Shown: one piece after another, positions 1 through 45,473 of the stretch
Position numbering within the stretch: the stretch's first letter is position 1
Layout of the letters: every line of letters begins with the position of its first letter
Origin: Gaiellaceae bacterium
GTDB taxonomy: Bacteria > Actinomycetota > Thermoleophilia > Gaiellales > Gaiellaceae
DNA: 45,473 nucleotides
Assembly: GCA_035545195.1 (NCBI GenBank)
Contig: DASZYW010000124.1
Span: forward strand, 1 to 45,473
Direction of reading: 5' to 3'
Notes under the pieces: generated by a model
The model's input: the letters and a program-made list of their open reading frames with translations, nothing else
Told to the model about the DNA's origin: nothing
Databases searched by the model: none
Program-made: the position numbers and the translations under genes

Positions 1-1
1 C

Positions 2-1803
<1,802 letters not shown>

Positions 1804-1819
<16 letters not shown>

Positions 1820-2649
1820 CCGCCCCCGAGGCGGAGCAGCCGGCGCAGGCCGAGACGCCGCCGTCGCCGGTCGCCGCGCGCAAGCACATCGCGCTCGACA
1901 GCGAGTCGCCGGAGCACTTCCGCCACCAGTTCCGGTTCGTCTACGTCGTGCTCGCCGTCGGGCTCGCGGCCGCGATCGCGGGCGCGATCCTCGCGGCCGG
2001 CTCGAGCATCACCGGCAGCACGGCGTGGTCGTCGTGGAAGCCGGACACCGGCGGGCTCAGCGCCGCGCGCCAGATCGCGCAGCACGTCGCGCCGTCGTAC
2101 CGGCTCCCGGGCGGCGCCCAGCTGGTGGACGTGATCGCGAAGGAGCCGTCGGTCACTCCCGGCACGACGACGATCCCGGTGCACTACCTCGCCGTCCGCG
2201 AGACGAAGGCGCAGGGCGGCGACCAGATCCTCTCGATCTCCTCGTCGAACAGCGTCATGTTCTCGATGTGCGGCCTCGGGCCGTCGTGCTCGATCGCGAC
2301 CGGGACGCCGTCGGTGGCGCGCGGCCGCCTCGTGCGCCGCGAGATCCTCGAGCTGGCGCTGTACACGTTCAAGTACGTCGGCGGGATCAAGAACGTGATC
2401 GCGTTCATGCCGCCGCAGCCCGGGTCGACGCCGCAGTACGTCGTCTACCTGCGCAAGGACGACCTGTCGTCGGAGCTCCGCCAGCCGCTGGACGAGACGC
2501 TGGCCGCGAAGACGCCGCTCGCGAGCGCGATCCCGGCGAAGGAGGTGCGCACGGTCGACGCGACGACCGAGAGCCGCACCTTCTCGTTCAGCCTCTCGCA
2601 GGCGCAGCAGGGCGACGCGATCCTCGTGCTCGCCCCGCTGAAGGCGTAA
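1804..2649 (+). CDS. hypothetical single-pass membrane protein, translationally coupled to the FtsH paralog
   Basis: GTG at 1804 lies in the frame of ORF 118..2649 and overlaps the upstream stop by 16 nt. One clear TM helix (FVYVVLAVGLAAAIAGAILAAG) is followed by a ~210-aa soluble domain. The upstream part of the long ORF is Arg/Pro-rich out-of-frame noise over ftsH. Confidence 0.6.
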
Positions 2650-2704
2650 CCGCCTCCCGGTCTCGACCGTTCTAGTGGTTGAAACCCTGAAGGAGGACGT
2701 TCCG

Positions 2705-2860
2705 ATGCTGCTTCTGGTCCTGCTCGCGATCCTGGCTCTCGCCGCGTTCGGCGCGGGCTTCGTGATCCACTGGCTGTTCATCGTCGCGGCTGTCGTGGCG
2801 CTGATCTGGCTGATCAGCCTCTTCACCGGCGGTGTCGGCCGCCGTGGCGGCGCTCTCTAG
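2705..2860 (+). CDS. small hydrophobic membrane protein (51 aa, two predicted TM helices)
   Basis: ATG at 2705 is preceded by AGGAGG (2691-2696) with 8-nt spacing. The translation MLLLVLLAILALAAFGAGFVIHWLFIVAAVVALIWLISLF is almost entirely hydrophobic. A hairpin terminator follows. Confidence 0.55.
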   Translation: MLLLVLLAILALAAFGAGFVIHWLFIVAAVVALIWLISLFTGGVGRRGGAL

Positions 2861-2886
2861 TCGGCCGTCGCGTATCCGAGCGTTGA

Positions 2887-2914
2887 GCCGGGCGGCCCGT
2901 GCGGGCCGCCCGGC
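2887..2914. terminator. GC-rich hairpin between convergent genes (likely bidirectional terminator)
   Basis: GCCGGGCGGCCC-GTGC-GGGCCGCCCGGC forms a perfect 12-bp stem with a 4-nt loop. It lies between the stop at 2860 (+) and the stop at 2921 (-). Confidence 0.6.
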
Positions 2915-2920
2915 TGCTGC

Positions 2921-5131
2921 TTAGGCGTCGGCGATCCGCTCGGCCAGGGCCGACCAGCGCTTGCGGCCCTCGCCCCGCGCGACCGCGACCGCCAGCGCGC
3001 GCCGCTCGCCCGCGAGCACGCACAGCCGCTGCGCCCGCGTCACCGCCGTGTAGAGCAGCGGCCGCGAGAGCATCACCGCGTACTGCATCGACCACGGCGC
3101 CACGACCGCCGGGAACTGGGAGCCCTGCGCGCGGTGCACGGTCAGCGCCCAGCCGAGCTCGTACGTCTCCAACGCCGCGGCCGGCACGAGGATCTCGCGG
3201 CCGTCGTCGAGCGCGAGCGCCGCCTCGCCCTCCTCCTCGTCCCAGCCGAGCACGAAAGCGACCTCGCCGTTCATCACCTCGCGCTCCGGCGTGTAGTCGT
3301 TGCGTGTCTGCACGATCCGCGACCCGACGCGGAGGCCGCGGACGGTCGGCGTCCCGTGCGGGTTGAGCCGCGCCTCCAGCTCGGCGTTCAGCGCCTCCAG
3401 CCCGACCGGCCCCTTCCGCATCGGGACGAGGGTCATCACGTCGGCGCGCGGGTCGAAGCCCTGGCGCGGCAGCGCCTCGCAGACGAGCTCGAGCACCGCC
3501 TCGCGCAGCGTCTCCGGCCCGCTCCGCGAGACGAAGAAGAAGTCCTCGTCGAGCTCCTCCCCGCCCAGCTCGGCATGCGCCTCCTCGAGCGAGAGGTACG
3601 GCGGCTCGCCGCGGTTGATCCGGCGGGCGCTGCGCACGATCAGCGAGCGCGCGGCCTGCCGGTAGATCGCCGTCAGGTGCACCCGCGGGACGACGCCGCA
3701 CTCGACGAGATCGGCGAGCACCCTCCCCGGCCCGATCGGCGGCAGCTGGTCGGTGTCGCCGACGAGCAGGACGTGGCAGTCGCCGGCGGCGCGGAAGAGC
3801 GCGTCCGCCAGCTCGAGCGAGAGCATCGACGCCTCGTCGACGATCACGAGCTCGACGTCGTTCGAGAGCGGGTCGTCCTCGTCGCGCGTGAAGCGGTTCT
3901 CCTTCGGCGAGAAGCCGAGCGCGCGGTGGATCGTCATCGCGTCGTGGCCGGTCAGCTCGCGCATCCGCCGCGCCGCCTTCCCGGTCGGCGCGCAGAGCAG
4001 GACGCGGACGCCCGCGCGCCGGGCGGCGTCGACGAGTACGCGCTGCGTGTGCGTCTTGCCCGCGCCCGGCAGGCCGGTGAGCAGGACGAGCGGGCGCGTG
4101 CGCACGAGCTCGACGACGGCCCACTGCTCGTCCGAGACGTCGAGTGCGCCCGGCCGCGACGCGGGCTCGAACAGCTCGCCGGCGTCGCGGCCGCGCCGCG
4201 CGAGGTCGGCGGCGAGCCGGCACTCCATCTCCCACAGCTCGGCCCGGTAGGCGCGGCCCTCCTCGACGACCGTCTCGCCGTCGCGCGCCAGGCCCGCCAG
4301 CGCCGACTCGAGCTGCTCGGAGTCGTGCACGCCGAGCACGCGCGCAGCCTCGGCCCAGAGCTCCGCCAGCGGGAGGAACACGTTGCCGTCGGCGGCCGCC
4401 TCGGCGAGCACGAACAGGAGCCCCGCGCGCAGGCGCCGCGGCGAGTCGGGCTCGATCCCGAGCGACGCCGCGATCCGGTCGGCGACGCGGAAGCCGATCC
4501 CGCGCACCTCCGTCAGCCGGTACGGGTCATCGCTCACGACCGCGACGACGTCGGCCCCGTACGCGCGCACGAGCCGCGAGGCGAGCCCGGCGCCGATCCC
4601 GTGCGCGAACAGGAACGCCTCCATCTCGCGGATCGCGGCGACCTCCCGCCAGGCCGCCACCGCCCGCTCGACGGCGCGCCGCGAGATCGCACGGCCCGCC
4701 TGCGTGCGCACCTCGCGCAGCCGCTCGGGGTCCGAGTCGAGCTCCGCGAAGACGCGCTCGGCGCCGAAGTGGTCGACGATCGCCCGGGCGAACGTCGGCC
4801 CGATCCCCGGGACGCGGCGGCGCAGCCAGAGCGCGATCCCCTCCTCCGACTGCGGCAGAGCCGAGCGGAAGCTCTCGACCGCGAACTGCCAGCCGTAGCG
4901 CGGATGGCGCTCGAGCGCGCCCGCGACGACGACGTGCTCGCCCGGTTGCACGTGCCCGAGCGCTCCGCGCAGCGTCAGCGGCCCGCCGCCGCCGTCCTCG
5001 CCGACCGCCGCCGACCAGATCGCGAACTCGCCGTCCGCCGAGACCCAGCGCGGCCCGGAGCCGGCGAGCACGACGGCCAGCTCCCGCGCGTCCGGGTCGA
5101 CGGGCGGCCCGTCCTCGCCGAGCGTCCACAT
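2921..5131 (-). CDS. recD2: RecD2-type SF1 DNA helicase (ATP-dependent RecD-like helicase)
   Basis: Motifs seen: Walker A GLPGAGKTHT, VIVDEASML (motif II), LLVGDTDQLPPIGPG, and the C-terminal LTVHRAQGSQF / LLYTAVTRA helicase motifs. The start was chosen at ATG 5131 (MWTLGEDG) because the longer ORF would run through the tRNA gene. Confidence 0.85.
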   Translation of the reverse strand: MWTLGEDGPPVDPDARELAVVLAGSGPRWVSADGEFAIWSAAVGEDGGGGPLTLRGALGHVQPGEHVVVAGALERHPRYGWQFAVESFRSALPQSEEGIALWLRRRVPGIGPTFARAIVDHFGAERVFAELDSDPERLREVRTQAGRAISRRAVERAVAAWREVAAIREMEAFLFAHGIGAGLASRLVRAYGADVVAVVSDDPYRLTEVRGIGFRVADRIAASLGIEPDSPRRLRAGLLFVLAEAAADGNVFLPLAELWAEAARVLGVHDSEQLESALAGLARDGETVVEEGRAYRAELWEMECRLAADLARRGRDAGELFEPASRPGALDVSDEQWAVVELVRTRPLVLLTGLPGAGKTHTQRVLVDAARRAGVRVLLCAPTGKAARRMRELTGHDAMTIHRALGFSPKENRFTRDEDDPLSNDVELVIVDEASMLSLELADALFRAAGDCHVLLVGDTDQLPPIGPGRVLADLVECGVVPRVHLTAIYRQAARSLIVRSARRINRGEPPYLSLEEAHAELGGEELDEDFFFVSRSGPETLREAVLELVCEALPRQGFDPRADVMTLVPMRKGPVGLEALNAELEARLNPHGTPTVRGLRVGSRIVQTRNDYTPEREVMNGEVAFVLGWDEEEGEAALALDDGREILVPAAALETYELGWALTVHRAQGSQFPAVVAPWSMQYAVMLSRPLLYTAVTRAQRLCVLAGERRALAVAVARGEGRKRWSALAERIADA

Positions 5132-5218
5132 CCCACCGAGGCTACTAGGCCCGTCCCGCCGCGAGAATGAGCCGAGAGGCCCATTGCGGGCCGCCCGGTC
5201 GTCTGCGACCGTGGAGAC

Positions 5219-5380
5219 GTGTCGCGGACTGCGATCCTCCTCTGGATTCTCGCCCTGCTCGTGCTGGAGGTCCAGCACCTGAAGTGGATCTGGTGGGAGT
5301 ACTGGGACTGCCGCAAGTGCAGCGCCAAGCACAAGGACTGCGCGTGCGGGGCAACCCGGCAATGGGTCATGTACCTGTAG
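5219..5380 (+). CDS. candidate small membrane protein with Cys-rich tail (53 aa), absent from the ORF track
   Basis: GTG at 5219 lies 2 nt after GGAG (5213-5216). Translation: VSRTAILLWILALLVLEVQHLKWIWWEYWDCRKCSAKHKDCACGATRQWVMYL*. About 49 of 53 codons end in G/C, matching the coding bias of this genome. The listed overlapping ORFs translate to Arg/Pro junk. Confidence 0.4.
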   Translation: MSRTAILLWILALLVLEVQHLKWIWWEYWDCRKCSAKHKDCACGATRQWVMYL

Positions 5381-5400
5381 CGCCGGTAGCCTGGACGCCG

Positions 5401-5473
5401 GCCCCCATCGACTAGCGGTCCAGGTCGCGGCCCTTTCAAGGCCGTAGCACGGGTTCGAATCCCGTTGGGGGCA
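5401..5473 (+). tRNA. tRNA-Glu (anticodon UUC)
   Basis: Hand-folded cloverleaf. Acceptor GCCCCCA/TGGGGGC; D-arm GACT..GGTC; anticodon stem CGGCC/GGCCG with loop CTTTCAA (anticodon TTC); 4-nt variable loop; T-arm ACGGG-TTCGAAT-CCCGT; discriminator A. CCA is not fully encoded (CCT follows). Confidence 0.9.
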
Positions 5474-5551
5474 CCTCAGCGCTCGCAAGTGCCCGAAACC
5501 GGGGATGAGGCGCGCGGCAGCGGTAGGCTAGAGAGCTGGTCGGAGGCGTCC

Positions 5552-7363
5552 ATGTACGAGTGGGAATGGGGCAAGCGACGACGCCGCGGGTTCGACGGCG
5601 ACCCCGTGGGCTCTCGGTTCGACCGGGCTCAGGTGGGCAGCACGATGCTGCTCCGCTGGGTCGAGCACTGCGTCGAGTGCGCGCCGCCGGACTGCTACCG
5701 CACGTGCACCCTCTACGTCGCGCGCGACGACCGGCGCTGTGCCCGCTTCGTCGACGGGATCGTCGCGGAGCCGTCCGTCCGCGGCCTGTTCGACCACGGC
5801 GCCAGGATCCGCTTCCGGCGCTGGGGCAAGCTGGAGGCCAGGCTGCCGGCGCCCACAGTCGGAACGGACGCGCATCGCGCGCTGGCGCGCTTCGACCGTG
5901 TCGTGACCCGGACACTCGCGGGCGTAGAGTCGGCACTCGGGCGACTCGACCCGCGAAAGCGCCTCCTCGGCGTCTGGGGAATCGTCCGCGAGCAGCTGCT
6001 CGACCGTCTGGCCCGCCGCCGGCAAGCCGCCCATGACGCCTTCGTCCTGGAGTGCCACTCGCTCGAACGCGAGCCGTTCCAGCTCGTGCTCGAGCTGACC
6101 CAGGGCGACGAGGTGCGAGGCCGGATGTCGTTCACGATCGCGCCCGGCCACAACCTCCACGTCGTCCCCGCGGAGACCCTGCCGCCGCCCACGGGCGAGC
6201 GCGGCGGGATCCTGCTGAGCCCGGAGGGAGACGACGAGCGCGAGCTCGTCTTCACCTGGCTCGACTTCGTCTCGTTCGTGCCGGAGGCGCGCGACCACGC
6301 GCCGGCCCCGGCCGCGAAGGTCAAGTGTGTCGCCTGGGATCTCGACGGCACGCTCTGGCGCGGCACGCTCGTCGAAGACGGCCCCGAGGGCTGCGAGCTC
6401 GATCCCGTCGCGGCCGCCGCCGTCCGGGCGCTCGACGAGCGCGGGATTCTCCAGACGATCGTGAGCAAGAACGACCACGACGACGCCTGGGCGCTCGTCG
6501 AGCGCACCGGGCTGAGCGAGTACTTCCTCCACCCGCAGATCTCCTGGAACGCGAAGAGCGCTGGGCTCGCGCGCGCCGCGGCGAGGCTCGACATCGGGCT
6601 CGACACGTTCGCGCTCGTCGACGACTCGGCCTTCGAGCGCGCCGAGGTGTCGCACGCCCTCCCCCAGGTCCGGGTCTACGACGCGGCGTCGATCGGCGGG
6701 CTCCTCGAGCTCCCGGAGCTCGACGTCCCGATCACGGCCGCGAGCGCGCTCCGCCGCCGCTCCTACGTCGAGAACGCGCAGCGTGACGAGGCTCAGGTCG
6801 CGTTCGACGGCTCGCAGCTCGAATTCCTCCGCTCGTGCGGCCTCCGGCTGCGGATCTTCACGCCGGCGTCGGCCGACGAGCGCAAGCGCTGCCTCGAGCT
6901 GGTGCAACGCTCGAACCAGCTCAACCTCTCGACGCGCCGCTACGACGCGAACCAGCTCGACGCGCTGGTCGCCGATCCGGACGTCCTCACGGCCGCCTTC
7001 GAGTGCGAGGACCGCTTCGGCCGCTACGGGATCGTCGGCTTCGCCGCCGTCGAAGAGGGCGACGACGGACCGCTGCTCCGCGATCTGGTGCTCTCGTGTC
7101 GGGTCGCCCGGAAGCGGGTCGAGCAGGCGTTCGTCGACTGGCTCGCCCGCCGCGAGCACGCGCGGGGCGCAACGACCCTCTACGCCGAGATCGTGCCCAC
7201 CGCCCGGAACGGCCCGTTGCGCGAGGTGTTCGCCGAGCTGCCCTTCCTCACCGTCGCCGAGAGCGCGACTGCGATCCGGCTCGAGCTCCCGCTCGCGCAG
7301 CTGCCGGAGCCCGAGGGAATCGTCGAGGTGGTCGACGAGCTCGAAGCGACGCTGCCCGCATGA
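5552..7363 (+). CDS. FkbH-like HAD-IIIC phosphatase-domain protein with N-terminal Cys-cluster domain and C-terminal GNAT-like domain
   Basis: ATG at 5552 lies 5 nt after GGAGG (5542-5546); the longer ORF start overlaps the tRNA. HAD motifs seen: WDLDGTLW (DxDxT), IVSKNDHDDA and LVDDSAFERAEV. The C-terminal region (CEDRFGRYGIVGFAAV...LSCRVARKRVEQAF) is typical of FkbH-family proteins. Confidence 0.75.
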   Translation: MYEWEWGKRRRRGFDGDPVGSRFDRAQVGSTMLLRWVEHCVECAPPDCYRTCTLYVARDDRRCARFVDGIVAEPSVRGLFDHGARIRFRRWGKLEARLPAPTVGTDAHRALARFDRVVTRTLAGVESALGRLDPRKRLLGVWGIVREQLLDRLARRRQAAHDAFVLECHSLEREPFQLVLELTQGDEVRGRMSFTIAPGHNLHVVPAETLPPPTGERGGILLSPEGDDERELVFTWLDFVSFVPEARDHAPAPAAKVKCVAWDLDGTLWRGTLVEDGPEGCELDPVAAAAVRALDERGILQTIVSKNDHDDAWALVERTGLSEYFLHPQISWNAKSAGLARAAARLDIGLDTFALVDDSAFERAEVSHALPQVRVYDAASIGGLLELPELDVPITAASALRRRSYVENAQRDEAQVAFDGSQLEFLRSCGLRLRIFTPASADERKRCLELVQRSNQLNLSTRRYDANQLDALVADPDVLTAAFECEDRFGRYGIVGFAAVEEGDDGPLLRDLVLSCRVARKRVEQAFVDWLARREHARGATTLYAEIVPTARNGPLREVFAELPFLTVAESATAIRLELPLAQLPEPEGIVEVVDELEATLPA

Positions 7364-8124
7364 TCGTCAACGCCGACGATCTCGCGTACGACGAAGGCCG
7401 CAACACCGCGATCCTGGCCCTGCTCGAGCGAGGGCTCGTCGACCGCGCGACGGTGATGGCGAACATGCCGGGCTTCGACGACGCCGCCACCCGCGTCCGC
7501 GCAGCCGGGCTCGAGCAGCGCGTTGGGATTCACCTCGTCCTCAGCGAGGGGACGCCACTCACGGAGGGGATCCGGAGGCTGCCGACCTTCTGCGACGCGA
7601 ACGGCGAGTTCCGGCAGTGGCGCTACGAGCACATCCGACCCTGGCTCCCGCGAGCCGAACGTGACGCACTCGTCGCGGAGCTCACCGCACAGGTCGAGCG
7701 CTGCCGGGCGCACGGGCTACCGGTCGCCCATCTCGATTCGCACCACCACGTGCACAACGAGCCGTCCGTCGCCTTGACGGTGATCCGGGCTGCCAAGCGC
7801 GCAGGCATCGAGTCGATCCGCATCGCGCGCAACTGCCAGCCGGACCTGCGCGGGCCGAAGCGGGCGTACAAATCGGCCTTCAATGCGCTGCTCCGTGCGC
7901 AGGGACTCGCCGCCAGCAGACTCTTCGGGACGCTCGACGATCTCGAATCCCTGCTGAGCCGTCCAGGGGACACCCGCTGGAGCACCTCGTTCGAGCTGAT
8001 GGTGCACCCGGACCTCGCGGAGGACGGCTCGATCGTCGAGTCAGGCCGGCCCGGCAGGCCGCTCGACCTCGAGCTCGAGCGGCTCCGAGGCGGCGGTTCC
8101 CAAATTGCAAACCGTGTTCTATGA
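7360..8124 (+). CDS. YdjC/ChbG-family carbohydrate deacetylase
   Basis: The ATGA overlap with the upstream stop indicates coupling. N-terminal MIVNADDLAY and the metal-site motif HLDSHHHVH are characteristic of the YdjC family. Confidence 0.8.
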   Translation: MIVNADDLAYDEGRNTAILALLERGLVDRATVMANMPGFDDAATRVRAAGLEQRVGIHLVLSEGTPLTEGIRRLPTFCDANGEFRQWRYEHIRPWLPRAERDALVAELTAQVERCRAHGLPVAHLDSHHHVHNEPSVALTVIRAAKRAGIESIRIARNCQPDLRGPKRAYKSAFNALLRAQGLAASRLFGTLDDLESLLSRPGDTRWSTSFELMVHPDLAEDGSIVESGRPGRPLDLELERLRGGGSQIANRVL

Positions 8125-8158
8125 TGGCCTCTCGCGCACGCAAGCGGTGGCGAGCAGC

Positions 8159-9808
8159 ATGAACCCGGATACCCATCTTCCCCACCATGCGCCCCCGACG
8201 TCGCTTCGCGATTACGTGCGCGTCATCCGGCGACGCAAGTGGATCGTCGTCCTCTCGATCCTGATCGTCCCGGGCGCGGCGATCGCCTACTCCCTCCATC
8301 AGCAGAGTCTCTACCGGGCTTCCGCGAAGGTGCTGCTGAGCCAGCAGAACCTGGCATACGCCCTCACCGGCACGCAGACGCCCTCGATCGACCCTACGAG
8401 GGATTCGCAGACCCAGGCGGACGTCGCCCGCGTTCGCTACGTCGCGCGCAACGCGCTCGCGCTCGCTCACAACTCGATGACGGTCGACGACTTCCTCGCC
8501 TCCTCGTCCGTCGACTCGTCTCAGGACTCGAACATCCTCACCTTCTCCGTGACGAACCACGTCCCGGCGGTCTCGGAGCGGCTCGCCACCGACTATGCGA
8601 TGGCCTTCATCGCGTATCGCAACGCTCTCGACACCTCGTCGCTGCGACGCGCGAAGAACGAGGTGCAGCAGGAGCTGTCCGCACTCAGCGCCGCGGGCAA
8701 GCAGGACACGCCGCTCTACACCCAGCTCTCGGAGAAGGCACAGACGATCGACACGTTGACGACGCTCCAGACGTCGAACGCGTCCCTCATCGAGGGCGCC
8801 TCCTCGACGGTGCAGGTGCAGCCGAGGACAAAACGGAATGCCGTGCTGGCGTTCCTTCTCGGCGTCGTGCTCGGCGTCCCGCTCGCGTTCCTCTGGGAGA
8901 CGCTCGACACGCGCGTCCGGACGGCCGAGGAGATCGGCGAGCGGCTCGGCCTGCCGCTGCTCGCCCGCGTCCCGGCGCCGCCGAAGGATCTCGGCGAGCG
9001 GCGCGGGCTGATCATGCGCGACAACCCGCGCGGCCGCGACGCGGAGATCTTCCGGATCCTGCGCACGAATCTCGAATTCGTCCTGCTGGGCAACGACGCC
9101 AGGACAGTGATCGTCACGAGCGCCCTCGACCAGGAGGGCAAGTCGACGACGGCCGCCAACCTCGCGGTCTCGCTTGCCCAGTCCGGGAGGCGCGTCGTCC
9201 TCGTCGACCTCGACCTCCGCCGGCCGACACTCGACCTGTTCTTCCGCCTCAAGGGGCGCCCCGGACTGACGAACGTCGCCGTCGGCCACACCGACCTGGA
9301 CGACGCGCTCGCGGAGATTCCCCTGGTCGACGGCGACGGCATCTCGCCGGCGCTCGACGGGTCGAACGGCTCGCGCTCGCTCGCCTCGTTGGCGACCGGG
9401 TCGATCTCGGTCCTCCCGACCGGTCCGCTCCCGCCGAACGCAGGCGAATTCGTCAGCTCGACCGCGCTCGAGGAGATCCTCGTCGAGCTTCGGCGGCGCT
9501 TCGACATCGTGCTCATCGACACGCCGCCGGCGCTCCAGATCGGTGACGCTCTCACCCTGAGCCGCAAGGTCGACGGAATCGTGGTCGTGACCCGCATGTC
9601 GGTGATCCGGCGGCCGATCCTCACCGAACTGCGGCGCGCACTCGGCGCGAGCCCGGCTGCGAAGCTCGGCTTCATCGCAACCGGCGTCGGCCAGGACGGG
9701 TCCGGCTACGGCTACGGCTACGGGTACGGATACGGGTACTACGAGCAGGCCGAGGAATCGCGCGGGAAGCCTGCGAAGGCATCGAGAGCCCGCTCACGTT
9801 CTCGCTAG
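8159..9808 (+). CDS. Wzz-domain chain-length regulator fused to BY-type tyrosine autokinase (Wzc/CpsCD-like)
   Basis: N-terminal TM (WIVVLSILIVPGAAIAY) plus a Wzz-like periplasmic region and a second TM. Motifs seen: Walker A SALDQEGKSTTAANLA, Walker A' VVLVDLDLRRP, Walker B IVLIDTPP, and a C-terminal Tyr cluster GSGYGYGYGYGYGYY. The start is ambiguous: ATG 8159 was chosen; TTG 8105 is the alternative. Confidence 0.85.
   Translation: MNPDTHLPHHAPPTSLRDYVRVIRRRKWIVVLSILIVPGAAIAYSLHQQSLYRASAKVLLSQQNLAYALTGTQTPSIDPTRDSQTQADVARVRYVARNALALAHNSMTVDDFLASSSVDSSQDSNILTFSVTNHVPAVSERLATDYAMAFIAYRNALDTSSLRRAKNEVQQELSALSAAGKQDTPLYTQLSEKAQTIDTLTTLQTSNASLIEGASSTVQVQPRTKRNAVLAFLLGVVLGVPLAFLWETLDTRVRTAEEIGERLGLPLLARVPAPPKDLGERRGLIMRDNPRGRDAEIFRILRTNLEFVLLGNDARTVIVTSALDQEGKSTTAANLAVSLAQSGRRVVLVDLDLRRPTLDLFFRLKGRPGLTNVAVGHTDLDDALAEIPLVDGDGISPALDGSNGSRSLASLATGSISVLPTGPLPPNAGEFVSSTALEEILVELRRRFDIVLIDTPPALQIGDALTLSRKVDGIVVVTRMSVIRRPILTELRRALGASPAAKLGFIATGVGQDGSGYGYGYGYGYGYYEQAEESRGKPAKASRARSRSR
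9704..9742 (+). repeat. imperfect hexanucleotide tandem repeat (GGCTAC)n encoding the (Gly-Tyr)n tail of the kinase
   Basis: Read directly: GGCTAC GGCTAC GGCTAC GGGTAC GGATAC GGGTAC TAC. Confidence 0.9.
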
Positions 9809-9815
9809 GAGCTCG

Positions 9816-10361
9816 GTGCGAGCAGTCTTCCTCGATCGCGACGGAGTCCTGAACCGGCTCGTCATCGGCGGCGACGGCGTCGGACGGCCGCCCGCCGGCG
9901 TCGACCAGCTCGAGCTGCTGCCGGGAGTCGATCGCGCGTGCCGCCGTCTGAAGGCGGCCGGTTTCGCGCTTCTCGTCGCGACCAACCAGCCGGACGTGGC
10001 GAGGGGACGACTGTCTCGGGGAGCCGTCGAGGAGGTCAACGCCGCACTCGCCGAGCGGCTCCCCCTCGACGAGATCCTCGTTTGCTATCACGACGACGCG
10101 GACGGCTGCGCGTGCCGGAAGCCGCAACCGGGTCTCCTGCTCGAGGCCGCCGGACGCTGGCGGATCGATCTCGCTCAGAGCTACCTCGTCGGAGACCGCC
10201 CGAAGGACATCACCGCGGGGCGTCACGCCGGCTGCACGACCATCCTCGTCGGCCGGGGCGACATCGGAGATGCGGATCACCGAGCGTCGGGACTCGCAGA
10301 TGCCGCGACCTGGCTGCTCCAGCGAGACCCGGCACCGACGATGGACGCCGCGAGATCGTGA
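9816..10361 (+). CDS. gmhB: D-glycero-D-manno-heptose 1,7-bisphosphate phosphatase (HAD family)
   Basis: GTG start after AGGAG. Motifs seen: FLDRDGVLN (HAD motif I), VATNQPDVARG, the zinc/loop motif CYHDDADGCACRKPQPGLL, and GDRPKDI. Confidence 0.8.
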   Translation: MRAVFLDRDGVLNRLVIGGDGVGRPPAGVDQLELLPGVDRACRRLKAAGFALLVATNQPDVARGRLSRGAVEEVNAALAERLPLDEILVCYHDDADGCACRKPQPGLLLEAAGRWRIDLAQSYLVGDRPKDITAGRHAGCTTILVGRGDIGDADHRASGLADAATWLLQRDPAPTMDAARS

Positions 10362-10469
10362 GTCACTCCTTGGCAGCTATGGGCCGCGGATCGTTCCGGC
10401 GAGCCGCCGGCCCGCCGAGTCGCGAGGACGAGAGAACCGCCGGATGATCGCCGACGGAGCGGCCGCGAA

Positions 10470-11123
10470 TTGAACGTCCTCGCATTCCGGGACGTGCACG
10501 CGCACGCGGTGTGGCCGCTCCGCGGACGTATCGCCAAGCGCTCGATCGATCTCGTGCTCAGCACCGTGCTGCTCGCGCTCCTCGCCCCCGTCTTCGCCGT
10601 CCTCGCGATCGCCGTGCTCGCCGCCGACGGCCGCCCGATCTTCTACCGCTGGGACGTCGTCGGATTGGAAGGGCGTCCGTTCACAGGTTGGAAGTTCCGG
10701 ACGATGGTCCAGGATGCCGACCGGTTGCGGGAGCGGCTCCTGCACCGGAACGAGATGAGCGGCCCCGTGTTCAAGCTGCAGAACGACCCGCGGATCACGA
10801 GGCTCGGTCGGATCCTGCGCCACTACAGCCTCGACGAGCTTCCCCAGCTGTGGAGCGTGTTCCGCGGCGACATGAGCCTCGTCGGGCCGCGCCCGTCGTT
10901 CCCGCACGAATACGCACAGCTGACCGAGTCCCAGCGCCGGCGCCTCTCGGTGAAGCCGGGGATCACGTGTCTCTGGCAGATCGAGGGACGCAGCGCGCTC
11001 GCCGAGTTCGACCACTGGCTCGAGCTGGACTTCCGCTACATCGACGAATGGTCGATCAGGACGGACCTGAAGATCCTCCTGCGCACGATTCCGGCCGTGC
11101 TGAGCGGTCGGGGCGCATGGTGA
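10470..11123 (+). CDS. small (PglC/WbaP C-domain type) polyprenyl-phosphate phosphoglycosyl transferase, initiating enzyme
   Basis: Single N-terminal re-entrant helix (LVLSTVLLALLAPVFAVLAIAVL). Motifs seen: KFRTM, GPVFKLQNDPRITRLG, DELPQLWSVFRGDMSLVGPRP, KPGITCLWQ. The exact start is uncertain (TTG 10470). Confidence 0.85.
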   Translation: MNVLAFRDVHAHAVWPLRGRIAKRSIDLVLSTVLLALLAPVFAVLAIAVLAADGRPIFYRWDVVGLEGRPFTGWKFRTMVQDADRLRERLLHRNEMSGPVFKLQNDPRITRLGRILRHYSLDELPQLWSVFRGDMSLVGPRPSFPHEYAQLTESQRRRLSVKPGITCLWQIEGRSALAEFDHWLELDFRYIDEWSIRTDLKILLRTIPAVLSGRGAW

Positions 11124-12571
11124 TCGCGCACGCCGGTCGCACACGCCGCCTCTCCGAGCCGGCGGCGGCACAGGAGCTCGCAGTCCGACTCGGCACGGGG
11201 CTCGCGCTCGTCGCCGTGCTGACTGCCTGCGGACTGGCGGTCGTGCGGGCGCCCGCAGCGGCGGGACTTCTCGTCGGCCTCGTCGTCGCCGGCTTCGTCG
11301 CCGCCGACTGGCGGCGCGGCGTCGGCATCCTCGTGGTCGTCCTCGCCTTCGCCGGGCTGCCTGTGTTCCTGATCAACTCGAAGTACGCGCCGGTCCTGAA
11401 GGATCTCTTCGTCGTCGTCCCCGTCTACGCCGGCTTCTTCGGGTCGCGAATCATGCGACGGGAACCGCTCTGGCCGCGCGGCGACGCCTTGACTCCGCTC
11501 CTCTTGCTCTTCGCGTCGATGACGGTCGTCTACTCGCTCGTCAGCCCCACGCCGGCGGTGGCGGCGATCGGCCTCAAGGTCTGGCTCCTCTACATCCCGC
11601 TCTACGGAGTCGGGTACGCGTACGTCCGGGGCCGGGAGGACGTGATCCGGATCGTCCGCAGCCTCGCAATCGTCGCCGTGGTGCCGGTGCTCCTGGCCCT
11701 CGTCGAGCTCTTCTACTTCATCCAGAGCGGAGGGTTCGGGCCGCTGCTCTCCTTCTACGGCCGCTTCTCGTCGGGGATCGTCCGCCAAGTCGGGTTCGGC
11801 GTCACCGTGCCCAGGATCCCGTCGACGTTCACCTTCAACGGCAGCTACTACGACTTCGCCTTCGTGGCATTCATGGCCGGGCTCGCCTACTGGGGATACC
11901 GCCGGACGCGCCTCTCCGCTGCGCTCGCCCTCGTCGCCGCCGCCGGAGCACTCGTGAGCGGCGAGCGGCGCGCTTACATCACGATTCCGGTCGCGCTCGT
12001 CGCCGCCGTCGCTCTGATGGGATCCGGATCGCACACCCGCTTGCGCGTCGCACTCGCGGGATTCGCAGGGATCGTCGCCCTCTCCTGGCTCGGCATTCCG
12101 ATCCTCGACATCTCGAACCGGCTCTCCGAGGGGACGGTGTCGAACATCAACGCTGCCTCCCAGCAACTCGAGCCGGCACTGAAGCACGGCTTCTTCGGCC
12201 ACGGAACCGGCTCGGGCACGAACGCCGCCTTCCGCTACAGCGGGTTGTCACCGTCGTCGAAGTTCGCCGAGAGCTGGTACACGAAGGCTCTGGTCGAGCT
12301 CGGCTACTTCGGCGTCGCGGTCGTGCTCGCGATCATGGTCGTCCTCGTTCGCCGCGGCTACGGGATCGTGCGGGGGCTCTCGCCCCCGGACCGCGCTCTC
12401 GCGGCGCCGATCTGGGTGCTGCTCTTTCTGACGGCGCTTCTGCTCGCCAAGGCTTCGGAGCTCGACTGGGATCCGCTGGACGCGTACTTCTGGCTCTTTG
12501 CCGGGATGCTCTCCGGCCTCGGCGCAGTGGCGGGCGATCACGAGGGCCGGACGCCGGACCCCGAGCGCTAG
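11117..12571 (+). CDS. polytopic membrane protein of the Wzy_C / O-antigen polymerase-ligase family (candidate Wzy)
   Basis: ATG at 11117 overlaps the upstream stop (ATGGTGA). There are about 10 or more hydrophobic segments. The loop motif FFGHGTGSGTNA...ESWYTKALVELGYFGVAVVL resembles the Wzy_C signature. Confidence 0.65.
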   Translation: MVIAHAGRTRRLSEPAAAQELAVRLGTGLALVAVLTACGLAVVRAPAAAGLLVGLVVAGFVAADWRRGVGILVVVLAFAGLPVFLINSKYAPVLKDLFVVVPVYAGFFGSRIMRREPLWPRGDALTPLLLLFASMTVVYSLVSPTPAVAAIGLKVWLLYIPLYGVGYAYVRGREDVIRIVRSLAIVAVVPVLLALVELFYFIQSGGFGPLLSFYGRFSSGIVRQVGFGVTVPRIPSTFTFNGSYYDFAFVAFMAGLAYWGYRRTRLSAALALVAAAGALVSGERRAYITIPVALVAAVALMGSGSHTRLRVALAGFAGIVALSWLGIPILDISNRLSEGTVSNINAASQQLEPALKHGFFGHGTGSGTNAAFRYSGLSPSSKFAESWYTKALVELGYFGVAVVLAIMVVLVRRGYGIVRGLSPPDRALAAPIWVLLFLTALLLAKASELDWDPLDAYFWLFAGMLSGLGAVAGDHEGRTPDPER

Positions 12572-13809
12572 AGAGCGCGCCTCGCCTGCCGCACCATCCA
12601 GGTCGTCGTGGCCGCGTACGCGAGGACCGAGGCGACTGCGGCGCCGTTGATGCCGAGTATCGGGAGCAGGGCGCCCAGAGCCGCGACGGTGACGAGCAGC
12701 GCTCCGAGCTCAGCCATGCCTGCCTGGAGCGGCCTGCCCACCCCGCGGAGCACGTTGGAGAGCACGGCGTTCGCGCCGAGGAAGACCCCTGCGAGCAGCA
12801 GGATCCGCGCCGGCGTCACCGCACCTGCGAACGAAGAGCCGAACGCGAGCACGATCAGCGGATGCGCGACGAGCGCGAACGCGGCGCCCGCGCCGACCGA
12901 GAGCACGACCGTCCCAACGACGAGCCGTCGAACACGCGCGCGGCGCTCGTCCGGTGCGGCGACTCTCCCGACCTGAGGCAGCGTCACCATCCCGACCGAG
13001 GAGCCGATCATGCCGACCGCGCCGGCGAATGCCACCGCGACCACGTAGAGACCGAGTTGCCGAGGGGCGAGGACGAGCGAGATCACGAGCTGGTCGAGGC
13101 GCTGGTTGAGCGCCGAGCTGAGGATGGCGACATGGCTCTTGAAGCCGTAGGAGAGAAGCTCCTTCGTGGTCTCCCGGCTCGGCCTTCCGCCGAGGGCCCC
13201 TTCGCGGCGCACGAGCTCCGCGATCACCCCGGTCGCGACGACGTTCGCGGCAACGTAGGTGCAGACGGCAGACCCGACGCTCAGATGGCCGCTCGCAGCG
13301 AGCACGACGACTCCCCCGGCCGAGACGACGACGAACGCCGCACGCGAGAGCTGGAACCGCCCGTAGCGGTGAAGCCCGTTCAGCGTCGCCGAGCCGAGCT
13401 GGGAGACCAGGGTCAGCGGGATCTGCGTCATCGCCACGAGCCCCCAGAAGACCGCGCGCCCCTCGTAGCGGTGGAGCACCAGCGGGGTCAGCGCCATCCC
13501 GACCGCGAGCAGCAGCACGGAGAGCACCGCCGCGACGGCGAGGCCCGAGGCGACGACCTGACGCACGCGCTCCGGCCCGCGGACGATGTGGTAGGTGACT
13601 GCGTCGCCGAGACCGAAGACGCCGAGCGTGCTGTAGGTCGCCGGCCACAGCATCACCGCCGCCAAGGTCCCTCGCCCGGCCGGCCCGAGCGCGCGTGCGA
13701 GCAGCAGGCCGGTGAGGATGCCCGTCGACCAGATGAGGACGGAGGTGGCGAAGCTCGCCCCGAACGGACGCCAGAACGCGAGAGTGCCGTCGGGGAAGCG
13801 GGGGCCCAC
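12568..13809 (-). CDS. Wzx-type polysaccharide/oligosaccharide flippase (MOP superfamily)
   Basis: 413 aa, hydrophobic throughout with many TM segments. The N-terminal LLARALGPAGRGTLAAV motif is typical of the polysaccharide biosynthesis protein family. It lies convergent to the Wzy-like gene. Confidence 0.7.
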   Translation of the reverse strand: MGPRFPDGTLAFWRPFGASFATSVLIWSTGILTGLLLARALGPAGRGTLAAVMLWPATYSTLGVFGLGDAVTYHIVRGPERVRQVVASGLAVAAVLSVLLLAVGMALTPLVLHRYEGRAVFWGLVAMTQIPLTLVSQLGSATLNGLHRYGRFQLSRAAFVVVSAGGVVVLAASGHLSVGSAVCTYVAANVVATGVIAELVRREGALGGRPSRETTKELLSYGFKSHVAILSSALNQRLDQLVISLVLAPRQLGLYVVAVAFAGAVGMIGSSVGMVTLPQVGRVAAPDERRARVRRLVVGTVVLSVGAGAAFALVAHPLIVLAFGSSFAGAVTPARILLLAGVFLGANAVLSNVLRGVGRPLQAGMAELGALLVTVAALGALLPILGINGAAVASVLAYAATTTWMVRQARRAL

Positions 13810-13930
13810 GCCGCCTTCATCCTGCGCGAGAACGGGAGCCGCAGCAACCGCGTCCCGACCCCGGGGCGCCTGGGCCGGGGACGGCTACGCTCGGCCCTGG
13901 CCCGGAGACAGCACCGCGCGAACACCATCG

Positions 13931-15247
13931 ATGAGCAGAGAGCCGAGAGCGCCCACTGAGCGCGGCACCGCCGCCCGGCGGACCGTCCTCGTCACTGATC
14001 CGGGCTGGCGAGCGGAGCCCCCACAGATCGCGCAGGCGTTGCGGGAGGCCGACGTGCCGGTCGCGTTCCACACGTCGTTGTACGTCACTCCCGACTCCTG
14101 GCCCGCACAGGCCCTGGCACGCCTGGGGACGCGTTCCGCCACACGGTTGCGCACCCGCCTGCTCAGACGCCACCGCGCGGAGCACGGGTTCGAGCACGTC
14201 GTCTCCTGGTTCCTGCACGACGCCCTGGGTCGCGTCGCGCGACGCCTCGGCGCACCCTCGTCGTCCGTCAATCTGGCGACGAGCGTCGCGTTCGACGCGC
14301 TCGTCTCGCTCTTCGCCGACCGCAACGCCGCCGCAGTCGTCTGCATGAGCGGCTCCGGCGTCCGGACGATGCGCCGCCACCGCCGGCACGGAGCAACGAC
14401 CGTCCTCGTGATGAACACGCCCGCCGCCTCGGAGGAACATCGCGTGGTTGCCGAGGAGGAACGAAGGCTCGGACTGAGGCAGAGCCGGATCGCGCGCTGG
14501 GCGGAGAGACGCATCGCGGCGCGCATCGACCAGGAGCTCGCCATGGCGGACCTCGTCCTCGCCAACTCCCAGTTCACCGCCGACGACCTTGCCCGCACCG
14601 GCGTCCCCCGGGCGAAGATCGCGGTTGCGTCTCTTGGAGTCGATCTCGAGCGCTTCGCCCCGGCGGGAGGCGCCAGGCCCCGCTCGGAGATCGCGCGGAT
14701 CGTCTACGTCGGCAGCCTCGCGCCCCGCAAGGGCGTGATCACGCTCGCCGAGGCCGTACGCATGCTCCGCACGACACGTCCGTGCGAGCTCCACGTCTAC
14801 GGGAGCGGCGAGCCTCGCTACATGCGGCTCCTGGAGTCTTTCGCCGACGACGGATCGGTCACCCTCCACTCGTACGTGCCGAATGCGGAGCTTCCGGACG
14901 TCTACCGGGCCGCCGACGTCGTCGTCCTTCCGACACTGTCGGACGGCTTCGGGCTCGTCGTCTACGAAGCGATGGCGTCCGGAGCCCCTGTCGTCGTGAC
15001 CGATCGCTGCGGCGCCGAAGTCGAGCACGGCCGCAACGGCCTGGTCGTGCCCCACAGCGACCCCCGGGCGCTCGCCGACGCCATCGAGCAGCTCCTCTCC
15101 GACCCCGGACGCGCGCGCACACTTGCCGCGGCCGGAGTGGAGACCGCGCGGCACGCGTCGTGGGCGCGTTACCGTGAAACGGTGCGCGCGTCGCTCCTGC
15201 CGCTTCTCGACGAGACCGTGGACGCGCCCGGAGACCCCCACCCTTGA
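13931..15247 (+). CDS. GT4-family (GT-B) glycosyltransferase
   Basis: First ATG after the divergent wzx start. Motifs seen: GSLAPRKGV and the EX7E region VVLPTLSDGFGLVVYEAMASGAPVVVTDRCG. Confidence 0.75.
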   Translation: MSREPRAPTERGTAARRTVLVTDPGWRAEPPQIAQALREADVPVAFHTSLYVTPDSWPAQALARLGTRSATRLRTRLLRRHRAEHGFEHVVSWFLHDALGRVARRLGAPSSSVNLATSVAFDALVSLFADRNAAAVVCMSGSGVRTMRRHRRHGATTVLVMNTPAASEEHRVVAEEERRLGLRQSRIARWAERRIAARIDQELAMADLVLANSQFTADDLARTGVPRAKIAVASLGVDLERFAPAGGARPRSEIARIVYVGSLAPRKGVITLAEAVRMLRTTRPCELHVYGSGEPRYMRLLESFADDGSVTLHSYVPNAELPDVYRAADVVVLPTLSDGFGLVVYEAMASGAPVVVTDRCGAEVEHGRNGLVVPHSDPRALADAIEQLLSDPGRARTLAAAGVETARHASWARYRETVRASLLPLLDETVDAPGDPHP

Positions 15248-16458
15248 CGTTGCGGTCGGCCGGCTCCGAGCGCGAGGGCGGACGGTTCCGCCTCGCCCAC
15301 GTCGTCTCGCATCCGATCGCCTACTTCGTGCCGCTCTATCGCGAGCTGGCGCACCGCTCGGAGCTCGAGCTGACCGTCTTCTACTGCTCGGACGCGACGC
15401 TCGAAGCCCACTACGACCCGAACTTCGAGCGGGAGCTCGAGTGGGACACGCCGCTCCTCGGCGGCTACGAGGCGGTCTTCCTGCCGAGCTCGCGCGGGAA
15501 GCCCGTCGACGCCGCTCGGAGCCCGAACTGGGACGTCGTCCGCGAGACGACCTCGGGCCGCTACGACGCGGTGTGGGTGCACGCCTACGGGCGCGCGACG
15601 ACCTGGGCGGTCGCGGCGGCGGGCCGGCTGCGCGGCGTGCCGGTCCTCCTCCGCGAAGAGGCGACGCTGCTCCGCCGGCGCGGCCCGCTCCGCCGCTCGC
15701 TCAAGGAGCTCCCGCTCCGCCTCCTCTTCCGCACGATCTGGGGCGGCCTCTACATCGGCGAGGAGAACAAGCGCTACCTGCGCCGCTACGGCGTGCCCGA
15801 ACGGCGTCTGTTCCCGGTTCGGTACTGCGTGGACAACGCGTACTTCCGCACGGCCGCCGAGTCGCTGCGACCTCGGCGCGAAGAGGTGCGGGCCTCATTC
15901 GGCATCGACGACGACGCGCCGGTCGTCCTCTTCTGCGGGAACCTCGCATCGCACAAGCGACCGCTCGAGCTGCTCGAAGCCTTTGCGCGCGTCCGGCAGG
16001 GGACGAAGTGCTGGCTGCTCCTCGTCGGCGACGGCCCGCTGCGGGAAGCGCTCGAGCACACGGTGGCCGCCGACGAGATCCCCGGCGTGATCCTCGCCGG
16101 CTTCCGTAACTTCTCGGAGATGACAGACGCCTACGCCGCCGCCGACGTCTTCGTGCTCCCGTCACAACGGGACACGTGGGGCTTGGTCGTGAACGAGGCG
16201 ATGAACTTCGGCCTGCCGCTCGTGGTCTCGGACCGCGTCGGCTCCGGCACCGATCTCGTCCGGACAGGCGTGAACGGCTACGTCGTCCGCGACGACGACG
16301 TCTCCGGGCTCAGTGACGCGCTCGATGCCCTCGTGCGGGACGCGGAGCTGAGGAGCCGCTACGGCGCGGCAAGCCGGGAGATCGTGGCCGAGTACAGCGT
16401 CGAAGCGGCGGCGGACGGAATCGTGGCGGCGTGCCGCTCCATCGAGAGTCGAGCCTGA
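15244..16458 (+). CDS. GT4-family glycosyltransferase
   Basis: TTG start overlaps the upstream TGA. Motif seen: VFVLPSQRDTWGLVVNEAMNFGLPLVVSDRVGSG. Confidence 0.75.
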   Translation: MTLRSAGSEREGGRFRLAHVVSHPIAYFVPLYRELAHRSELELTVFYCSDATLEAHYDPNFERELEWDTPLLGGYEAVFLPSSRGKPVDAARSPNWDVVRETTSGRYDAVWVHAYGRATTWAVAAAGRLRGVPVLLREEATLLRRRGPLRRSLKELPLRLLFRTIWGGLYIGEENKRYLRRYGVPERRLFPVRYCVDNAYFRTAAESLRPRREEVRASFGIDDDAPVVLFCGNLASHKRPLELLEAFARVRQGTKCWLLLVGDGPLREALEHTVAADEIPGVILAGFRNFSEMTDAYAAADVFVLPSQRDTWGLVVNEAMNFGLPLVVSDRVGSGTDLVRTGVNGYVVRDDDVSGLSDALDALVRDAELRSRYGAASREIVAEYSVEAAADGIVAACRSIESRA

Positions 16459-17066
16459 TGGCGCGGCAACTCGACGGCAGCATCATGCGGCCCGGCTTGG
16501 CGGCCCGCTACTGGCGCTGCTTCGGCGACGCCCGGGTCGTCCTCGACGTCGGCTGCGGCGCGGGAGCGTTCGGACGCCTCCGACCGTCACCGGAGATCGC
16601 CGTGCACGGCGTCGACGCCGACCCACGCGCCGTCGCCTCAGCCGCCGAACACGAGCAGGCGCTCGTGGTGGACCTCGACGAGGGTCGCCTTCCCTACGAC
16701 GACGAGACGTTCGACGCCGTGCTCGCGAAGGACGTCCTCGAGCACGTCCGCGACCCGCTCGCCGTCGCGCGAGAGATCAACCGCGTCCTCAAGCCCGGCG
16801 GCCCGCTCGTCGTCTCCGTGATCGAGGCCCGCTCGAGCCGCGTGTGGTCGGACTACACGCACCGACGAGGGTTCACCAGGCGTTCGGCCCGCGCGCTTCT
16901 GGAGGACAGCGGGTTCGACGTCGAGGCGATCTGGCGCATGGGTCCCGTCCCGGGAGCCGACCGACTCGGGCTGATCGGTCTCGTCCCGGCGCTGCTCCGC
17001 TTCCCGCCGGCCTCGCTGCTCTGGGGCTTCAGCTGGGAGCTGCTGGCCCGGCGTGCGACTCGGTGA
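16458..17066 (+). CDS. class I SAM-dependent methyltransferase
   Basis: ATG at 16458 overlaps the upstream TGA (TGATG). Motifs seen: motif I VLDVGCGAGAFG, VLAKDVLEHVRDP, LKPGGPLVVSV. Confidence 0.75.
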   Translation: MARQLDGSIMRPGLAARYWRCFGDARVVLDVGCGAGAFGRLRPSPEIAVHGVDADPRAVASAAEHEQALVVDLDEGRLPYDDETFDAVLAKDVLEHVRDPLAVAREINRVLKPGGPLVVSVIEARSSRVWSDYTHRRGFTRRSARALLEDSGFDVEAIWRMGPVPGADRLGLIGLVPALLRFPPASLLWGFSWELLARRATR

Positions 17067-18210
17067 TGCCGAGCGCGCGGCCGATCCTCTCCTGGAACAC
17101 CTCGAAAGAGAAGTTCTCGATCGCATAGGGACGAGACGCAGCGGCGAACTGCTTCCGCAGCACGTCGTCGCGGAGCAGACTCGCGAGCGCGGCGGTCAGC
17201 TCGACGTGATCGTCCGGGTCGACCAGGAAGCCGGTGCGGCCGTGGGCGAGCGACTCCGCCGCCCCGTCCAGCGAGCTCGCGATCGCGGGCTTCCCGCACG
17301 CCTGCGCCTCGATCACGACGAGCGGCACGCCTTCGCCGAACCAGCGTGCTCCGGTCTCGGTCTTCATGCCGCTCGCGAGGACGAAGACGTCGGAGAGCAG
17401 GTAGACGTCGGGCAGCAGGTCGTCTTCGACGTTCCCCGCGAAGAGAACGGCGTCCTTCAACCCGAGCTCGGCCGCGAGCGCCTCGAGGCGCGGCCGGTCG
17501 GGGCCGTCCCCGACGATCAGGTACTGCGACTCGACCCCTTCGCCCCGTAGCTCGGCGAGTGCCCTGATCACGCGGTCGTGGCCCTTGAACCGGGTCTCCG
17601 GCAATCGCGACACGGTCAGCACCGTGGGAACGCCGGCACGGAGTCCGAGCCGGTCGGCGAGGCCGGGTAGCGGGTCGCGCGGCCGAAAGCGCTCGCAGTC
17701 CACGCAGTCGTGCACGATCGCGATCCGGCCTCGGAGCTTCGGGAAGCGGCCTTCGAGATCCCGTCTCGTGAAGTCGCAGTCGGAAACGATCGTCTCGGCG
17801 CGGAGGAGCGCGATGCGCTGCAGAAGCGGGATCGGCTTCCAGACCTCTGCGCCGTAGACGTTCAGGCAGTAACGGCGCCCGAGCAGCAGGCGGCAGACGA
17901 GCCCGAGCGGCGCGAGTGCGATGTGGTCGCAGATCGTGCGCCCGTGCGCTGCTCCGCGACGCGCGGCACGCAGGACGCGGAGCGCGAAGGCGGCCTTCGC
18001 TCGGACGCCGAAGCCCCGTCCGACCACGTCGATCGGAAGCGCACCGGCGAAGCCGCCTGTCACCGGCGGCGCGAGCGAGCAGGCCCGGACCGCATTCCGC
18101 CCGGCGAGATTGCCGAGCGCACGGACCTCGTAGCGGCCGTACCGCTGGATCCCTCCGAGCGAGAAGAGGTCGTGGGAGACATAGAGGAAGTCGGCGGAAT
18201 CGACCGTCAT
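17029..18210 (-). CDS. GT4-family glycosyltransferase
   Basis: ATG at 18210 (MTVDSADFLYVSHD) overlaps the stop of the upstream aminotransferase (ATGA). Motifs seen: VSRLPETRFKGHD and GEGVPLVVIEAQACGKPAIAS. The rest of the 652-aa ORF is out-of-frame overlap. Confidence 0.7.
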   Translation of the reverse strand: MTVDSADFLYVSHDLFSLGGIQRYGRYEVRALGNLAGRNAVRACSLAPPVTGGFAGALPIDVVGRGFGVRAKAAFALRVLRAARRGAAHGRTICDHIALAPLGLVCRLLLGRRYCLNVYGAEVWKPIPLLQRIALLRAETIVSDCDFTRRDLEGRFPKLRGRIAIVHDCVDCERFRPRDPLPGLADRLGLRAGVPTVLTVSRLPETRFKGHDRVIRALAELRGEGVESQYLIVGDGPDRPRLEALAAELGLKDAVLFAGNVEDDLLPDVYLLSDVFVLASGMKTETGARWFGEGVPLVVIEAQACGKPAIASSLDGAAESLAHGRTGFLVDPDDHVELTAALASLLRDDVLRKQFAAASRPYAIENFSFEVFQERIGRALGITESHAGPAAPS

Positions 18211-19355
18211 GCGTGGCACGCGGTGCGAACTGCCTCGATCACGCGCTGCTGGTCCGCCTCGCTCAAGGAGGCCCCGCTCGGAAGGCTCAGCCCCTCGCGC
18301 GCGAGTGCCTCGGTCACCGGGAGCGAGACGCCACTCCTGTACGGAGGCATCTCGTGAACCGGCTGGAACGTGGGCCGCGTGTCGATGCCCGCGCGACCGA
18401 GGCGTTCGGCGAGCGTGTCGCGATCGACGCGGCATGCCTCGGTCAGGCGCACGGTCGTCATCCAGCACGCGCTCGTGCACCACGGCTGCTGCTCCTGCAA
18501 CTCCAGCCCCGGCACGTCGGAGAGGCCGAGGGCGTACTCGGCCGCGATCGCGATCTTCCGGGCGAGGAACTCCGCCATCCGCTCCATCTGGGCGACGCCG
18601 ACGGCGCCCTGCAGGTTCGTCATCCGGTAGTTGAACCCGACCTCGTCGTGCCAGTAGCGCCGCTCGGGGGCCATCGCGTGGTCGCGAAGCAGCCGCAAGC
18701 GGTCGGCGAGCGCATCGTCGTCCGTGGTCAGCGCGCCACCCTCGCCGGTCGTGATCAGCTTGTTCCCGTAGAAGCTGAAGGCGCCGATCGCGCCGAGCGC
18801 GCCGACCGGGCGCCCCTTGTGGCGCGCACCGAGCGCCTCGGCAGCGTCCTCGAGCACCGCGACGCCGTGGGCGTCGGCGAGCTCGAGCAGCTCGTCCATC
18901 GGTGCGGCGTGGCCGTAGATGTGCACCGGCACGATCGCGCGCGTGCGCTCGGACAGGACAGCGGCCACTCCGTCCGCGGTGAGGCACCAGTGGCGCGGGT
19001 CGCAGTCGACGAACACCGGAGTGGCGCCGGCGTATCGGACTGCCGCCGCGGTCGCCACAAACGTGAAGGACGGAACGACGACCTCGTCTCCCGGCCCGAC
19101 GCCGAGGGCGACGAGGCCGAGGTGGAGGGCGGCGGTCCCGTTCGCGACGGCGACCACGTGGCGCGTTCCGACCTCGTCGGCCAGAGCGGCCTCGAACTCG
19201 GTGACGAAGCGTCCGAGCGACGAGATCCAGCCGGACTCGACGGCCTCGGTGACGTAGGCCAGCTCGTTCCCGCCGAGCACCGGCTCCCCGACGGGTACGC
19301 GTTGCACGAGCGCCGTCTCATCGCCCTCGCCCACCGCTCGCGTCTCCGAGGTCAC
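18207..19355 (-). CDS. DegT/DnrJ/EryC1/StrS-family PLP-dependent sugar aminotransferase
   Basis: GTG at 19355 lies about 10 nt after AAGGAGGA. Motifs seen: NGTAALHL, VPSFTFVATA, FSFYGNKLITTGEGG (PLP lysine), YWHDEVGFNYRMTNLQGAVGVAQ. Confidence 0.85.
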   Translation of the reverse strand: MTSETRAVGEGDETALVQRVPVGEPVLGGNELAYVTEAVESGWISSLGRFVTEFEAALADEVGTRHVVAVANGTAALHLGLVALGVGPGDEVVVPSFTFVATAAAVRYAGATPVFVDCDPRHWCLTADGVAAVLSERTRAIVPVHIYGHAAPMDELLELADAHGVAVLEDAAEALGARHKGRPVGALGAIGAFSFYGNKLITTGEGGALTTDDDALADRLRLLRDHAMAPERRYWHDEVGFNYRMTNLQGAVGVAQMERMAEFLARKIAIAAEYALGLSDVPGLELQEQQPWCTSACWMTTVRLTEACRVDRDTLAERLGRAGIDTRPTFQPVHEMPPYRSGVSLPVTEALAREGLSLPSGASLSEADQQRVIEAVRTACHA

Positions 19356-19440
19356 CGCCAGCTCATCCTCCTTAGCCGACAAGCATAGGGGTCTGGCGGC
19401 GGCGTACAAGACCGTCGCGGAACCGGCCTAGACTGCGGCC

Positions 19441-20343
19441 GTGCAGGAGCGGGGAGATCCCAACGAGGGCTCTCGCGACGGCGGCCGGTCGCTGTCGGAG
19501 CGAGCGCGAGCGGGCGCGGCCCGCTTCGCCGGCCACCACCTCGGCGCGCGTGGGACCGAGCGCCTCGTCCGGATGCTCTACGACCCGGACCGGCGCCGGC
19601 ACTCGTTCACGAGCGGGATCTTCGAGCTGCGAGACGGATCGCGGATGGCGCTGGACACCCGCAGCTTCGTCGAGTGGCAGCTGTTCGTCCACGGGCGCTA
19701 CGAACCGCACCTCCAGCGCGAGTATCTCGCCGTCCTGCGCGCAGGGGACTGCGCGATCGACGTCGGCGCCAACGTCGGAGCCCACACGGTGCCGCTCGCA
19801 CGAGCGGTCTCGCCAGGGACGGTCGTCGCCGTGGAGCCGTTCGCCGGAGTCGTGGAACGGCTGCGACGCAACATCGCCCTGAACGAGCTCTCGGACGTCG
19901 TGCGCATCGTCGAGAAGGCCGCCCTCGAGCGGAGCGGCACGACAACCTTCTACCCCCCTCGCGAGGAAGCCGCGAACCAGGCGCAGGGCAGCGCCAGCTC
20001 GTTCGCGCACCTCCGCCACGACGGGATCTCGATCCCGGCGACGTCGCTCGACGACCTCGTGACGGAGCTCGGGCTCGGCCGGGTCGCGTTCGTGAAGATC
20101 GAGGCGCAGGGCTGGGAGCACGAGGTGCTCCTGGGCGCGGCGGCCCTGCTCGAGCGCGACCGACCGACTGTCGCGTTCCGCTACGACCTGGGCATCCTCG
20201 CCCAGGTGGCGGAGCACCGTCCGTGGCCACCACCGCTTCCGGAGGGCTATCGCCTCTTCGAGCTCTCCGGCAGGGGGCGCGTCGAGCTCGCGGGCGCGCC
20301 CAAGCGGTCATGCGTGATCCTCTGCAAGCCGCCCGAGGCCTAG
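19441..20343 (+). CDS. FkbM-family methyltransferase
   Basis: Motifs seen: AIDVGANVGAHTV (FkbM motif), VVAVEPFAGVVERLRRNIALN, VKIEAQGWEHEVL. Confidence 0.75.
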   Translation: MQERGDPNEGSRDGGRSLSERARAGAARFAGHHLGARGTERLVRMLYDPDRRRHSFTSGIFELRDGSRMALDTRSFVEWQLFVHGRYEPHLQREYLAVLRAGDCAIDVGANVGAHTVPLARAVSPGTVVAVEPFAGVVERLRRNIALNELSDVVRIVEKAALERSGTTTFYPPREEAANQAQGSASSFAHLRHDGISIPATSLDDLVTELGLGRVAFVKIEAQGWEHEVLLGAAALLERDRPTVAFRYDLGILAQVAEHRPWPPPLPEGYRLFELSGRGRVELAGAPKRSCVILCKPPEA

Positions 20344-21476
20344 GCCGCGGCTGCGCTCGCCACCGCCGAGTAGATCTCCGCATAGGCCTGCGCCGCCTGC
20401 TCCCAGCTGTAGGCCTTGGCACGTTCCACGCCGCGTGCGCGCAGCGTCTGAGCGAGCTCCGGCGACTCGAGCACGCGAGCAAGCGCCTGGGTCAGGGCCG
20501 GGACGTCGTACGCGGGAGCGAGCACACCCGCCTCGCCGATGAGCTCCGCAAGCGCCGGGCAGTCCGAGGCGACGACCGGCGCTCCGCACGCCATCGCCTC
20601 GAGCACGGGCAGGCCGAAGCCCTCGTAGAACGACGGGAAGAAGAAGACGTCGCAGGCCGAGTAGAGCTCGACGAGCCGGTCGACGGCGACCATGCCGAGC
20701 TCGACGAGCGAGCCGTCGAGACCGAGGTCCCACGCGAGGCGCTGGCTCGCCGGCGACAGCGGCCGGCCCGTGCGAGCGAGCACCGCCGGAATCCCGGCCG
20801 CGTGCAGGCCTGCGACGGCACGCAGCGCGCCGTCGACGTTCTTGTACGGCTGCCCGAGACTCACGTGGAGGACGAGCGGGCGATCTCCCGCGAGACGCCG
20901 GCGCACATGCTCGACCGCGGCGCGCTCGAGCGGGCGGAAGTGCGGCGAGACGCCCGGGTGGACGACCGAGACCCGTTCCTCGGGCACTCCGAGCAGCTCG
21001 AGGACGTCGGCGCGGGTCGACTCGCTGTCGCAGACGACGTGGGCGACACGACGCAGGAAGGAGACACTCCAGCGGAAGCGCGCGGCCGACACCCACGACG
21101 TCCTCGGCGCGCCCCGGAGATCCGAGCCGAGCAGCGCGATCAGGTCGTGACACGTGACCAGCGTCCGCTTCAGCGGGAGTAGAGCGGCGATGTCGCCGTA
21201 GCCCTGGTCGATGACATGGTGGACGTCCGCCGCCACGCGCCTGGCCACGAGCGGGTAGCGGAGGAAGCGCGACACGAGCCTGTTGCCATTCCGGACCGTC
21301 GTCTCGGTGACGGAGACCGCGGGCTGGGCGCGCAGAGCCGCCGCGAGTCGGTCGGCGAAGACCTCCATCGAGACACGGTCCTCGGCGGGCAGGTCGCGCA
21401 GCAGCGAGACGCGCACGCGATCGACTGGAGCCCTCACGGTCCGCCCACCAGAACCTCCGCGATCCATCGAGTCCAT
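20340..21476 (-). CDS. GT4-family glycosyltransferase
   Basis: Motif seen: VFFFPSFYEGFGLPVLEAMACGAPVVASD. It is divergent from sqdB. The exact start is uncertain. Confidence 0.7.
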   Translation of the reverse strand: MDSMDRGGSGGRTVRAPVDRVRVSLLRDLPAEDRVSMEVFADRLAAALRAQPAVSVTETTVRNGNRLVSRFLRYPLVARRVAADVHHVIDQGYGDIAALLPLKRTLVTCHDLIALLGSDLRGAPRTSWVSAARFRWSVSFLRRVAHVVCDSESTRADVLELLGVPEERVSVVHPGVSPHFRPLERAAVEHVRRRLAGDRPLVLHVSLGQPYKNVDGALRAVAGLHAAGIPAVLARTGRPLSPASQRLAWDLGLDGSLVELGMVAVDRLVELYSACDVFFFPSFYEGFGLPVLEAMACGAPVVASDCPALAELIGEAGVLAPAYDVPALTQALARVLESPELAQTLRARGVERAKAYSWEQAAQAYAEIYSAVASAAAA

Positions 21477-21539
21477 CGTACGGCGCTCCGTCTCAGGGCG
21501 GGACGACTACCGCCCGGCCCGGCGCGCACTGCGCCGCTC

Positions 21540-22822
<1,283 letters not shown>

Positions 22823-22850
22823 TCGCTCCAGCAGGCGCCAAGGAGGCTTC

Positions 22851-24134
22851 GTGGCGTCGATCTGCGTGACGGGGATCTGGCATCAGGGCGCCGTCCTGTC
22901 CGCCTGCCTCTCCGAGCTCGGGCACTCCGTCGCCGGCGTCTGCGCGAACGCCGAGGAGGCCCATCGACTCGAGCTGGGCGAGCCGCCTGTCGCAGAGCCG
23001 CTGCTCGGCAGCCTGCTCGAGGCCGGCGTCGCGGCAGGGCTGCTCCGCTTCACCGACGACCTCGCCGACGGGCTCGCCGGCACCGAGTTCGTCTTCCTCT
23101 CCACCGACACCGCGGTCCGGACCGACGACTCGCCTGACACCGAGCCGCTGTTCACGCTTGCGCGCGCGATCGGGGAGGCGGCGACGGGGCCGTTCGTCCT
23201 CTGCGTGACGGCGCAGGTGCCCGTCGGGACGACCGAGCGCCTCGCGGCGGTGGCGGGCCACCGTCTCGAGGGATACGCGTACGTCCCGGAGTTCCTGCGC
23301 CTCGGCACCGCCGTGGAGAGCTTCCGGAACGCGGACCGTGTCGTTGTCGGCGCCGACGACACGACGGTTCGTGACCGAGTTGCACGTCTCTACGAAGAGC
23401 TCGGCCGGCCGATCGTCCCGACCGACGTCCGCACGGCGGAGCTGGCGAAACACGCCGCCAACGCCTTCCTGGCCACCTCGATCAGCTTCGCGAACGAGAT
23501 CGCCGACATCGCAGGAGCGTTCGGCGCCGACCCGTTCGCCGTCGGCGAGATCCTGCGGCTCGACCGGCGGATCGGCCCGCACGCCTATCTCACGCCGGGT
23601 CCCGGCTTCGCCGGGGGGACCCTCGGCCGGGAGCTACGCACGCTGCAGCAGCTCGCGAAGGAGCGCGGCCTCGAGACCCGGGTCGCGGATGCCGTCCTCG
23701 CGGTGAACGATGGCCGCGCGGGCCGGATTCTCGACCGCCTCCGCGAAGGTCTCGGCGAGCTCGCCGGCAAGCGGGTCGCCTTGCACGGGCTGACGTACAA
23801 GCCAGGCACCCCGACGCTGAGGCGCGCGGCCTCGCTCGAGCTCGCGGAGGCTCTCGACCGGGCGGGCGCATCGGTCCGCGGCTACGACCCGCTCGCAACC
23901 GCCGGCGTCGAGCCGCTGGCGGTCGAGATCGTCCGGGACGCGTACGCGGCGGCGAAGGACGCCGATGCGGTCGCCGTCCTCAACCCATGGCCGGACGGCG
24001 CCGTCGACATGCCGCGCCTGCGCGCCGCGATGCGCGGCAACCTCCTCGTCGACGCGACGGGCACGATCGGACGGGCCCCCGCCGCCGGCGCAGGCTTCCG
24101 GTACCTCTCCCTCTGGCCCGAAGGCCGCGCATGA
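22851..24134 (+). CDS. UDP-glucose/GDP-mannose dehydrogenase-family protein with degenerate active site (candidate pseudoenzyme or repurposed paralog)
   Basis: GTG start 4 nt after AAGGAGG. Family motifs seen: YVPEFLRLG, ELAKHAANAFLATSISFANEIA, GLTYKPGTPTLRRAASLEL. However, the nucleophile motif reads GFAGGTLGRE instead of GxGGxCxPKD, and the N-terminal dinucleotide motif reads TGIWHQG instead of GxGYVG. Confidence 0.75.
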   Translation: MASICVTGIWHQGAVLSACLSELGHSVAGVCANAEEAHRLELGEPPVAEPLLGSLLEAGVAAGLLRFTDDLADGLAGTEFVFLSTDTAVRTDDSPDTEPLFTLARAIGEAATGPFVLCVTAQVPVGTTERLAAVAGHRLEGYAYVPEFLRLGTAVESFRNADRVVVGADDTTVRDRVARLYEELGRPIVPTDVRTAELAKHAANAFLATSISFANEIADIAGAFGADPFAVGEILRLDRRIGPHAYLTPGPGFAGGTLGRELRTLQQLAKERGLETRVADAVLAVNDGRAGRILDRLREGLGELAGKRVALHGLTYKPGTPTLRRAASLELAEALDRAGASVRGYDPLATAGVEPLAVEIVRDAYAAAKDADAVAVLNPWPDGAVDMPRLRAAMRGNLLVDATGTIGRAPAAGAGFRYLSLWPEGRA

Positions 24135-24991
24135 GCGGGGTGCTGGCAGGGCGCACCGCGCTCGTCGCCGGCGCCGGGCGCGGGATCGGTCGCGCGATCG
24201 CCCTCGCATACGCGCGCGAGGGCGCGAAGCTCGCGCTGCTCGCGCGCAGCCGCGACCAGCTGGAAGCCGTCGCCGAGGAGTGCGGAGGCGCGCTCTGCCT
24301 GCCCTGCGACGTCGCGTCCTGGGACGCGGTCGCCGACGCCGTGCAGCGGCTCGAGCGGGAGCTGGGGCCGGCCGACGTGCTCGCCAGTGCCGCCGGGGTC
24401 TATGGCCCGATCGGCCCGACGGCGGAGATCGACGCGCAGGCCTGGGCGCAGGCGATCGACGTCAACCTCGTCGGCGCGTTCCACCTCTGCCGCGCGGTCG
24501 TCCCCGCGATGGAGAACCGAAGCTGGGGCCGCGTGATTCTCCTCGCGGGCGGCGGTGCGACGGCCCCCCTTCCCTTCTTCTCGGCGTATGCGGCGTCGAA
24601 GGCCGGGCTCGTCCGGCTGGCCGAGACGCTGGCCGAGGAGCTGCGCGGCACGGGCGTGACGGTGAACGCGGTCGCGCCGGGGCTCGTCGACACGCAGATG
24701 CAGGACGAGGTGCTCGCCGCCGGCGACCGCGCCGGCCCGTTGCTCGAGAAGATCCGCGCCGCCCGGGAGACCGGGGCCGGAGCGGTGCCGCCCGAGGTGG
24801 CGGCCGAGCTGGCGGTCTTCCTCGCATCCGACGCGTCGGCGGGCCTGACCGGCAAGCTCGTCGCGGCTCCGCACGATCCGTGGCGCGACTGGACCGGCGA
24901 CGCGGCGGACCGGATCAGCGCAGGCCCCTGGTACACGATCCGCAGACTCGACCGGCACACGCTCGAGCCGCTTCTCGAGGAGCTGGGTTGA
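24131..24991 (+). CDS. short-chain dehydrogenase/reductase (SDR) with ~45-aa C-terminal extension, paralog 1
   Basis: ATGA overlap with the upstream stop. Motifs seen: cofactor motif VAGAGRGIGRAIA, YAASK (YxxxK), and C-terminal GKLVAAPHDPWRDW. Confidence 0.8.
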   Translation: MSGVLAGRTALVAGAGRGIGRAIALAYAREGAKLALLARSRDQLEAVAEECGGALCLPCDVASWDAVADAVQRLERELGPADVLASAAGVYGPIGPTAEIDAQAWAQAIDVNLVGAFHLCRAVVPAMENRSWGRVILLAGGGATAPLPFFSAYAASKAGLVRLAETLAEELRGTGVTVNAVAPGLVDTQMQDEVLAAGDRAGPLLEKIRAARETGAGAVPPEVAAELAVFLASDASAGLTGKLVAAPHDPWRDWTGDAADRISAGPWYTIRRLDRHTLEPLLEELG

Positions 24992-26010
24992 GCGGGCTCG
25001 AGGGCGTGACCGCGATCGTCACCGGCGGCGGCCGCGGGCTCGGGCGGCAGATCTCGGTCACGCTCGCGCGCGACGGCGCGAGAGTCGTCCTCGTGGCACG
25101 CACCCGTTCCGAGCTCGAGGCGACCGCCGAGGAGATCCGCGCCGTCGGCGGCGAGGCGCTCGTCTGTCCAGGGGACGTCTCCGACCTGCCCGCCATGGAG
25201 GCCGTCGTCGATGAGGCGCTCGCCTGGGGAGACGTCGAACTCGTCGTCAACAACGCGGGCTCCCAGCAGCCGATCGGAGTCCTGACCGCCAACGATCCGG
25301 AAGCGTGGGCTCGCACGGTCCGCGTCAACCTTCTCGGCGCACTCCATCTCTGCCGGCTCCTTCTCCCGCACCTGATCGAGCGCGGCGGCGGACGGATCGT
25401 CAACGTGTCGGGTGGCGGCGCAGCCAACGCACGGCCGTACTTCAGCGCCTACGCCGCCTCGAAGGCCGCCGTCGCGCGCTTCACCGAGACGCTGGCCGAG
25501 GAGCTGCGCGGATCCGGCGTCCAGGTGAACGCGATCGCGCCGGGAGCCATGAACACGCGAATGCTGGACGAGATCCTCGCCTCCGGCGTCGAGCGGGAGA
25601 TCGCGGAGGCACAGCTCGTCTCCGGCGGCACACCCCTCGATGTGCCCGCCGGGCTGGTGCGCTTTCTCGCCACCTGCTCGCCGGCGATCACCGGGAAGCT
25701 GATCGCGGCGCCGCACGACGACTGGCAGAGTTGGGACGGCGACGTGGCTCGGATCGCGGAGACGCCCCTGCTGACGCTGCGCCGCGTCGACCCGTTCACC
25801 GTAGGCCCGCTGCTCGACACGCTGCAGGAGGCCGAGGCGTGTGCCTCGCCGCCGGCGTCGTCGGCGCGGGGGCGGTCGGCGGGAAGCGGGCCGCGGTTGC
25901 CCACGCCGCCGGCGACCGGGTCGTCGCGGTCTGCGACCTCGCCGCCGAGCGGGCGGACGCGGCGGCGGAGGCGTACGGAGCCGAGAGCTGCGCCGACTGG
26001 CGCGAGGTGA
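24988..26010 (+). CDS. short-chain dehydrogenase/reductase, paralog 2 (read-through tail overlapping next gene)
   Basis: TTG at 24988 overlaps the upstream TGA (GTG 25006 is the alternative). Motifs seen: VTGGGRGLGRQIS, NVSGGGA...YAASK, GKLIAAPHDDWQSW. Homology to paralog 1 ends near 25838, but the frame stays open to 26010. Confidence 0.7.
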   Translation: MSGLEGVTAIVTGGGRGLGRQISVTLARDGARVVLVARTRSELEATAEEIRAVGGEALVCPGDVSDLPAMEAVVDEALAWGDVELVVNNAGSQQPIGVLTANDPEAWARTVRVNLLGALHLCRLLLPHLIERGGGRIVNVSGGGAANARPYFSAYAASKAAVARFTETLAEELRGSGVQVNAIAPGAMNTRMLDEILASGVEREIAEAQLVSGGTPLDVPAGLVRFLATCSPAITGKLIAAPHDDWQSWDGDVARIAETPLLTLRRVDPFTVGPLLDTLQEAEACASPPASSARGRSAGSGPRLPTPPATGSSRSATSPPSGRTRRRRRTEPRAAPTGAR

Positions 26011-26861
26011 CGCGCCGCGACGACGTCGACGTCGTCGTCGTCTCGACGGTCAACGGCGCGATGCAGCAGGTCGTCCTCGACGCGCTCGCGCACGGCAAGC
26101 ACGTCCTCTGCGAGAAGCCGCTCGGCCGCAACCTCGAGGAGGCGACCGCGATGCGTGACGCCGCCCGCACCCACGAGCGTGTCCTCAAGGTCGGCTTCAA
26201 CCACCGCTTCCACCCCGCCGTGGCACGCGCGCACGAGCTCGCGGCCGCGGGCGCGATCGGCCCGCTGCTCTCGATCCGCGCCGCCTACGGGCACGGCGGA
26301 CGCGCCGGCTACGAGCGCGAGTGGCGCGCCGACCCCGAGCTCTCCGGAGGCGGCGAGCTCCTCGACCAGGGCGTCCACGTCCTCGACCTCTGCCGCTGGT
26401 TCCTCGGCGAGTTCTCCGAGGTCCACGGCGTCGTTGCGACGTCCTTCTGGGAGATCGCCCCGCTGGAGGACAACGGCTTCGCGCTCCTGCGCACGGCGGG
26501 CGGGCAGGTGGCGAGCCTCCACACGAGCTGGACGCAGTGGCGGAACCTCTTCCGCTTCGAGGTCTTCGGCCGGGACGGCTGGCTCGCGGTCGAGGGCCTC
26601 GGCGGCAGCTACGGCACCGAGACGCTCGTCCACGGCACCCGCCGCCCGGAGTTCGGCGTCCCCGAGGAGGAGCGCTTCGAGTTTCCCGGTGCGGACGAGT
26701 CCTGGCGGCTCGAGTGGGAGGAGCTGCGCGCCGCGATCGCGGAGGGTCGCGACCCGTCCGGCAGCGGGGACGACGGCGTCGAGGCCGCGCGGCTCGTCGA
26801 GGCGATCTACCGCTCCGCGCACGAGGGCGCCCGCGTCGAGCTCCACGAGGTGCTCGCGTGA
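25839..26861 (+). CDS. Gfo/Idh/MocA-family NAD(P)-dependent sugar oxidoreductase
   Basis: GTG at 25839 gives VCLAAGVVGAGAVGGKRA (Rossmann fold). Motifs seen: HVLCEKPLGRNLEEA (EKP motif), KVGFNHRFHP, and a C-terminal alpha/beta domain. Confidence 0.8.
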   Translation: MCLAAGVVGAGAVGGKRAAVAHAAGDRVVAVCDLAAERADAAAEAYGAESCADWREVTRRDDVDVVVVSTVNGAMQQVVLDALAHGKHVLCEKPLGRNLEEATAMRDAARTHERVLKVGFNHRFHPAVARAHELAAAGAIGPLLSIRAAYGHGGRAGYEREWRADPELSGGGELLDQGVHVLDLCRWFLGEFSEVHGVVATSFWEIAPLEDNGFALLRTAGGQVASLHTSWTQWRNLFRFEVFGRDGWLAVEGLGGSYGTETLVHGTRRPEFGVPEEERFEFPGADESWRLEWEELRAAIAEGRDPSGSGDDGVEAARLVEAIYRSAHEGARVELHEVLA

Positions 26862-27583
26862 AGGCCCTTCTGCTCGCCGCCGGCCGCGGCACCCGCCTCC
26901 GCCCCCTGACCGACACTGTGCCGAAGTGCCTCGTCCCGGTCGCGGGCAAGCCGACGCTCGTCCGCGCGATCGAGCTGCTTCGCGAGCAGGGCGTCACCGA
27001 CCTGATCGTCAACCTCCACCACCGTCCCGAGGCCGTCGTCGACGCGATCGGCGACGGCGGCTCCCTCGGGGTGCGGGTCGCGTACTCGTTCGAGCCCGAG
27101 CTGCTCGGGACGGCGGGCGCGCTCGACCCCTGTCGCGACCGGCTCGGCGACTCGCGCTTCCTGGTCGTGTTCGCCGACAACGTCTTCGCCTGCGACCTGG
27201 GCGAGGTCGTCGCGCTGCACGAGCGGCTCGGCGCGGCGCTGACGATGACCCTCCATCACCGCGACGACGTCCGGGCCAGCGGCTGGGCCGACGTGGACGG
27301 CGACGGCGTGGTCCGGCGGTTCGTCGAGAAGCCCGAGTCGCCCGAAGCCTTCGGCGGCTGGGTGAACGCCGGCCTGCTCGTGTGCGAGCCGCGCGTCCTC
27401 GAGGCCGTGCCGCGAGGCGTCGCGAGCGATCTCGGGCGCGACGTGGTTCCCGCCCTGCTGGGCGCGAACGAGACCGTCGGCGGCTACCGCCTGCCCGGGT
27501 CGGCGCACTTCCTCTGGATCGACACACCCGCCGACCTCGAGCGCGCGGAGCGGCTCCTCGGCCAGGAGGAGGCGGTCGCGTGA
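26858..27583 (+). CDS. hddC: sugar-1-phosphate nucleotidyltransferase, best fit D-glycero-alpha-D-manno-heptose-1-phosphate guanylyltransferase
   Basis: GTGA overlap with the upstream stop. Motifs seen: KALLLAAGRGTRLRPLTDTVPKCLVPVAGKP and EPELLGTAGAL. The assignment to heptose rests on context with the HddA, GmhA and GmhB genes. Confidence 0.7.
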   Translation: MKALLLAAGRGTRLRPLTDTVPKCLVPVAGKPTLVRAIELLREQGVTDLIVNLHHRPEAVVDAIGDGGSLGVRVAYSFEPELLGTAGALDPCRDRLGDSRFLVVFADNVFACDLGEVVALHERLGAALTMTLHHRDDVRASGWADVDGDGVVRRFVEKPESPEAFGGWVNAGLLVCEPRVLEAVPRGVASDLGRDVVPALLGANETVGGYRLPGSAHFLWIDTPADLERAERLLGQEEAVA

Positions 27584-28563
27584 TCCTCGCCCGCGCCCCG
27601 CTCCGGATCACGCTCGGCGGCGGCGGCACGGACCTGCCCTCCTACTACGAGAGCCACGGCGGACTCGTGGTCAGCGCCGCGATCGACAAGTACGTCTACG
27701 TCGCGGTCAACCGTCCCGCCGGGGACGACCTGATCCGGCTCAAGTACTCCCAGAGCGAGGAAGTCGCGAGCCTGGACGAGATCCGGCACGACCTCGCAGG
27801 GCCTGCGCTCCGTGAGCTCGGAGTCCTCGACAACGTGGAGATCGCCTCGATGGCCGATGTTCCCGCCGGCACCGGGCTCGGCTCGTCGGGGAGCTACCTC
27901 GTCGCGCTCCTGACCGCGCTCTACGAGCTGAAGCGGGAGCGGATCCCGCCTCAGGCGCTCGCCGAGCAGGCGGTCCACATCGAGCACGACCTCGCCGGGC
28001 ATCCGATCGGGAAGCAGGACCAGTACGCCTCGACCTTCGGCGGCCTGATCCGCCTCGACATCGAGCCGAGCGGCAGGGTCGAGGTGTCGCCGCTGCGCGT
28101 GGCGCCCGAGACGGCGGAGCTGCTCCGCGAGCGGCTGTTGCTCTTCTACACCGGCGTCAGCCGCCGCGCCGACGAGATCCTGGCCGAGCAGCACCACGAC
28201 TCGCGCACCGGGAAGCAGACGGTGCTCGAGAGCCTGCACCGGACGAAGGAGATCGGCATCGAGTCGGCCGCGCTGCTCGAGGCGGGCCGCCTCGACGAGT
28301 TCGGGCGGCTGCTGCACGAGCACTGGGAGACGAAGAAGCGCCGCTCGCGACGGATCTCCACCTCCGCCGTCGACGGCTGGTACGAGCGCGCCCGCGAGGC
28401 CGGGGCGCTCGGCGGCAAGCTCGTGGGAGCCGGCGGCGGAGGCTTCCTCTTGCTCTACTGCCCCGACCCGGAGGCGGTGCGCGCCGAGCTGGCGGCCGAG
28501 CCGCTGCGCGAGATCGCCTTCCGCTTCGACTTCGACGGCGCAAAGGTGCTCGCAGACCTGTGA
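27580..28563 (+). CDS. hddA: GHMP-family sugar kinase, best fit D-glycero-D-manno-heptose-7-phosphate kinase
   Basis: GTGA overlap with the upstream stop. Motifs seen: ILARAPLRITLGGGGTDLPSYY, PAGTGLGSSGSYLVALL (GHMP motif II), KLVGAGGGGFLLLY (motif III). Confidence 0.75.
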   Translation: MILARAPLRITLGGGGTDLPSYYESHGGLVVSAAIDKYVYVAVNRPAGDDLIRLKYSQSEEVASLDEIRHDLAGPALRELGVLDNVEIASMADVPAGTGLGSSGSYLVALLTALYELKRERIPPQALAEQAVHIEHDLAGHPIGKQDQYASTFGGLIRLDIEPSGRVEVSPLRVAPETAELLRERLLLFYTGVSRRADEILAEQHHDSRTGKQTVLESLHRTKEIGIESAALLEAGRLDEFGRLLHEHWETKKRRSRRISTSAVDGWYERAREAGALGGKLVGAGGGGFLLLYCPDPEAVRAELAAEPLREIAFRFDFDGAKVLADL

Positions 28564-29678
28564 CGCGCGTCCTCGTCACCGGCGGCGCAGGCTTCATCGG
28601 CTCGCACACCGTCGACCTCCTGCTCGAACGCGGCTACGACGTGCGCATCCTCGACTCGCTGCAGCCGCGCGTCCATCCGAACGGCAAGCCGCCCTGGCTG
28701 CCGGCCGACGCCGAGTTCCTGCAGGGCGACGTCGCCGACCGCGACGACCTCTCGCTCGCGCTCGCCGGCGTCGACGCCGTCTTCCATCTGGCCGCGTATC
28801 AGGACTACCTCCCCGACTTCAGCACCTTCGTGCACACGAACACCGAGTCCTCGGCGCTGCTCTTCGAGCTGATCGTCGCCGACCCGGCGCGCCATCCCGT
28901 CGAGAAGATCGTCTTCGCCTCCTCGCAGGCCGTCTCCGGCGAGGGAAAGTACTCGTGCCCGGCGTGCGAGCGCGTGCTCTCGCCCGGCCCGCGTCCGCTC
29001 GAACAGCTCCGCCGCGGGGAGTGGGAGCCGCGCTGCGACCGCTGCGGCGGCGAGCTGAAGCCGGAGCTGATCGACGAGGGAACCAGCCACCCGCACACGG
29101 CCTACGGCGTGTCGAAGTACGCGATCGAGCTGCTCGCCTTCGCGCTCGGCCACCGCTACGGGATCGCCACGGCGGCGATGCGCTACACGTACGTCCAGGG
29201 CCCGCGGAACTCGTTCCACAACGCGTACTCGGGGATCGCGCGCCGCTTCGCGCTTCGCCTGCGGGCGGGCCTTCCCCCGGTCTGCTACGAGGACGGCGCG
29301 CAGCTGCGGGACTACGTCAACGTCCGTGACGTCGCCAGGGCGAACCTGCTCGCGCTCGAGAGCGACGTGGACGGGGTCGCGCTCAACGTCGGCGGCGGCC
29401 GCGCGGTGACCGTGAGAGAGTTCGCGCAGCTGATGGTCGACACCGCCGGAGCCCAGCTCGAGCCCGAGATCCCCGGCGAGTTCCGCGTCGGCGACACCCG
29501 GCACACGGTCAGCGACATCTCGCGGATGCGCGCGCTCGACTGGGAGCCGGAGATCCCGGTCGAGCAGAACGTGCGCGAGTACCTCGAGTGGCTGGACGGC
29601 CAGGACGTGCCGACCGACAACCTCTTCGATGCGGAACGCGAGATGGCCGCCTCCGGGGTGGTGCAGCGTGCCGGGTGA
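28560..29678 (+). CDS. extended-SDR NAD-dependent sugar epimerase/dehydratase with inserted Cys4 knuckle pair
   Basis: GTGA overlap with the upstream stop. Motifs seen: VLVTGGAGFIGSH, ASSQAV, YGVSKY (YxxxK). The insertion YSCPACERV...PRCDRCGGEL lies between the catalytic Ser and Tyr. Confidence 0.8.
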   Translation: MTRVLVTGGAGFIGSHTVDLLLERGYDVRILDSLQPRVHPNGKPPWLPADAEFLQGDVADRDDLSLALAGVDAVFHLAAYQDYLPDFSTFVHTNTESSALLFELIVADPARHPVEKIVFASSQAVSGEGKYSCPACERVLSPGPRPLEQLRRGEWEPRCDRCGGELKPELIDEGTSHPHTAYGVSKYAIELLAFALGHRYGIATAAMRYTYVQGPRNSFHNAYSGIARRFALRLRAGLPPVCYEDGAQLRDYVNVRDVARANLLALESDVDGVALNVGGGRAVTVREFAQLMVDTAGAQLEPEIPGEFRVGDTRHTVSDISRMRALDWEPEIPVEQNVREYLEWLDGQDVPTDNLFDAEREMAASGVVQRAG

Positions 29679-30279
29679 GCCCGGGCACGTCGAGCGCTAC
29701 CTCGCCGAGACGGCGTGGATCGCGGAGCGGATCGACCCCGCCCAGGTCGAGGGGGTCGTCGACGAGCTGCTCCGGCTGCGCGAGCGCAGCGGCCGGCTCT
29801 TCCTCGCCGGCTCGGGCGGCGGCGCCGGGCACGCCTCTCATGCCGCCGCGGACTTCCGCAAGCTGGGCGGCTTCGAGGCGTACGCGGTGAGCGACAACGC
29901 GAGCGAGCTGACCGCACGCGTCAACGACGAGGGCTGGGAGACGAGCTACGCAGAGTGGCTGCGCGCCAGCCGGCTCGGCCCTGCCGACCTCCTCTTCGTC
30001 TTCTCGGTCGGCGGCGGGGACGCCGAGCGCGGGATCAGCGCGAACCTCGTCGCCTGCATCGATCTCGCCCTCCAGGTCGGGGCGCGCGTCTGCGGCGTCG
30101 TCGGCCGCGACGGCGGCCACACCGCGAGACGCGCGCACGCCTGCGTCGTCGTCCCGTCACCCGATCCTGCCTCGGCGACCGCCCACACGGAGAGCTTCCA
30201 GGCCGTGATCTGGCATCTGCTGATCAGCGACCCGAGGATCCTGTCCGCGGCGATGCGCTGGGAGCGGGAGCCGGCCTAG
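29668..30279 (+). CDS. gmhA: SIS-domain sedoheptulose-7-phosphate isomerase-like protein
   Basis: GTG at 29668 overlaps the upstream gene by 11 nt. Motifs seen: FLAGSGGGAGHASHAAADF, AVSDNASELTARVNDEGWE, LLFVFSVGGG, VVGRDGG. The layout is colinear with GmhA. Confidence 0.7.
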   Translation: MPGEPGHVERYLAETAWIAERIDPAQVEGVVDELLRLRERSGRLFLAGSGGGAGHASHAAADFRKLGGFEAYAVSDNASELTARVNDEGWETSYAEWLRASRLGPADLLFVFSVGGGDAERGISANLVACIDLALQVGARVCGVVGRDGGHTARRAHACVVVPSPDPASATAHTESFQAVIWHLLISDPRILSAAMRWEREPA

Positions 30280-30377
30280 TCAGAAGTCCAGCTCCCCCGC
30301 CGGATGCATTGCATCGCCATCAGAACCGTAGTAACGTCGCCCTTGGCGCCGGGGTCGACGGGATGGGGGAACACGGG

Positions 30378-31127
30378 ATGCAGTTCGCGGATCTGAAGGT
30401 TCGTCTCTTTGCCGATGGCGCGGACAAGGCGTCGATGCTCGCGCTCGCCGACAACCCGCTGATCGCGGGGTTCACGACCAACCCGACACTGATGCGCAAG
30501 GCCGGCGTCACCGACTACCACACGTTCGCTCGGGACGTGCTGGCGGCGGTTCCGGACCGGCCGATCTCCTTCGAGGTCGTCTCCGACGACTTCGACGCCA
30601 TGGAACGCGAGGCTCGCGCGCTGGCGGCCTGGGGCGCCAACGTCTGCGTGAAGATCCCGGTCACGAACACTCGGGGCGAGCCCGCCGGCGACCTCGTCCA
30701 CCGACTGGCAGTGGACGGGATCCACGTCAACGTCACCGCGATCCTGACCCTGCCGCAGGTCGAGGCCGCCTGCGAGTGGCTCGCCGGCTGCCGCATCGGC
30801 TACATCTCCGTCTTCGCCGGACGGATCGCCGACACGGGCCGCGACCCGGTTCCGGTCATGGCCGAGGCCGTCCGGATCATGAGCGCGAACTCTGCGCTCG
30901 AGCTCGTCTGGGCGAGCCCGCGCGAGATCCTCAACGTCGTCCAGGCCGACTCGGTCGGCTGCCACATCGTCACGCTGACCGACGACCTGATCGCGAAGCT
31001 GCCGCTGCTCGGCAAGGACCTCGACGAGTTCTCGCTGGAAACCGTCGCGATGTTCGCGCACGATGCGCGCAGCGCCGGACTCTCGGTCGTAGCGGAACCG
31101 GCCGACACGACAGTCGCAGTCGCCTAG
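30378..31127 (+). CDS. transaldolase / fructose-6-phosphate aldolase family (short TalC/FSA-type) protein
   Basis: ATG at 30378 after GGGGGA. Motifs seen: LFADGAD, GFTTNPTLM, VCVKIPVT (Schiff-base Lys context), HVNVTAI, YISVFAGRIAD. Confidence 0.8.
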   Translation: MQFADLKVRLFADGADKASMLALADNPLIAGFTTNPTLMRKAGVTDYHTFARDVLAAVPDRPISFEVVSDDFDAMEREARALAAWGANVCVKIPVTNTRGEPAGDLVHRLAVDGIHVNVTAILTLPQVEAACEWLAGCRIGYISVFAGRIADTGRDPVPVMAEAVRIMSANSALELVWASPREILNVVQADSVGCHIVTLTDDLIAKLPLLGKDLDEFSLETVAMFAHDARSAGLSVVAEPADTTVAVA

Positions 31128-31131
31128 CACA

Positions 31132-32340
31132 GTGACGATGCGAAGTCTCCGGATCCTCGTGGTCCTCTCCAAGCTGTCCCCTCGTTACGGGGGACCGCCT
31201 CGCCGCACCGTCGACTTCTGCGCCGCGCTCGCCGCCCGCGGCCACACGGTCGAGCTGTTCACGACCGACATCGACGGTCCCGACCGACTCGACGTTCCGC
31301 TGGGAACGCCGGTGGAGAGGGACGGCTTCCTCGTCACGTACCACGACGCACGCCCACTCCACGAGTACGCGTTCTCGCTCGGGATCGCGTCCGCTCTGCG
31401 CAGACGGGTGGGCGAGTTCGACGTCGTCCATCTCAAGGGCGTCTACGAGTTCCCGATCGTCGCCGGCGCGTTCTTCTGCCGCCGCCGCCGCGTGCCGTAT
31501 GTCGTCGAGCCGAGCGGCGTCTTCGACCGCTATCACCGCGCCGCTTCCTCCAGGAAGAAAGCGCTCCACGACCTTCTCCTGGGACGGCGCGTACTCGGTG
31601 AAGCCGCGGCGGTCCGGTACGCATCCCACGCGGAACAGCAGCAGGCGATCGAGACCGGGCTCGACCAGGGACGCGGCTGCATCATCCCACCCGGGATGGT
31701 CTTCCCGGACGAGCGCGAGTTGGTTGACGTCGAACGGATACCCGGGCTCGTGTCGTACGTCGGCCGAGTCAGCGCAAAGAAGGGCCTCGACGTCCTCCTC
31801 GACGCCTTTGCCCTCGTCGCGGAGCAGCGGCCGCAGTGCCGTCTGGCACTCGCCGGCAACGACGACGAGGGGCTGACTCCTGAGCTCGAGCGCCGCGCGC
31901 GAGAGCTCGGTATCCGCTCGGCTGTCGAGTTCCACGGAGCGATCGACGGCATCGCGAAATTCCGGCTCCTCGCCGCCTCGGAGGCGTTCGTGCTGCCGAC
32001 CGAGGCCGAGAGCTTCGGCGCGGCCGCCTACGAGGCGATGGCGGTCGGCACTCCGACGATCGTCACGCCGGGTTTGGCCGACCACGCTGCGCTCGAGGCC
32101 GCGGGCGCCGCTGTCGTCGCGGAACGGAACGCGCAGGCGGTGGCGGAGGCGCTCGCAGGCATTCTCGACGATCCCGAGCGGAGCCGCGCGATCGCCGCGG
32201 CGGGCAAACGACACGCGAGGTCGAGCTACTCCCGTGAACACACTGCTGTCGCGCTGGAGCAGCTCTACGCGGGGCTCGTGCAGTGCCGGGACGATCGCGA
32301 CGTCTCGGTGACGTCTGCGTCCGCGGCCGGTTTGCCGTGA
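31132..32340 (+). CDS. GT4-family glycosyltransferase
   Basis: Motifs seen: LRILVVLSKLSPRYGGP and AFVLPTEAESFGAAAYEAMAVGTPTIVT. The start is GTG 31132 or ATG 31138. Confidence 0.75.
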   Translation: MTMRSLRILVVLSKLSPRYGGPPRRTVDFCAALAARGHTVELFTTDIDGPDRLDVPLGTPVERDGFLVTYHDARPLHEYAFSLGIASALRRRVGEFDVVHLKGVYEFPIVAGAFFCRRRRVPYVVEPSGVFDRYHRAASSRKKALHDLLLGRRVLGEAAAVRYASHAEQQQAIETGLDQGRGCIIPPGMVFPDERELVDVERIPGLVSYVGRVSAKKGLDVLLDAFALVAEQRPQCRLALAGNDDEGLTPELERRARELGIRSAVEFHGAIDGIAKFRLLAASEAFVLPTEAESFGAAAYEAMAVGTPTIVTPGLADHAALEAAGAAVVAERNAQAVAEALAGILDDPERSRAIAAAGKRHARSSYSREHTAVALEQLYAGLVQCRDDRDVSVTSASAAGLP

Positions 32341-34400
32341 GGCTCCTCGTCACCGGCGCAACCGGCTTCCTCGGCGCGCCCTTCGTCGAGGCGGCCACAG
32401 CCCGCGGGCACGAGGTCGTGGCGCTCGTCCGCCGGCCAACTGAGCGAGTCGAGCAGTCCGCGAGCTCCGTCGTCGTCGCCGACCTCCCGAAGCTCGGAGA
32501 CGCGGTGCTCCCGAACGGGATCGACGCGGTCGTCAACTTCGCGACCGGTACCTCGGGAACGACCGAGCGAATGATCGACGTCGCCGTGGGCGGCGTGACC
32601 GGACTGACGCAATGGGCGCGCGGGAGCGGCGCCCGACGTTTCGTCCACGTCAGCTCGGTCAGCGTCCTCCCCGGCCGGACCGACGGGAGCCGACTCGAAC
32701 CGCATCCGGACCGCCGTGGCGGCTACGCGCAGGCGAAGACGCTCGCCGAGCAGGCGCTGCACGAGCTCGACGTCGAGCAGCTCCCGTTCGAGCTGACGAT
32801 CGTGCGTCCGGGCCTCGTCTTCGGACCAGGGATGAAGAACCCGCTCGGAGGGACGGCGGCGCGCCTGCCCGGGCGAGTCGCACTCGGCCTCGGCAAGCGG
32901 CGACACGCATTGCCGTTCGTCACGCTCGAGGACACCGTCGACGCCGTGCTCGACCTGCTCGAGCAACCTGCGCGGCCCGGAACCGTGTCCGTCCATCACA
33001 TCCTGTCGGGCTCGCCCCCGCGCAAGGAAGAGATCCTTGCCGAGACGCGGCGCCTGACGGGTTGGCCGGCGCGAACGATCTGGATCCCGCGGCCCGCCGC
33101 GAGCACCCTCGCGTATGCGGCGGAGGCGGTGCTGAGATTGCGCGGCCGCGGCAAGCACCTCCCGTACGTCGTCCGCCGTCTCTACTCGTTCGACGCGCGC
33201 TCGCTCCCGAACGACGTCTGGCCGAAGCTCGGACGCGAGAGCAGGGGCACGCTCGAGCCGGCTCTACGAGACGTACTGTCGCCACGGCGACAGCCGGCGC
33301 TCGTCTGTGCGTATCGCGACCGCATCCGGCCACTGCTCGTCCACCCCGCTGCTGCTCGGGGGGATGCACGCCCGCTGGCGCTCGTCGGAGCAGGGCAGAT
33401 CACGTCCAGCGTCCATGTGCCGGTCCTCCGCACGCCAACCGGGTTCACGCCCGCCGTCGTGGTCGATCGCGACGAGGAGCTTGCCGCGCACGTCGCCGCC
33501 GAGCTCGGTTGCCGCCGCTCGGCCGCGACGCTCGACGAGGCTGGAATCGAGCCCGGCGCAGGCTGGACGGCGGTCGTGGCGACTCCCGGGCCGACGCATT
33601 CCGCGCTCGCGTCGGACCTGCTCGACCGCGGCGCCGGCGTCCTGCTCGAGAAGCCCGCAGCGACCAGCGGCGTCGAGTTCACGCACCTCCTGGCCTCGGC
33701 CGAGAGGAACGGGCTACCCGTGACCGTGTTCCACAACTACCGGCTTCGCCCGGCCAGCCGGCGGCTCTGGGAGTTTCTGACCGCGCACGATCCGGGCGGC
33801 CTCGTGCGCGCCGGCATCGGCTTCTCGTCTCCCGGGCTGCACACGCAAGCCTCGAGCTGGATGCGCGAGGAGAAGCGGAATCGGATCCTGCTCATGGATC
33901 TCGCGATCCACTTCCTCGATCTCGCCTTCCTCGTCGGGGGCGAGCTGGCAACGGTGAGCGAGGTCGACGTCGCCGACGGTCCCGACGGCGGAACCCTCGC
34001 CGTGGACGGAAGCGGACGGCTGGCAGACGGCGCGCGCCTCGACTTCTCCCTCGACCTCGCCGGAACGGCACAGCGCGCCCAGATCACGCTGGAGTTCGAG
34101 CGCGCGACGTGCGTGCTCGACTTCTTCCCGGACGGCTTCCGCATCCTGCCGCCCCGCGCCCACCCCGCGGACGACCTGATCGCCGCGAGCGGCAGGCTCG
34201 GCCGCGCCGTGTGGGCGCTCGCGCGACGCCGGAGCGGCGGGCTGCCGACACGCGCGGTCCCGCATGCCGAGATCTACCGCTGGCACCGGGCCACTCTCGA
34301 CGATCCCGCGCTCGACAGTCCGTTCGCGCTCGCCTCACTCGCTCCGACGATGCGTTCGCTCGACCGGATCTGCGCTGCGGTCTACGGTGGCGGGGAGTGA
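32337..34400 (+). CDS. two-domain fusion: extended-SDR epimerase/dehydratase (N) + Gfo/Idh/MocA oxidoreductase (C)
   Basis: GTGA overlap with the upstream stop. N-domain motifs: LLVTGATGFLGAPF and YAQAK (YxxxK). From about nt 33370: LALVGAGQITSSVHVP, VLLEKPAATS (EKP motif), VFHNYRLRP. Confidence 0.75.
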   Translation: MRLLVTGATGFLGAPFVEAATARGHEVVALVRRPTERVEQSASSVVVADLPKLGDAVLPNGIDAVVNFATGTSGTTERMIDVAVGGVTGLTQWARGSGARRFVHVSSVSVLPGRTDGSRLEPHPDRRGGYAQAKTLAEQALHELDVEQLPFELTIVRPGLVFGPGMKNPLGGTAARLPGRVALGLGKRRHALPFVTLEDTVDAVLDLLEQPARPGTVSVHHILSGSPPRKEEILAETRRLTGWPARTIWIPRPAASTLAYAAEAVLRLRGRGKHLPYVVRRLYSFDARSLPNDVWPKLGRESRGTLEPALRDVLSPRRQPALVCAYRDRIRPLLVHPAAARGDARPLALVGAGQITSSVHVPVLRTPTGFTPAVVVDRDEELAAHVAAELGCRRSAATLDEAGIEPGAGWTAVVATPGPTHSALASDLLDRGAGVLLEKPAATSGVEFTHLLASAERNGLPVTVFHNYRLRPASRRLWEFLTAHDPGGLVRAGIGFSSPGLHTQASSWMREEKRNRILLMDLAIHFLDLAFLVGGELATVSEVDVADGPDGGTLAVDGSGRLADGARLDFSLDLAGTAQRAQITLEFERATCVLDFFPDGFRILPPRAHPADDLIAASGRLGRAVWALARRRSGGLPTRAVPHAEIYRWHRATLDDPALDSPFALASLAPTMRSLDRICAAVYGGGE

Positions 34401-35269
34401 GCGCCCCAGCACCGGCACCGTCCACGCCGCTCTCCGTGCTCATCCCGACCTTGAACGAGCAGGAGAACCTCCCGGCCGCCCTGGCCAGCGTCGCCTTCGC
34501 CGACGACGTGGTGGTCGTCGACTCCGGCAGCACCGACCGCACCGCCGAGCTGGCCGAGGCGGCAGGGGCGCGCGTCGTGACCTTCGCGTATCCCGGGCAC
34601 GGGCCGAAGAAGAAGAACTGGGCGCTCGAGAACGTCGAGTTCCGGCATCCGTGGGTGCTGCTCCTGGACGCCGACGAGCGCGTGAGCGCCGATCTGCGGG
34701 CGGCGATCGAGCGCGCCATCGCCTCGGACGAGTACGAGGGGTACTACATCGACCGCGAGTTCGTCTTCATGGGACGCTCGCTCCGCTGCTTCCGCCCGAA
34801 CTGGAACCCGCGCTTGGTTCGCATCGGCCGCGGCCGGTTCGAGGATCTCGGTCTCTTCGACCTGCCCGGCACCGGCGACAACGAGATCCACGAGCATCTC
34901 GTCATCGACGGCCGCGCGGGGTACCTGCGCGAGCCGCTCGTCCACCAGGACTACCGCGGGATCGGCGAGTGGACGCAACGCCACAACAAGTACGCCACCT
35001 GGGAGGCGCACCTCTACCGGCGCTTCCGCTCGGAGCCAGTCGGCGTCGGGCCGGTCGGCCTGCTGCAGCTCGACCCTGCCGAGCGCAAGCGCGCGCTGCG
35101 GCGCGTCTGGGTCCGGCTTCCCTGTCGCCCGGCGCTTCGATTCTTCGTCTGGTACGTCCTCCGTCGCGGCTTCCTCGACGGCCGCCCCGGCCTGTGGTTC
35201 TGCATGCTGATGAGCTGGTACGAGCTGCTGATCGGGCTCAAGCTGCGTGAGCTGGAAGCCCGGGAGTGA
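34397..35269 (+). CDS. GT2-family glycosyltransferase (GT-A fold)
   Basis: GTGA overlap with the upstream stop. Motifs seen: LSVLIPTLNEQENL, VVVDSGSTDRT, LLLDADERV (DxD), and a C-terminal amphipathic/TM segment. Confidence 0.8.
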   Translation: MSAPAPAPSTPLSVLIPTLNEQENLPAALASVAFADDVVVVDSGSTDRTAELAEAAGARVVTFAYPGHGPKKKNWALENVEFRHPWVLLLDADERVSADLRAAIERAIASDEYEGYYIDREFVFMGRSLRCFRPNWNPRLVRIGRGRFEDLGLFDLPGTGDNEIHEHLVIDGRAGYLREPLVHQDYRGIGEWTQRHNKYATWEAHLYRRFRSEPVGVGPVGLLQLDPAERKRALRRVWVRLPCRPALRFFVWYVLRRGFLDGRPGLWFCMLMSWYELLIGLKLRELEARE

Positions 35270-37389
35270 CCGACCTCAAGTCCCTGCTCGCCTGTCCGGC
35301 GTGCCGTGGCGCGCTCGCGTGGTCGGGCGACGACGCGACGTGCGCAGCCTGCGGCGCGTCCTATCCGGCGGCCGCGGGCATCCCGAGGCTCGTCGCGGAG
35401 ACCGACGCCGTGAAGGACGCCCAGGCAGCGTGGTTCGACAGCGAGGTCGATGCCGAGTACGAGATCGAGCGGCCGCGCGGAACTCCGCGATTCCACGCCT
35501 GGCTCCTGGAGGAGAAGTTCAGACGCAGCGTCGATGCGATCCGCAACGAGCTGCCGGGCGCGAGCGTTGCCGCGGTCTGCGCAGGCTCGGGACTGGACGC
35601 GGAGTTCCTCGCGCGCTGCGGAGCGCGCGTGCTCGCCTTCGACATCTCGCCGGGAGCGGCGATGCGGACGGCCGAGCGCGCCCGCCGGCACGGCCTGACG
35701 ATCCTGCCCATCGTCGCCGACACCGAGCGGCTGCCGCTCGTCGACCGCTCCGTCGACGTCGCCTACGTCCATGACGGGCTCCATCACCTGGAACGGCCAC
35801 TGGCCGGGCTCGCCGAGATGGCGCGCGTAGCCCGCCGCGCGGTGTCGGTCACGGAGCCCGCCCGAGCGACGGCAACAGCGCTCTCCGTGCGGATCGGGTA
35901 CTCCGGCTCGGTCGAAGAGGCCGGCAACCGCGTCGAGCGGCTCCTGCCGGACGAGGTGTCCGGAGTGCTGACACGGGACGGCTTCGACGTCGCAGCCAGC
36001 CGTCGCTACGCAATGGTCTACCGACACGAGGCGGGCGCGCCGATGAGACTGCTCTCCTTGCCGGGCGCCTACACGGTCGCGCGGGGCGGATTCAGGCTCG
36101 CAAACGCGCTTCTCGGGCGGGTCGGCAACAAGCTCGCCGTCCAGGCCGTCCGACCCGGACCGGCGCCGCGGCGGATCCTCGTGAACGAGTTCGGCGGCTT
36201 CCCGTTCCCCGTCGAGCTGAGCCGGGAGCTCGCCGCGCGAGGCGACCGCGTCCTTCACCTCCACTGTCCGTCCTATCCGAACGGACGAGGACGCCTCGAG
36301 CGCGAGATCGGCGATCCGGACGGGTTCGCGTCGGAGCCGATCCCGGTCGCGGGCGGCTTCCGCAAGTACTCGCTCCTGGGACGCCCGATCGACGAGCTGC
36401 GCTACGGGCGCGTGTTGCGCCGTCGCGTGCACTCGTTTCGCCCGGACCTCGTTCTCTCCGACGCGCCGCTGCTCGTCCAGCTCGCCGCGCAGCGCGCCGC
36501 CCGCTCAGCCGGGTCGGCGGTCGTGTTCTGGCAACAGGACGTCCACGGCCTGGCAGTGCGCGAGATCGCGCGCCGGCGGCTCGGGCGTCTCGCCGCGCCC
36601 GTCGCCGCGCTCTATCCGCGACTCGAGCGGCGGCTGCTCAGCCGCAGTGACGCCGTGATCGCCGTCGGCGACTCGTTTCTCGAGCCGCTCACCGCGTGGG
36701 GAGTGCGGCCCGACCGGATCCACGTGCTCGAGAACTGGGCGCCGATCGAGCGTCTGCCGGTGCTCCCGCGCGAGAACGCCTGGCGCGCCGAGCACGGGCT
36801 CGGTTCCGCTCCGGTCCTGCTCTACGGCGGCACGCTCGGCCTGAAGCACGACGTGACACTCCTGCATCGCCTCGCCCGCGACGTGCAGGGAGAGGCGGTG
36901 GTCGTCGTCGCCTCGGAAGGCCTCGGCGCGGACGCGCTCCGCGACCTGCAGCTGCGCGAGCCGCTCGAGAACTTGGTGCTCGTTCCCTTCCAGCCCTTCG
37001 ACCGGCTGGCCGAGATGCTGGCGGCGGCCGACGTCCTGCTCGCGCTCCTCGACCGAGAGCTCGGAAGCTACTCCGTGCCTTCCAAGGTCCTGACGTACCT
37101 CTGCGCAGCGCGTCCGATCGTCGCGGCGGTCGCAGCCGACAACCCCGCCGCGCGCATGCTGGTCGAGACCGCAGCGGGAGTCGTCGTCGAGCCCGAGGAC
37201 TATGACGGTTTCCTGGACGGAGCCAGGCGCCTGCTCGGCGACGCGACGCTGCGGGAGACGCTCGGCGCACACGGACGACGCTACGCCGAGGAGACGTTCC
37301 GGATCGCATCGGTCGCCGAGCGCTTCGAGAAGGTCTTCGAGCTGGCGCTCGGGTCTCGCTCGGCTCAGCGTCCCGCTGCGATGTTGTAG
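35266..37389 (+). CDS. three-module fusion: Trm112-like zinc ribbon + class I SAM methyltransferase + GT4 glycosyltransferase (WcaI/WbuB-like)
   Basis: GTGA overlap with the upstream stop. Motifs seen: LLACPACRGAL...CAACGASYPAAAGIPRL (CxxC..CxxC), VCAGSGLDAEFLARCGARVLAFDISP (motif I), and from about nt 36172 RILVNEFGGFPFPVELSRELAARGDRV...VLLYGGTLGLKHD...SKVLTYLCAARPIVA. Confidence 0.75.
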   Translation: MTDLKSLLACPACRGALAWSGDDATCAACGASYPAAAGIPRLVAETDAVKDAQAAWFDSEVDAEYEIERPRGTPRFHAWLLEEKFRRSVDAIRNELPGASVAAVCAGSGLDAEFLARCGARVLAFDISPGAAMRTAERARRHGLTILPIVADTERLPLVDRSVDVAYVHDGLHHLERPLAGLAEMARVARRAVSVTEPARATATALSVRIGYSGSVEEAGNRVERLLPDEVSGVLTRDGFDVAASRRYAMVYRHEAGAPMRLLSLPGAYTVARGGFRLANALLGRVGNKLAVQAVRPGPAPRRILVNEFGGFPFPVELSRELAARGDRVLHLHCPSYPNGRGRLEREIGDPDGFASEPIPVAGGFRKYSLLGRPIDELRYGRVLRRRVHSFRPDLVLSDAPLLVQLAAQRAARSAGSAVVFWQQDVHGLAVREIARRRLGRLAAPVAALYPRLERRLLSRSDAVIAVGDSFLEPLTAWGVRPDRIHVLENWAPIERLPVLPRENAWRAEHGLGSAPVLLYGGTLGLKHDVTLLHRLARDVQGEAVVVVASEGLGADALRDLQLREPLENLVLVPFQPFDRLAEMLAAADVLLALLDRELGSYSVPSKVLTYLCAARPIVAAVAADNPAARMLVETAAGVVVEPEDYDGFLDGARRLLGDATLRETLGAHGRRYAEETFRIASVAERFEKVFELALGSRSAQRPAAML

Positions 37390-39293
37390 CCCGCGATCAG
37401 TTGCTGGCGGAAGGCCTCGATCTCGGGGCTGTGCGGGTTGAGCGCTTCCGCTTTGCGAAGCGCGTCGATCAGCGGCAGCCCGCTCGATGCCCGCGCGAGG
37501 TCGAACCAGAGCTGCCAGTTGTGCGGATCCTTCGCCACGGCTCGGTGGAGAGCGGTCCGCGCGACGGCGAACTGCGAGTCGTCGGTTGCCGTCTCCCCGA
37601 GCTTCTGCCAGGGATCGGTCGACCAGGGGGCGAGATCCGAGGCCGTGCGGGCCGCGCTCTCCGCCTTCGCCACGTCGCTGCCCGCGTTGCCGATCCGCGC
37701 GAGCGTCAGCTGCTCGGCGATGCCGTACACGCCGGCGAGCGCAGCGGCGGCGATCAGCGCGAGCAGCACACGCCGGCCCCGGTGCGCAGCAGGCGGTGCG
37801 CTCGGTTCCTCGTCGCCGGCGAGCAGGTAGGCCGCGCAGAGCAGGGCGACGATCGTGACGGCCACGACCTGCCAGTCCCAGTCCCCCGACACATGGACGA
37901 GGAACGCGACCAACGCTGCGGTCACCGGGACGGCGAACACGTTCTCCCGTCGTCGACGCACTCCCGCCCAGAGGGCCGCTCCGAACGCGCCGACGAGCAG
38001 CAGCAAGCCGATCGGACCGACCTCCGCGAGCGTCTGGAGATAGAGGCTGTGCGCGTCCCGGAGCTTCGTCTGGTCGCCGCGAACGAGCAGCCAGTTCCGC
38101 TCGTACGTGCCGGCGCCGTCGCCGAGCCACGGATGCGCAGCCCGCACGTCGAGGGCTACGCGCCAGGCGACGACGCGGGACGTGTGCAGGGTGTAGAAGT
38201 GATGGGTCAGGTTCGCGCCGCCTGCCGGGATGTCGCTCGAGAAGTCGTGCCACGCGCGCTGCGAGAGCGTCCACGGCGCACCGAACGCGACGAAAGTCCC
38301 GAGGAGCCCGAACGCGAGTGCGGCGACGATCGCCGCCCCGAGCCGGCGGTGGGTCCTCGGCGAGATGGCGACGCGCGACTCGAGACGGTCGAGCGCCCAG
38401 ACGGACAGCGCCGCGCCCGCGGCGAGCGCCAACAGCTCCAGCGCAAGCCGGTGGCCGTCGCGCGAAGCGGCCGCGAGCGTCACGCTCAGCGTGGTGAGGC
38501 CGTGCGCGTGCGCGGCGAGCCAGATCGCGGCGGCGCTCCACCCCCCGACCGCGACGACCCGTACGAACAGGCGAAGCCGCTGCGGCTCGAGGACGAACAT
38601 GATGACGAGCGCGCAACCGAGGGAGATGGCCGCACCGCGGCTGAAGGTCAGGTACTGCGTCACGAGCAGCAGCGGGACGGAGACGGCGGCTGCAAGCCGC
38701 AGTCTCGGGCCGCCGCGGGCGATGAAGCCGATCGCCAGCAACACGCCCATCGCCGCGAAGACGCCGAACGAGTTCCAGTAGCCGATCGGCTGCGAGAGCC
38801 TCCCGCCGGAGACGCTGTCGTACACGCCGATTCGGTCGGGCAGCAGCTTCGTCAGCAGACCGTACGTCGAGAGCGCCCACACTCCCGCCCAGAGGCCGGC
38901 GAGGAACGCGCGTGGTGCGCGCCGGCACACGAGCAGCCCGCCCGCGAGCGCCGCCGCGTAGACGAGCACGCGCTGCGCCTCCAGGACACTTGCGGTGACG
39001 TCCGCGCTCCAGACGACAGAGAGCAGCGTCCAGCCTGTGAAGCCCGTCAGCGAGGCCAGCGAGACCATGCCGAGACGCGAGATCCCGGCCCTGTCGTCCA
39101 GGATCAGGACGAGCGCCGCGGCCCAGGCCGACGCGAGGGTGAGCCACCCCCACGAGCCCGGGAAGTAGCCGCCTCGCGCCGACCCGGCGCCGACGACGAG
39201 CAGGAACGGTCCCGCGCCGGCGAGGACGGCGCCACGCTGCACCCCGCCCAGAGCGGCAGCCCGGGCGGTGCTTGAGCTGAGCGCACTCGACAT
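37365..39293 (-). CDS. large polytopic Wzy_C/O-antigen-ligase-family membrane protein with C-terminal TPR-like soluble domain
   Basis: There are more than 10 hydrophobic segments. The signature loop is WLGDGAGTYERNW...DAHSLYLQTLAEVGPIGLLLL. The C-terminal ~110 aa after the last TM has TPR-like helices (ALHRAVAKDPHNWQLWFDLA...ALRKAEALNPHSPE). The start is ATG 39293 or the upstream 39338. Confidence 0.7.
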   Translation of the reverse strand: MSSALSSSTARAAALGGVQRGAVLAGAGPFLLVVGAGSARGGYFPGSWGWLTLASAWAAALVLILDDRAGISRLGMVSLASLTGFTGWTLLSVVWSADVTASVLEAQRVLVYAAALAGGLLVCRRAPRAFLAGLWAGVWALSTYGLLTKLLPDRIGVYDSVSGGRLSQPIGYWNSFGVFAAMGVLLAIGFIARGGPRLRLAAAVSVPLLLVTQYLTFSRGAAISLGCALVIMFVLEPQRLRLFVRVVAVGGWSAAAIWLAAHAHGLTTLSVTLAAASRDGHRLALELLALAAGAALSVWALDRLESRVAISPRTHRRLGAAIVAALAFGLLGTFVAFGAPWTLSQRAWHDFSSDIPAGGANLTHHFYTLHTSRVVAWRVALDVRAAHPWLGDGAGTYERNWLLVRGDQTKLRDAHSLYLQTLAEVGPIGLLLLVGAFGAALWAGVRRRRENVFAVPVTAALVAFLVHVSGDWDWQVVAVTIVALLCAAYLLAGDEEPSAPPAAHRGRRVLLALIAAAALAGVYGIAEQLTLARIGNAGSDVAKAESAARTASDLAPWSTDPWQKLGETATDDSQFAVARTALHRAVAKDPHNWQLWFDLARASSGLPLIDALRKAEALNPHSPEIEAFRQQLIAGYNIAAGR

Positions 39294-39378
39294 TCCAAGC
39301 CATCGTGCAAGACGAGCGGTGCACTGGCAAGCCTGCAAGTTGCGGAATCGCGCCCCATCGACCAGGATCGAAGGCCTG

Positions 39379-39936
39379 ATGATCGGCCGTCACGACCCGC
39401 TCGCCGACCCGCGGGCCCTGATCCCGAAGCTGTATCGGTACGTCGCGTACGTGATCGGCGACGGTCCGGACGCCGAGGACGTGACCAGCGAGGCGTTCGA
39501 ACGCGCCCTTCGCTACCGGGACTCCTACGACCCGAAACGCGGCAGCCCACTCACCTGGCTGGTCGGGATCGCCGCCCGCTGCATCAGCGACCGCGGCGCC
39601 GTCCTCGCGCGCGCTCCCGTTCCGACCGCCGAGATGGAGCTGCACGCCGGAACGGCCGACGACTTCACCGACGAGGCGACGCTACGCCTGCGCGTCGCGA
39701 CCGTCCTCGGCGAGCTCTCCGAGCGCGACCGCGAGCTGGTCGCGCTCCGCTACGGAGCCGACCTGACGGCACGCGAGGTCGGAGCGCATCTCGGGCTGAC
39801 CACGAACGCCGCCGAGGTCGCTCTCCACCGCCTCAACCGGCGCCTGCGCAGCGAGCTCGCCGAGCTCGACCGGCCTCCGCCGTCGAAAGCCGTCGAACCG
39901 GAGCGTAAGGGTCTGGACGCCCCGGCCGGTATCTAG
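39379..39936 (+). CDS. ECF-type RNA polymerase sigma-70 family factor
   Basis: ATG at 39379 after GAAGG. Region 2: DAEDVTSEAFERALRYRDSYDPKRGSPLTWLVGIA. Region 4 HTH: LSERDRELVALRYGADLTAREVGAHLGLTTNAAEVALHR. Confidence 0.85.
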   Translation: MIGRHDPLADPRALIPKLYRYVAYVIGDGPDAEDVTSEAFERALRYRDSYDPKRGSPLTWLVGIAARCISDRGAVLARAPVPTAEMELHAGTADDFTDEATLRLRVATVLGELSERDRELVALRYGADLTAREVGAHLGLTTNAAEVALHRLNRRLRSELAELDRPPPSKAVEPERKGLDAPAGI

Positions 39937-39984
39937 CCCGAACGTCGGCGTGTCTATTCGGACGGTGAGGGTGGTGTCGAGGCG

Positions 39985-41253
39985 ATGCACATGAACAGGT
40001 GGCGGAAGGATTCGGATCTGAAGCGGCTCTTCTCGAAGGTCGAGCCGCAGGTCCCGGAAGGTCTCGTCGAGCGGCTTACGGCACGTGCGGCCCGCCCGAG
40101 CACGACCCGCTGGGCGATGCGTCGCGTCGCGCTGGCAGGCGGCCTGAGCGTCGTGCTGCTGACCGCGCTGGCCGCGGTCGGCGGAATCAGCTACGCCGGC
40201 ACGCTGGCCAAGGACATCGTCACCGGACAGACCGTGCACCGCATCGTCTTCGGTTCGCGGCTGAGCCAGAAGGAGCAGGTGAGCGCGCTGCCGCAGGCGC
40301 ACAATGCCGCGCTCGACCAGTACGGCCAGTCCGGAAACGAGACGACCCAAGCAGTCAAGCCGGACCAGACGCAGACCGTCAGCGCCGGCACCTCGTCCGT
40401 CGCCATCACGCCCGACGCGGCAAGCGCGATCGTGGCGGCCGCCCCCGGCGCGTTGATCCACGTCGACCCGACGCCGCCGAACCAGGCGGGCAACCTCGCC
40501 GCCGTCAGCATCGTCGTCACGAACGCGCAGGGCACGATCATTCCGATCACGCTGAGCGGCGACCAGAAGCCGCTGGCCGTGACCCTGGCCGCGAGCACGG
40601 GCGACGGCGCGATCCCGTGCGTCGACAGCGGCAACGGCTGCGCTGCCGCCCCGGAGCTGACGGACGCTGCCAAGGCCAAGGTGGCCGCGGGGACGCTCAC
40701 CTGCAGCGACCTCGACTCCACGACGCGAGACGGCTACTACGAGCCGGACGCGTCGCACGTCGTGATCTTCACGTGTCACCTCACGGTCTTCGCGGTGGTC
40801 ACGAAGGACAAGCTCAGCATCAGCGCGTCGGGCCGGAAGTTCGCGCCCGCAGGAAGCGGCAAGTTCGGCGATCCGACCCTGTACTCGCCGCAGCCGGCGC
40901 AGCTGAAGCAGGTCGGCTCCAGCGTCACCGTGGGCTCGCTGAAGTCGCTCTCCGGCCACTCGGTCTCGTTCGGCTTCTTCGTCAACGAGCAGGTCGCGGC
41001 CTACATCACCGTGTTCGCCAAGGGCAAGAAGCTCCCGATCGCCCTCAAGGGCACGATGATCCGTGGCACGACTCTCACGAACAAGGTCGACGTGAAGGCG
41101 CTGCACATCCCCGTGCTGAAGCCGGGAACGCTGAAGCTCCGGCTTCGGATCCCCGACGGTCGCCTGCAGCCGGGCGAGCACTACCGGATCCGCATTCTCG
41201 CGATCGACTACGACGGCAACAAGACGTACGGCTTCATCCCGTTCACCGGTTGA
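39985..41253 (+). CDS. single-pass membrane protein with large extracytoplasmic beta-rich domain (candidate anti-sigma factor / sensor partner)
   Basis: It lies 48 nt downstream of the ECF sigma gene. It has a ~45-aa cytoplasmic head, a TM (VALAGGLSVVLLTALAAVGGISYAG) and a ~350-aa external domain. No HxxxCxxC zinc anti-sigma motif is present. The functional call is by position only. Confidence 0.45.
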   Translation: MHMNRWRKDSDLKRLFSKVEPQVPEGLVERLTARAARPSTTRWAMRRVALAGGLSVVLLTALAAVGGISYAGTLAKDIVTGQTVHRIVFGSRLSQKEQVSALPQAHNAALDQYGQSGNETTQAVKPDQTQTVSAGTSSVAITPDAASAIVAAAPGALIHVDPTPPNQAGNLAAVSIVVTNAQGTIIPITLSGDQKPLAVTLAASTGDGAIPCVDSGNGCAAAPELTDAAKAKVAAGTLTCSDLDSTTRDGYYEPDASHVVIFTCHLTVFAVVTKDKLSISASGRKFAPAGSGKFGDPTLYSPQPAQLKQVGSSVTVGSLKSLSGHSVSFGFFVNEQVAAYITVFAKGKKLPIALKGTMIRGTTLTNKVDVKALHIPVLKPGTLKLRLRIPDGRLQPGEHYRIRILAIDYDGNKTYGFIPFTG

Positions 41254-41278
41254 CGCCGAGAGACCAGCACGACGTTCC

Positions 41279-41303
41279 GTGGGGCCCCGACCAGGGGCCC
41301 CAC
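41279..41303 (+). terminator. rho-independent terminator-like hairpin
   Basis: GTGGGGCCCC-GACCA-GGGGCCCCAC forms a perfect 10-bp stem, followed by GTCTTCT. It lies 25 nt after the stop at 41253. Confidence 0.65.
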
Positions 41304-41324
41304 GTCTTCTAGCCTTCAGGAACG

Positions 41325-42116
41325 GTGGCCACAACGAGCATCGTCGATCTCCACTCGCACGTGCTCCCGGCCCTCGACGACGGCCCGGAGACGCTGGAGG
41401 AGAGCGTCGAGGCCGGACGCGCAGCAGTCGCCGCGGGCGTGACGATCCTGGCCGCCACGCCGCATGTGCGTCAGGACTACCCCACCACGGCCGACCGAAT
41501 GGAGGAGGCCCTCGCCGCCGTCCGCTCGGCGTACGCGCGCGAGGGCGTCGGACTCGATCTCCGTGGCGGCGGCGAGCTCGATCTGGAGTGGCTGGCCGTG
41601 CTCGAGCCGCGAGAAGTCAGACGCTTCGGCCTGGCCGGAAACCCGAGCTACGTGCTCGTGGAGTTTCCGAGCGGCGCCTGGCCGCTGAACCTGCGGAGCG
41701 TCGTATTCCAGCTCGCGCTGGAGGGCATCGCGCCGGTCTTGGCGCACCCGGAGATCAATCCGGACGTGCAAGCCCACCCTGAGCGGCTGCGCGAGCTGGT
41801 CGACGCCGGCGCACTCGTGCAGGTCACCGCGGCGTCTCTGGACGGTCGCTACGGCGCGGTCGCGCTTCGCACCGCCGAGCTCCTCCTCACCGCGGAGCTC
41901 GTCCATCTCGTGGCCAGCGACGCACACGGCGCGGACATGCGCGGCTTCGACTTCGGCGGCGCCGCTCGGCGGATCGCCGATCCCGAGCTCGAGCGCTGGC
42001 TCCTGCACGACGTCCCGGGCGCGATCGCAGGCGCCATGCCGCTCCCGGAGCGACCTCGACGACCAGAGCACGTGCGACGAGGCCGGCTGCGTCGGCGCCG
42101 GGTCCGAGAGGACTAG
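41325..42116 (+). CDS. CpsB/YwqE-type PHP-domain manganese-dependent protein-tyrosine phosphatase
   Basis: GTG start. Motifs seen: IVDLHSHVLPALDDGPETLEES, ILAATPHV, LVASDAHG. These are hallmark PHP/CpsB motifs. Confidence 0.8.
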   Translation: MATTSIVDLHSHVLPALDDGPETLEESVEAGRAAVAAGVTILAATPHVRQDYPTTADRMEEALAAVRSAYAREGVGLDLRGGGELDLEWLAVLEPREVRRFGLAGNPSYVLVEFPSGAWPLNLRSVVFQLALEGIAPVLAHPEINPDVQAHPERLRELVDAGALVQVTAASLDGRYGAVALRTAELLLTAELVHLVASDAHGADMRGFDFGGAARRIADPELERWLLHDVPGAIAGAMPLPERPRRPEHVRRGRLRRRRVRED

Positions 42117-42130
42117 ACTCACTCCGAGCC

Positions 42131-42910
42131 GTGGACAGCCCTCGCGTCGTCATCCTCGCAGGCGGCCTCGGCACGCGACTGCGTGAGGAGACCGAGTTCC
42201 GGCCGAAGCCGATGGTCGAGGTCGGCGGCAAGCCGATCGTCTGGCACATCATGAAGGGCTTCGCCCACTACGGCCTGACGTCGTTCATCGTCTGCGTGGG
42301 CTACAAGGGCGAGATCATCAAGGACTACTTCCTCAACTACCGCGCCCGCAACAACGACTTCACCGTCACCCTCGGCGAGCACGAGCAGGTCGAGTTCCAC
42401 GGCCGCCACGCCGAGTCGAACTGGACGGTCACCGTCGCCGACACGGGCGACGACACGATGACGGGAGGGCGCGTCTTCCAGACCCGGCCGTACGTCGACG
42501 GCACCTTCATCTGCACCTACGGCGACGGGCTCGCCGACGTGCCGATCGACCGCCTACTCGAGTTCCACCGCTCGCACGGCGCGCTCGCGACCGTCACGAC
42601 CGTCCAGCCGCTCAGCCGCTTCGGCGTGATGGAGGTGATCGGCGACGGCGTCGTCGAGCGCTTCCGCGAGAAGCCGCAGCAGCAGGGCTGGGTGAACGCA
42701 GGCTTCTTCGTCTTCGAGCCCGGCGTCTTCGACTACCTCGACGAGAGCTCGGTGCTCGAGCAGGACCCGCTCGCCAGGCTGGCGGCGGACAACCAGCTGC
42801 GCGCGTACCGCCACGACGGCTTCTGGCAGCCGATGGACACGTACCGGGAGCTCGTGCTCCTGAACGGACTCTGGGACAGCGGCGACGCGCCCTGGAAGGT
42901 CTGGTCGTGA
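42131..42910 (+). CDS. rfbF: glucose-1-phosphate cytidylyltransferase
   Basis: Motifs seen: VVILAGGLGTRLREETEFRPKPMVEVGGKPIVWHIMK, FIVCVGYKGEIIKDYFLNY, TGGRV, FWQPMDTYRE. This is full-length RfbF/DdhA-like colinearity. Confidence 0.88.
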   Translation: MDSPRVVILAGGLGTRLREETEFRPKPMVEVGGKPIVWHIMKGFAHYGLTSFIVCVGYKGEIIKDYFLNYRARNNDFTVTLGEHEQVEFHGRHAESNWTVTVADTGDDTMTGGRVFQTRPYVDGTFICTYGDGLADVPIDRLLEFHRSHGALATVTTVQPLSRFGVMEVIGDGVVERFREKPQQQGWVNAGFFVFEPGVFDYLDESSVLEQDPLARLAADNQLRAYRHDGFWQPMDTYRELVLLNGLWDSGDAPWKVWS

Positions 42911-43872
42911 CCGGGCCGCAGCGGGTGCTCGTCACCGGCGCGACCGGGGTCGTCGGCTCCTGGCTGACCCGTCGCCTCGTCGAGGACGGCGCCTACGTCG
43001 TCGCGCTCGTCCGCGACATGGACCCGCAGTCGGAGCTGCTCCGGAGCGGCACCCTGCAGCGGATCTCGGTCGTCAGCGGCGAGCTCGAGGACGCGCGCGC
43101 CGTCGCCCGCGCGGTCGTCGAGCACGAGGTCGACACGATCATGCACCTGGGCGCGCAGACGATCGTCGGGGCCGCGCTGCGCGACCCGGCCGCGACGTTC
43201 GCGAGCAACCTGCAGGGGACGTGGAACGTGCTCGAGGCGGCGCGCCTCCACCCCGACCTCGTCCGCGCCGTCGTCGTCGCGAGCTCCGACAAGGCCTACG
43301 GCTCCGCGGACCGGCTCCCGTACACCGAGGACTTTCCGCTCCATGGACGCAGCCCGTACGACGTGTCGAAGAGCTGCACAGACCTGCTCGCGACCTCGTA
43401 CGCGACGACGTACGGGACGCCGGCGCTGATCGCGCGCTGCGGCAACATCTACGGCGGCGGCGACCTGAACTGGAGCCGGATCGTGCCGGGGACGATCCGC
43501 TCGCTCCTGCACGGCGAGCAGCCGATCATCCGCAGCGACGGCACCTTCCGCCGCGACTACCTGCACGTGGACGACGCGGTCGACGCGTACCTCCTGCTCG
43601 CGGAGCGCGCGCTCGCCGGCGAGCACCGCGGCGAGGCGTTCAACTTCGGCCACGAGTCGCCCGTGACGGTGCGCGAGATCTACGACCTGACGTGCCGCGC
43701 CACCGTCGGGCACGAGGTCGAGGCGAACGTCCTCGGCCAGGCCGAGCACGAGATCCGCGACCAGTGGCTCTCCGCCGCGAAGGCGCGTGAGCGGCTCGGC
43801 TGGGCGCCGCGCGTCTCGCTCGAGGACGGCCTCGCGCGGACCGTCGACTGGTACCGCGCGCTCTTCGCCTAG
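42907..43872 (+). CDS. extended-SDR NDP-hexose 4,6-dehydratase-like enzyme (CDP-glucose 4,6-dehydratase candidate)
   Basis: GTGA overlap with the rfbF stop. Motifs seen: VLVTGATGVVGSWL, SSDKAYG, PYDVSKSC (YxxxK), RCGNIYGGGDLNWSRIVPG (resembles RfbG R-GNVIGGGD). Confidence 0.65.
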   Translation: MTGPQRVLVTGATGVVGSWLTRRLVEDGAYVVALVRDMDPQSELLRSGTLQRISVVSGELEDARAVARAVVEHEVDTIMHLGAQTIVGAALRDPAATFASNLQGTWNVLEAARLHPDLVRAVVVASSDKAYGSADRLPYTEDFPLHGRSPYDVSKSCTDLLATSYATTYGTPALIARCGNIYGGGDLNWSRIVPGTIRSLLHGEQPIIRSDGTFRRDYLHVDDAVDAYLLLAERALAGEHRGEAFNFGHESPVTVREIYDLTCRATVGHEVEANVLGQAEHEIRDQWLSAAKARERLGWAPRVSLEDGLARTVDWYRALFA

Positions 43873-45473
43873 AGGGCGAGCGCCGACTCCCGCACCGCCG
43901 CGAGCGTCTCGTCGTCGAGGTGCGGGTACATGTCGTCGAGCGCGGGAGTCATGATCTTGCCGTCGCGCATCCGCGAGCGCAGGCGCGGCTCGAACTCCTG
44001 CTCGCGGTCGAGCGGCGCCACGCACACGCGCGGCCCCGTCGCGGCGACGGCGGCCGCGACCTGCGCGCGCCAGTCGCCGCCCGGGTCGAGCGTCGTCACC
44101 GGCAGGTCGAAGCTCGCCGCGACGCGCGCGAAGTCCGGGAAGGTGACGCCGGACGCGGGCGACGCGCCGAACTCGCGTCCGAAGAAGTTCGACTGCGTCT
44201 GGCGGATCGAGAGGTAGCCGCCGTTGTCGAGGATCACGAGCAGCACGTCGGGCGCCCAGGCGGCGAGCGTCTGCAGCTCCTGCAGGTTCATCATCACCGA
44301 GCCGTCGCCGGCGAGGCAGACGACGCGGCGGTCGGGCGCGGCCGTCGCGGCGCCGAGCGCCGCCGGGAGGTCGTAGCCCATCGACGCGGAGCCGCTGTTC
44401 GAGAAGAGCCTCAGCCCGGCAGGCACGCGCAGGGTCTGGAACGGGACGATGCAGGCGGTCGCGTCGCCGCACGCGACGACATGGCTGCCGTCGAGCAGCT
44501 CGCCGAGCTCGAGCACGAGGTGGTACGGGTTGATCCCGCCGGGCCGCGCCGGGTAGTCCTCCGCCTTCGGCTCGAAGCGGGCGCGGACGTCACGGCACCA
44601 CTCGAGCCACGCCGTCCGCGGGGCTGCGGTCTCCGGCGCTGCGGCGAGCAGGCCGGGCAGGAAGTCGCGGAGGTCGGCGACGATCGGCACGTCGGGGCGG
44701 ACGTACGGCTTCTGCAGCTCGGCCTCGTCCACGTCGACCCACACGATCGTCGCGTGCGGCGCGAACTCCGCCCAGTTGTAGCTCACCTGGCGCACGTTCA
44801 GCCGCGAGCCGAGGACGAGGATCAGGTCGGCGCTCTGCGCGACGAAGTTGCCGGCGCGCGTGCCGATCGTCCCCGGCCGCCCCGCGTAGAGCGGGTGGTC
44901 GCTGGGAACGGTGTCGTGCGTCCAGGCCGTGGCCACCGGCACGTTCAGCCGCTCGGCGAGCGGCACGAGCAGGTCGGCGCAGCCGGCGGCGCGGATCCCG
45001 GTGCCGGCGAGGATCAGCGGGCGCCGAGCCGCGTCGATCCGCGCGAGCACGTCCGCGTAGACGGCGTCGCCGGGCGGCGCCACCGGCCGGACGAGCTCGG
45101 GCAGCGGCGCGTCGGGGTCGGCGTCGAGCTCGGCGCCCTGCACGTCCACGGGCACGTCGAGCCAGGCCGGCCCGGGGCGGCCGGAGATCGCGGCGGCGAC
45201 CGTCCGGTCGAGCAGCTCCGGGAGCTGCGCCGGGTCGGTGACGGTCTCGGCCGAGACGGTGATCTCGCACGCCATCTCGACGATGCGCGCCTCCTGGTCG
45301 CCGAGCTGGCGGAGGCCTGCGACGCCGGCGAGCGACGACATCGTGTCGCGCCGCGACTGGCCGCCGATCACGACCATCGGCGTCGAGTCGGTGAACGCGC
45401 CGAAGACGCCGTTGAACGCGTTCAGCCCGCCGGGGCCGGTCGTGACGTTGAGCACCGCCGGGCGGCCGGTGAC
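43869..45473 (-). CDS. thiamine-diphosphate-dependent enzyme of the acetolactate-synthase-like family (N-terminus outside window)
   Basis: The frame is open to the window edge. Motifs seen: TTGPGGLNAFNGV and the ThDP motif GSASMGYDLPAALGA...CLAGDGSVMMNLQELQT...LDNGGY. The C-terminal EFEPRLRSR..DGKIMTPALDDMYPHL tail is seen in glycan-cluster ThDP enzymes. Confidence 0.8.
   Translation of the reverse strand, partial: VTGRPAVLNVTTGPGGLNAFNGVFGAFTDSTPMVVIGGQSRRDTMSSLAGVAGLRQLGDQEARIVEMACEITVSAETVTDPAQLPELLDRTVAAAISGRPGPAWLDVPVDVQGAELDADPDAPLPELVRPVAPPGDAVYADVLARIDAARRPLILAGTGIRAAGCADLLVPLAERLNVPVATAWTHDTVPSDHPLYAGRPGTIGTRAGNFVAQSADLILVLGSRLNVRQVSYNWAEFAPHATIVWVDVDEAELQKPYVRPDVPIVADLRDFLPGLLAAAPETAAPRTAWLEWCRDVRARFEPKAEDYPARPGGINPYHLVLELGELLDGSHVVACGDATACIVPFQTLRVPAGLRLFSNSGSASMGYDLPAALGAATAAPDRRVVCLAGDGSVMMNLQELQTLAAWAPDVLLVILDNGGYLSIRQTQSNFFGREFGASPASGVTFPDFARVAASFDLPVTTLDPGGDWRAQVAAAVAATGPRVCVAPLDREQEFEPRLRSRMRDGKIMTPALDDMYPHLDDETLAAVRESALAL

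Follow-up and report, generated by a model that had tools for sequence, protein, structure and literature searches.

A mosaic cell-surface polysaccharide locus in a Gaiellaceae-like bacterium joins a sulfosugar enzyme to a widespread cassette that probably makes a seven- or eight-carbon sugar

Wzx/Wzy capsule and exopolysaccharide (EPS) loci with a BY-kinase and a CpsB-type phosphatase, such as streptococcal cps and colanic acid/group 1 capsule loci, encode a Bac_transf phosphoglycosyl transferase (PGT), a MOP-family Wzx, Wzy_C-type proteins, a PCP/BY-kinase with a tyrosine-rich tail, a PHP phosphatase, GT4 and GT2 glycosyltransferases and embedded precursor genes. The closest described precursor enzymes are those of the heptose pathway, the UDP-sulfoquinovose (SQ) synthases SQD1 and SqdB of plant and cyanobacterial sulfolipid (SQDG) synthesis, the carboligases YerE, ErwE and JanthE (yersiniose/erwiniose), and the lincosamide amino-octose pathway of Streptomyces lincolnensis and S. 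caelestis (LmbR/N/P/K/O, then LmbM/L/Z/S; Ccb). The last draws on a transaldolase, SIS isomerase, kinase, HAD phosphatase, nucleotidyltransferase, LmbL/CcbL (nucleotide-sugar dehydrogenase family), epimerase, oxidoreductase and DegT enzyme (PMC4351081 Table 2, S1 Table DS1-1; PMC12945683).

The window analysed here (45,473 bp) is one whole metagenome contig from an uncultured, soil-type, Gaiellaceae-like bacterium (Thermoleophilia, Actinomycetota). A codon-usage gene caller returned 39 genes and a 40th (SDR2) was spotted by eye; families were assigned with Pfam and NCBIfam profiles from position 5552 to the window end (Table 1). To the right of tRNA-Glu, GC3 drops from ~0.98 to ~0.90, which makes the tRNA the left boundary of a compositionally distinct region. 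The initial annotation considered every gene from there to the window edge to be glycan-related, which holds for all 35 except an ECF sigma/anti-sigma-like pair; the locus does reach the edge, but the edge is the contig end, so the locus is truncated there. The region is a ~40-kb cell-surface polysaccharide gene cluster, ordinary in kind, with some ten predicted transcription units spread over both strands and gaps of mostly -4 to +35 nt between the plus-strand genes at 21590-37389. New to this known kind of locus is the combination of a true sulfosugar enzyme with a widespread, generically named cassette that probably makes a 7- or 8-carbon sugar. As previously supposed, the searchable literature yielded no described locus or glycan that combines these precursors.

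Table 1. Features from tRNA-Glu to the contig end, with supporting matches (bit scores; > and < give the position relative to the model cut-off)
Feature	Position	Strand	Evidence
tRNA-Glu, anticodon TTC (UUC)	5401-5475	+	ARAGORN; Rfam RF00005 63.7 bits
FkbH-domain protein, three domains	5552-7363	+	TIGR01686 220.7 bits > 146.65
YdjC-family carbohydrate deacetylase, translationally coupled to FkbH	7360-8124	+	PF04794 147.6 bits
Fused PCP/BY-kinase (Wzz + GNVR + P-loop, (GY)6 tail)	8114-9808	+	Pfam; TIGR01007 130.4 > 108
HAD-IIIA phosphatase (GmhB/LmbK-like), displaced cassette member	9816-10361	+	NF006506 115.8 bits < 178
Small monotopic initiating PGT	10470-11123	+	PF02397 (Bac_transf) 214.8 bits; TIGR03025 273.5 bits
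Probable Wzy polymerase, 484 aa	11117-12571	+	10 TM segments; HpsL-like C-terminus 75 bits
Wzx flippase (MOP family)	12568-13809	-	PF13440 62.9 bits; PF01943 42.5 bits; ~10 TM segments
GT4	14039-15247	+	Pfam; NCBIfam generic GT4
GT4	15250-16458	+	Pfam; NCBIfam generic GT4
Class I methyltransferase	16458-17066	+	Pfam
GT4	17029-18210	-	Pfam
DegT/PseC/LegC-like aminotransferase	18207-19334	-	PF01041 415.4 bits; TIGR04181 369 < 420
FkbM-family methyltransferase	19441-20343	+	PF05050 59.3 bits
GT4, divergent from SQ synthase gene	20340-21416	-	Pfam; NCBIfam gives no specific assignment
UDP-SQ synthase (SQD1/SqdB/Agl3 family)	21590-22822	+	Heads 15-gene plus-strand run
Nucleotide-sugar dehydrogenase	22851-24134	+	TIGR03026 263.8 > 189.8
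SDR1	24131-24991	+	Pfam
SDR2, paralogue of SDR1	25006-25838, frame open to 26010	+	Pfam; by eye
Gfo/Idh/MocA oxidoreductase	25839-26861	+	Pfam
Nucleotidyltransferase	26858-27583	+	Profile searches
GHMP anomeric kinase	27580-28563	+	Best PDB WcbL 161.6 bits
GalE-like epimerase with insertion	28560-29678	+	Profile searches
SIS isomerase	29668-30279	+	GmhA 38.8 bits
Transaldolase	30309-31127	+	TIGR02134 324.8 > 281.95
GT4	31132-32340	+	Pfam; conserved in L001
Epimerase + Gfo/Idh/MocA fusion	32337-34400	+	Pfam; conserved in L001
GT2	34436-35269	+	Pfam
Methyltransferase + GT4 fusion	35266-37389	+	Pfam
Wzy_C membrane protein with C-terminal TPR	37365-39242	-	PF04932 43.8 > 31.7; TPR_14; 11 TM segments
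ECF sigma factor	39379-39936	+	Sigma70_r2/r4
Single-TM protein, 422 aa, large extracytoplasmic domain, anti-sigma-like topology	39985-41253	+	One TM, residues 48-66
CpsB-type PHP tyrosine phosphatase, BY-kinase partner	41325-42116	+	PF19567 131.5 bits
Glucose-1-phosphate cytidylyltransferase	42131-42910	+	TIGR02623 338.6 > 300.25
CDP-glucose 4,6-dehydratase-like SDR	42907-43872	+	TIGR02622 202.3 < 278.45; best PDB 1WVG
YerE-like ThDP carboligase, N-terminus past contig end	43869-45473	-	Best PDB JanthE 8RPH 332 bits

The profile results agree with the initial annotation in showing the assembly set of a Wzx/Wzy-type, BY-kinase-regulated heteropolysaccharide locus (initiating PGT, to the nucleotide, together with Wzx, BY-kinase and CpsB), as well as seven glycosyltransferases (six GT4, one as the GT4 half of a fusion, and one GT2), three methyltransferase domains (one the N-terminal half of that fusion), the DegT aminotransferase and the FkbH/YdjC pair. 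NCBIfam matches across 31132-37389 included HpsP-like (182 bits) and WcaI-family (126 bits) proteins. Two Wzy_C proteins had also been claimed, of which only the TPR-bearing one matches the Pfam family directly. The 484-aa protein, which is conserved in the related genome L001, had no direct match in Pfam (for Wzy_C, none even at E ≤ 1), although 13 of its 63 homologues match Wzy_C, and hence it is related to that family by transitive homology. The TPR-bearing protein also weakly matched the O-glycosylation ligase model TIGR03097 and may be a second polymerase or a ligase/O-glycosylation-type enzyme. The repeat unit would be built on polyprenyl phosphate, flipped by Wzx and then polymerised by a Wzy-type protein, with the kinase/phosphatase pair controlling chain length and export. 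Unlike known capsule/EPS loci, the window pairs a fused, Wzc-like kinase (two TM segments, tyrosine-rich C-terminus) with a Firmicutes-type CpsB, embeds the ECF sigma/anti-sigma-like pair (the 422-aa protein had no family match in Pfam/NCBIfam searches), and contains no LCP ligase or OPX protein.

Comparison with related genomes showed that the segment from the PGT to the epimerase-Gfo fusion is shared with Gaiellaceae MAG GCA_054639215.1 (L001), where it lies on a single strand and encodes products 49-84% identical to those of the window (e.g., PGT, 73%; first two GT4, 54-58%). The modules each recur independently, and the locus is a mosaic of such modules rather than a unique invention. Overall, we consider it reasonably probable that this is a Wzx/Wzy heteropolysaccharide locus regulated by tyrosine phosphorylation and built of modules that recur independently elsewhere. 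The chemistry proposed below, including sugar chain lengths, the activating nucleotides and where each sugar ends up, is predicted from sequence.

The transaldolase, SIS isomerase, HAD-IIIA phosphatase, GHMP kinase, nucleotidyltransferase, epimerase, nucleotide-sugar dehydrogenase, SDR and Gfo/Idh/MocA oxidoreductase constitute a conserved cassette. A survey anchored on the transaldolase identified at least 574 genome loci, and the best 80, which we examined, span about 14 phyla. These encoded the SIS isomerase in 71/80 cases, the HAD-IIIA phosphatase in 67/80 (each time adjoining the transaldolase, 44-63% identity), the GHMP kinase in 46/80, the Gfo enzyme in 31/80, and the dehydrogenase, SDR and nucleotidyltransferase in 21-31/80; the tailoring genes as a group accompanied the transaldolase in 21-33/80. 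Full cassettes are present in Rhizobium jaguaris CCGE525 and on a Lawsonia intracellularis plasmid, where all of the PGAP names are generic. The "several oxidoreductases" of the initial annotation do exist, but rather than being loose, the dehydrogenase, SDR and Gfo/Idh/MocA enzymes are parts of this cassette. The transaldolase, SDR2 and HAD-IIIA phosphatase were absent from that annotation as pathway parts.

In the proposed route, the transaldolase would form a ketose phosphate, which the SIS enzyme would convert to an aldose phosphate; C1 phosphorylation by the GHMP kinase, removal of the terminal phosphate by the HAD-IIIA enzyme and activation by the nucleotidyltransferase would then yield an NDP-sugar for tailoring by the GalE-like epimerase, nucleotide-sugar dehydrogenase, two SDRs, Gfo/Idh/MocA oxidoreductase and probably DegT. 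The initial annotation called this a GDP-heptose branch. Its family content does fit the heptose pathway, but equally fits the lincosamide octose pathway, and the GDP-heptose label was not upheld, as all four core enzymes scored below their NCBIfam heptose equivalog cut-offs (41.7/209, 153/600, 116/178 and 71/300 bits) and the nucleotide is not assigned from sequence. By analogy with the LmbR/N/P/K/O route, we favour, with evenly divided confidence, an NDP-octose derived from octulose-8-phosphate, although we know of no aldo-octose in a bacterial glycan. This leaning rests on the missed heptose cut-offs, on heptose-cluster reviews, which do not mention a transaldolase, and on the nine enzyme families that the cassette and DegT share with the lincosamide pathway (compared by family only), which suggest that the product may have eight carbons rather than seven. 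We also counted for it that, lincosamide enzymes aside, the homologues nearest to CcbK, CcbO and CcbZ are acidobacterial and those nearest to CcbN and CcbP come from Sorangium (PMC4351081); both taxa are cassette-rich. Unlike the lincosamide clusters, the window is a glycan locus rather than an antibiotic cluster, lacks NRPS/mycothiol-related genes and has an extra SDR. Its transaldolase is probably also of another subtype: it passes a housekeeping-type model and shares 48% identity with its S. aureus counterpart, whereas CcbR (222 aa) is closest to a Cellulomonas transaldolase (PMC4351081), and hence the two may be independent recruits.

It is quite possible, at somewhat less than even probability, that the cassette instead makes a modified heptose, with the transaldolase merely raising the supply of sedoheptulose-7-phosphate and the dehydrogenase, SDR and Gfo enzymes tailoring the heptose to, for example, a hepturonic, keto or amino derivative. 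The nearest solved or curated relatives of the kinase (WcbL/HddA, 153-162 bits), isomerase (GmhA) and phosphatase (GmhB) are heptose enzymes, the transaldolase is of housekeeping type, and a second cassette subtype carries an HldE-like bifunctional activator, in parallel to the ADP-heptose route. Moreover, according to the literature, heptoses are common in bacterial capsules and S-layer glycans. Against this, the four enzymes fall far under the equivalog cut-offs, and sedoheptulose-7-phosphate is ubiquitous, yet the transaldolase is kept with the SIS and HAD enzymes in at least 64 of the best 80 loci, across phyla, and is embedded in the cassette here, unlike in described heptose clusters. 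To our knowledge, described heptose tailoring proceeds via 4,6-dehydratases, cupin epimerases and C4 reductases and uses none of the cassette's tailoring families, such as nucleotide-sugar dehydrogenase or Gfo-type enzymes; both of these serve in lincosamide octose tailoring.

The claimed CDP-hexose and ThDP branch proved to be a real, conserved module. Cytidylyltransferase and dehydratase orthologues occur in two relatives (L088 and L089; 78-92%), and the dehydratase-like SDR keeps its Asp-Lys and YxxxK motifs. The best solved relative of the ThDP enzyme is JanthE, itself YerE-like, ahead of acetolactate synthase (234 bits), and, as in the YerE, ErwE and JanthE systems, its gene stands beside those for a CDP-glucose-forming enzyme and a 4,6-dehydratase-like enzyme. 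Unlike JanthE, which has CDG, it carries the usual GDG...NN motif, and, unlike in those systems, the gene in L088 and L089 is co-operonic with GT2, epimerase, GtrA and methyltransferase genes, partners that are conserved. The module would convert a CDP-4-keto-6-deoxyhexose to a C-branched sugar. No 3-deoxygenation genes (E1/E3) were found in the window or in L088/L089, suggesting a product other than yersiniose A itself. Given its link to GT2 and GtrA in relatives, the module probably adds its sugar to a glycan beyond the membrane, and it may be part of an adjacent system.

These genes (42131-45473) have a GC3 of 0.965-0.98, as in the left-flank housekeeping genes, compared with ~0.90 in the main locus, and we regard them as a separate YerE-like branched-sugar module with host-like codon usage. 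A single product is hence not established. The earlier treatment of the three precursor branches as one unit did not stand, since the codon signature of this module differs and relatives tie it to a GT2-GtrA polyprenyl-phosphate-sugar route; it may feed a separate or decorating glycan, part of what the initial annotation had named as counting against its own proposal. A further step, which we consider rather unlikely, is that the window holds at least two adjacent, separate glycoconjugate systems: a Wzx/Wzy island (5.5-42.1 kb) and a native system for polyprenyl-phosphate-sugar decoration or protein glycosylation, the latter including the CDP/ThDP genes and possibly the ligase-like Wzy_C protein. 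In addition to codon usage and the operons of L088 and L089, the presence of two Wzy_C-type proteins is consistent with this, as is the lack of any protein from the 109-kb L001 contig among the best 120 matches in ThDP and FkbH searches, an indirect sign that these genes are absent near the syntenic locus. However, CpsB, the partner of the far-left BY-kinase, lies in one plus-strand run with the cytidylyltransferase and dehydratase (gaps of 14 and -4 nt), and all genes are contiguous with nothing unrelated between them.

The claimed UDP-SQ branch is very well supported. The synthase matches Arabidopsis SQD1 (1QRR) along its full length and with a high score (606.5 bits over residues 17-399; 497.6 bits to NF041015, cut-off 575) and keeps the catalytic residues, with the GTMGEYG motif and a second, 12-residue motif. 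It would supply a sulfonated 6-deoxyhexose. As the gene heads a 15-gene run and is co-operonic with glycosyltransferases, we infer that sulfoquinovose enters a glycan rather than a sulfolipid; the synthase also lies within glycan loci in four other relatives. SqdX/SQD2 enzymes are GT4, and the GT4 gene 173 nt upstream on the opposite strand could in principle encode such a transferase, with UDP-SQ feeding an SQDG-like membrane sulfoglycolipid and the polysaccharide left unsulfonated, as SqdB/SqdX is the only bacterial use of UDP-SQ described in a 2026 review, but this is very improbable: that GT4 has no specific assignment and its best L001 match (37%) is located elsewhere, cassette and glycosyltransferase genes begin 28 nt after the synthase gene, and in five related genomes the glycan loci that hold the synthase differ in type (ABC-transporter type, GT2/GT92/Branch/sulfotransferase, PMT_2) and a GT4 beside it is not conserved. 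The analysis found no SqdX/SqdD partner. A glycan destination resembles that of Agl3 of Sulfolobus acidocaldarius, which serves N-glycan synthesis (PMC4388408). Unlike the hosts and contexts of SQD1, SqdB and Agl3, the host here is bacterial and non-phototrophic and the gene is set within an operon for a Wzx/Wzy polysaccharide; the literature searched contained no bacterial polysaccharide with SQ.

At the left end of the locus, FkbH-YdjC is an independent two-gene module that recurs at two other loci (L092 and L093). The pair might tentatively be assigned to replacing an N-acetyl group with a glycerate-derived acyl group; no ACP partner for FkbH is encoded in the window. The FkbH protein comprises an N-terminal beta-rich domain with five invariant cysteines (C40/C43/C48/C52/C63), a HAD-IIIC phosphatase domain and a C-terminal GNAT-fold acyltransferase domain, and its AF2 model (pLDDT 88) matched the HAD MDP-1 and GNAT folds in Foldseek.

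Because the G+C content of the window is 68-77%, raw ORF lists for it consist mostly of spurious frames. Genes were called by codon-usage log-odds, with the clearest ORFs as the training set, which gave 39 non-overlapping genes, and a 40th, encoding a second SDR, was found inside the sole large "gap". The tRNA-Glu gene was placed by both ARAGORN and Rfam (the Rfam scan of the window returned nothing else), and is preceded by genes for an FtsH-like protease, a hypothetical protein and a RecD2 helicase. On the right of the tRNA gene, searches of Pfam and NCBIfam recovered nearly everything listed in the initial annotation, including the initiating PGT at exactly its predicted position, six GT4 and one GT2 enzymes, three methyltransferase domains, a DegT aminotransferase, a fused BY-kinase with a (GY)6 tail, CpsB, and FkbH with YdjC. 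The accompanying statement that every gene here is glycan-related holds for nearly all of them, the exceptions being an ECF sigma factor and the 422-aa protein that follows it. The latter has one transmembrane (TM) helix and no family match, and the two look like a sigma/anti-sigma pair. The database copy of the SQ synthase encoded in the window is on a contig of exactly 45,473 bp, while look-ups of two window proteins by exact sequence gave no match. As the window is thus an entire metagenome contig, the glycan locus is cut at its right end.

Consensus scans for promoters and terminators across the window gave signals no higher than expected from shuffling, and transcription units were accordingly judged by strand and spacing alone. 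This yielded around 10 units in the locus, the largest of which comprises 15 genes, from the sulfoquinovose (SQ) synthase to a methyltransferase-GT4 fusion, mostly separated by 4-nt overlaps or gaps of <36 nt. The second SDR gene within this unit encodes a protein 47% identical to that of the SDR gene upstream, and is missing from the syntenic locus of another Gaiellaceae MAG (L001, GCA_054639215.1). Its frame stays open for 172 nt into the Gfo gene, which could reflect either a genuine long overlap or a frameshift introduced in assembly.

Positions of features in the window, with family matches in bits (cut-offs in parentheses)
Feature	Position	Match
Housekeeping genes	1-5131	
tRNA-Glu	5401-5475	
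Genes of the main glycan locus	5552-42116	
FkbH N-terminal domain	5552-6301	
HAD-IIIA phosphatase	9816-10361	
Initiating polyprenyl-phosphate PGT	10470-11123	PF02397 214.8 (27); TIGR03025 273.5
484-aa protein, 10 TM segments	11117-12571	
Wzx (MOP family), ~10 TM segments	12568-13809	PF13440 62.9 (23); PF01943 42.5 (28.2)
DegT aminotransferase	18207-19334	
SQ synthase (from)	21590	
Dehydrogenase, SDR and Gfo genes	22851-26861	
"Gap" in the initial gene calls	24992-25838	
Second SDR	25006-26010	adh_short 184.6
Gfo/Idh/MocA oxidoreductase (start)	25839	
Cassette core	26858-31127	
GalE-like epimerase	28560-29678	
Methyltransferase-GT4 fusion (to)	37389	
Wzy_C protein	37365-39242	PF04932 43.8 (31.7)
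ECF sigma factor	39379-39936	
CDP-hexose/ThDP genes	42131-45473	
PCP/BY-kinase		TIGR01007 130.4 (108)
CpsB phosphatase		PF19567 131.5 (27)

On the strength of these family matches, the region is a real Wzx/Wzy-type polysaccharide locus, as first proposed, with a PGT, a Wzx flippase, Wzy-type proteins and a BY-kinase/phosphatase pair all found. The two Wzy_C proteins originally counted require some qualification. A single protein in the window matches Wzy_C directly in Pfam, and the 484-aa protein encoded after the PGT has no direct match even at E ≤1. The small family of the latter comprises 386 clusters among 1.84 billion representatives. Wzy_C is matched by 13 of 63 aligned homologs, and a profile of the family found no match in the PDB. 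The count of two thus holds at the family level and falls to one at the direct level, and both proteins are candidate Wzy-type polymerases.

Comparison with L001 showed that it shares with the window the run of genes from the PGT through an epimerase-Gfo fusion, which in L001 all lie on one strand, with products 49%-84% identical. Given this synteny and the operon spacing, the SQ synthase and higher-sugar genes are co-inherited, and very probably co-transcribed, with the glycosyltransferases. No similarity was detectable at E <1e-10 between the Wzx proteins of the window and L001 (positions 963-2270), and orthology is also lacking for several GT4 genes of the two loci. Around a shared precursor cassette, the repeat units built by the two lineages probably differ. 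The HAD-IIIA phosphatase and PGT were called as one 399-aa fusion in L001 (positions 1-969), and are encoded by separate genes 108 nt apart in the window.

The UDP-sulfoquinovose branch predicted by the initial annotation was upheld. The 410-aa SQ synthase matches Arabidopsis SQD1 over its full length (606.5 bits, residues 17-399 versus 2-384 of SQD1), and is identical to it at the catalytic positions of two segments, GTMGEYG and [12 protein letters not shown], in which the SQD1 catalytic Thr and Tyr-His...Lys are located. The score against the NCBIfam equivalog NF041015 falls below the cut-off (497.6 versus 575 bits, model positions 1-383 of 384), a near miss that is outweighed by the SQD1 match, and the UDP-sulfoquinovose synthase assignment can be considered secure. 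Its closest relatives are from a Gaiellaceae MAG (86% identity), Solirubrobacterales MAGs (~80%) and Rubrobacter xylanophilus (77%-78%), which marks the source organism as a Thermoleophilia-type actinobacterium. In four further relatives, the orthologous gene (77%-80% identity) lies inside glycan loci of quite differing design: a Wzm/Wzt ABC-transporter locus with GT2 genes (L005), two loci with GT92, Branch, sulfotransferase and ABC exporter genes (L006 and L007), and an R. xylanophilus locus (L003, CP073779.1) in which it adjoins a gene for a PMT_2/TMEM260-like GT-C enzyme. No SqdX-like conserved neighbor of the SQ synthase was seen across the loci of these relatives, and the GT4 genes of the window received no specific NCBIfam assignment.

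Current reviews describe sulfoquinovose as a phototroph sulfolipid head group, with Sulfolobus N-glycans as the one non-lipid case, and a 2026 sulfoquinovose review covers bacteria only via the SqdB/SqdX sulfolipid route, never mentioning polysaccharides or glycoproteins. No bacterial polysaccharide containing SQ was found in our literature search. The incorporation of SQ into bacterial surface glycans, as the genomic context suggests, appears to be undescribed, and SQ may serve generally as a component of glycans in the classes represented by Rubrobacter and by L005, L006 and L007. Thermoleophilia and Rubrobacter belong to the Actinomycetota and are abundant in soil. Should SQ be a routine part of their surface polysaccharides, they would constitute an overlooked non-phototrophic source of a major organosulfur compound.

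A second precursor branch had been labeled GDP-heptose. All four of the corresponding enzyme families (GmhA, HddA, GmhB and HddC) are present in the locus, but all scores are far below the heptose equivalog cut-offs: 41.7 versus 209 for the SIS isomerase (GmhA), 153.1 versus 600 for the GHMP kinase (HddA), 115.8 versus 178 for the HAD-IIIA phosphatase (GmhB; 63.6 versus 250 for the alpha-specific model), and 71.2 versus 300 for the nucleotidyltransferase (HddC). The nucleotidyltransferase scores similarly on GDP-, UDP- and dTDP-type models, with GDP-mannose and UDP-glucose models ranking above the heptose model. The best solved relative of the kinase is the WcbL heptokinase (162 bits), and the SIS protein is remotely GmhA-like (39 bits). 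The SIS gene is followed by a transaldolase gene (TIGR02134, above cut-off) that is retained in L001. The branch is better described as a widespread uncharacterized cassette of nine families (transaldolase, SIS isomerase, HAD-IIIA phosphatase, GHMP kinase, nucleotidyltransferase, GalE-like epimerase, nucleotide-sugar dehydrogenase, SDR and Gfo/Idh/MocA oxidoreductase), the product of which may be an octose. Alignment of the GalE-like epimerase with solved epimerases falls into two blocks (residues 3-137 and 176-344), implying an insertion of ~40 residues, and the protein is 70%-83% identical only to the versions in loci L001, L059 and L066.

To determine the distribution of this cassette, 185,579 species genomes were scanned with the transaldolase as anchor, which identified at least 574 loci. 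The best 80 of these (54%-67% identity) span about 14 phyla, including Acidobacteriota, Chloroflexota, Planctomycetota, several proteobacterial classes, Desulfobacterota, Myxococcota, Elusimicrobiota, Latescibacterota, Nitrospirota and Verrucomicrobiota. These 80 loci were searched with all window proteins, and their ORFs were clustered. The transaldolase was accompanied most often by the SIS isomerase (71/80) and HAD-IIIA phosphatase (67/80), followed by the GHMP kinase (46/80), an extended-SDR epimerase (~46/80), Gfo/Idh/MocA (31-33/80), the nucleotidyltransferase (21-31/80), SDR (22/80), nucleotide-sugar dehydrogenase (21-24/80) and DegT (9-10/80). The usual order is epimerase, dehydrogenase, SDR, Gfo, kinase, nucleotidyltransferase, SIS, HAD and transaldolase, and the HAD gene upstream of the PGT in the window is a displaced member. 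A second subtype (L010, L012, L019, L025, L035, L045, L054, L055, L063, L071 and L083) has the order SIS-HAD-transaldolase, then epimerase, a 522-aa protein, Gfo enzyme and nucleotide-sugar dehydrogenase. The 522-aa protein carries a cytidylyltransferase-like HxGH motif in its N-terminal part and a PfkB kinase motif in its C-terminal part. It resembles HldE with its domain order reversed, and stands in place of the separate kinase and nucleotidyltransferase.

The SQ synthase, FkbH and YdjC were encoded in none of the 80 best loci. The dehydrogenase, SDR and Gfo genes recur with the transaldolase in these loci and were hence grouped with the higher-sugar genes, and the reading in which they form a UDP-sugar branch together with the SQ synthase was rejected. 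A WbpA/B/E-type route to a 2,3-diamino-uronic acid is chemically possible for the dehydrogenase, Gfo and DegT enzymes, but is disfavored, as their linkage across phyla to the transaldolase/SIS/HAD core speaks for the cassette's own sugar as their substrate. The transaldolase was also rejected as a sulfofructose transaldolase of SQ catabolism (34.7 bits for BmSF-TAL versus 75 for ordinary transaldolases), and a transaldolase match on a plasmid of Streptomyces sp. 3211 was discarded as it lies in an unrelated gene context.

Complete cassettes are present on plasmid 3 of Lawsonia intracellularis (NC_008014.1, ~14.5-22.9 kb) and on megaplasmid pRCCGE525c of Rhizobium jaguaris CCGE525 (~960-975 kb). 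Both carry generic gene names only; in Lawsonia, for example, PGAP lists 'SIS domain-containing protein', 'HAD-IIIA family hydrolase', 'transaldolase', 'nucleotide sugar dehydrogenase' and 'galactokinase'. The Lawsonia cassette is flanked by genes for two ~1,090-aa hypothetical proteins and an LPG_synthase_TM protein. The cassette is absent from 5,426 E. coli genomes, so there is no characterized O-antigen to reveal its product, and a literature search found no paper describing it. Hundreds of genomes, including those of a veterinary pathogen and a cultivable rhizobium, thus carry the cassette with no product assigned.

A parallel is seen in the lincosamide amino-sugar pathway, in which LmbR (transaldolase), LmbN (GmhA-like isomerase), LmbP (kinase), LmbK (GmhB-like phosphatase) and LmbO (nucleotidyltransferase) yield a GDP-octose that is processed by LmbM (epimerase), LmbL (dehydrogenase), LmbZ/CcbZ (oxidoreductase) and LmbS/CcbS (aminotransferase) (PMC4351081; PMC12945683). 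CcbL is a 436-aa 'nucleotide sugar dehydrogenase' homolog, CcbM is UDP-glucose 4-epimerase-like and CcbZ is dehydrogenase-like (PMC4351081 supplement). The window contains counterparts of the first five enzymes in the cassette core and displaced HAD gene, as well as a GalE-like epimerase, a nucleotide-sugar-dehydrogenase-family protein, a Gfo-type oxidoreductase and DegT, giving a match, at the level of family membership, for 9/9 enzyme families. The nearest non-lincosamide relatives of the Ccb enzymes are from Solibacter usitatus (CcbK, 49%), Acidobacterium capsulatum (CcbO, 38%), uncultured Acidobacteria (CcbZ, 40%) and Sorangium (CcbN, 39%; CcbP, 37%) (PMC4351081 supplement), and these are taxa in which the cassette abounds. 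The transaldolases, however, are probably of different subtypes, in that CcbR has 222 aa and is nearest to a Cellulomonas transaldolase (PMC4351081 supplement), whereas the window enzyme is of the TIGR02134 type and 48% identical to the S. aureus housekeeping enzyme. The two may be independent recruits.

By analogy with this pathway, we consider there to be about an even chance that the cassette makes an octose. The argument is based on the transaldolase, which stays attached to the SIS and HAD genes across phyla. Sedoheptulose-7-P is a universal metabolite, and an extra transaldolase does not seem an obvious means to raise its supply. The same considerations weigh against the main alternative, a modified heptose, which we regard as a serious contender at somewhat less than an even chance. 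A heptose is favored by the closest characterized homologs of the cassette enzymes, which are heptose enzymes, by the second subtype, whose HldE-like protein echoes the ADP-heptose route, and by the housekeeping-like TIGR02134 transaldolase. Moreover, we know of no aldo-octose in any bacterial glycan, which counts against the octose. A heptose product would leave the presence of a transaldolase within the cassette to be explained. A product that is neither octose nor heptose is improbable.

An octose would represent a new monosaccharide class for bacterial glycobiology, and would explain the origin of the lincomycin sugar pathway. More broadly, we tentatively propose, while considering it rather doubtful in its entirety, that the cassette is a widespread unrecognized pathway to an NDP-octose (or an amino, deoxy or uronic derivative) for surface glycans in at least 574 genomes, that it was the source of the lincosamide amino-sugar pathway, and that it was joined with SQ in this Gaiellaceae lineage. 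If true, this would be the first bacterial polysaccharide with both a C-sulfonated sugar and an aldo-octose.

The third precursor branch, CDP-hexose with a ThDP enzyme, proved to be a real CDP/YerE-like module. The glucose-1-phosphate cytidylyltransferase scores above its cut-off (TIGR02623, 338.6 versus 300.25). The dehydratase-like SDR scores 202.3 versus 278.45 on TIGR02622, its best PDB match being CDP-glucose 4,6-dehydratase (1WVG), with the SSDKAYG (Asp-Lys) and YDVSK (YxxxK) motifs aligned. The ThDP enzyme, studied via a full-length relative (P0123, 89% identical), is most similar to JanthE (8RPH, 332.2 bits versus 234.4 for the best acetolactate synthase), a YerE-like ketone-accepting carboligase. 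Sulfoacetaldehyde acetyltransferase (160.7 versus 620) and true acetolactate synthase (all scores far below cut-offs, with JanthE clearly better) were both rejected.

Two related contigs (L088 and L089) encode module proteins 73%-92% identical to those in the window. There, an operon of GT2, epimerase, GtrA and methyltransferase genes, with the ThDP gene last, converges on the cytidylyltransferase-dehydratase pair, and the first four of these genes are consequently expected just past the end of our contig. GT2 with GtrA is the usual signature of a polyprenyl-phosphate-sugar route, with modification outside the membrane. No 3-deoxygenation enzymes (E1/E3) were found in the window or in the flanks of L088 and L089, so the predicted product is a 6-deoxy C-branched hexose and not yersiniose A. 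In L005 (5429-7188), a split transketolase-like pair (Transketolase_N; Transket_pyr plus Transketolase_C) lies in a GT2-epimerase-GtrA-methyltransferase module of analogous layout to that of L088 and L089. The pair may provide an alternative ThDP route to a two-carbon-branched sugar.

Base composition bears on whether the window holds one glycan system or several. GC3 is 0.965-0.98 in the CDP/ThDP genes and 0.965-0.99 in the housekeeping genes, and averages ~0.90 across the main locus, in a low-GC3 block that begins right after tRNA-Glu, with no integrase present. The drop makes the main locus look like a compositionally distinct island beside a tRNA gene. The CDP/ThDP module could be part of a neighboring, native glycan system. 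Against such separation, the gene for CpsB, the partner of the distant BY-kinase, precedes that of the cytidylyltransferase by just 14 nt within a shared run of genes. The UDP-SQ, higher-sugar and CDP/ThDP branches need not feed a single product. The original interpretation survives for the Wzx/Wzy locus, UDP-SQ branch and CDP/YerE-like module, and its GDP-heptose branch is better viewed as the nine-family cassette. MAGs are full of diverse glycan loci, making this one ordinary in kind. It nonetheless points to two possible generalizations, namely that surface glycans of actinobacteria contain SQ, and that hundreds of genomes encode a higher-sugar pathway, as yet without a name, that depends on a transaldolase.

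The FkbH (TIGR01686, 220.7 versus a cut-off of 146.65) and YdjC genes are translationally coupled in the window, and the coupled pair recurs among differing sugar genes in two other MAGs (L092 and L093; 54% and 45%-47% identity). None of the window's 40 genes is ACP-like, nor are any beside the pair in L092 and L093, and a literature search found no paper naming FkbH and YdjC together. The AlphaFold model of FkbH (mean pLDDT 88; AF2/Foldseek) comprises a beta-rich N-terminal domain of ~250 aa with no Pfam or PDB match, an MDP-1-like HAD phosphatase and a C-terminal GNAT fold. In an alignment of 56 homologs, the N-terminal domain has invariant C40, C43, C48, C52 and C63 in a ferredoxin-like CxxCx4Cx3C...C pattern, with the HAD motif and two further invariant cysteines downstream. 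Low confidence in the model is confined to the cysteine loop, suggestive of a metal or Fe-S site. The source of the glyceryl unit used by known FkbH enzymes is 1,3-bisphosphoglycerate, and members of the YdjC family remove N-acetyl groups from sugars; on this analogy the pair might, with low confidence, replace an N-acetyl with a glyceroyl group. An fkbH-domain gene is also present in the flagellar glycosylation locus of Campylobacter jejuni, whose flagellar glycan carries di-O-methylglyceroyl groups.

Follow-up and report, generated by a model that had tools for sequence, protein, structure and literature searches.

The UGDH-like gene and its neighbours

The window, by which we mean the whole stretch of 45,473 nucleotides analysed here, carries at positions 22851-24134 of the forward strand an open reading frame coding for a UDP-glucose dehydrogenase (UGDH)-like protein of 427 amino acids. 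The frame is intact and shows a strong coding bias, and its GTG start is found 5 nt downstream of a ribosome-binding site, AAGGAGG; this site, together with an N-terminal motif that is kept in homologues (see below), rules out a wrong start codon masking a normal GxGxxG motif. The protein matches PF03721, PF00984 and PF03720 (86.6, 82.7 and 63.3 bits, respectively) as well as TIGR03026 (263.8 bits; cut-off 189.8), and its AlphaFold2 model, with a pLDDT of 94.2 and an N-terminal Rossmann domain predicted at very high confidence, is confidently that of a UGDH (TM 0.89-0.93 against solved UGDHs). At the level of the fold, with its three domains and its TIGR03026 match, the protein belongs to the UDP-glucose/GDP-mannose dehydrogenase superfamily. 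This is the membership given in the original prediction, and every peptide string quoted there is present in the translation. The curated equivalog models for TuaD, AglM, WecC and Ugd, in turn, were all missed (scores and cut-offs of 235.6/700, 221.3/670, 72-76/459-750 and 53.7/757, respectively).

The gene just upstream is, as had been predicted, sqdB: positions 21590-22822 code for a genuine UDP-sulfoquinovose synthase, orthologous to SqdB/SQD1 (606 bits against Arabidopsis SQD1, 1qrr), with an intact YHLxK active-site motif, and the gene ends 28 nt before the UGDH-like frame, on the same strand. Downstream, also on the forward strand, the start of a classical short-chain dehydrogenase gene, SDR1 (24131-24991; 286 amino acids; adh_short, 181.6 bits), overlaps the stop of the UGDH-like gene (ATGA); SDR1 has an intact YxxxK motif and a distinctive C-terminal tail (GKLVAAPHDPW...YTIRRLD). 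A second SDR1-type paralogue, SDR2 (24988-26010), has a TTG start overlapping the stop of SDR1; its coding signal fades near 25870, and the frame stays open to 26010, running into the next gene. This next gene, preceded by a ribosome-binding site (AGGAGG), codes for a Gfo/Idh/MocA oxidoreductase of 340 amino acids (25839-26861) matched in Pfam and with an intact NAD motif, GAGAVGG. It is followed by genes for a sugar-1-phosphate nucleotidyltransferase nearest to mannose-1-phosphate guanylyltransferases (26858-27583; GTGA overlap with the Gfo stop), a GHMP sugar kinase (27580-28563; HddA-like, with 153.9 bits against a cut-off of 600), an extended-SDR epimerase/dehydratase-like protein of 372 amino acids with a conserved Cys-rich insertion (28560-29678), a SIS-fold sugar-phosphate isomerase (29629-30279; weakly GmhA-like, with 41 against 209 bits, the SIS_2 domain being matched on its orthologue in locus L001) and a small transaldolase of the TAL_FSA type (30363-31127; TIGR02134, 324.9 bits; cut-off 281.95). 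Overlaps of 4 bp between starts and stops link the genes from 22851 to 29678. Further away are genes for a HAD-IIIA sugar-phosphate phosphatase of the GmhB/histidinol-phosphatase type (9795-10361, forward strand) and for a DegT/DnrJ/EryC1 aminotransferase (18207-19409, reverse strand). The surroundings of the UGDH-like gene are those of a Wzx/Wzy polysaccharide cluster.

Active-site substitutions and their conservation

Three independent alignments (phmmer against 4a7p, 3gg2 and 3vtf; a profile against 4a7p; and hmmalign with 154 sequences) placed the UGDH-like protein in an identical register. The GTGYVG loop reads GIWHQG, with Trp10 at the second Gly, and GGSCFPKD reads GGTLGRE, in which Cys, Lys and Asp are replaced by Thr257, Arg260 and Glu261. 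Both changes had been read from the sequence in the original prediction and are upheld by the alignment with characterised UGDHs; no Cys is found near the nucleophile position, the only cysteines of the whole protein being C5, C19, C31 and C118. Beyond those predicted, four other changes were seen: PEFLREG to PEFLRLG (Glu to Leu151), KST to TAQ (Thr to Gln122), VGTP to TDTA (Gly to Asp86) and the acidic residue at the end of β2 to Cys31. The motif set of the protein is G8-I-W10-H11-Q12-G13, D86, Q122, P146-EFLRLG, K200-HAAN204 and G255-G-T257-L-G-R260-E261, so that the catalytic Lys and Asn (KxxxN; K200 and N204) and, by a conservative change, the acidic residue after the nucleophile (E261) are retained.

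Canonical 6-dehydrogenases (UgdG, 4a7p; BceC, 2y0c; human UGDH, 2q3e; AlgD, 1mv8) share with the window protein the three-domain fold (TM of about 0.9, 31-35% identity), the Lys-x3-Asn motif, the first Glu of PEF, Arg240, the nucleotide-binding motif GLxYK...R and an Asp or Glu following the nucleophile position. Unlike them, the window protein has Thr257 for Cys, Trp10 within GxGxxG, no acidic residue at the end of β2, and His for Tyr11, Gln for Thr122, Leu for Glu151, Arg for Lys260 and Asp for Gly86. The Cys of GGxCxxKD, a hallmark of NDP-sugar 6-dehydrogenases (EC 1.1.1.22-like), is thus replaced by Thr257, and a second hallmark, the GxGxxG loop with the β2 acidic residue, is also absent. 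To judge from its sequence, the protein cannot carry out the second oxidation, which proceeds through a thiohemiacetal and a thioester.

The same residues recur in homologues. All of the 120 closest homologues, 46-66% identical and from many phyla, retain GxWHQ[GA], PEFLxLG, KHxxN and GGTL[GA]R[ED]; since the residues are invariant in 120/120 sequences, the substitutions are neither chance nor sequencing error. Among the best 150 representatives of clusters formed at 50% identity, 95 are Cys-less and fall into two clades, the window protein's own clade 1 (12 representatives; WHQG/PEFLxLG) and a sister clade 2 (83 representatives; GxWHLG/PENLRLG/GGTLARD); the other 55 are canonical. Across the Cys-less clades, canonical invariants that line the NAD crevice or serve the second half-reaction are swapped for other invariants (G10W, Y11H, G86D, T122Q, E151L, C257T and K260R), with Thr257 in 100% of both clades and Trp at the second Gly of GxGxxG in 94-100%. 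Lys200, Asn204 and Glu147, found in about 100% of the sequences, are kept, as are Arg240, Lys317, Arg324 and, in both clades, G8 and G13 of the Rossmann loop. At the β2 position, clade 1 lacks the acidic residue, with Cys in 83/120 sequences, and clade 2 has Asp or Glu in 70/83. In a tblastn search against plasmids only canonical UGDHs, at most 38% identical, were found.

That several catalytic residues are absent could also mean that the gene is a UDP-glucose dehydrogenase of the ordinary type that has lost its activity and is decaying. We give this almost no credence: the frame, the coding bias, the good ribosome-binding site and the confident structure model are those of a working gene, and hundreds of homologues, from more than 10 phyla, carry the same substitutions without exception, a conservation by which a pseudogene is ruled out. 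The substitutions are fixed over a large clade under purifying selection, and the general idea of the original prediction, that a UGDH scaffold lacking the Cys was put to a new use, is in this respect substantiated. The Cys-less branch is a clear example of a dehydrogenase fold in which the cofactor pocket and the nucleophile appear to have been exchanged for new invariant residues. Hundreds of entries annotated as 'UDP-glucose 6-dehydrogenase' or 'nucleotide sugar dehydrogenase' are, by the same motifs, proteins unable to make a uronic acid, a misannotation that affects what is predicted about glycans and metabolism in numerous uncultured phyla.

Conserved partners of the Cys-less proteins

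The position of the gene right behind sqdB had suggested that the UGDH-like protein is a partner of SqdB which binds, channels or regulates the use of UDP-sulfoquinovose (UDP-SQ). The upstream gene is a real sqdB on the same strand, and the arrangement is shared with one related Gaiellaceae metagenome-assembled genome (MAG). However, a survey for co-occurrence found a SqdB homologue in just 1 of 113 non-redundant loci carrying the UGDH-like protein (2/138 before de-duplication), the one locus being from the window's own Gaiellaceae lineage; another Gaiellaceae MAG (L007) has no SqdB within the 8 kb examined. Moreover, translational coupling links the UGDH-like gene to its downstream neighbours and not to sqdB, and its conserved partners form a separate, self-contained sugar-nucleotide pathway. 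The SqdB neighbour is a quirk of the lineage, outside the conserved system, and a role in UDP-SQ metabolism, against which the lack of sqdB co-occurrence speaks, is in our estimate very improbable.

Gene context was counted in the 30 non-redundant loci that span 10 kb or more. In these, SDR1 was present in 28 loci, the Gfo protein in 27, the epimerase in 25 (61-83% identical), the GHMP kinase in 23, the SIS isomerase in 22, the nucleotidyltransferase and the HAD phosphatase in 18 each, the transaldolase in 17 and SqdB in one. The DegT aminotransferase, present in 5/30, does not belong to the conserved cassette. In 71 of the 87 non-redundant loci with room for it, SDR1 lies directly 3' of the UGDH-like gene, and the two are also found fused, in both orders: SDR1-type::UGDH-like (P0155 and P0164) and UGDH-like::SDR1-type (P0214). 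From end to end, the odd C-terminal tail included, the fused SDRs can be aligned with those of the window, and such natural fusions name the redox partner of the UGDH-like protein. Members of clade 2 have the same cassette, for example in the cultured Nocardia takedensis and in a Bathyarchaeia MAG, and often the Gfo gene directly 3' (as in L027, L028 and L030). These constant partners point to the tailoring of what would be a nucleotide-linked rare sugar of seven or eight carbons, destined for a cell-surface polysaccharide.

A lincosamide-like gene set and the candidate role of the UGDH-like protein

The families of the cassette are those of the sugar genes of lincosamide biosynthesis in Streptomyces lincolnensis and S. 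caelestis. There, the transaldolase LmbR makes an octulose 8-phosphate from ribose-5-phosphate (PMC5854111); LmbN is an isomerase, LmbP a kinase, LmbK a phosphatase, LmbO a guanylyltransferase, LmbM an epimerase, LmbL a 'nucleotide sugar dehydrogenase', LmbZ an NAD(P) oxidoreductase and LmbS a DegT-type aminotransferase (PMC4351081). GDP-octose is converted into GDP-lincosamide by LmbM, LmbL, CcbZ and CcbS (PMC12945683), and the lmbRSOPZNML operon is compact, with 4-bp overlaps (PMC7014725), as is that of the window. One by one, and with matching sizes, the window genes correspond to this set: the transaldolase to LmbR, the SIS isomerase to the isomerase domain of LmbN, the GHMP kinase to LmbP, the HAD phosphatase to LmbK, the nucleotidyltransferase to LmbO, the epimerase to LmbM, the Gfo/Idh/MocA protein to LmbZ/CcbZ and, possibly, the aminotransferase to LmbS; the UGDH-like protein (427 amino acids) shares its family, by description, with LmbL and with CcbL, of 436 amino acids (PMC4351081). 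Its gene neighbourhood is that of an LmbL/CcbL-type tailoring protein.

The two systems also differ. The lincosamide genes lie in an antibiotic cluster and those of the window in a Wzx/Wzy polysaccharide cluster; the window epimerase, with its Cys-rich insertion, has 372 amino acids against 325 in the lincosamide counterpart; and the window has two SDR genes between the UGDH-like and Gfo genes, for which we know of no SDR1-type counterpart in the lmb cluster. LmbS belongs to the lincosamide set, but since the aminotransferase is present in only five of the 30 loci, the end product of the cassette differs from lincosamine. Neither LmbL (ABX00608) nor CcbL appeared by name in the homologue listings obtained with the window protein, with the Nocardia clade-2 protein or with a profile of actinobacterial-looking clade-2 proteins, and the only names in the cluster records looked up were Nocardia takedensis and Frankia. 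A pattern scan of genome contigs covered clade 1 only and could not reveal an LmbL of the clade-2 type, because the pattern required PEF.

The front end of the cassette has the same logic, and the same families, as the pathway to GDP-D-glycero-alpha-D-manno-heptose (GmhA, HddA, GmhB and HddC), but the window proteins score far under the respective equivalog cut-offs (41/209, 154/600, 64-116/178-250 and 70/300). The dedicated transaldolase, part of the cassette in 17 of the 30 long loci, is a feature of the octose pathway and not of the GDP-heptose pathway. On its gene set and on the lincomycin precedent, the module would build a higher-carbon sugar in nucleotide-activated form, with a GDP-octose as the likeliest product and a heptose as the alternative, the choice between the two resting only on the transaldolase and on sub-threshold scores. 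The transaldolase would form a ketose phosphate, which the SIS isomerase would turn into an aldose phosphate; phosphorylation at C1 by the GHMP kinase, removal of the terminal phosphate by the HAD phosphatase and the action of the nucleotidyltransferase would then give the NDP-sugar. A lincomycin-type higher-carbon-sugar pathway, deemed an antibiotic speciality, appears in this way to have a widespread relative in polysaccharide clusters.

For the UGDH-like protein itself, we favour, with roughly even confidence, the role of an LmbL-type component that, with its oxidoreductase partners, modifies an NDP-octose or NDP-heptose in the side chain, probably by dehydrating it. It is neither a two-step 6-dehydrogenase nor a protein with any specific tie to UDP-SQ. 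The NDP-sugar would be bound through the retained nucleotide-sugar domain and the acid-base set of Lys200, Asn204, Glu147 and Glu261, and the protein, with the coupled SDR or SDRs and the Gfo/Idh/MocA oxidoreductase, would remodel the side chain outside the ring, most likely through the dehydration step of a 6,8-type (α,γ) deoxygenation, which keto-reduction by the SDRs would follow. A 6,8-type dehydration has reportedly been assigned to LmbL together with LmbZ/CcbZ in a PNAS article of 2020 by Wang et al., who are said to divide the work between LmbL and CcbZ and to use the term '6,8-dehydration'. The former NAD crevice may be empty of NAD, with the hydride chemistry supplied by the partner oxidoreductases, and Trp10, His11, Asp86, Gln122 and Leu151 could line a space for the extra carbons C7-C8.

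The protein may still bind NAD, since clade 2 mostly has its β2 Asp/Glu and since G8 and G13 are kept in both clades. These residues, as well as the very confident Rossmann domain, would suit an NAD(P)-dependent dehydrogenase that converts, in one step, a secondary alcohol of the side chain (at C6 or C7 of an NDP-octose or NDP-heptose) into a ketone, with the SDRs, the Gfo protein and the aminotransferase acting next on this product. Such an oxidation is feasible without a Cys to form a thiohemiacetal; the residues of the first half-reaction (Lys200, Asn204, Glu147 and Asp/Glu261) are retained, the Cys-specific machinery alone being lost, and LmbL has been entered in literature tables as a 'C8 dehydrogenase'. 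Nevertheless, we regard one-step oxidation, the fallback reading of the original prediction, as a serious but less likely rival: the second Gly, which contacts the pyrophosphate, is Trp in nearly all members of both clades, the β2 acidic residue is lost in clade 1, and Gln and Leu invariably take the place of Thr122 and Glu151, which make contacts on the nicotinamide side in canonical UGDHs. In addition, the UGDH-like gene is always accompanied by genes for two or three dedicated NAD(P) enzymes, one of which is in some cases part of the same polypeptide.

The loss of both cofactor and nucleophile motifs, the SDR fusions in either order and the tight translational coupling of the operon could instead indicate a non-catalytic pseudoenzyme, an obligatory subunit that presents or channels the NDP-sugar to the SDR and to the Gfo/Idh/MocA protein. 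This we consider improbable, as the replacement residues (W10, H11, D86, Q122, T257 and R260) are themselves invariant and the acid-base residues Lys200, Asn204 and Glu147 are almost universal, a pattern more typical of an altered than of a dead active site.

A more far-reaching form of the dehydration reading, which we advance tentatively, sees in the whole Cys-less branch (WH[QL]G/PE[FN]LxLG/GGTLxR[DE]) a cofactor-free class of the UGDH fold: the elimination half of a split α,γ-dehydratase, the hydride shuttle of which would reside on a separate or fused SDR and/or Gfo/Idh/MocA protein, and with the NAD crevice rebuilt for the C7-C8 tail of an NDP-octose. Deoxy-octose-type sugars are, to our knowledge, known essentially from lincosamide antibiotics. 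If the cofactor-free reading is true, they would be common units of cell-surface glycans in some archaea and in over 10 phyla, most of them uncultured, the carriers including Gaiellales, Chloroflexota, Acidobacteriota, Planctomycetota, Dormiibacterota, Eisenbacteria and Bathyarchaeia. The dehydration proposed for the UGDH-like protein would be analogous to that of the NDP-hexose 4,6-dehydratases RmlB and Gmd, extended SDRs of unrelated fold, in which a transient oxidation is followed by β-elimination of the terminal hydroxyl and return of the hydride. RmlB and Gmd, however, are single proteins with a tightly bound NAD, whereas the cassette would divide the task between a cofactor-poor protein of the UGDH fold and NAD(P) enzymes distinct from it.

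Motif substitutions in a UGDH-fold protein

The 427-aa UGDH-like protein encoded at 22851-24134 (+) starts at a GTG codon located 5 nt downstream of a strong AAGGAGG ribosome-binding site, so that its N-terminus, MASICVTGIWHQG, can be taken as real. The protein matches all three UGDH Pfam domains and scores above the cut-off of the TIGR03026 'nucleotide sugar dehydrogenase' subfamily model (263.8 against 189.8 bits); it misses by far all of the curated 6-dehydrogenase equivalogs (e.g., TuaD, 235.6 against 700). An AlphaFold2 model, obtained with 100 homologues as input (pLDDT 94.2; pTM 0.90), superposes on BceC, UgdG and human UGDH with TM values of 0.89-0.93, and the fold is intact. By its fold, the protein belongs to the UDP-glucose/GDP-mannose dehydrogenase superfamily, as first proposed. 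None of the solved structures searched with it is a Cys-less member.

The residue register was established by phmmer against the solved UGDHs 4a7p, 3gg2 and 3vtf, by a profile alignment and by hmmalign of 154 sequences, and all three gave the same assignments. The original prediction, that the catalytic Cys is replaced by Thr and the central Gly of the GxGxxG loop by Trp, was confirmed by this alignment with known UGDHs: the canonical GGSCFPKD reads GGTLGRE, with Thr257 at the nucleophile position, and the Rossmann loop GTGYVG reads GIWHQG. In addition, PEFLREG is changed to PEFLRLG, KST to TAQ and VGTP to TDTA, and Cys31 takes the position of the acidic residue that ends beta2. Since two defining features, the Cys and the GxGxxG loop, fail, the protein should not be annotated as an NDP-sugar 6-dehydrogenase.

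The motifs GxWHQ[GA], PEFLxLG, KHxxN and GGTL[GA]R[ED] are common to all 120 closest homologues (46-66% identity), the named ones being MAGs of Gaiellaceae, Thermodesulfobacteriota, Nitrospirae and Eisenbacteria. When 1.84 billion cluster representatives were scanned in full with HMMER, the best 150 matches comprised 12 proteins of the same clade (clade 1), 83 of a sister clade (clade 2; GxWHLG, PENLRLG, KHxxN and GGTLARD) and 55 canonical sequences (GxGYVG, PEFLREG, KYxxN and GGSC[FL]PKD). Column statistics show that in both Cys-less clades canonical invariants are swapped for other, equally invariant residues (G10W, Y11H, G86D, G93D, T122Q, E151L, Y201H, C257T, K260R and F316Y), while G8, G13, E49, E147, K200, N204, R240, K317, R324 and D401 are retained. 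The beta2 acidic residue (D/E in 54 of the 55 canonical sequences) is kept in 70 of 83 clade-2 sequences and is Cys in 83 of 120 clade-1 sequences. The substitutions define a family of UGDH-fold proteins, and a pseudogene, which fails this test of conservation, has a negligible probability. A clade-1-specific DNA pattern matched 113 stretches in JGI metagenomes and 20 among 185,579 GTDB species representatives, all 20 from uncultured MAGs of about 10 phyla; the larger number from metagenomes shows that the smaller one was not set by a ceiling on matches. We regard the UGDH-like proteins as a widespread, mis-annotated enzyme branch.

Conserved gene partners

The UGDH-like stop codon overlaps (ATGA) the start of a classical SDR gene (SDR1; 24131-24991), whose own stop overlaps (TTGA) the start of a second one (SDR2; 24988-26010, +), followed by a Gfo/Idh/MocA oxidoreductase (25839-26861, +). 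Next come genes for a nucleotidyltransferase, a GHMP kinase and an extended-SDR epimerase (28560-29678, +), with a 4-bp overlap at each junction, and then for a SIS isomerase and a small transaldolase; a GmhB-type HAD phosphatase gene that belongs to this Wzx/Wzy polysaccharide cluster lies farther upstream. SDR2 lacks a stop codon where one is expected (about 25870) and reads through for about 46 extra residues. It thereby runs about 170 nt into the Gfo/Idh/MocA gene, for which a separate ribosome-binding site and a GTG at 25839 are present; the stop may have been lost, the two genes may truly overlap, or the assembly may contain an indel.

The clade-1 loci compared numbered 138 (113 non-redundant), and an SDR1-type gene lies immediately 3' of the UGDH-like gene in 71 of the 87 non-redundant loci with room for it. 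Among the 30 non-redundant loci that span 10 kb or more, SDR1 is found in 28, Gfo/Idh/MocA in 27, the epimerase in 25, the GHMP kinase in 23, the SIS isomerase in 22, the nucleotidyltransferase and the HAD phosphatase in 18 each, the transaldolase in 17 and a DegT-type gene in 5. Moreover, two homologues (P0155 and P0164) are SDR1-type::UGDH-like fusions and a third (P0214) has the opposite order, the fused SDR domains aligning over their full length, unusual C-terminal tail included, with SDR1 and SDR2. Found in some lineages, these fusions are direct evidence for a functional partnership. They also agree with a purely structural pseudoenzyme, a reading at odds with the invariance of the new polar residue set and which we consider improbable. 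In another homologue (P0122), the Cys-less domain is fused to a family-2 glycosyltransferase.

All eight sister-clade loci compared encode Cys-less proteins in a context like that of clade 1, except for two (L029 and L146) without the cassette. The order is epimerase, UGDH-like, Gfo/Idh/MocA, aminotransferase, then SIS, HAD, transaldolase, GHMP and nucleotidyltransferase in Nocardia takedensis; epimerase, UGDH-like, Gfo/Idh/MocA, then nucleotidyltransferase, SIS and transaldolase in a Bathyarchaeia MAG; and transaldolase, epimerase, UGDH-like, SDR, Gfo/Idh/MocA, GHMP, nucleotidyltransferase, SIS and HAD in locus L144.

The gene just upstream, 21590-22822 (+), codes, as proposed, for a genuine UDP-sulfoquinovose synthase (SqdB; 606 bits against Arabidopsis SQD1, YHLxK motif kept), with an NCBIfam equivalog score below the cut-off (497.6 against 575). 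The suggestion that the UGDH-like protein is a UDP-sulfoquinovose binding, channelling or regulatory partner of SqdB fared otherwise: the upstream neighbour is an epimerase in 38 of 71 loci, a priming sugar transferase in 11 and SqdB in 1, SqdB is present in 1 of the 30 long loci, and among the loci compared it is limited to the Gaiellaceae lineage of the window itself (L001/L002, 84% identity). The link is owed to chance gene placement in these genomes, and such a partnership, failing co-occurrence, is very improbable. SqdB lies within a Wzx/Wzy-type cluster of a Gaiellaceae-like, high-GC actinobacterium, and this location points to a surface glycan with sulfoquinovose in it rather than to a sulfolipid.

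Comparison with lincosamide biosynthesis and proposed function

The cassette matches, family for family and in size, the sugar half of the lincomycin (Lmb) and celesticetin (Ccb) clusters: LmbR/CcbR transaldolase (222 aa), LmbN/CcbN isomerase (202 aa), LmbP/CcbP GHMP kinase (323 aa), LmbK/CcbK HAD phosphatase (185 aa), LmbO/CcbO guanylyltransferase (232 aa), LmbM/CcbM epimerase (325 aa), LmbL/CcbL 'nucleotide sugar dehydrogenase' (436 aa), LmbZ/CcbZ NAD(P) oxidoreductase (332 aa, plus a carrier domain) and LmbS/CcbS DegT-type aminotransferase (386 aa) (PMC4351081; PMC12945683 Table 1). lmbRSOPZNML form a compact operon with 4-bp overlaps (PMC7014725); LmbR forms octulose 8-phosphate, its substrates being ribose 5-phosphate and a C3 donor (PMC5854111), and GDP-octose is converted to GDP-lincosamide via LmbM, LmbL, CcbZ and CcbS (PMC12945683). 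The best non-lincosamide BLAST matches of CcbL, CcbZ, CcbK and CcbO in 2015 were weak (33-49% identity) and came from Thermodesulfatator, an uncultured Acidobacterium, Solibacter and Acidobacterium (PMC4351081), which fits the taxonomic range of the cassette. Unlike the lincosamide system, however, the cassette sits here in a polysaccharide cluster, its UGDH-like protein has an obligatory, sometimes fused, SDR partner, its epimerase carries a Cys-rich insertion for which CcbM (325 aa) is too short, and an aminotransferase is not a fixed member. By gene context, and as compared by family and size, the protein would be the counterpart of LmbL and may work like it; we give this overall assignment to LmbL-type sugar-nucleotide tailoring about even chances. 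As a lead only, Wang et al. (PNAS 2020) reportedly described 6-epimerisation, 6,8-dehydration, 4-epimerisation and 6-transamination, the dehydration requiring LmbL and CcbZ together.

The co-encoded front end would build an NDP-activated higher-carbon sugar, probably with GDP, as the nucleotidyltransferase is closest to mannose-1-P guanylyltransferases. We favour an octose over a heptose because the transaldolase is as regular in the cassette as the other front-end genes, and because the isomerase, kinase, phosphatase and transferase score far below curated heptose-enzyme cut-offs. The UGDH-fold protein would bind the sugar nucleotide through its retained C-terminal domain, and the retained Lys200, Asn204, Glu147 and Glu261, with the new invariant residues, could carry out a non-canonical side-chain reaction, hydride transfer and keto-reduction being supplied by the Gfo/Idh/MocA and SDR partners. 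The NAD crevice has changed at several positions: Trp takes the place of the second Rossmann glycine, clade 1 lacks the acidic residue of beta2, and Gln and Leu stand in place of a Thr and a Glu that presumably lie on the nicotinamide side of canonical UGDH. Given these replacements we favour a protein that would be NAD-free, the old cofactor pocket now housing C7-C8. The serious rival is that the protein oxidises a secondary alcohol of the side chain in one NAD(P)-dependent step, a reaction that would explain why Lys, Asn and Asp/Glu are kept with only the Cys lost, and with which the ribose-binding Asp retained in clade 2 agrees; it leaves the invariant Trp at the pyrophosphate position unexplained, however, and we view it as possible but rather unlikely. 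A dehydratase-half mechanism is preferred only moderately to such a one-step dehydrogenase.

Other features of the loci

The conserved epimerase insertion follows the catalytic Ser region (GEGxYxC...(variable)...PGPRxLEQLxxGxWExxCPxCG), recurs in homologues from L001, L009, L018, L023, L043, L054, L109 and other loci, and with its 3-4 cysteines resembles a zinc ribbon or knuckle. The cassette of the sister clade adjoins, in L026 (Nocardia takedensis, 1-21278) and L028, genes for LuxC/LuxE/LuxD-like fatty-acid reductases, a luciferase-like monooxygenase, a NUDIX hydrolase, FkbM methyltransferases and an MFS transporter, a setting that resembles a cluster for a natural product or glycolipid more than a polysaccharide locus. 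The metagenomic contig L003 has two small 23S_rRNA_IVP (four-helix-bundle) genes within the cassette (12262-12651 and 15832-16215), and a phosphofructokinase-family gene adjoins its transaldolase.

In the window, an NAD-dependent epimerase/RmlD-like domain and a Gfo/Idh/MocA domain are fused in a single ORF of about 700 aa (32295-34400, +), which encodes a second unusual sugar-tailoring protein of the glycan cluster and is conserved (56% identity) in a Gaiellaceae MAG (L001, 18657-20741). In a 686-aa ORF (35329-37389, +), a SAM methyltransferase domain is joined to a GT4 glycosyltransferase. On the left, the cluster is flanked by a partial FtsH-like AAA+/M41 protease (2-1819, +) and a RecD2-type helicase (2921-5188, -), housekeeping genes that suggest a chromosomal location.
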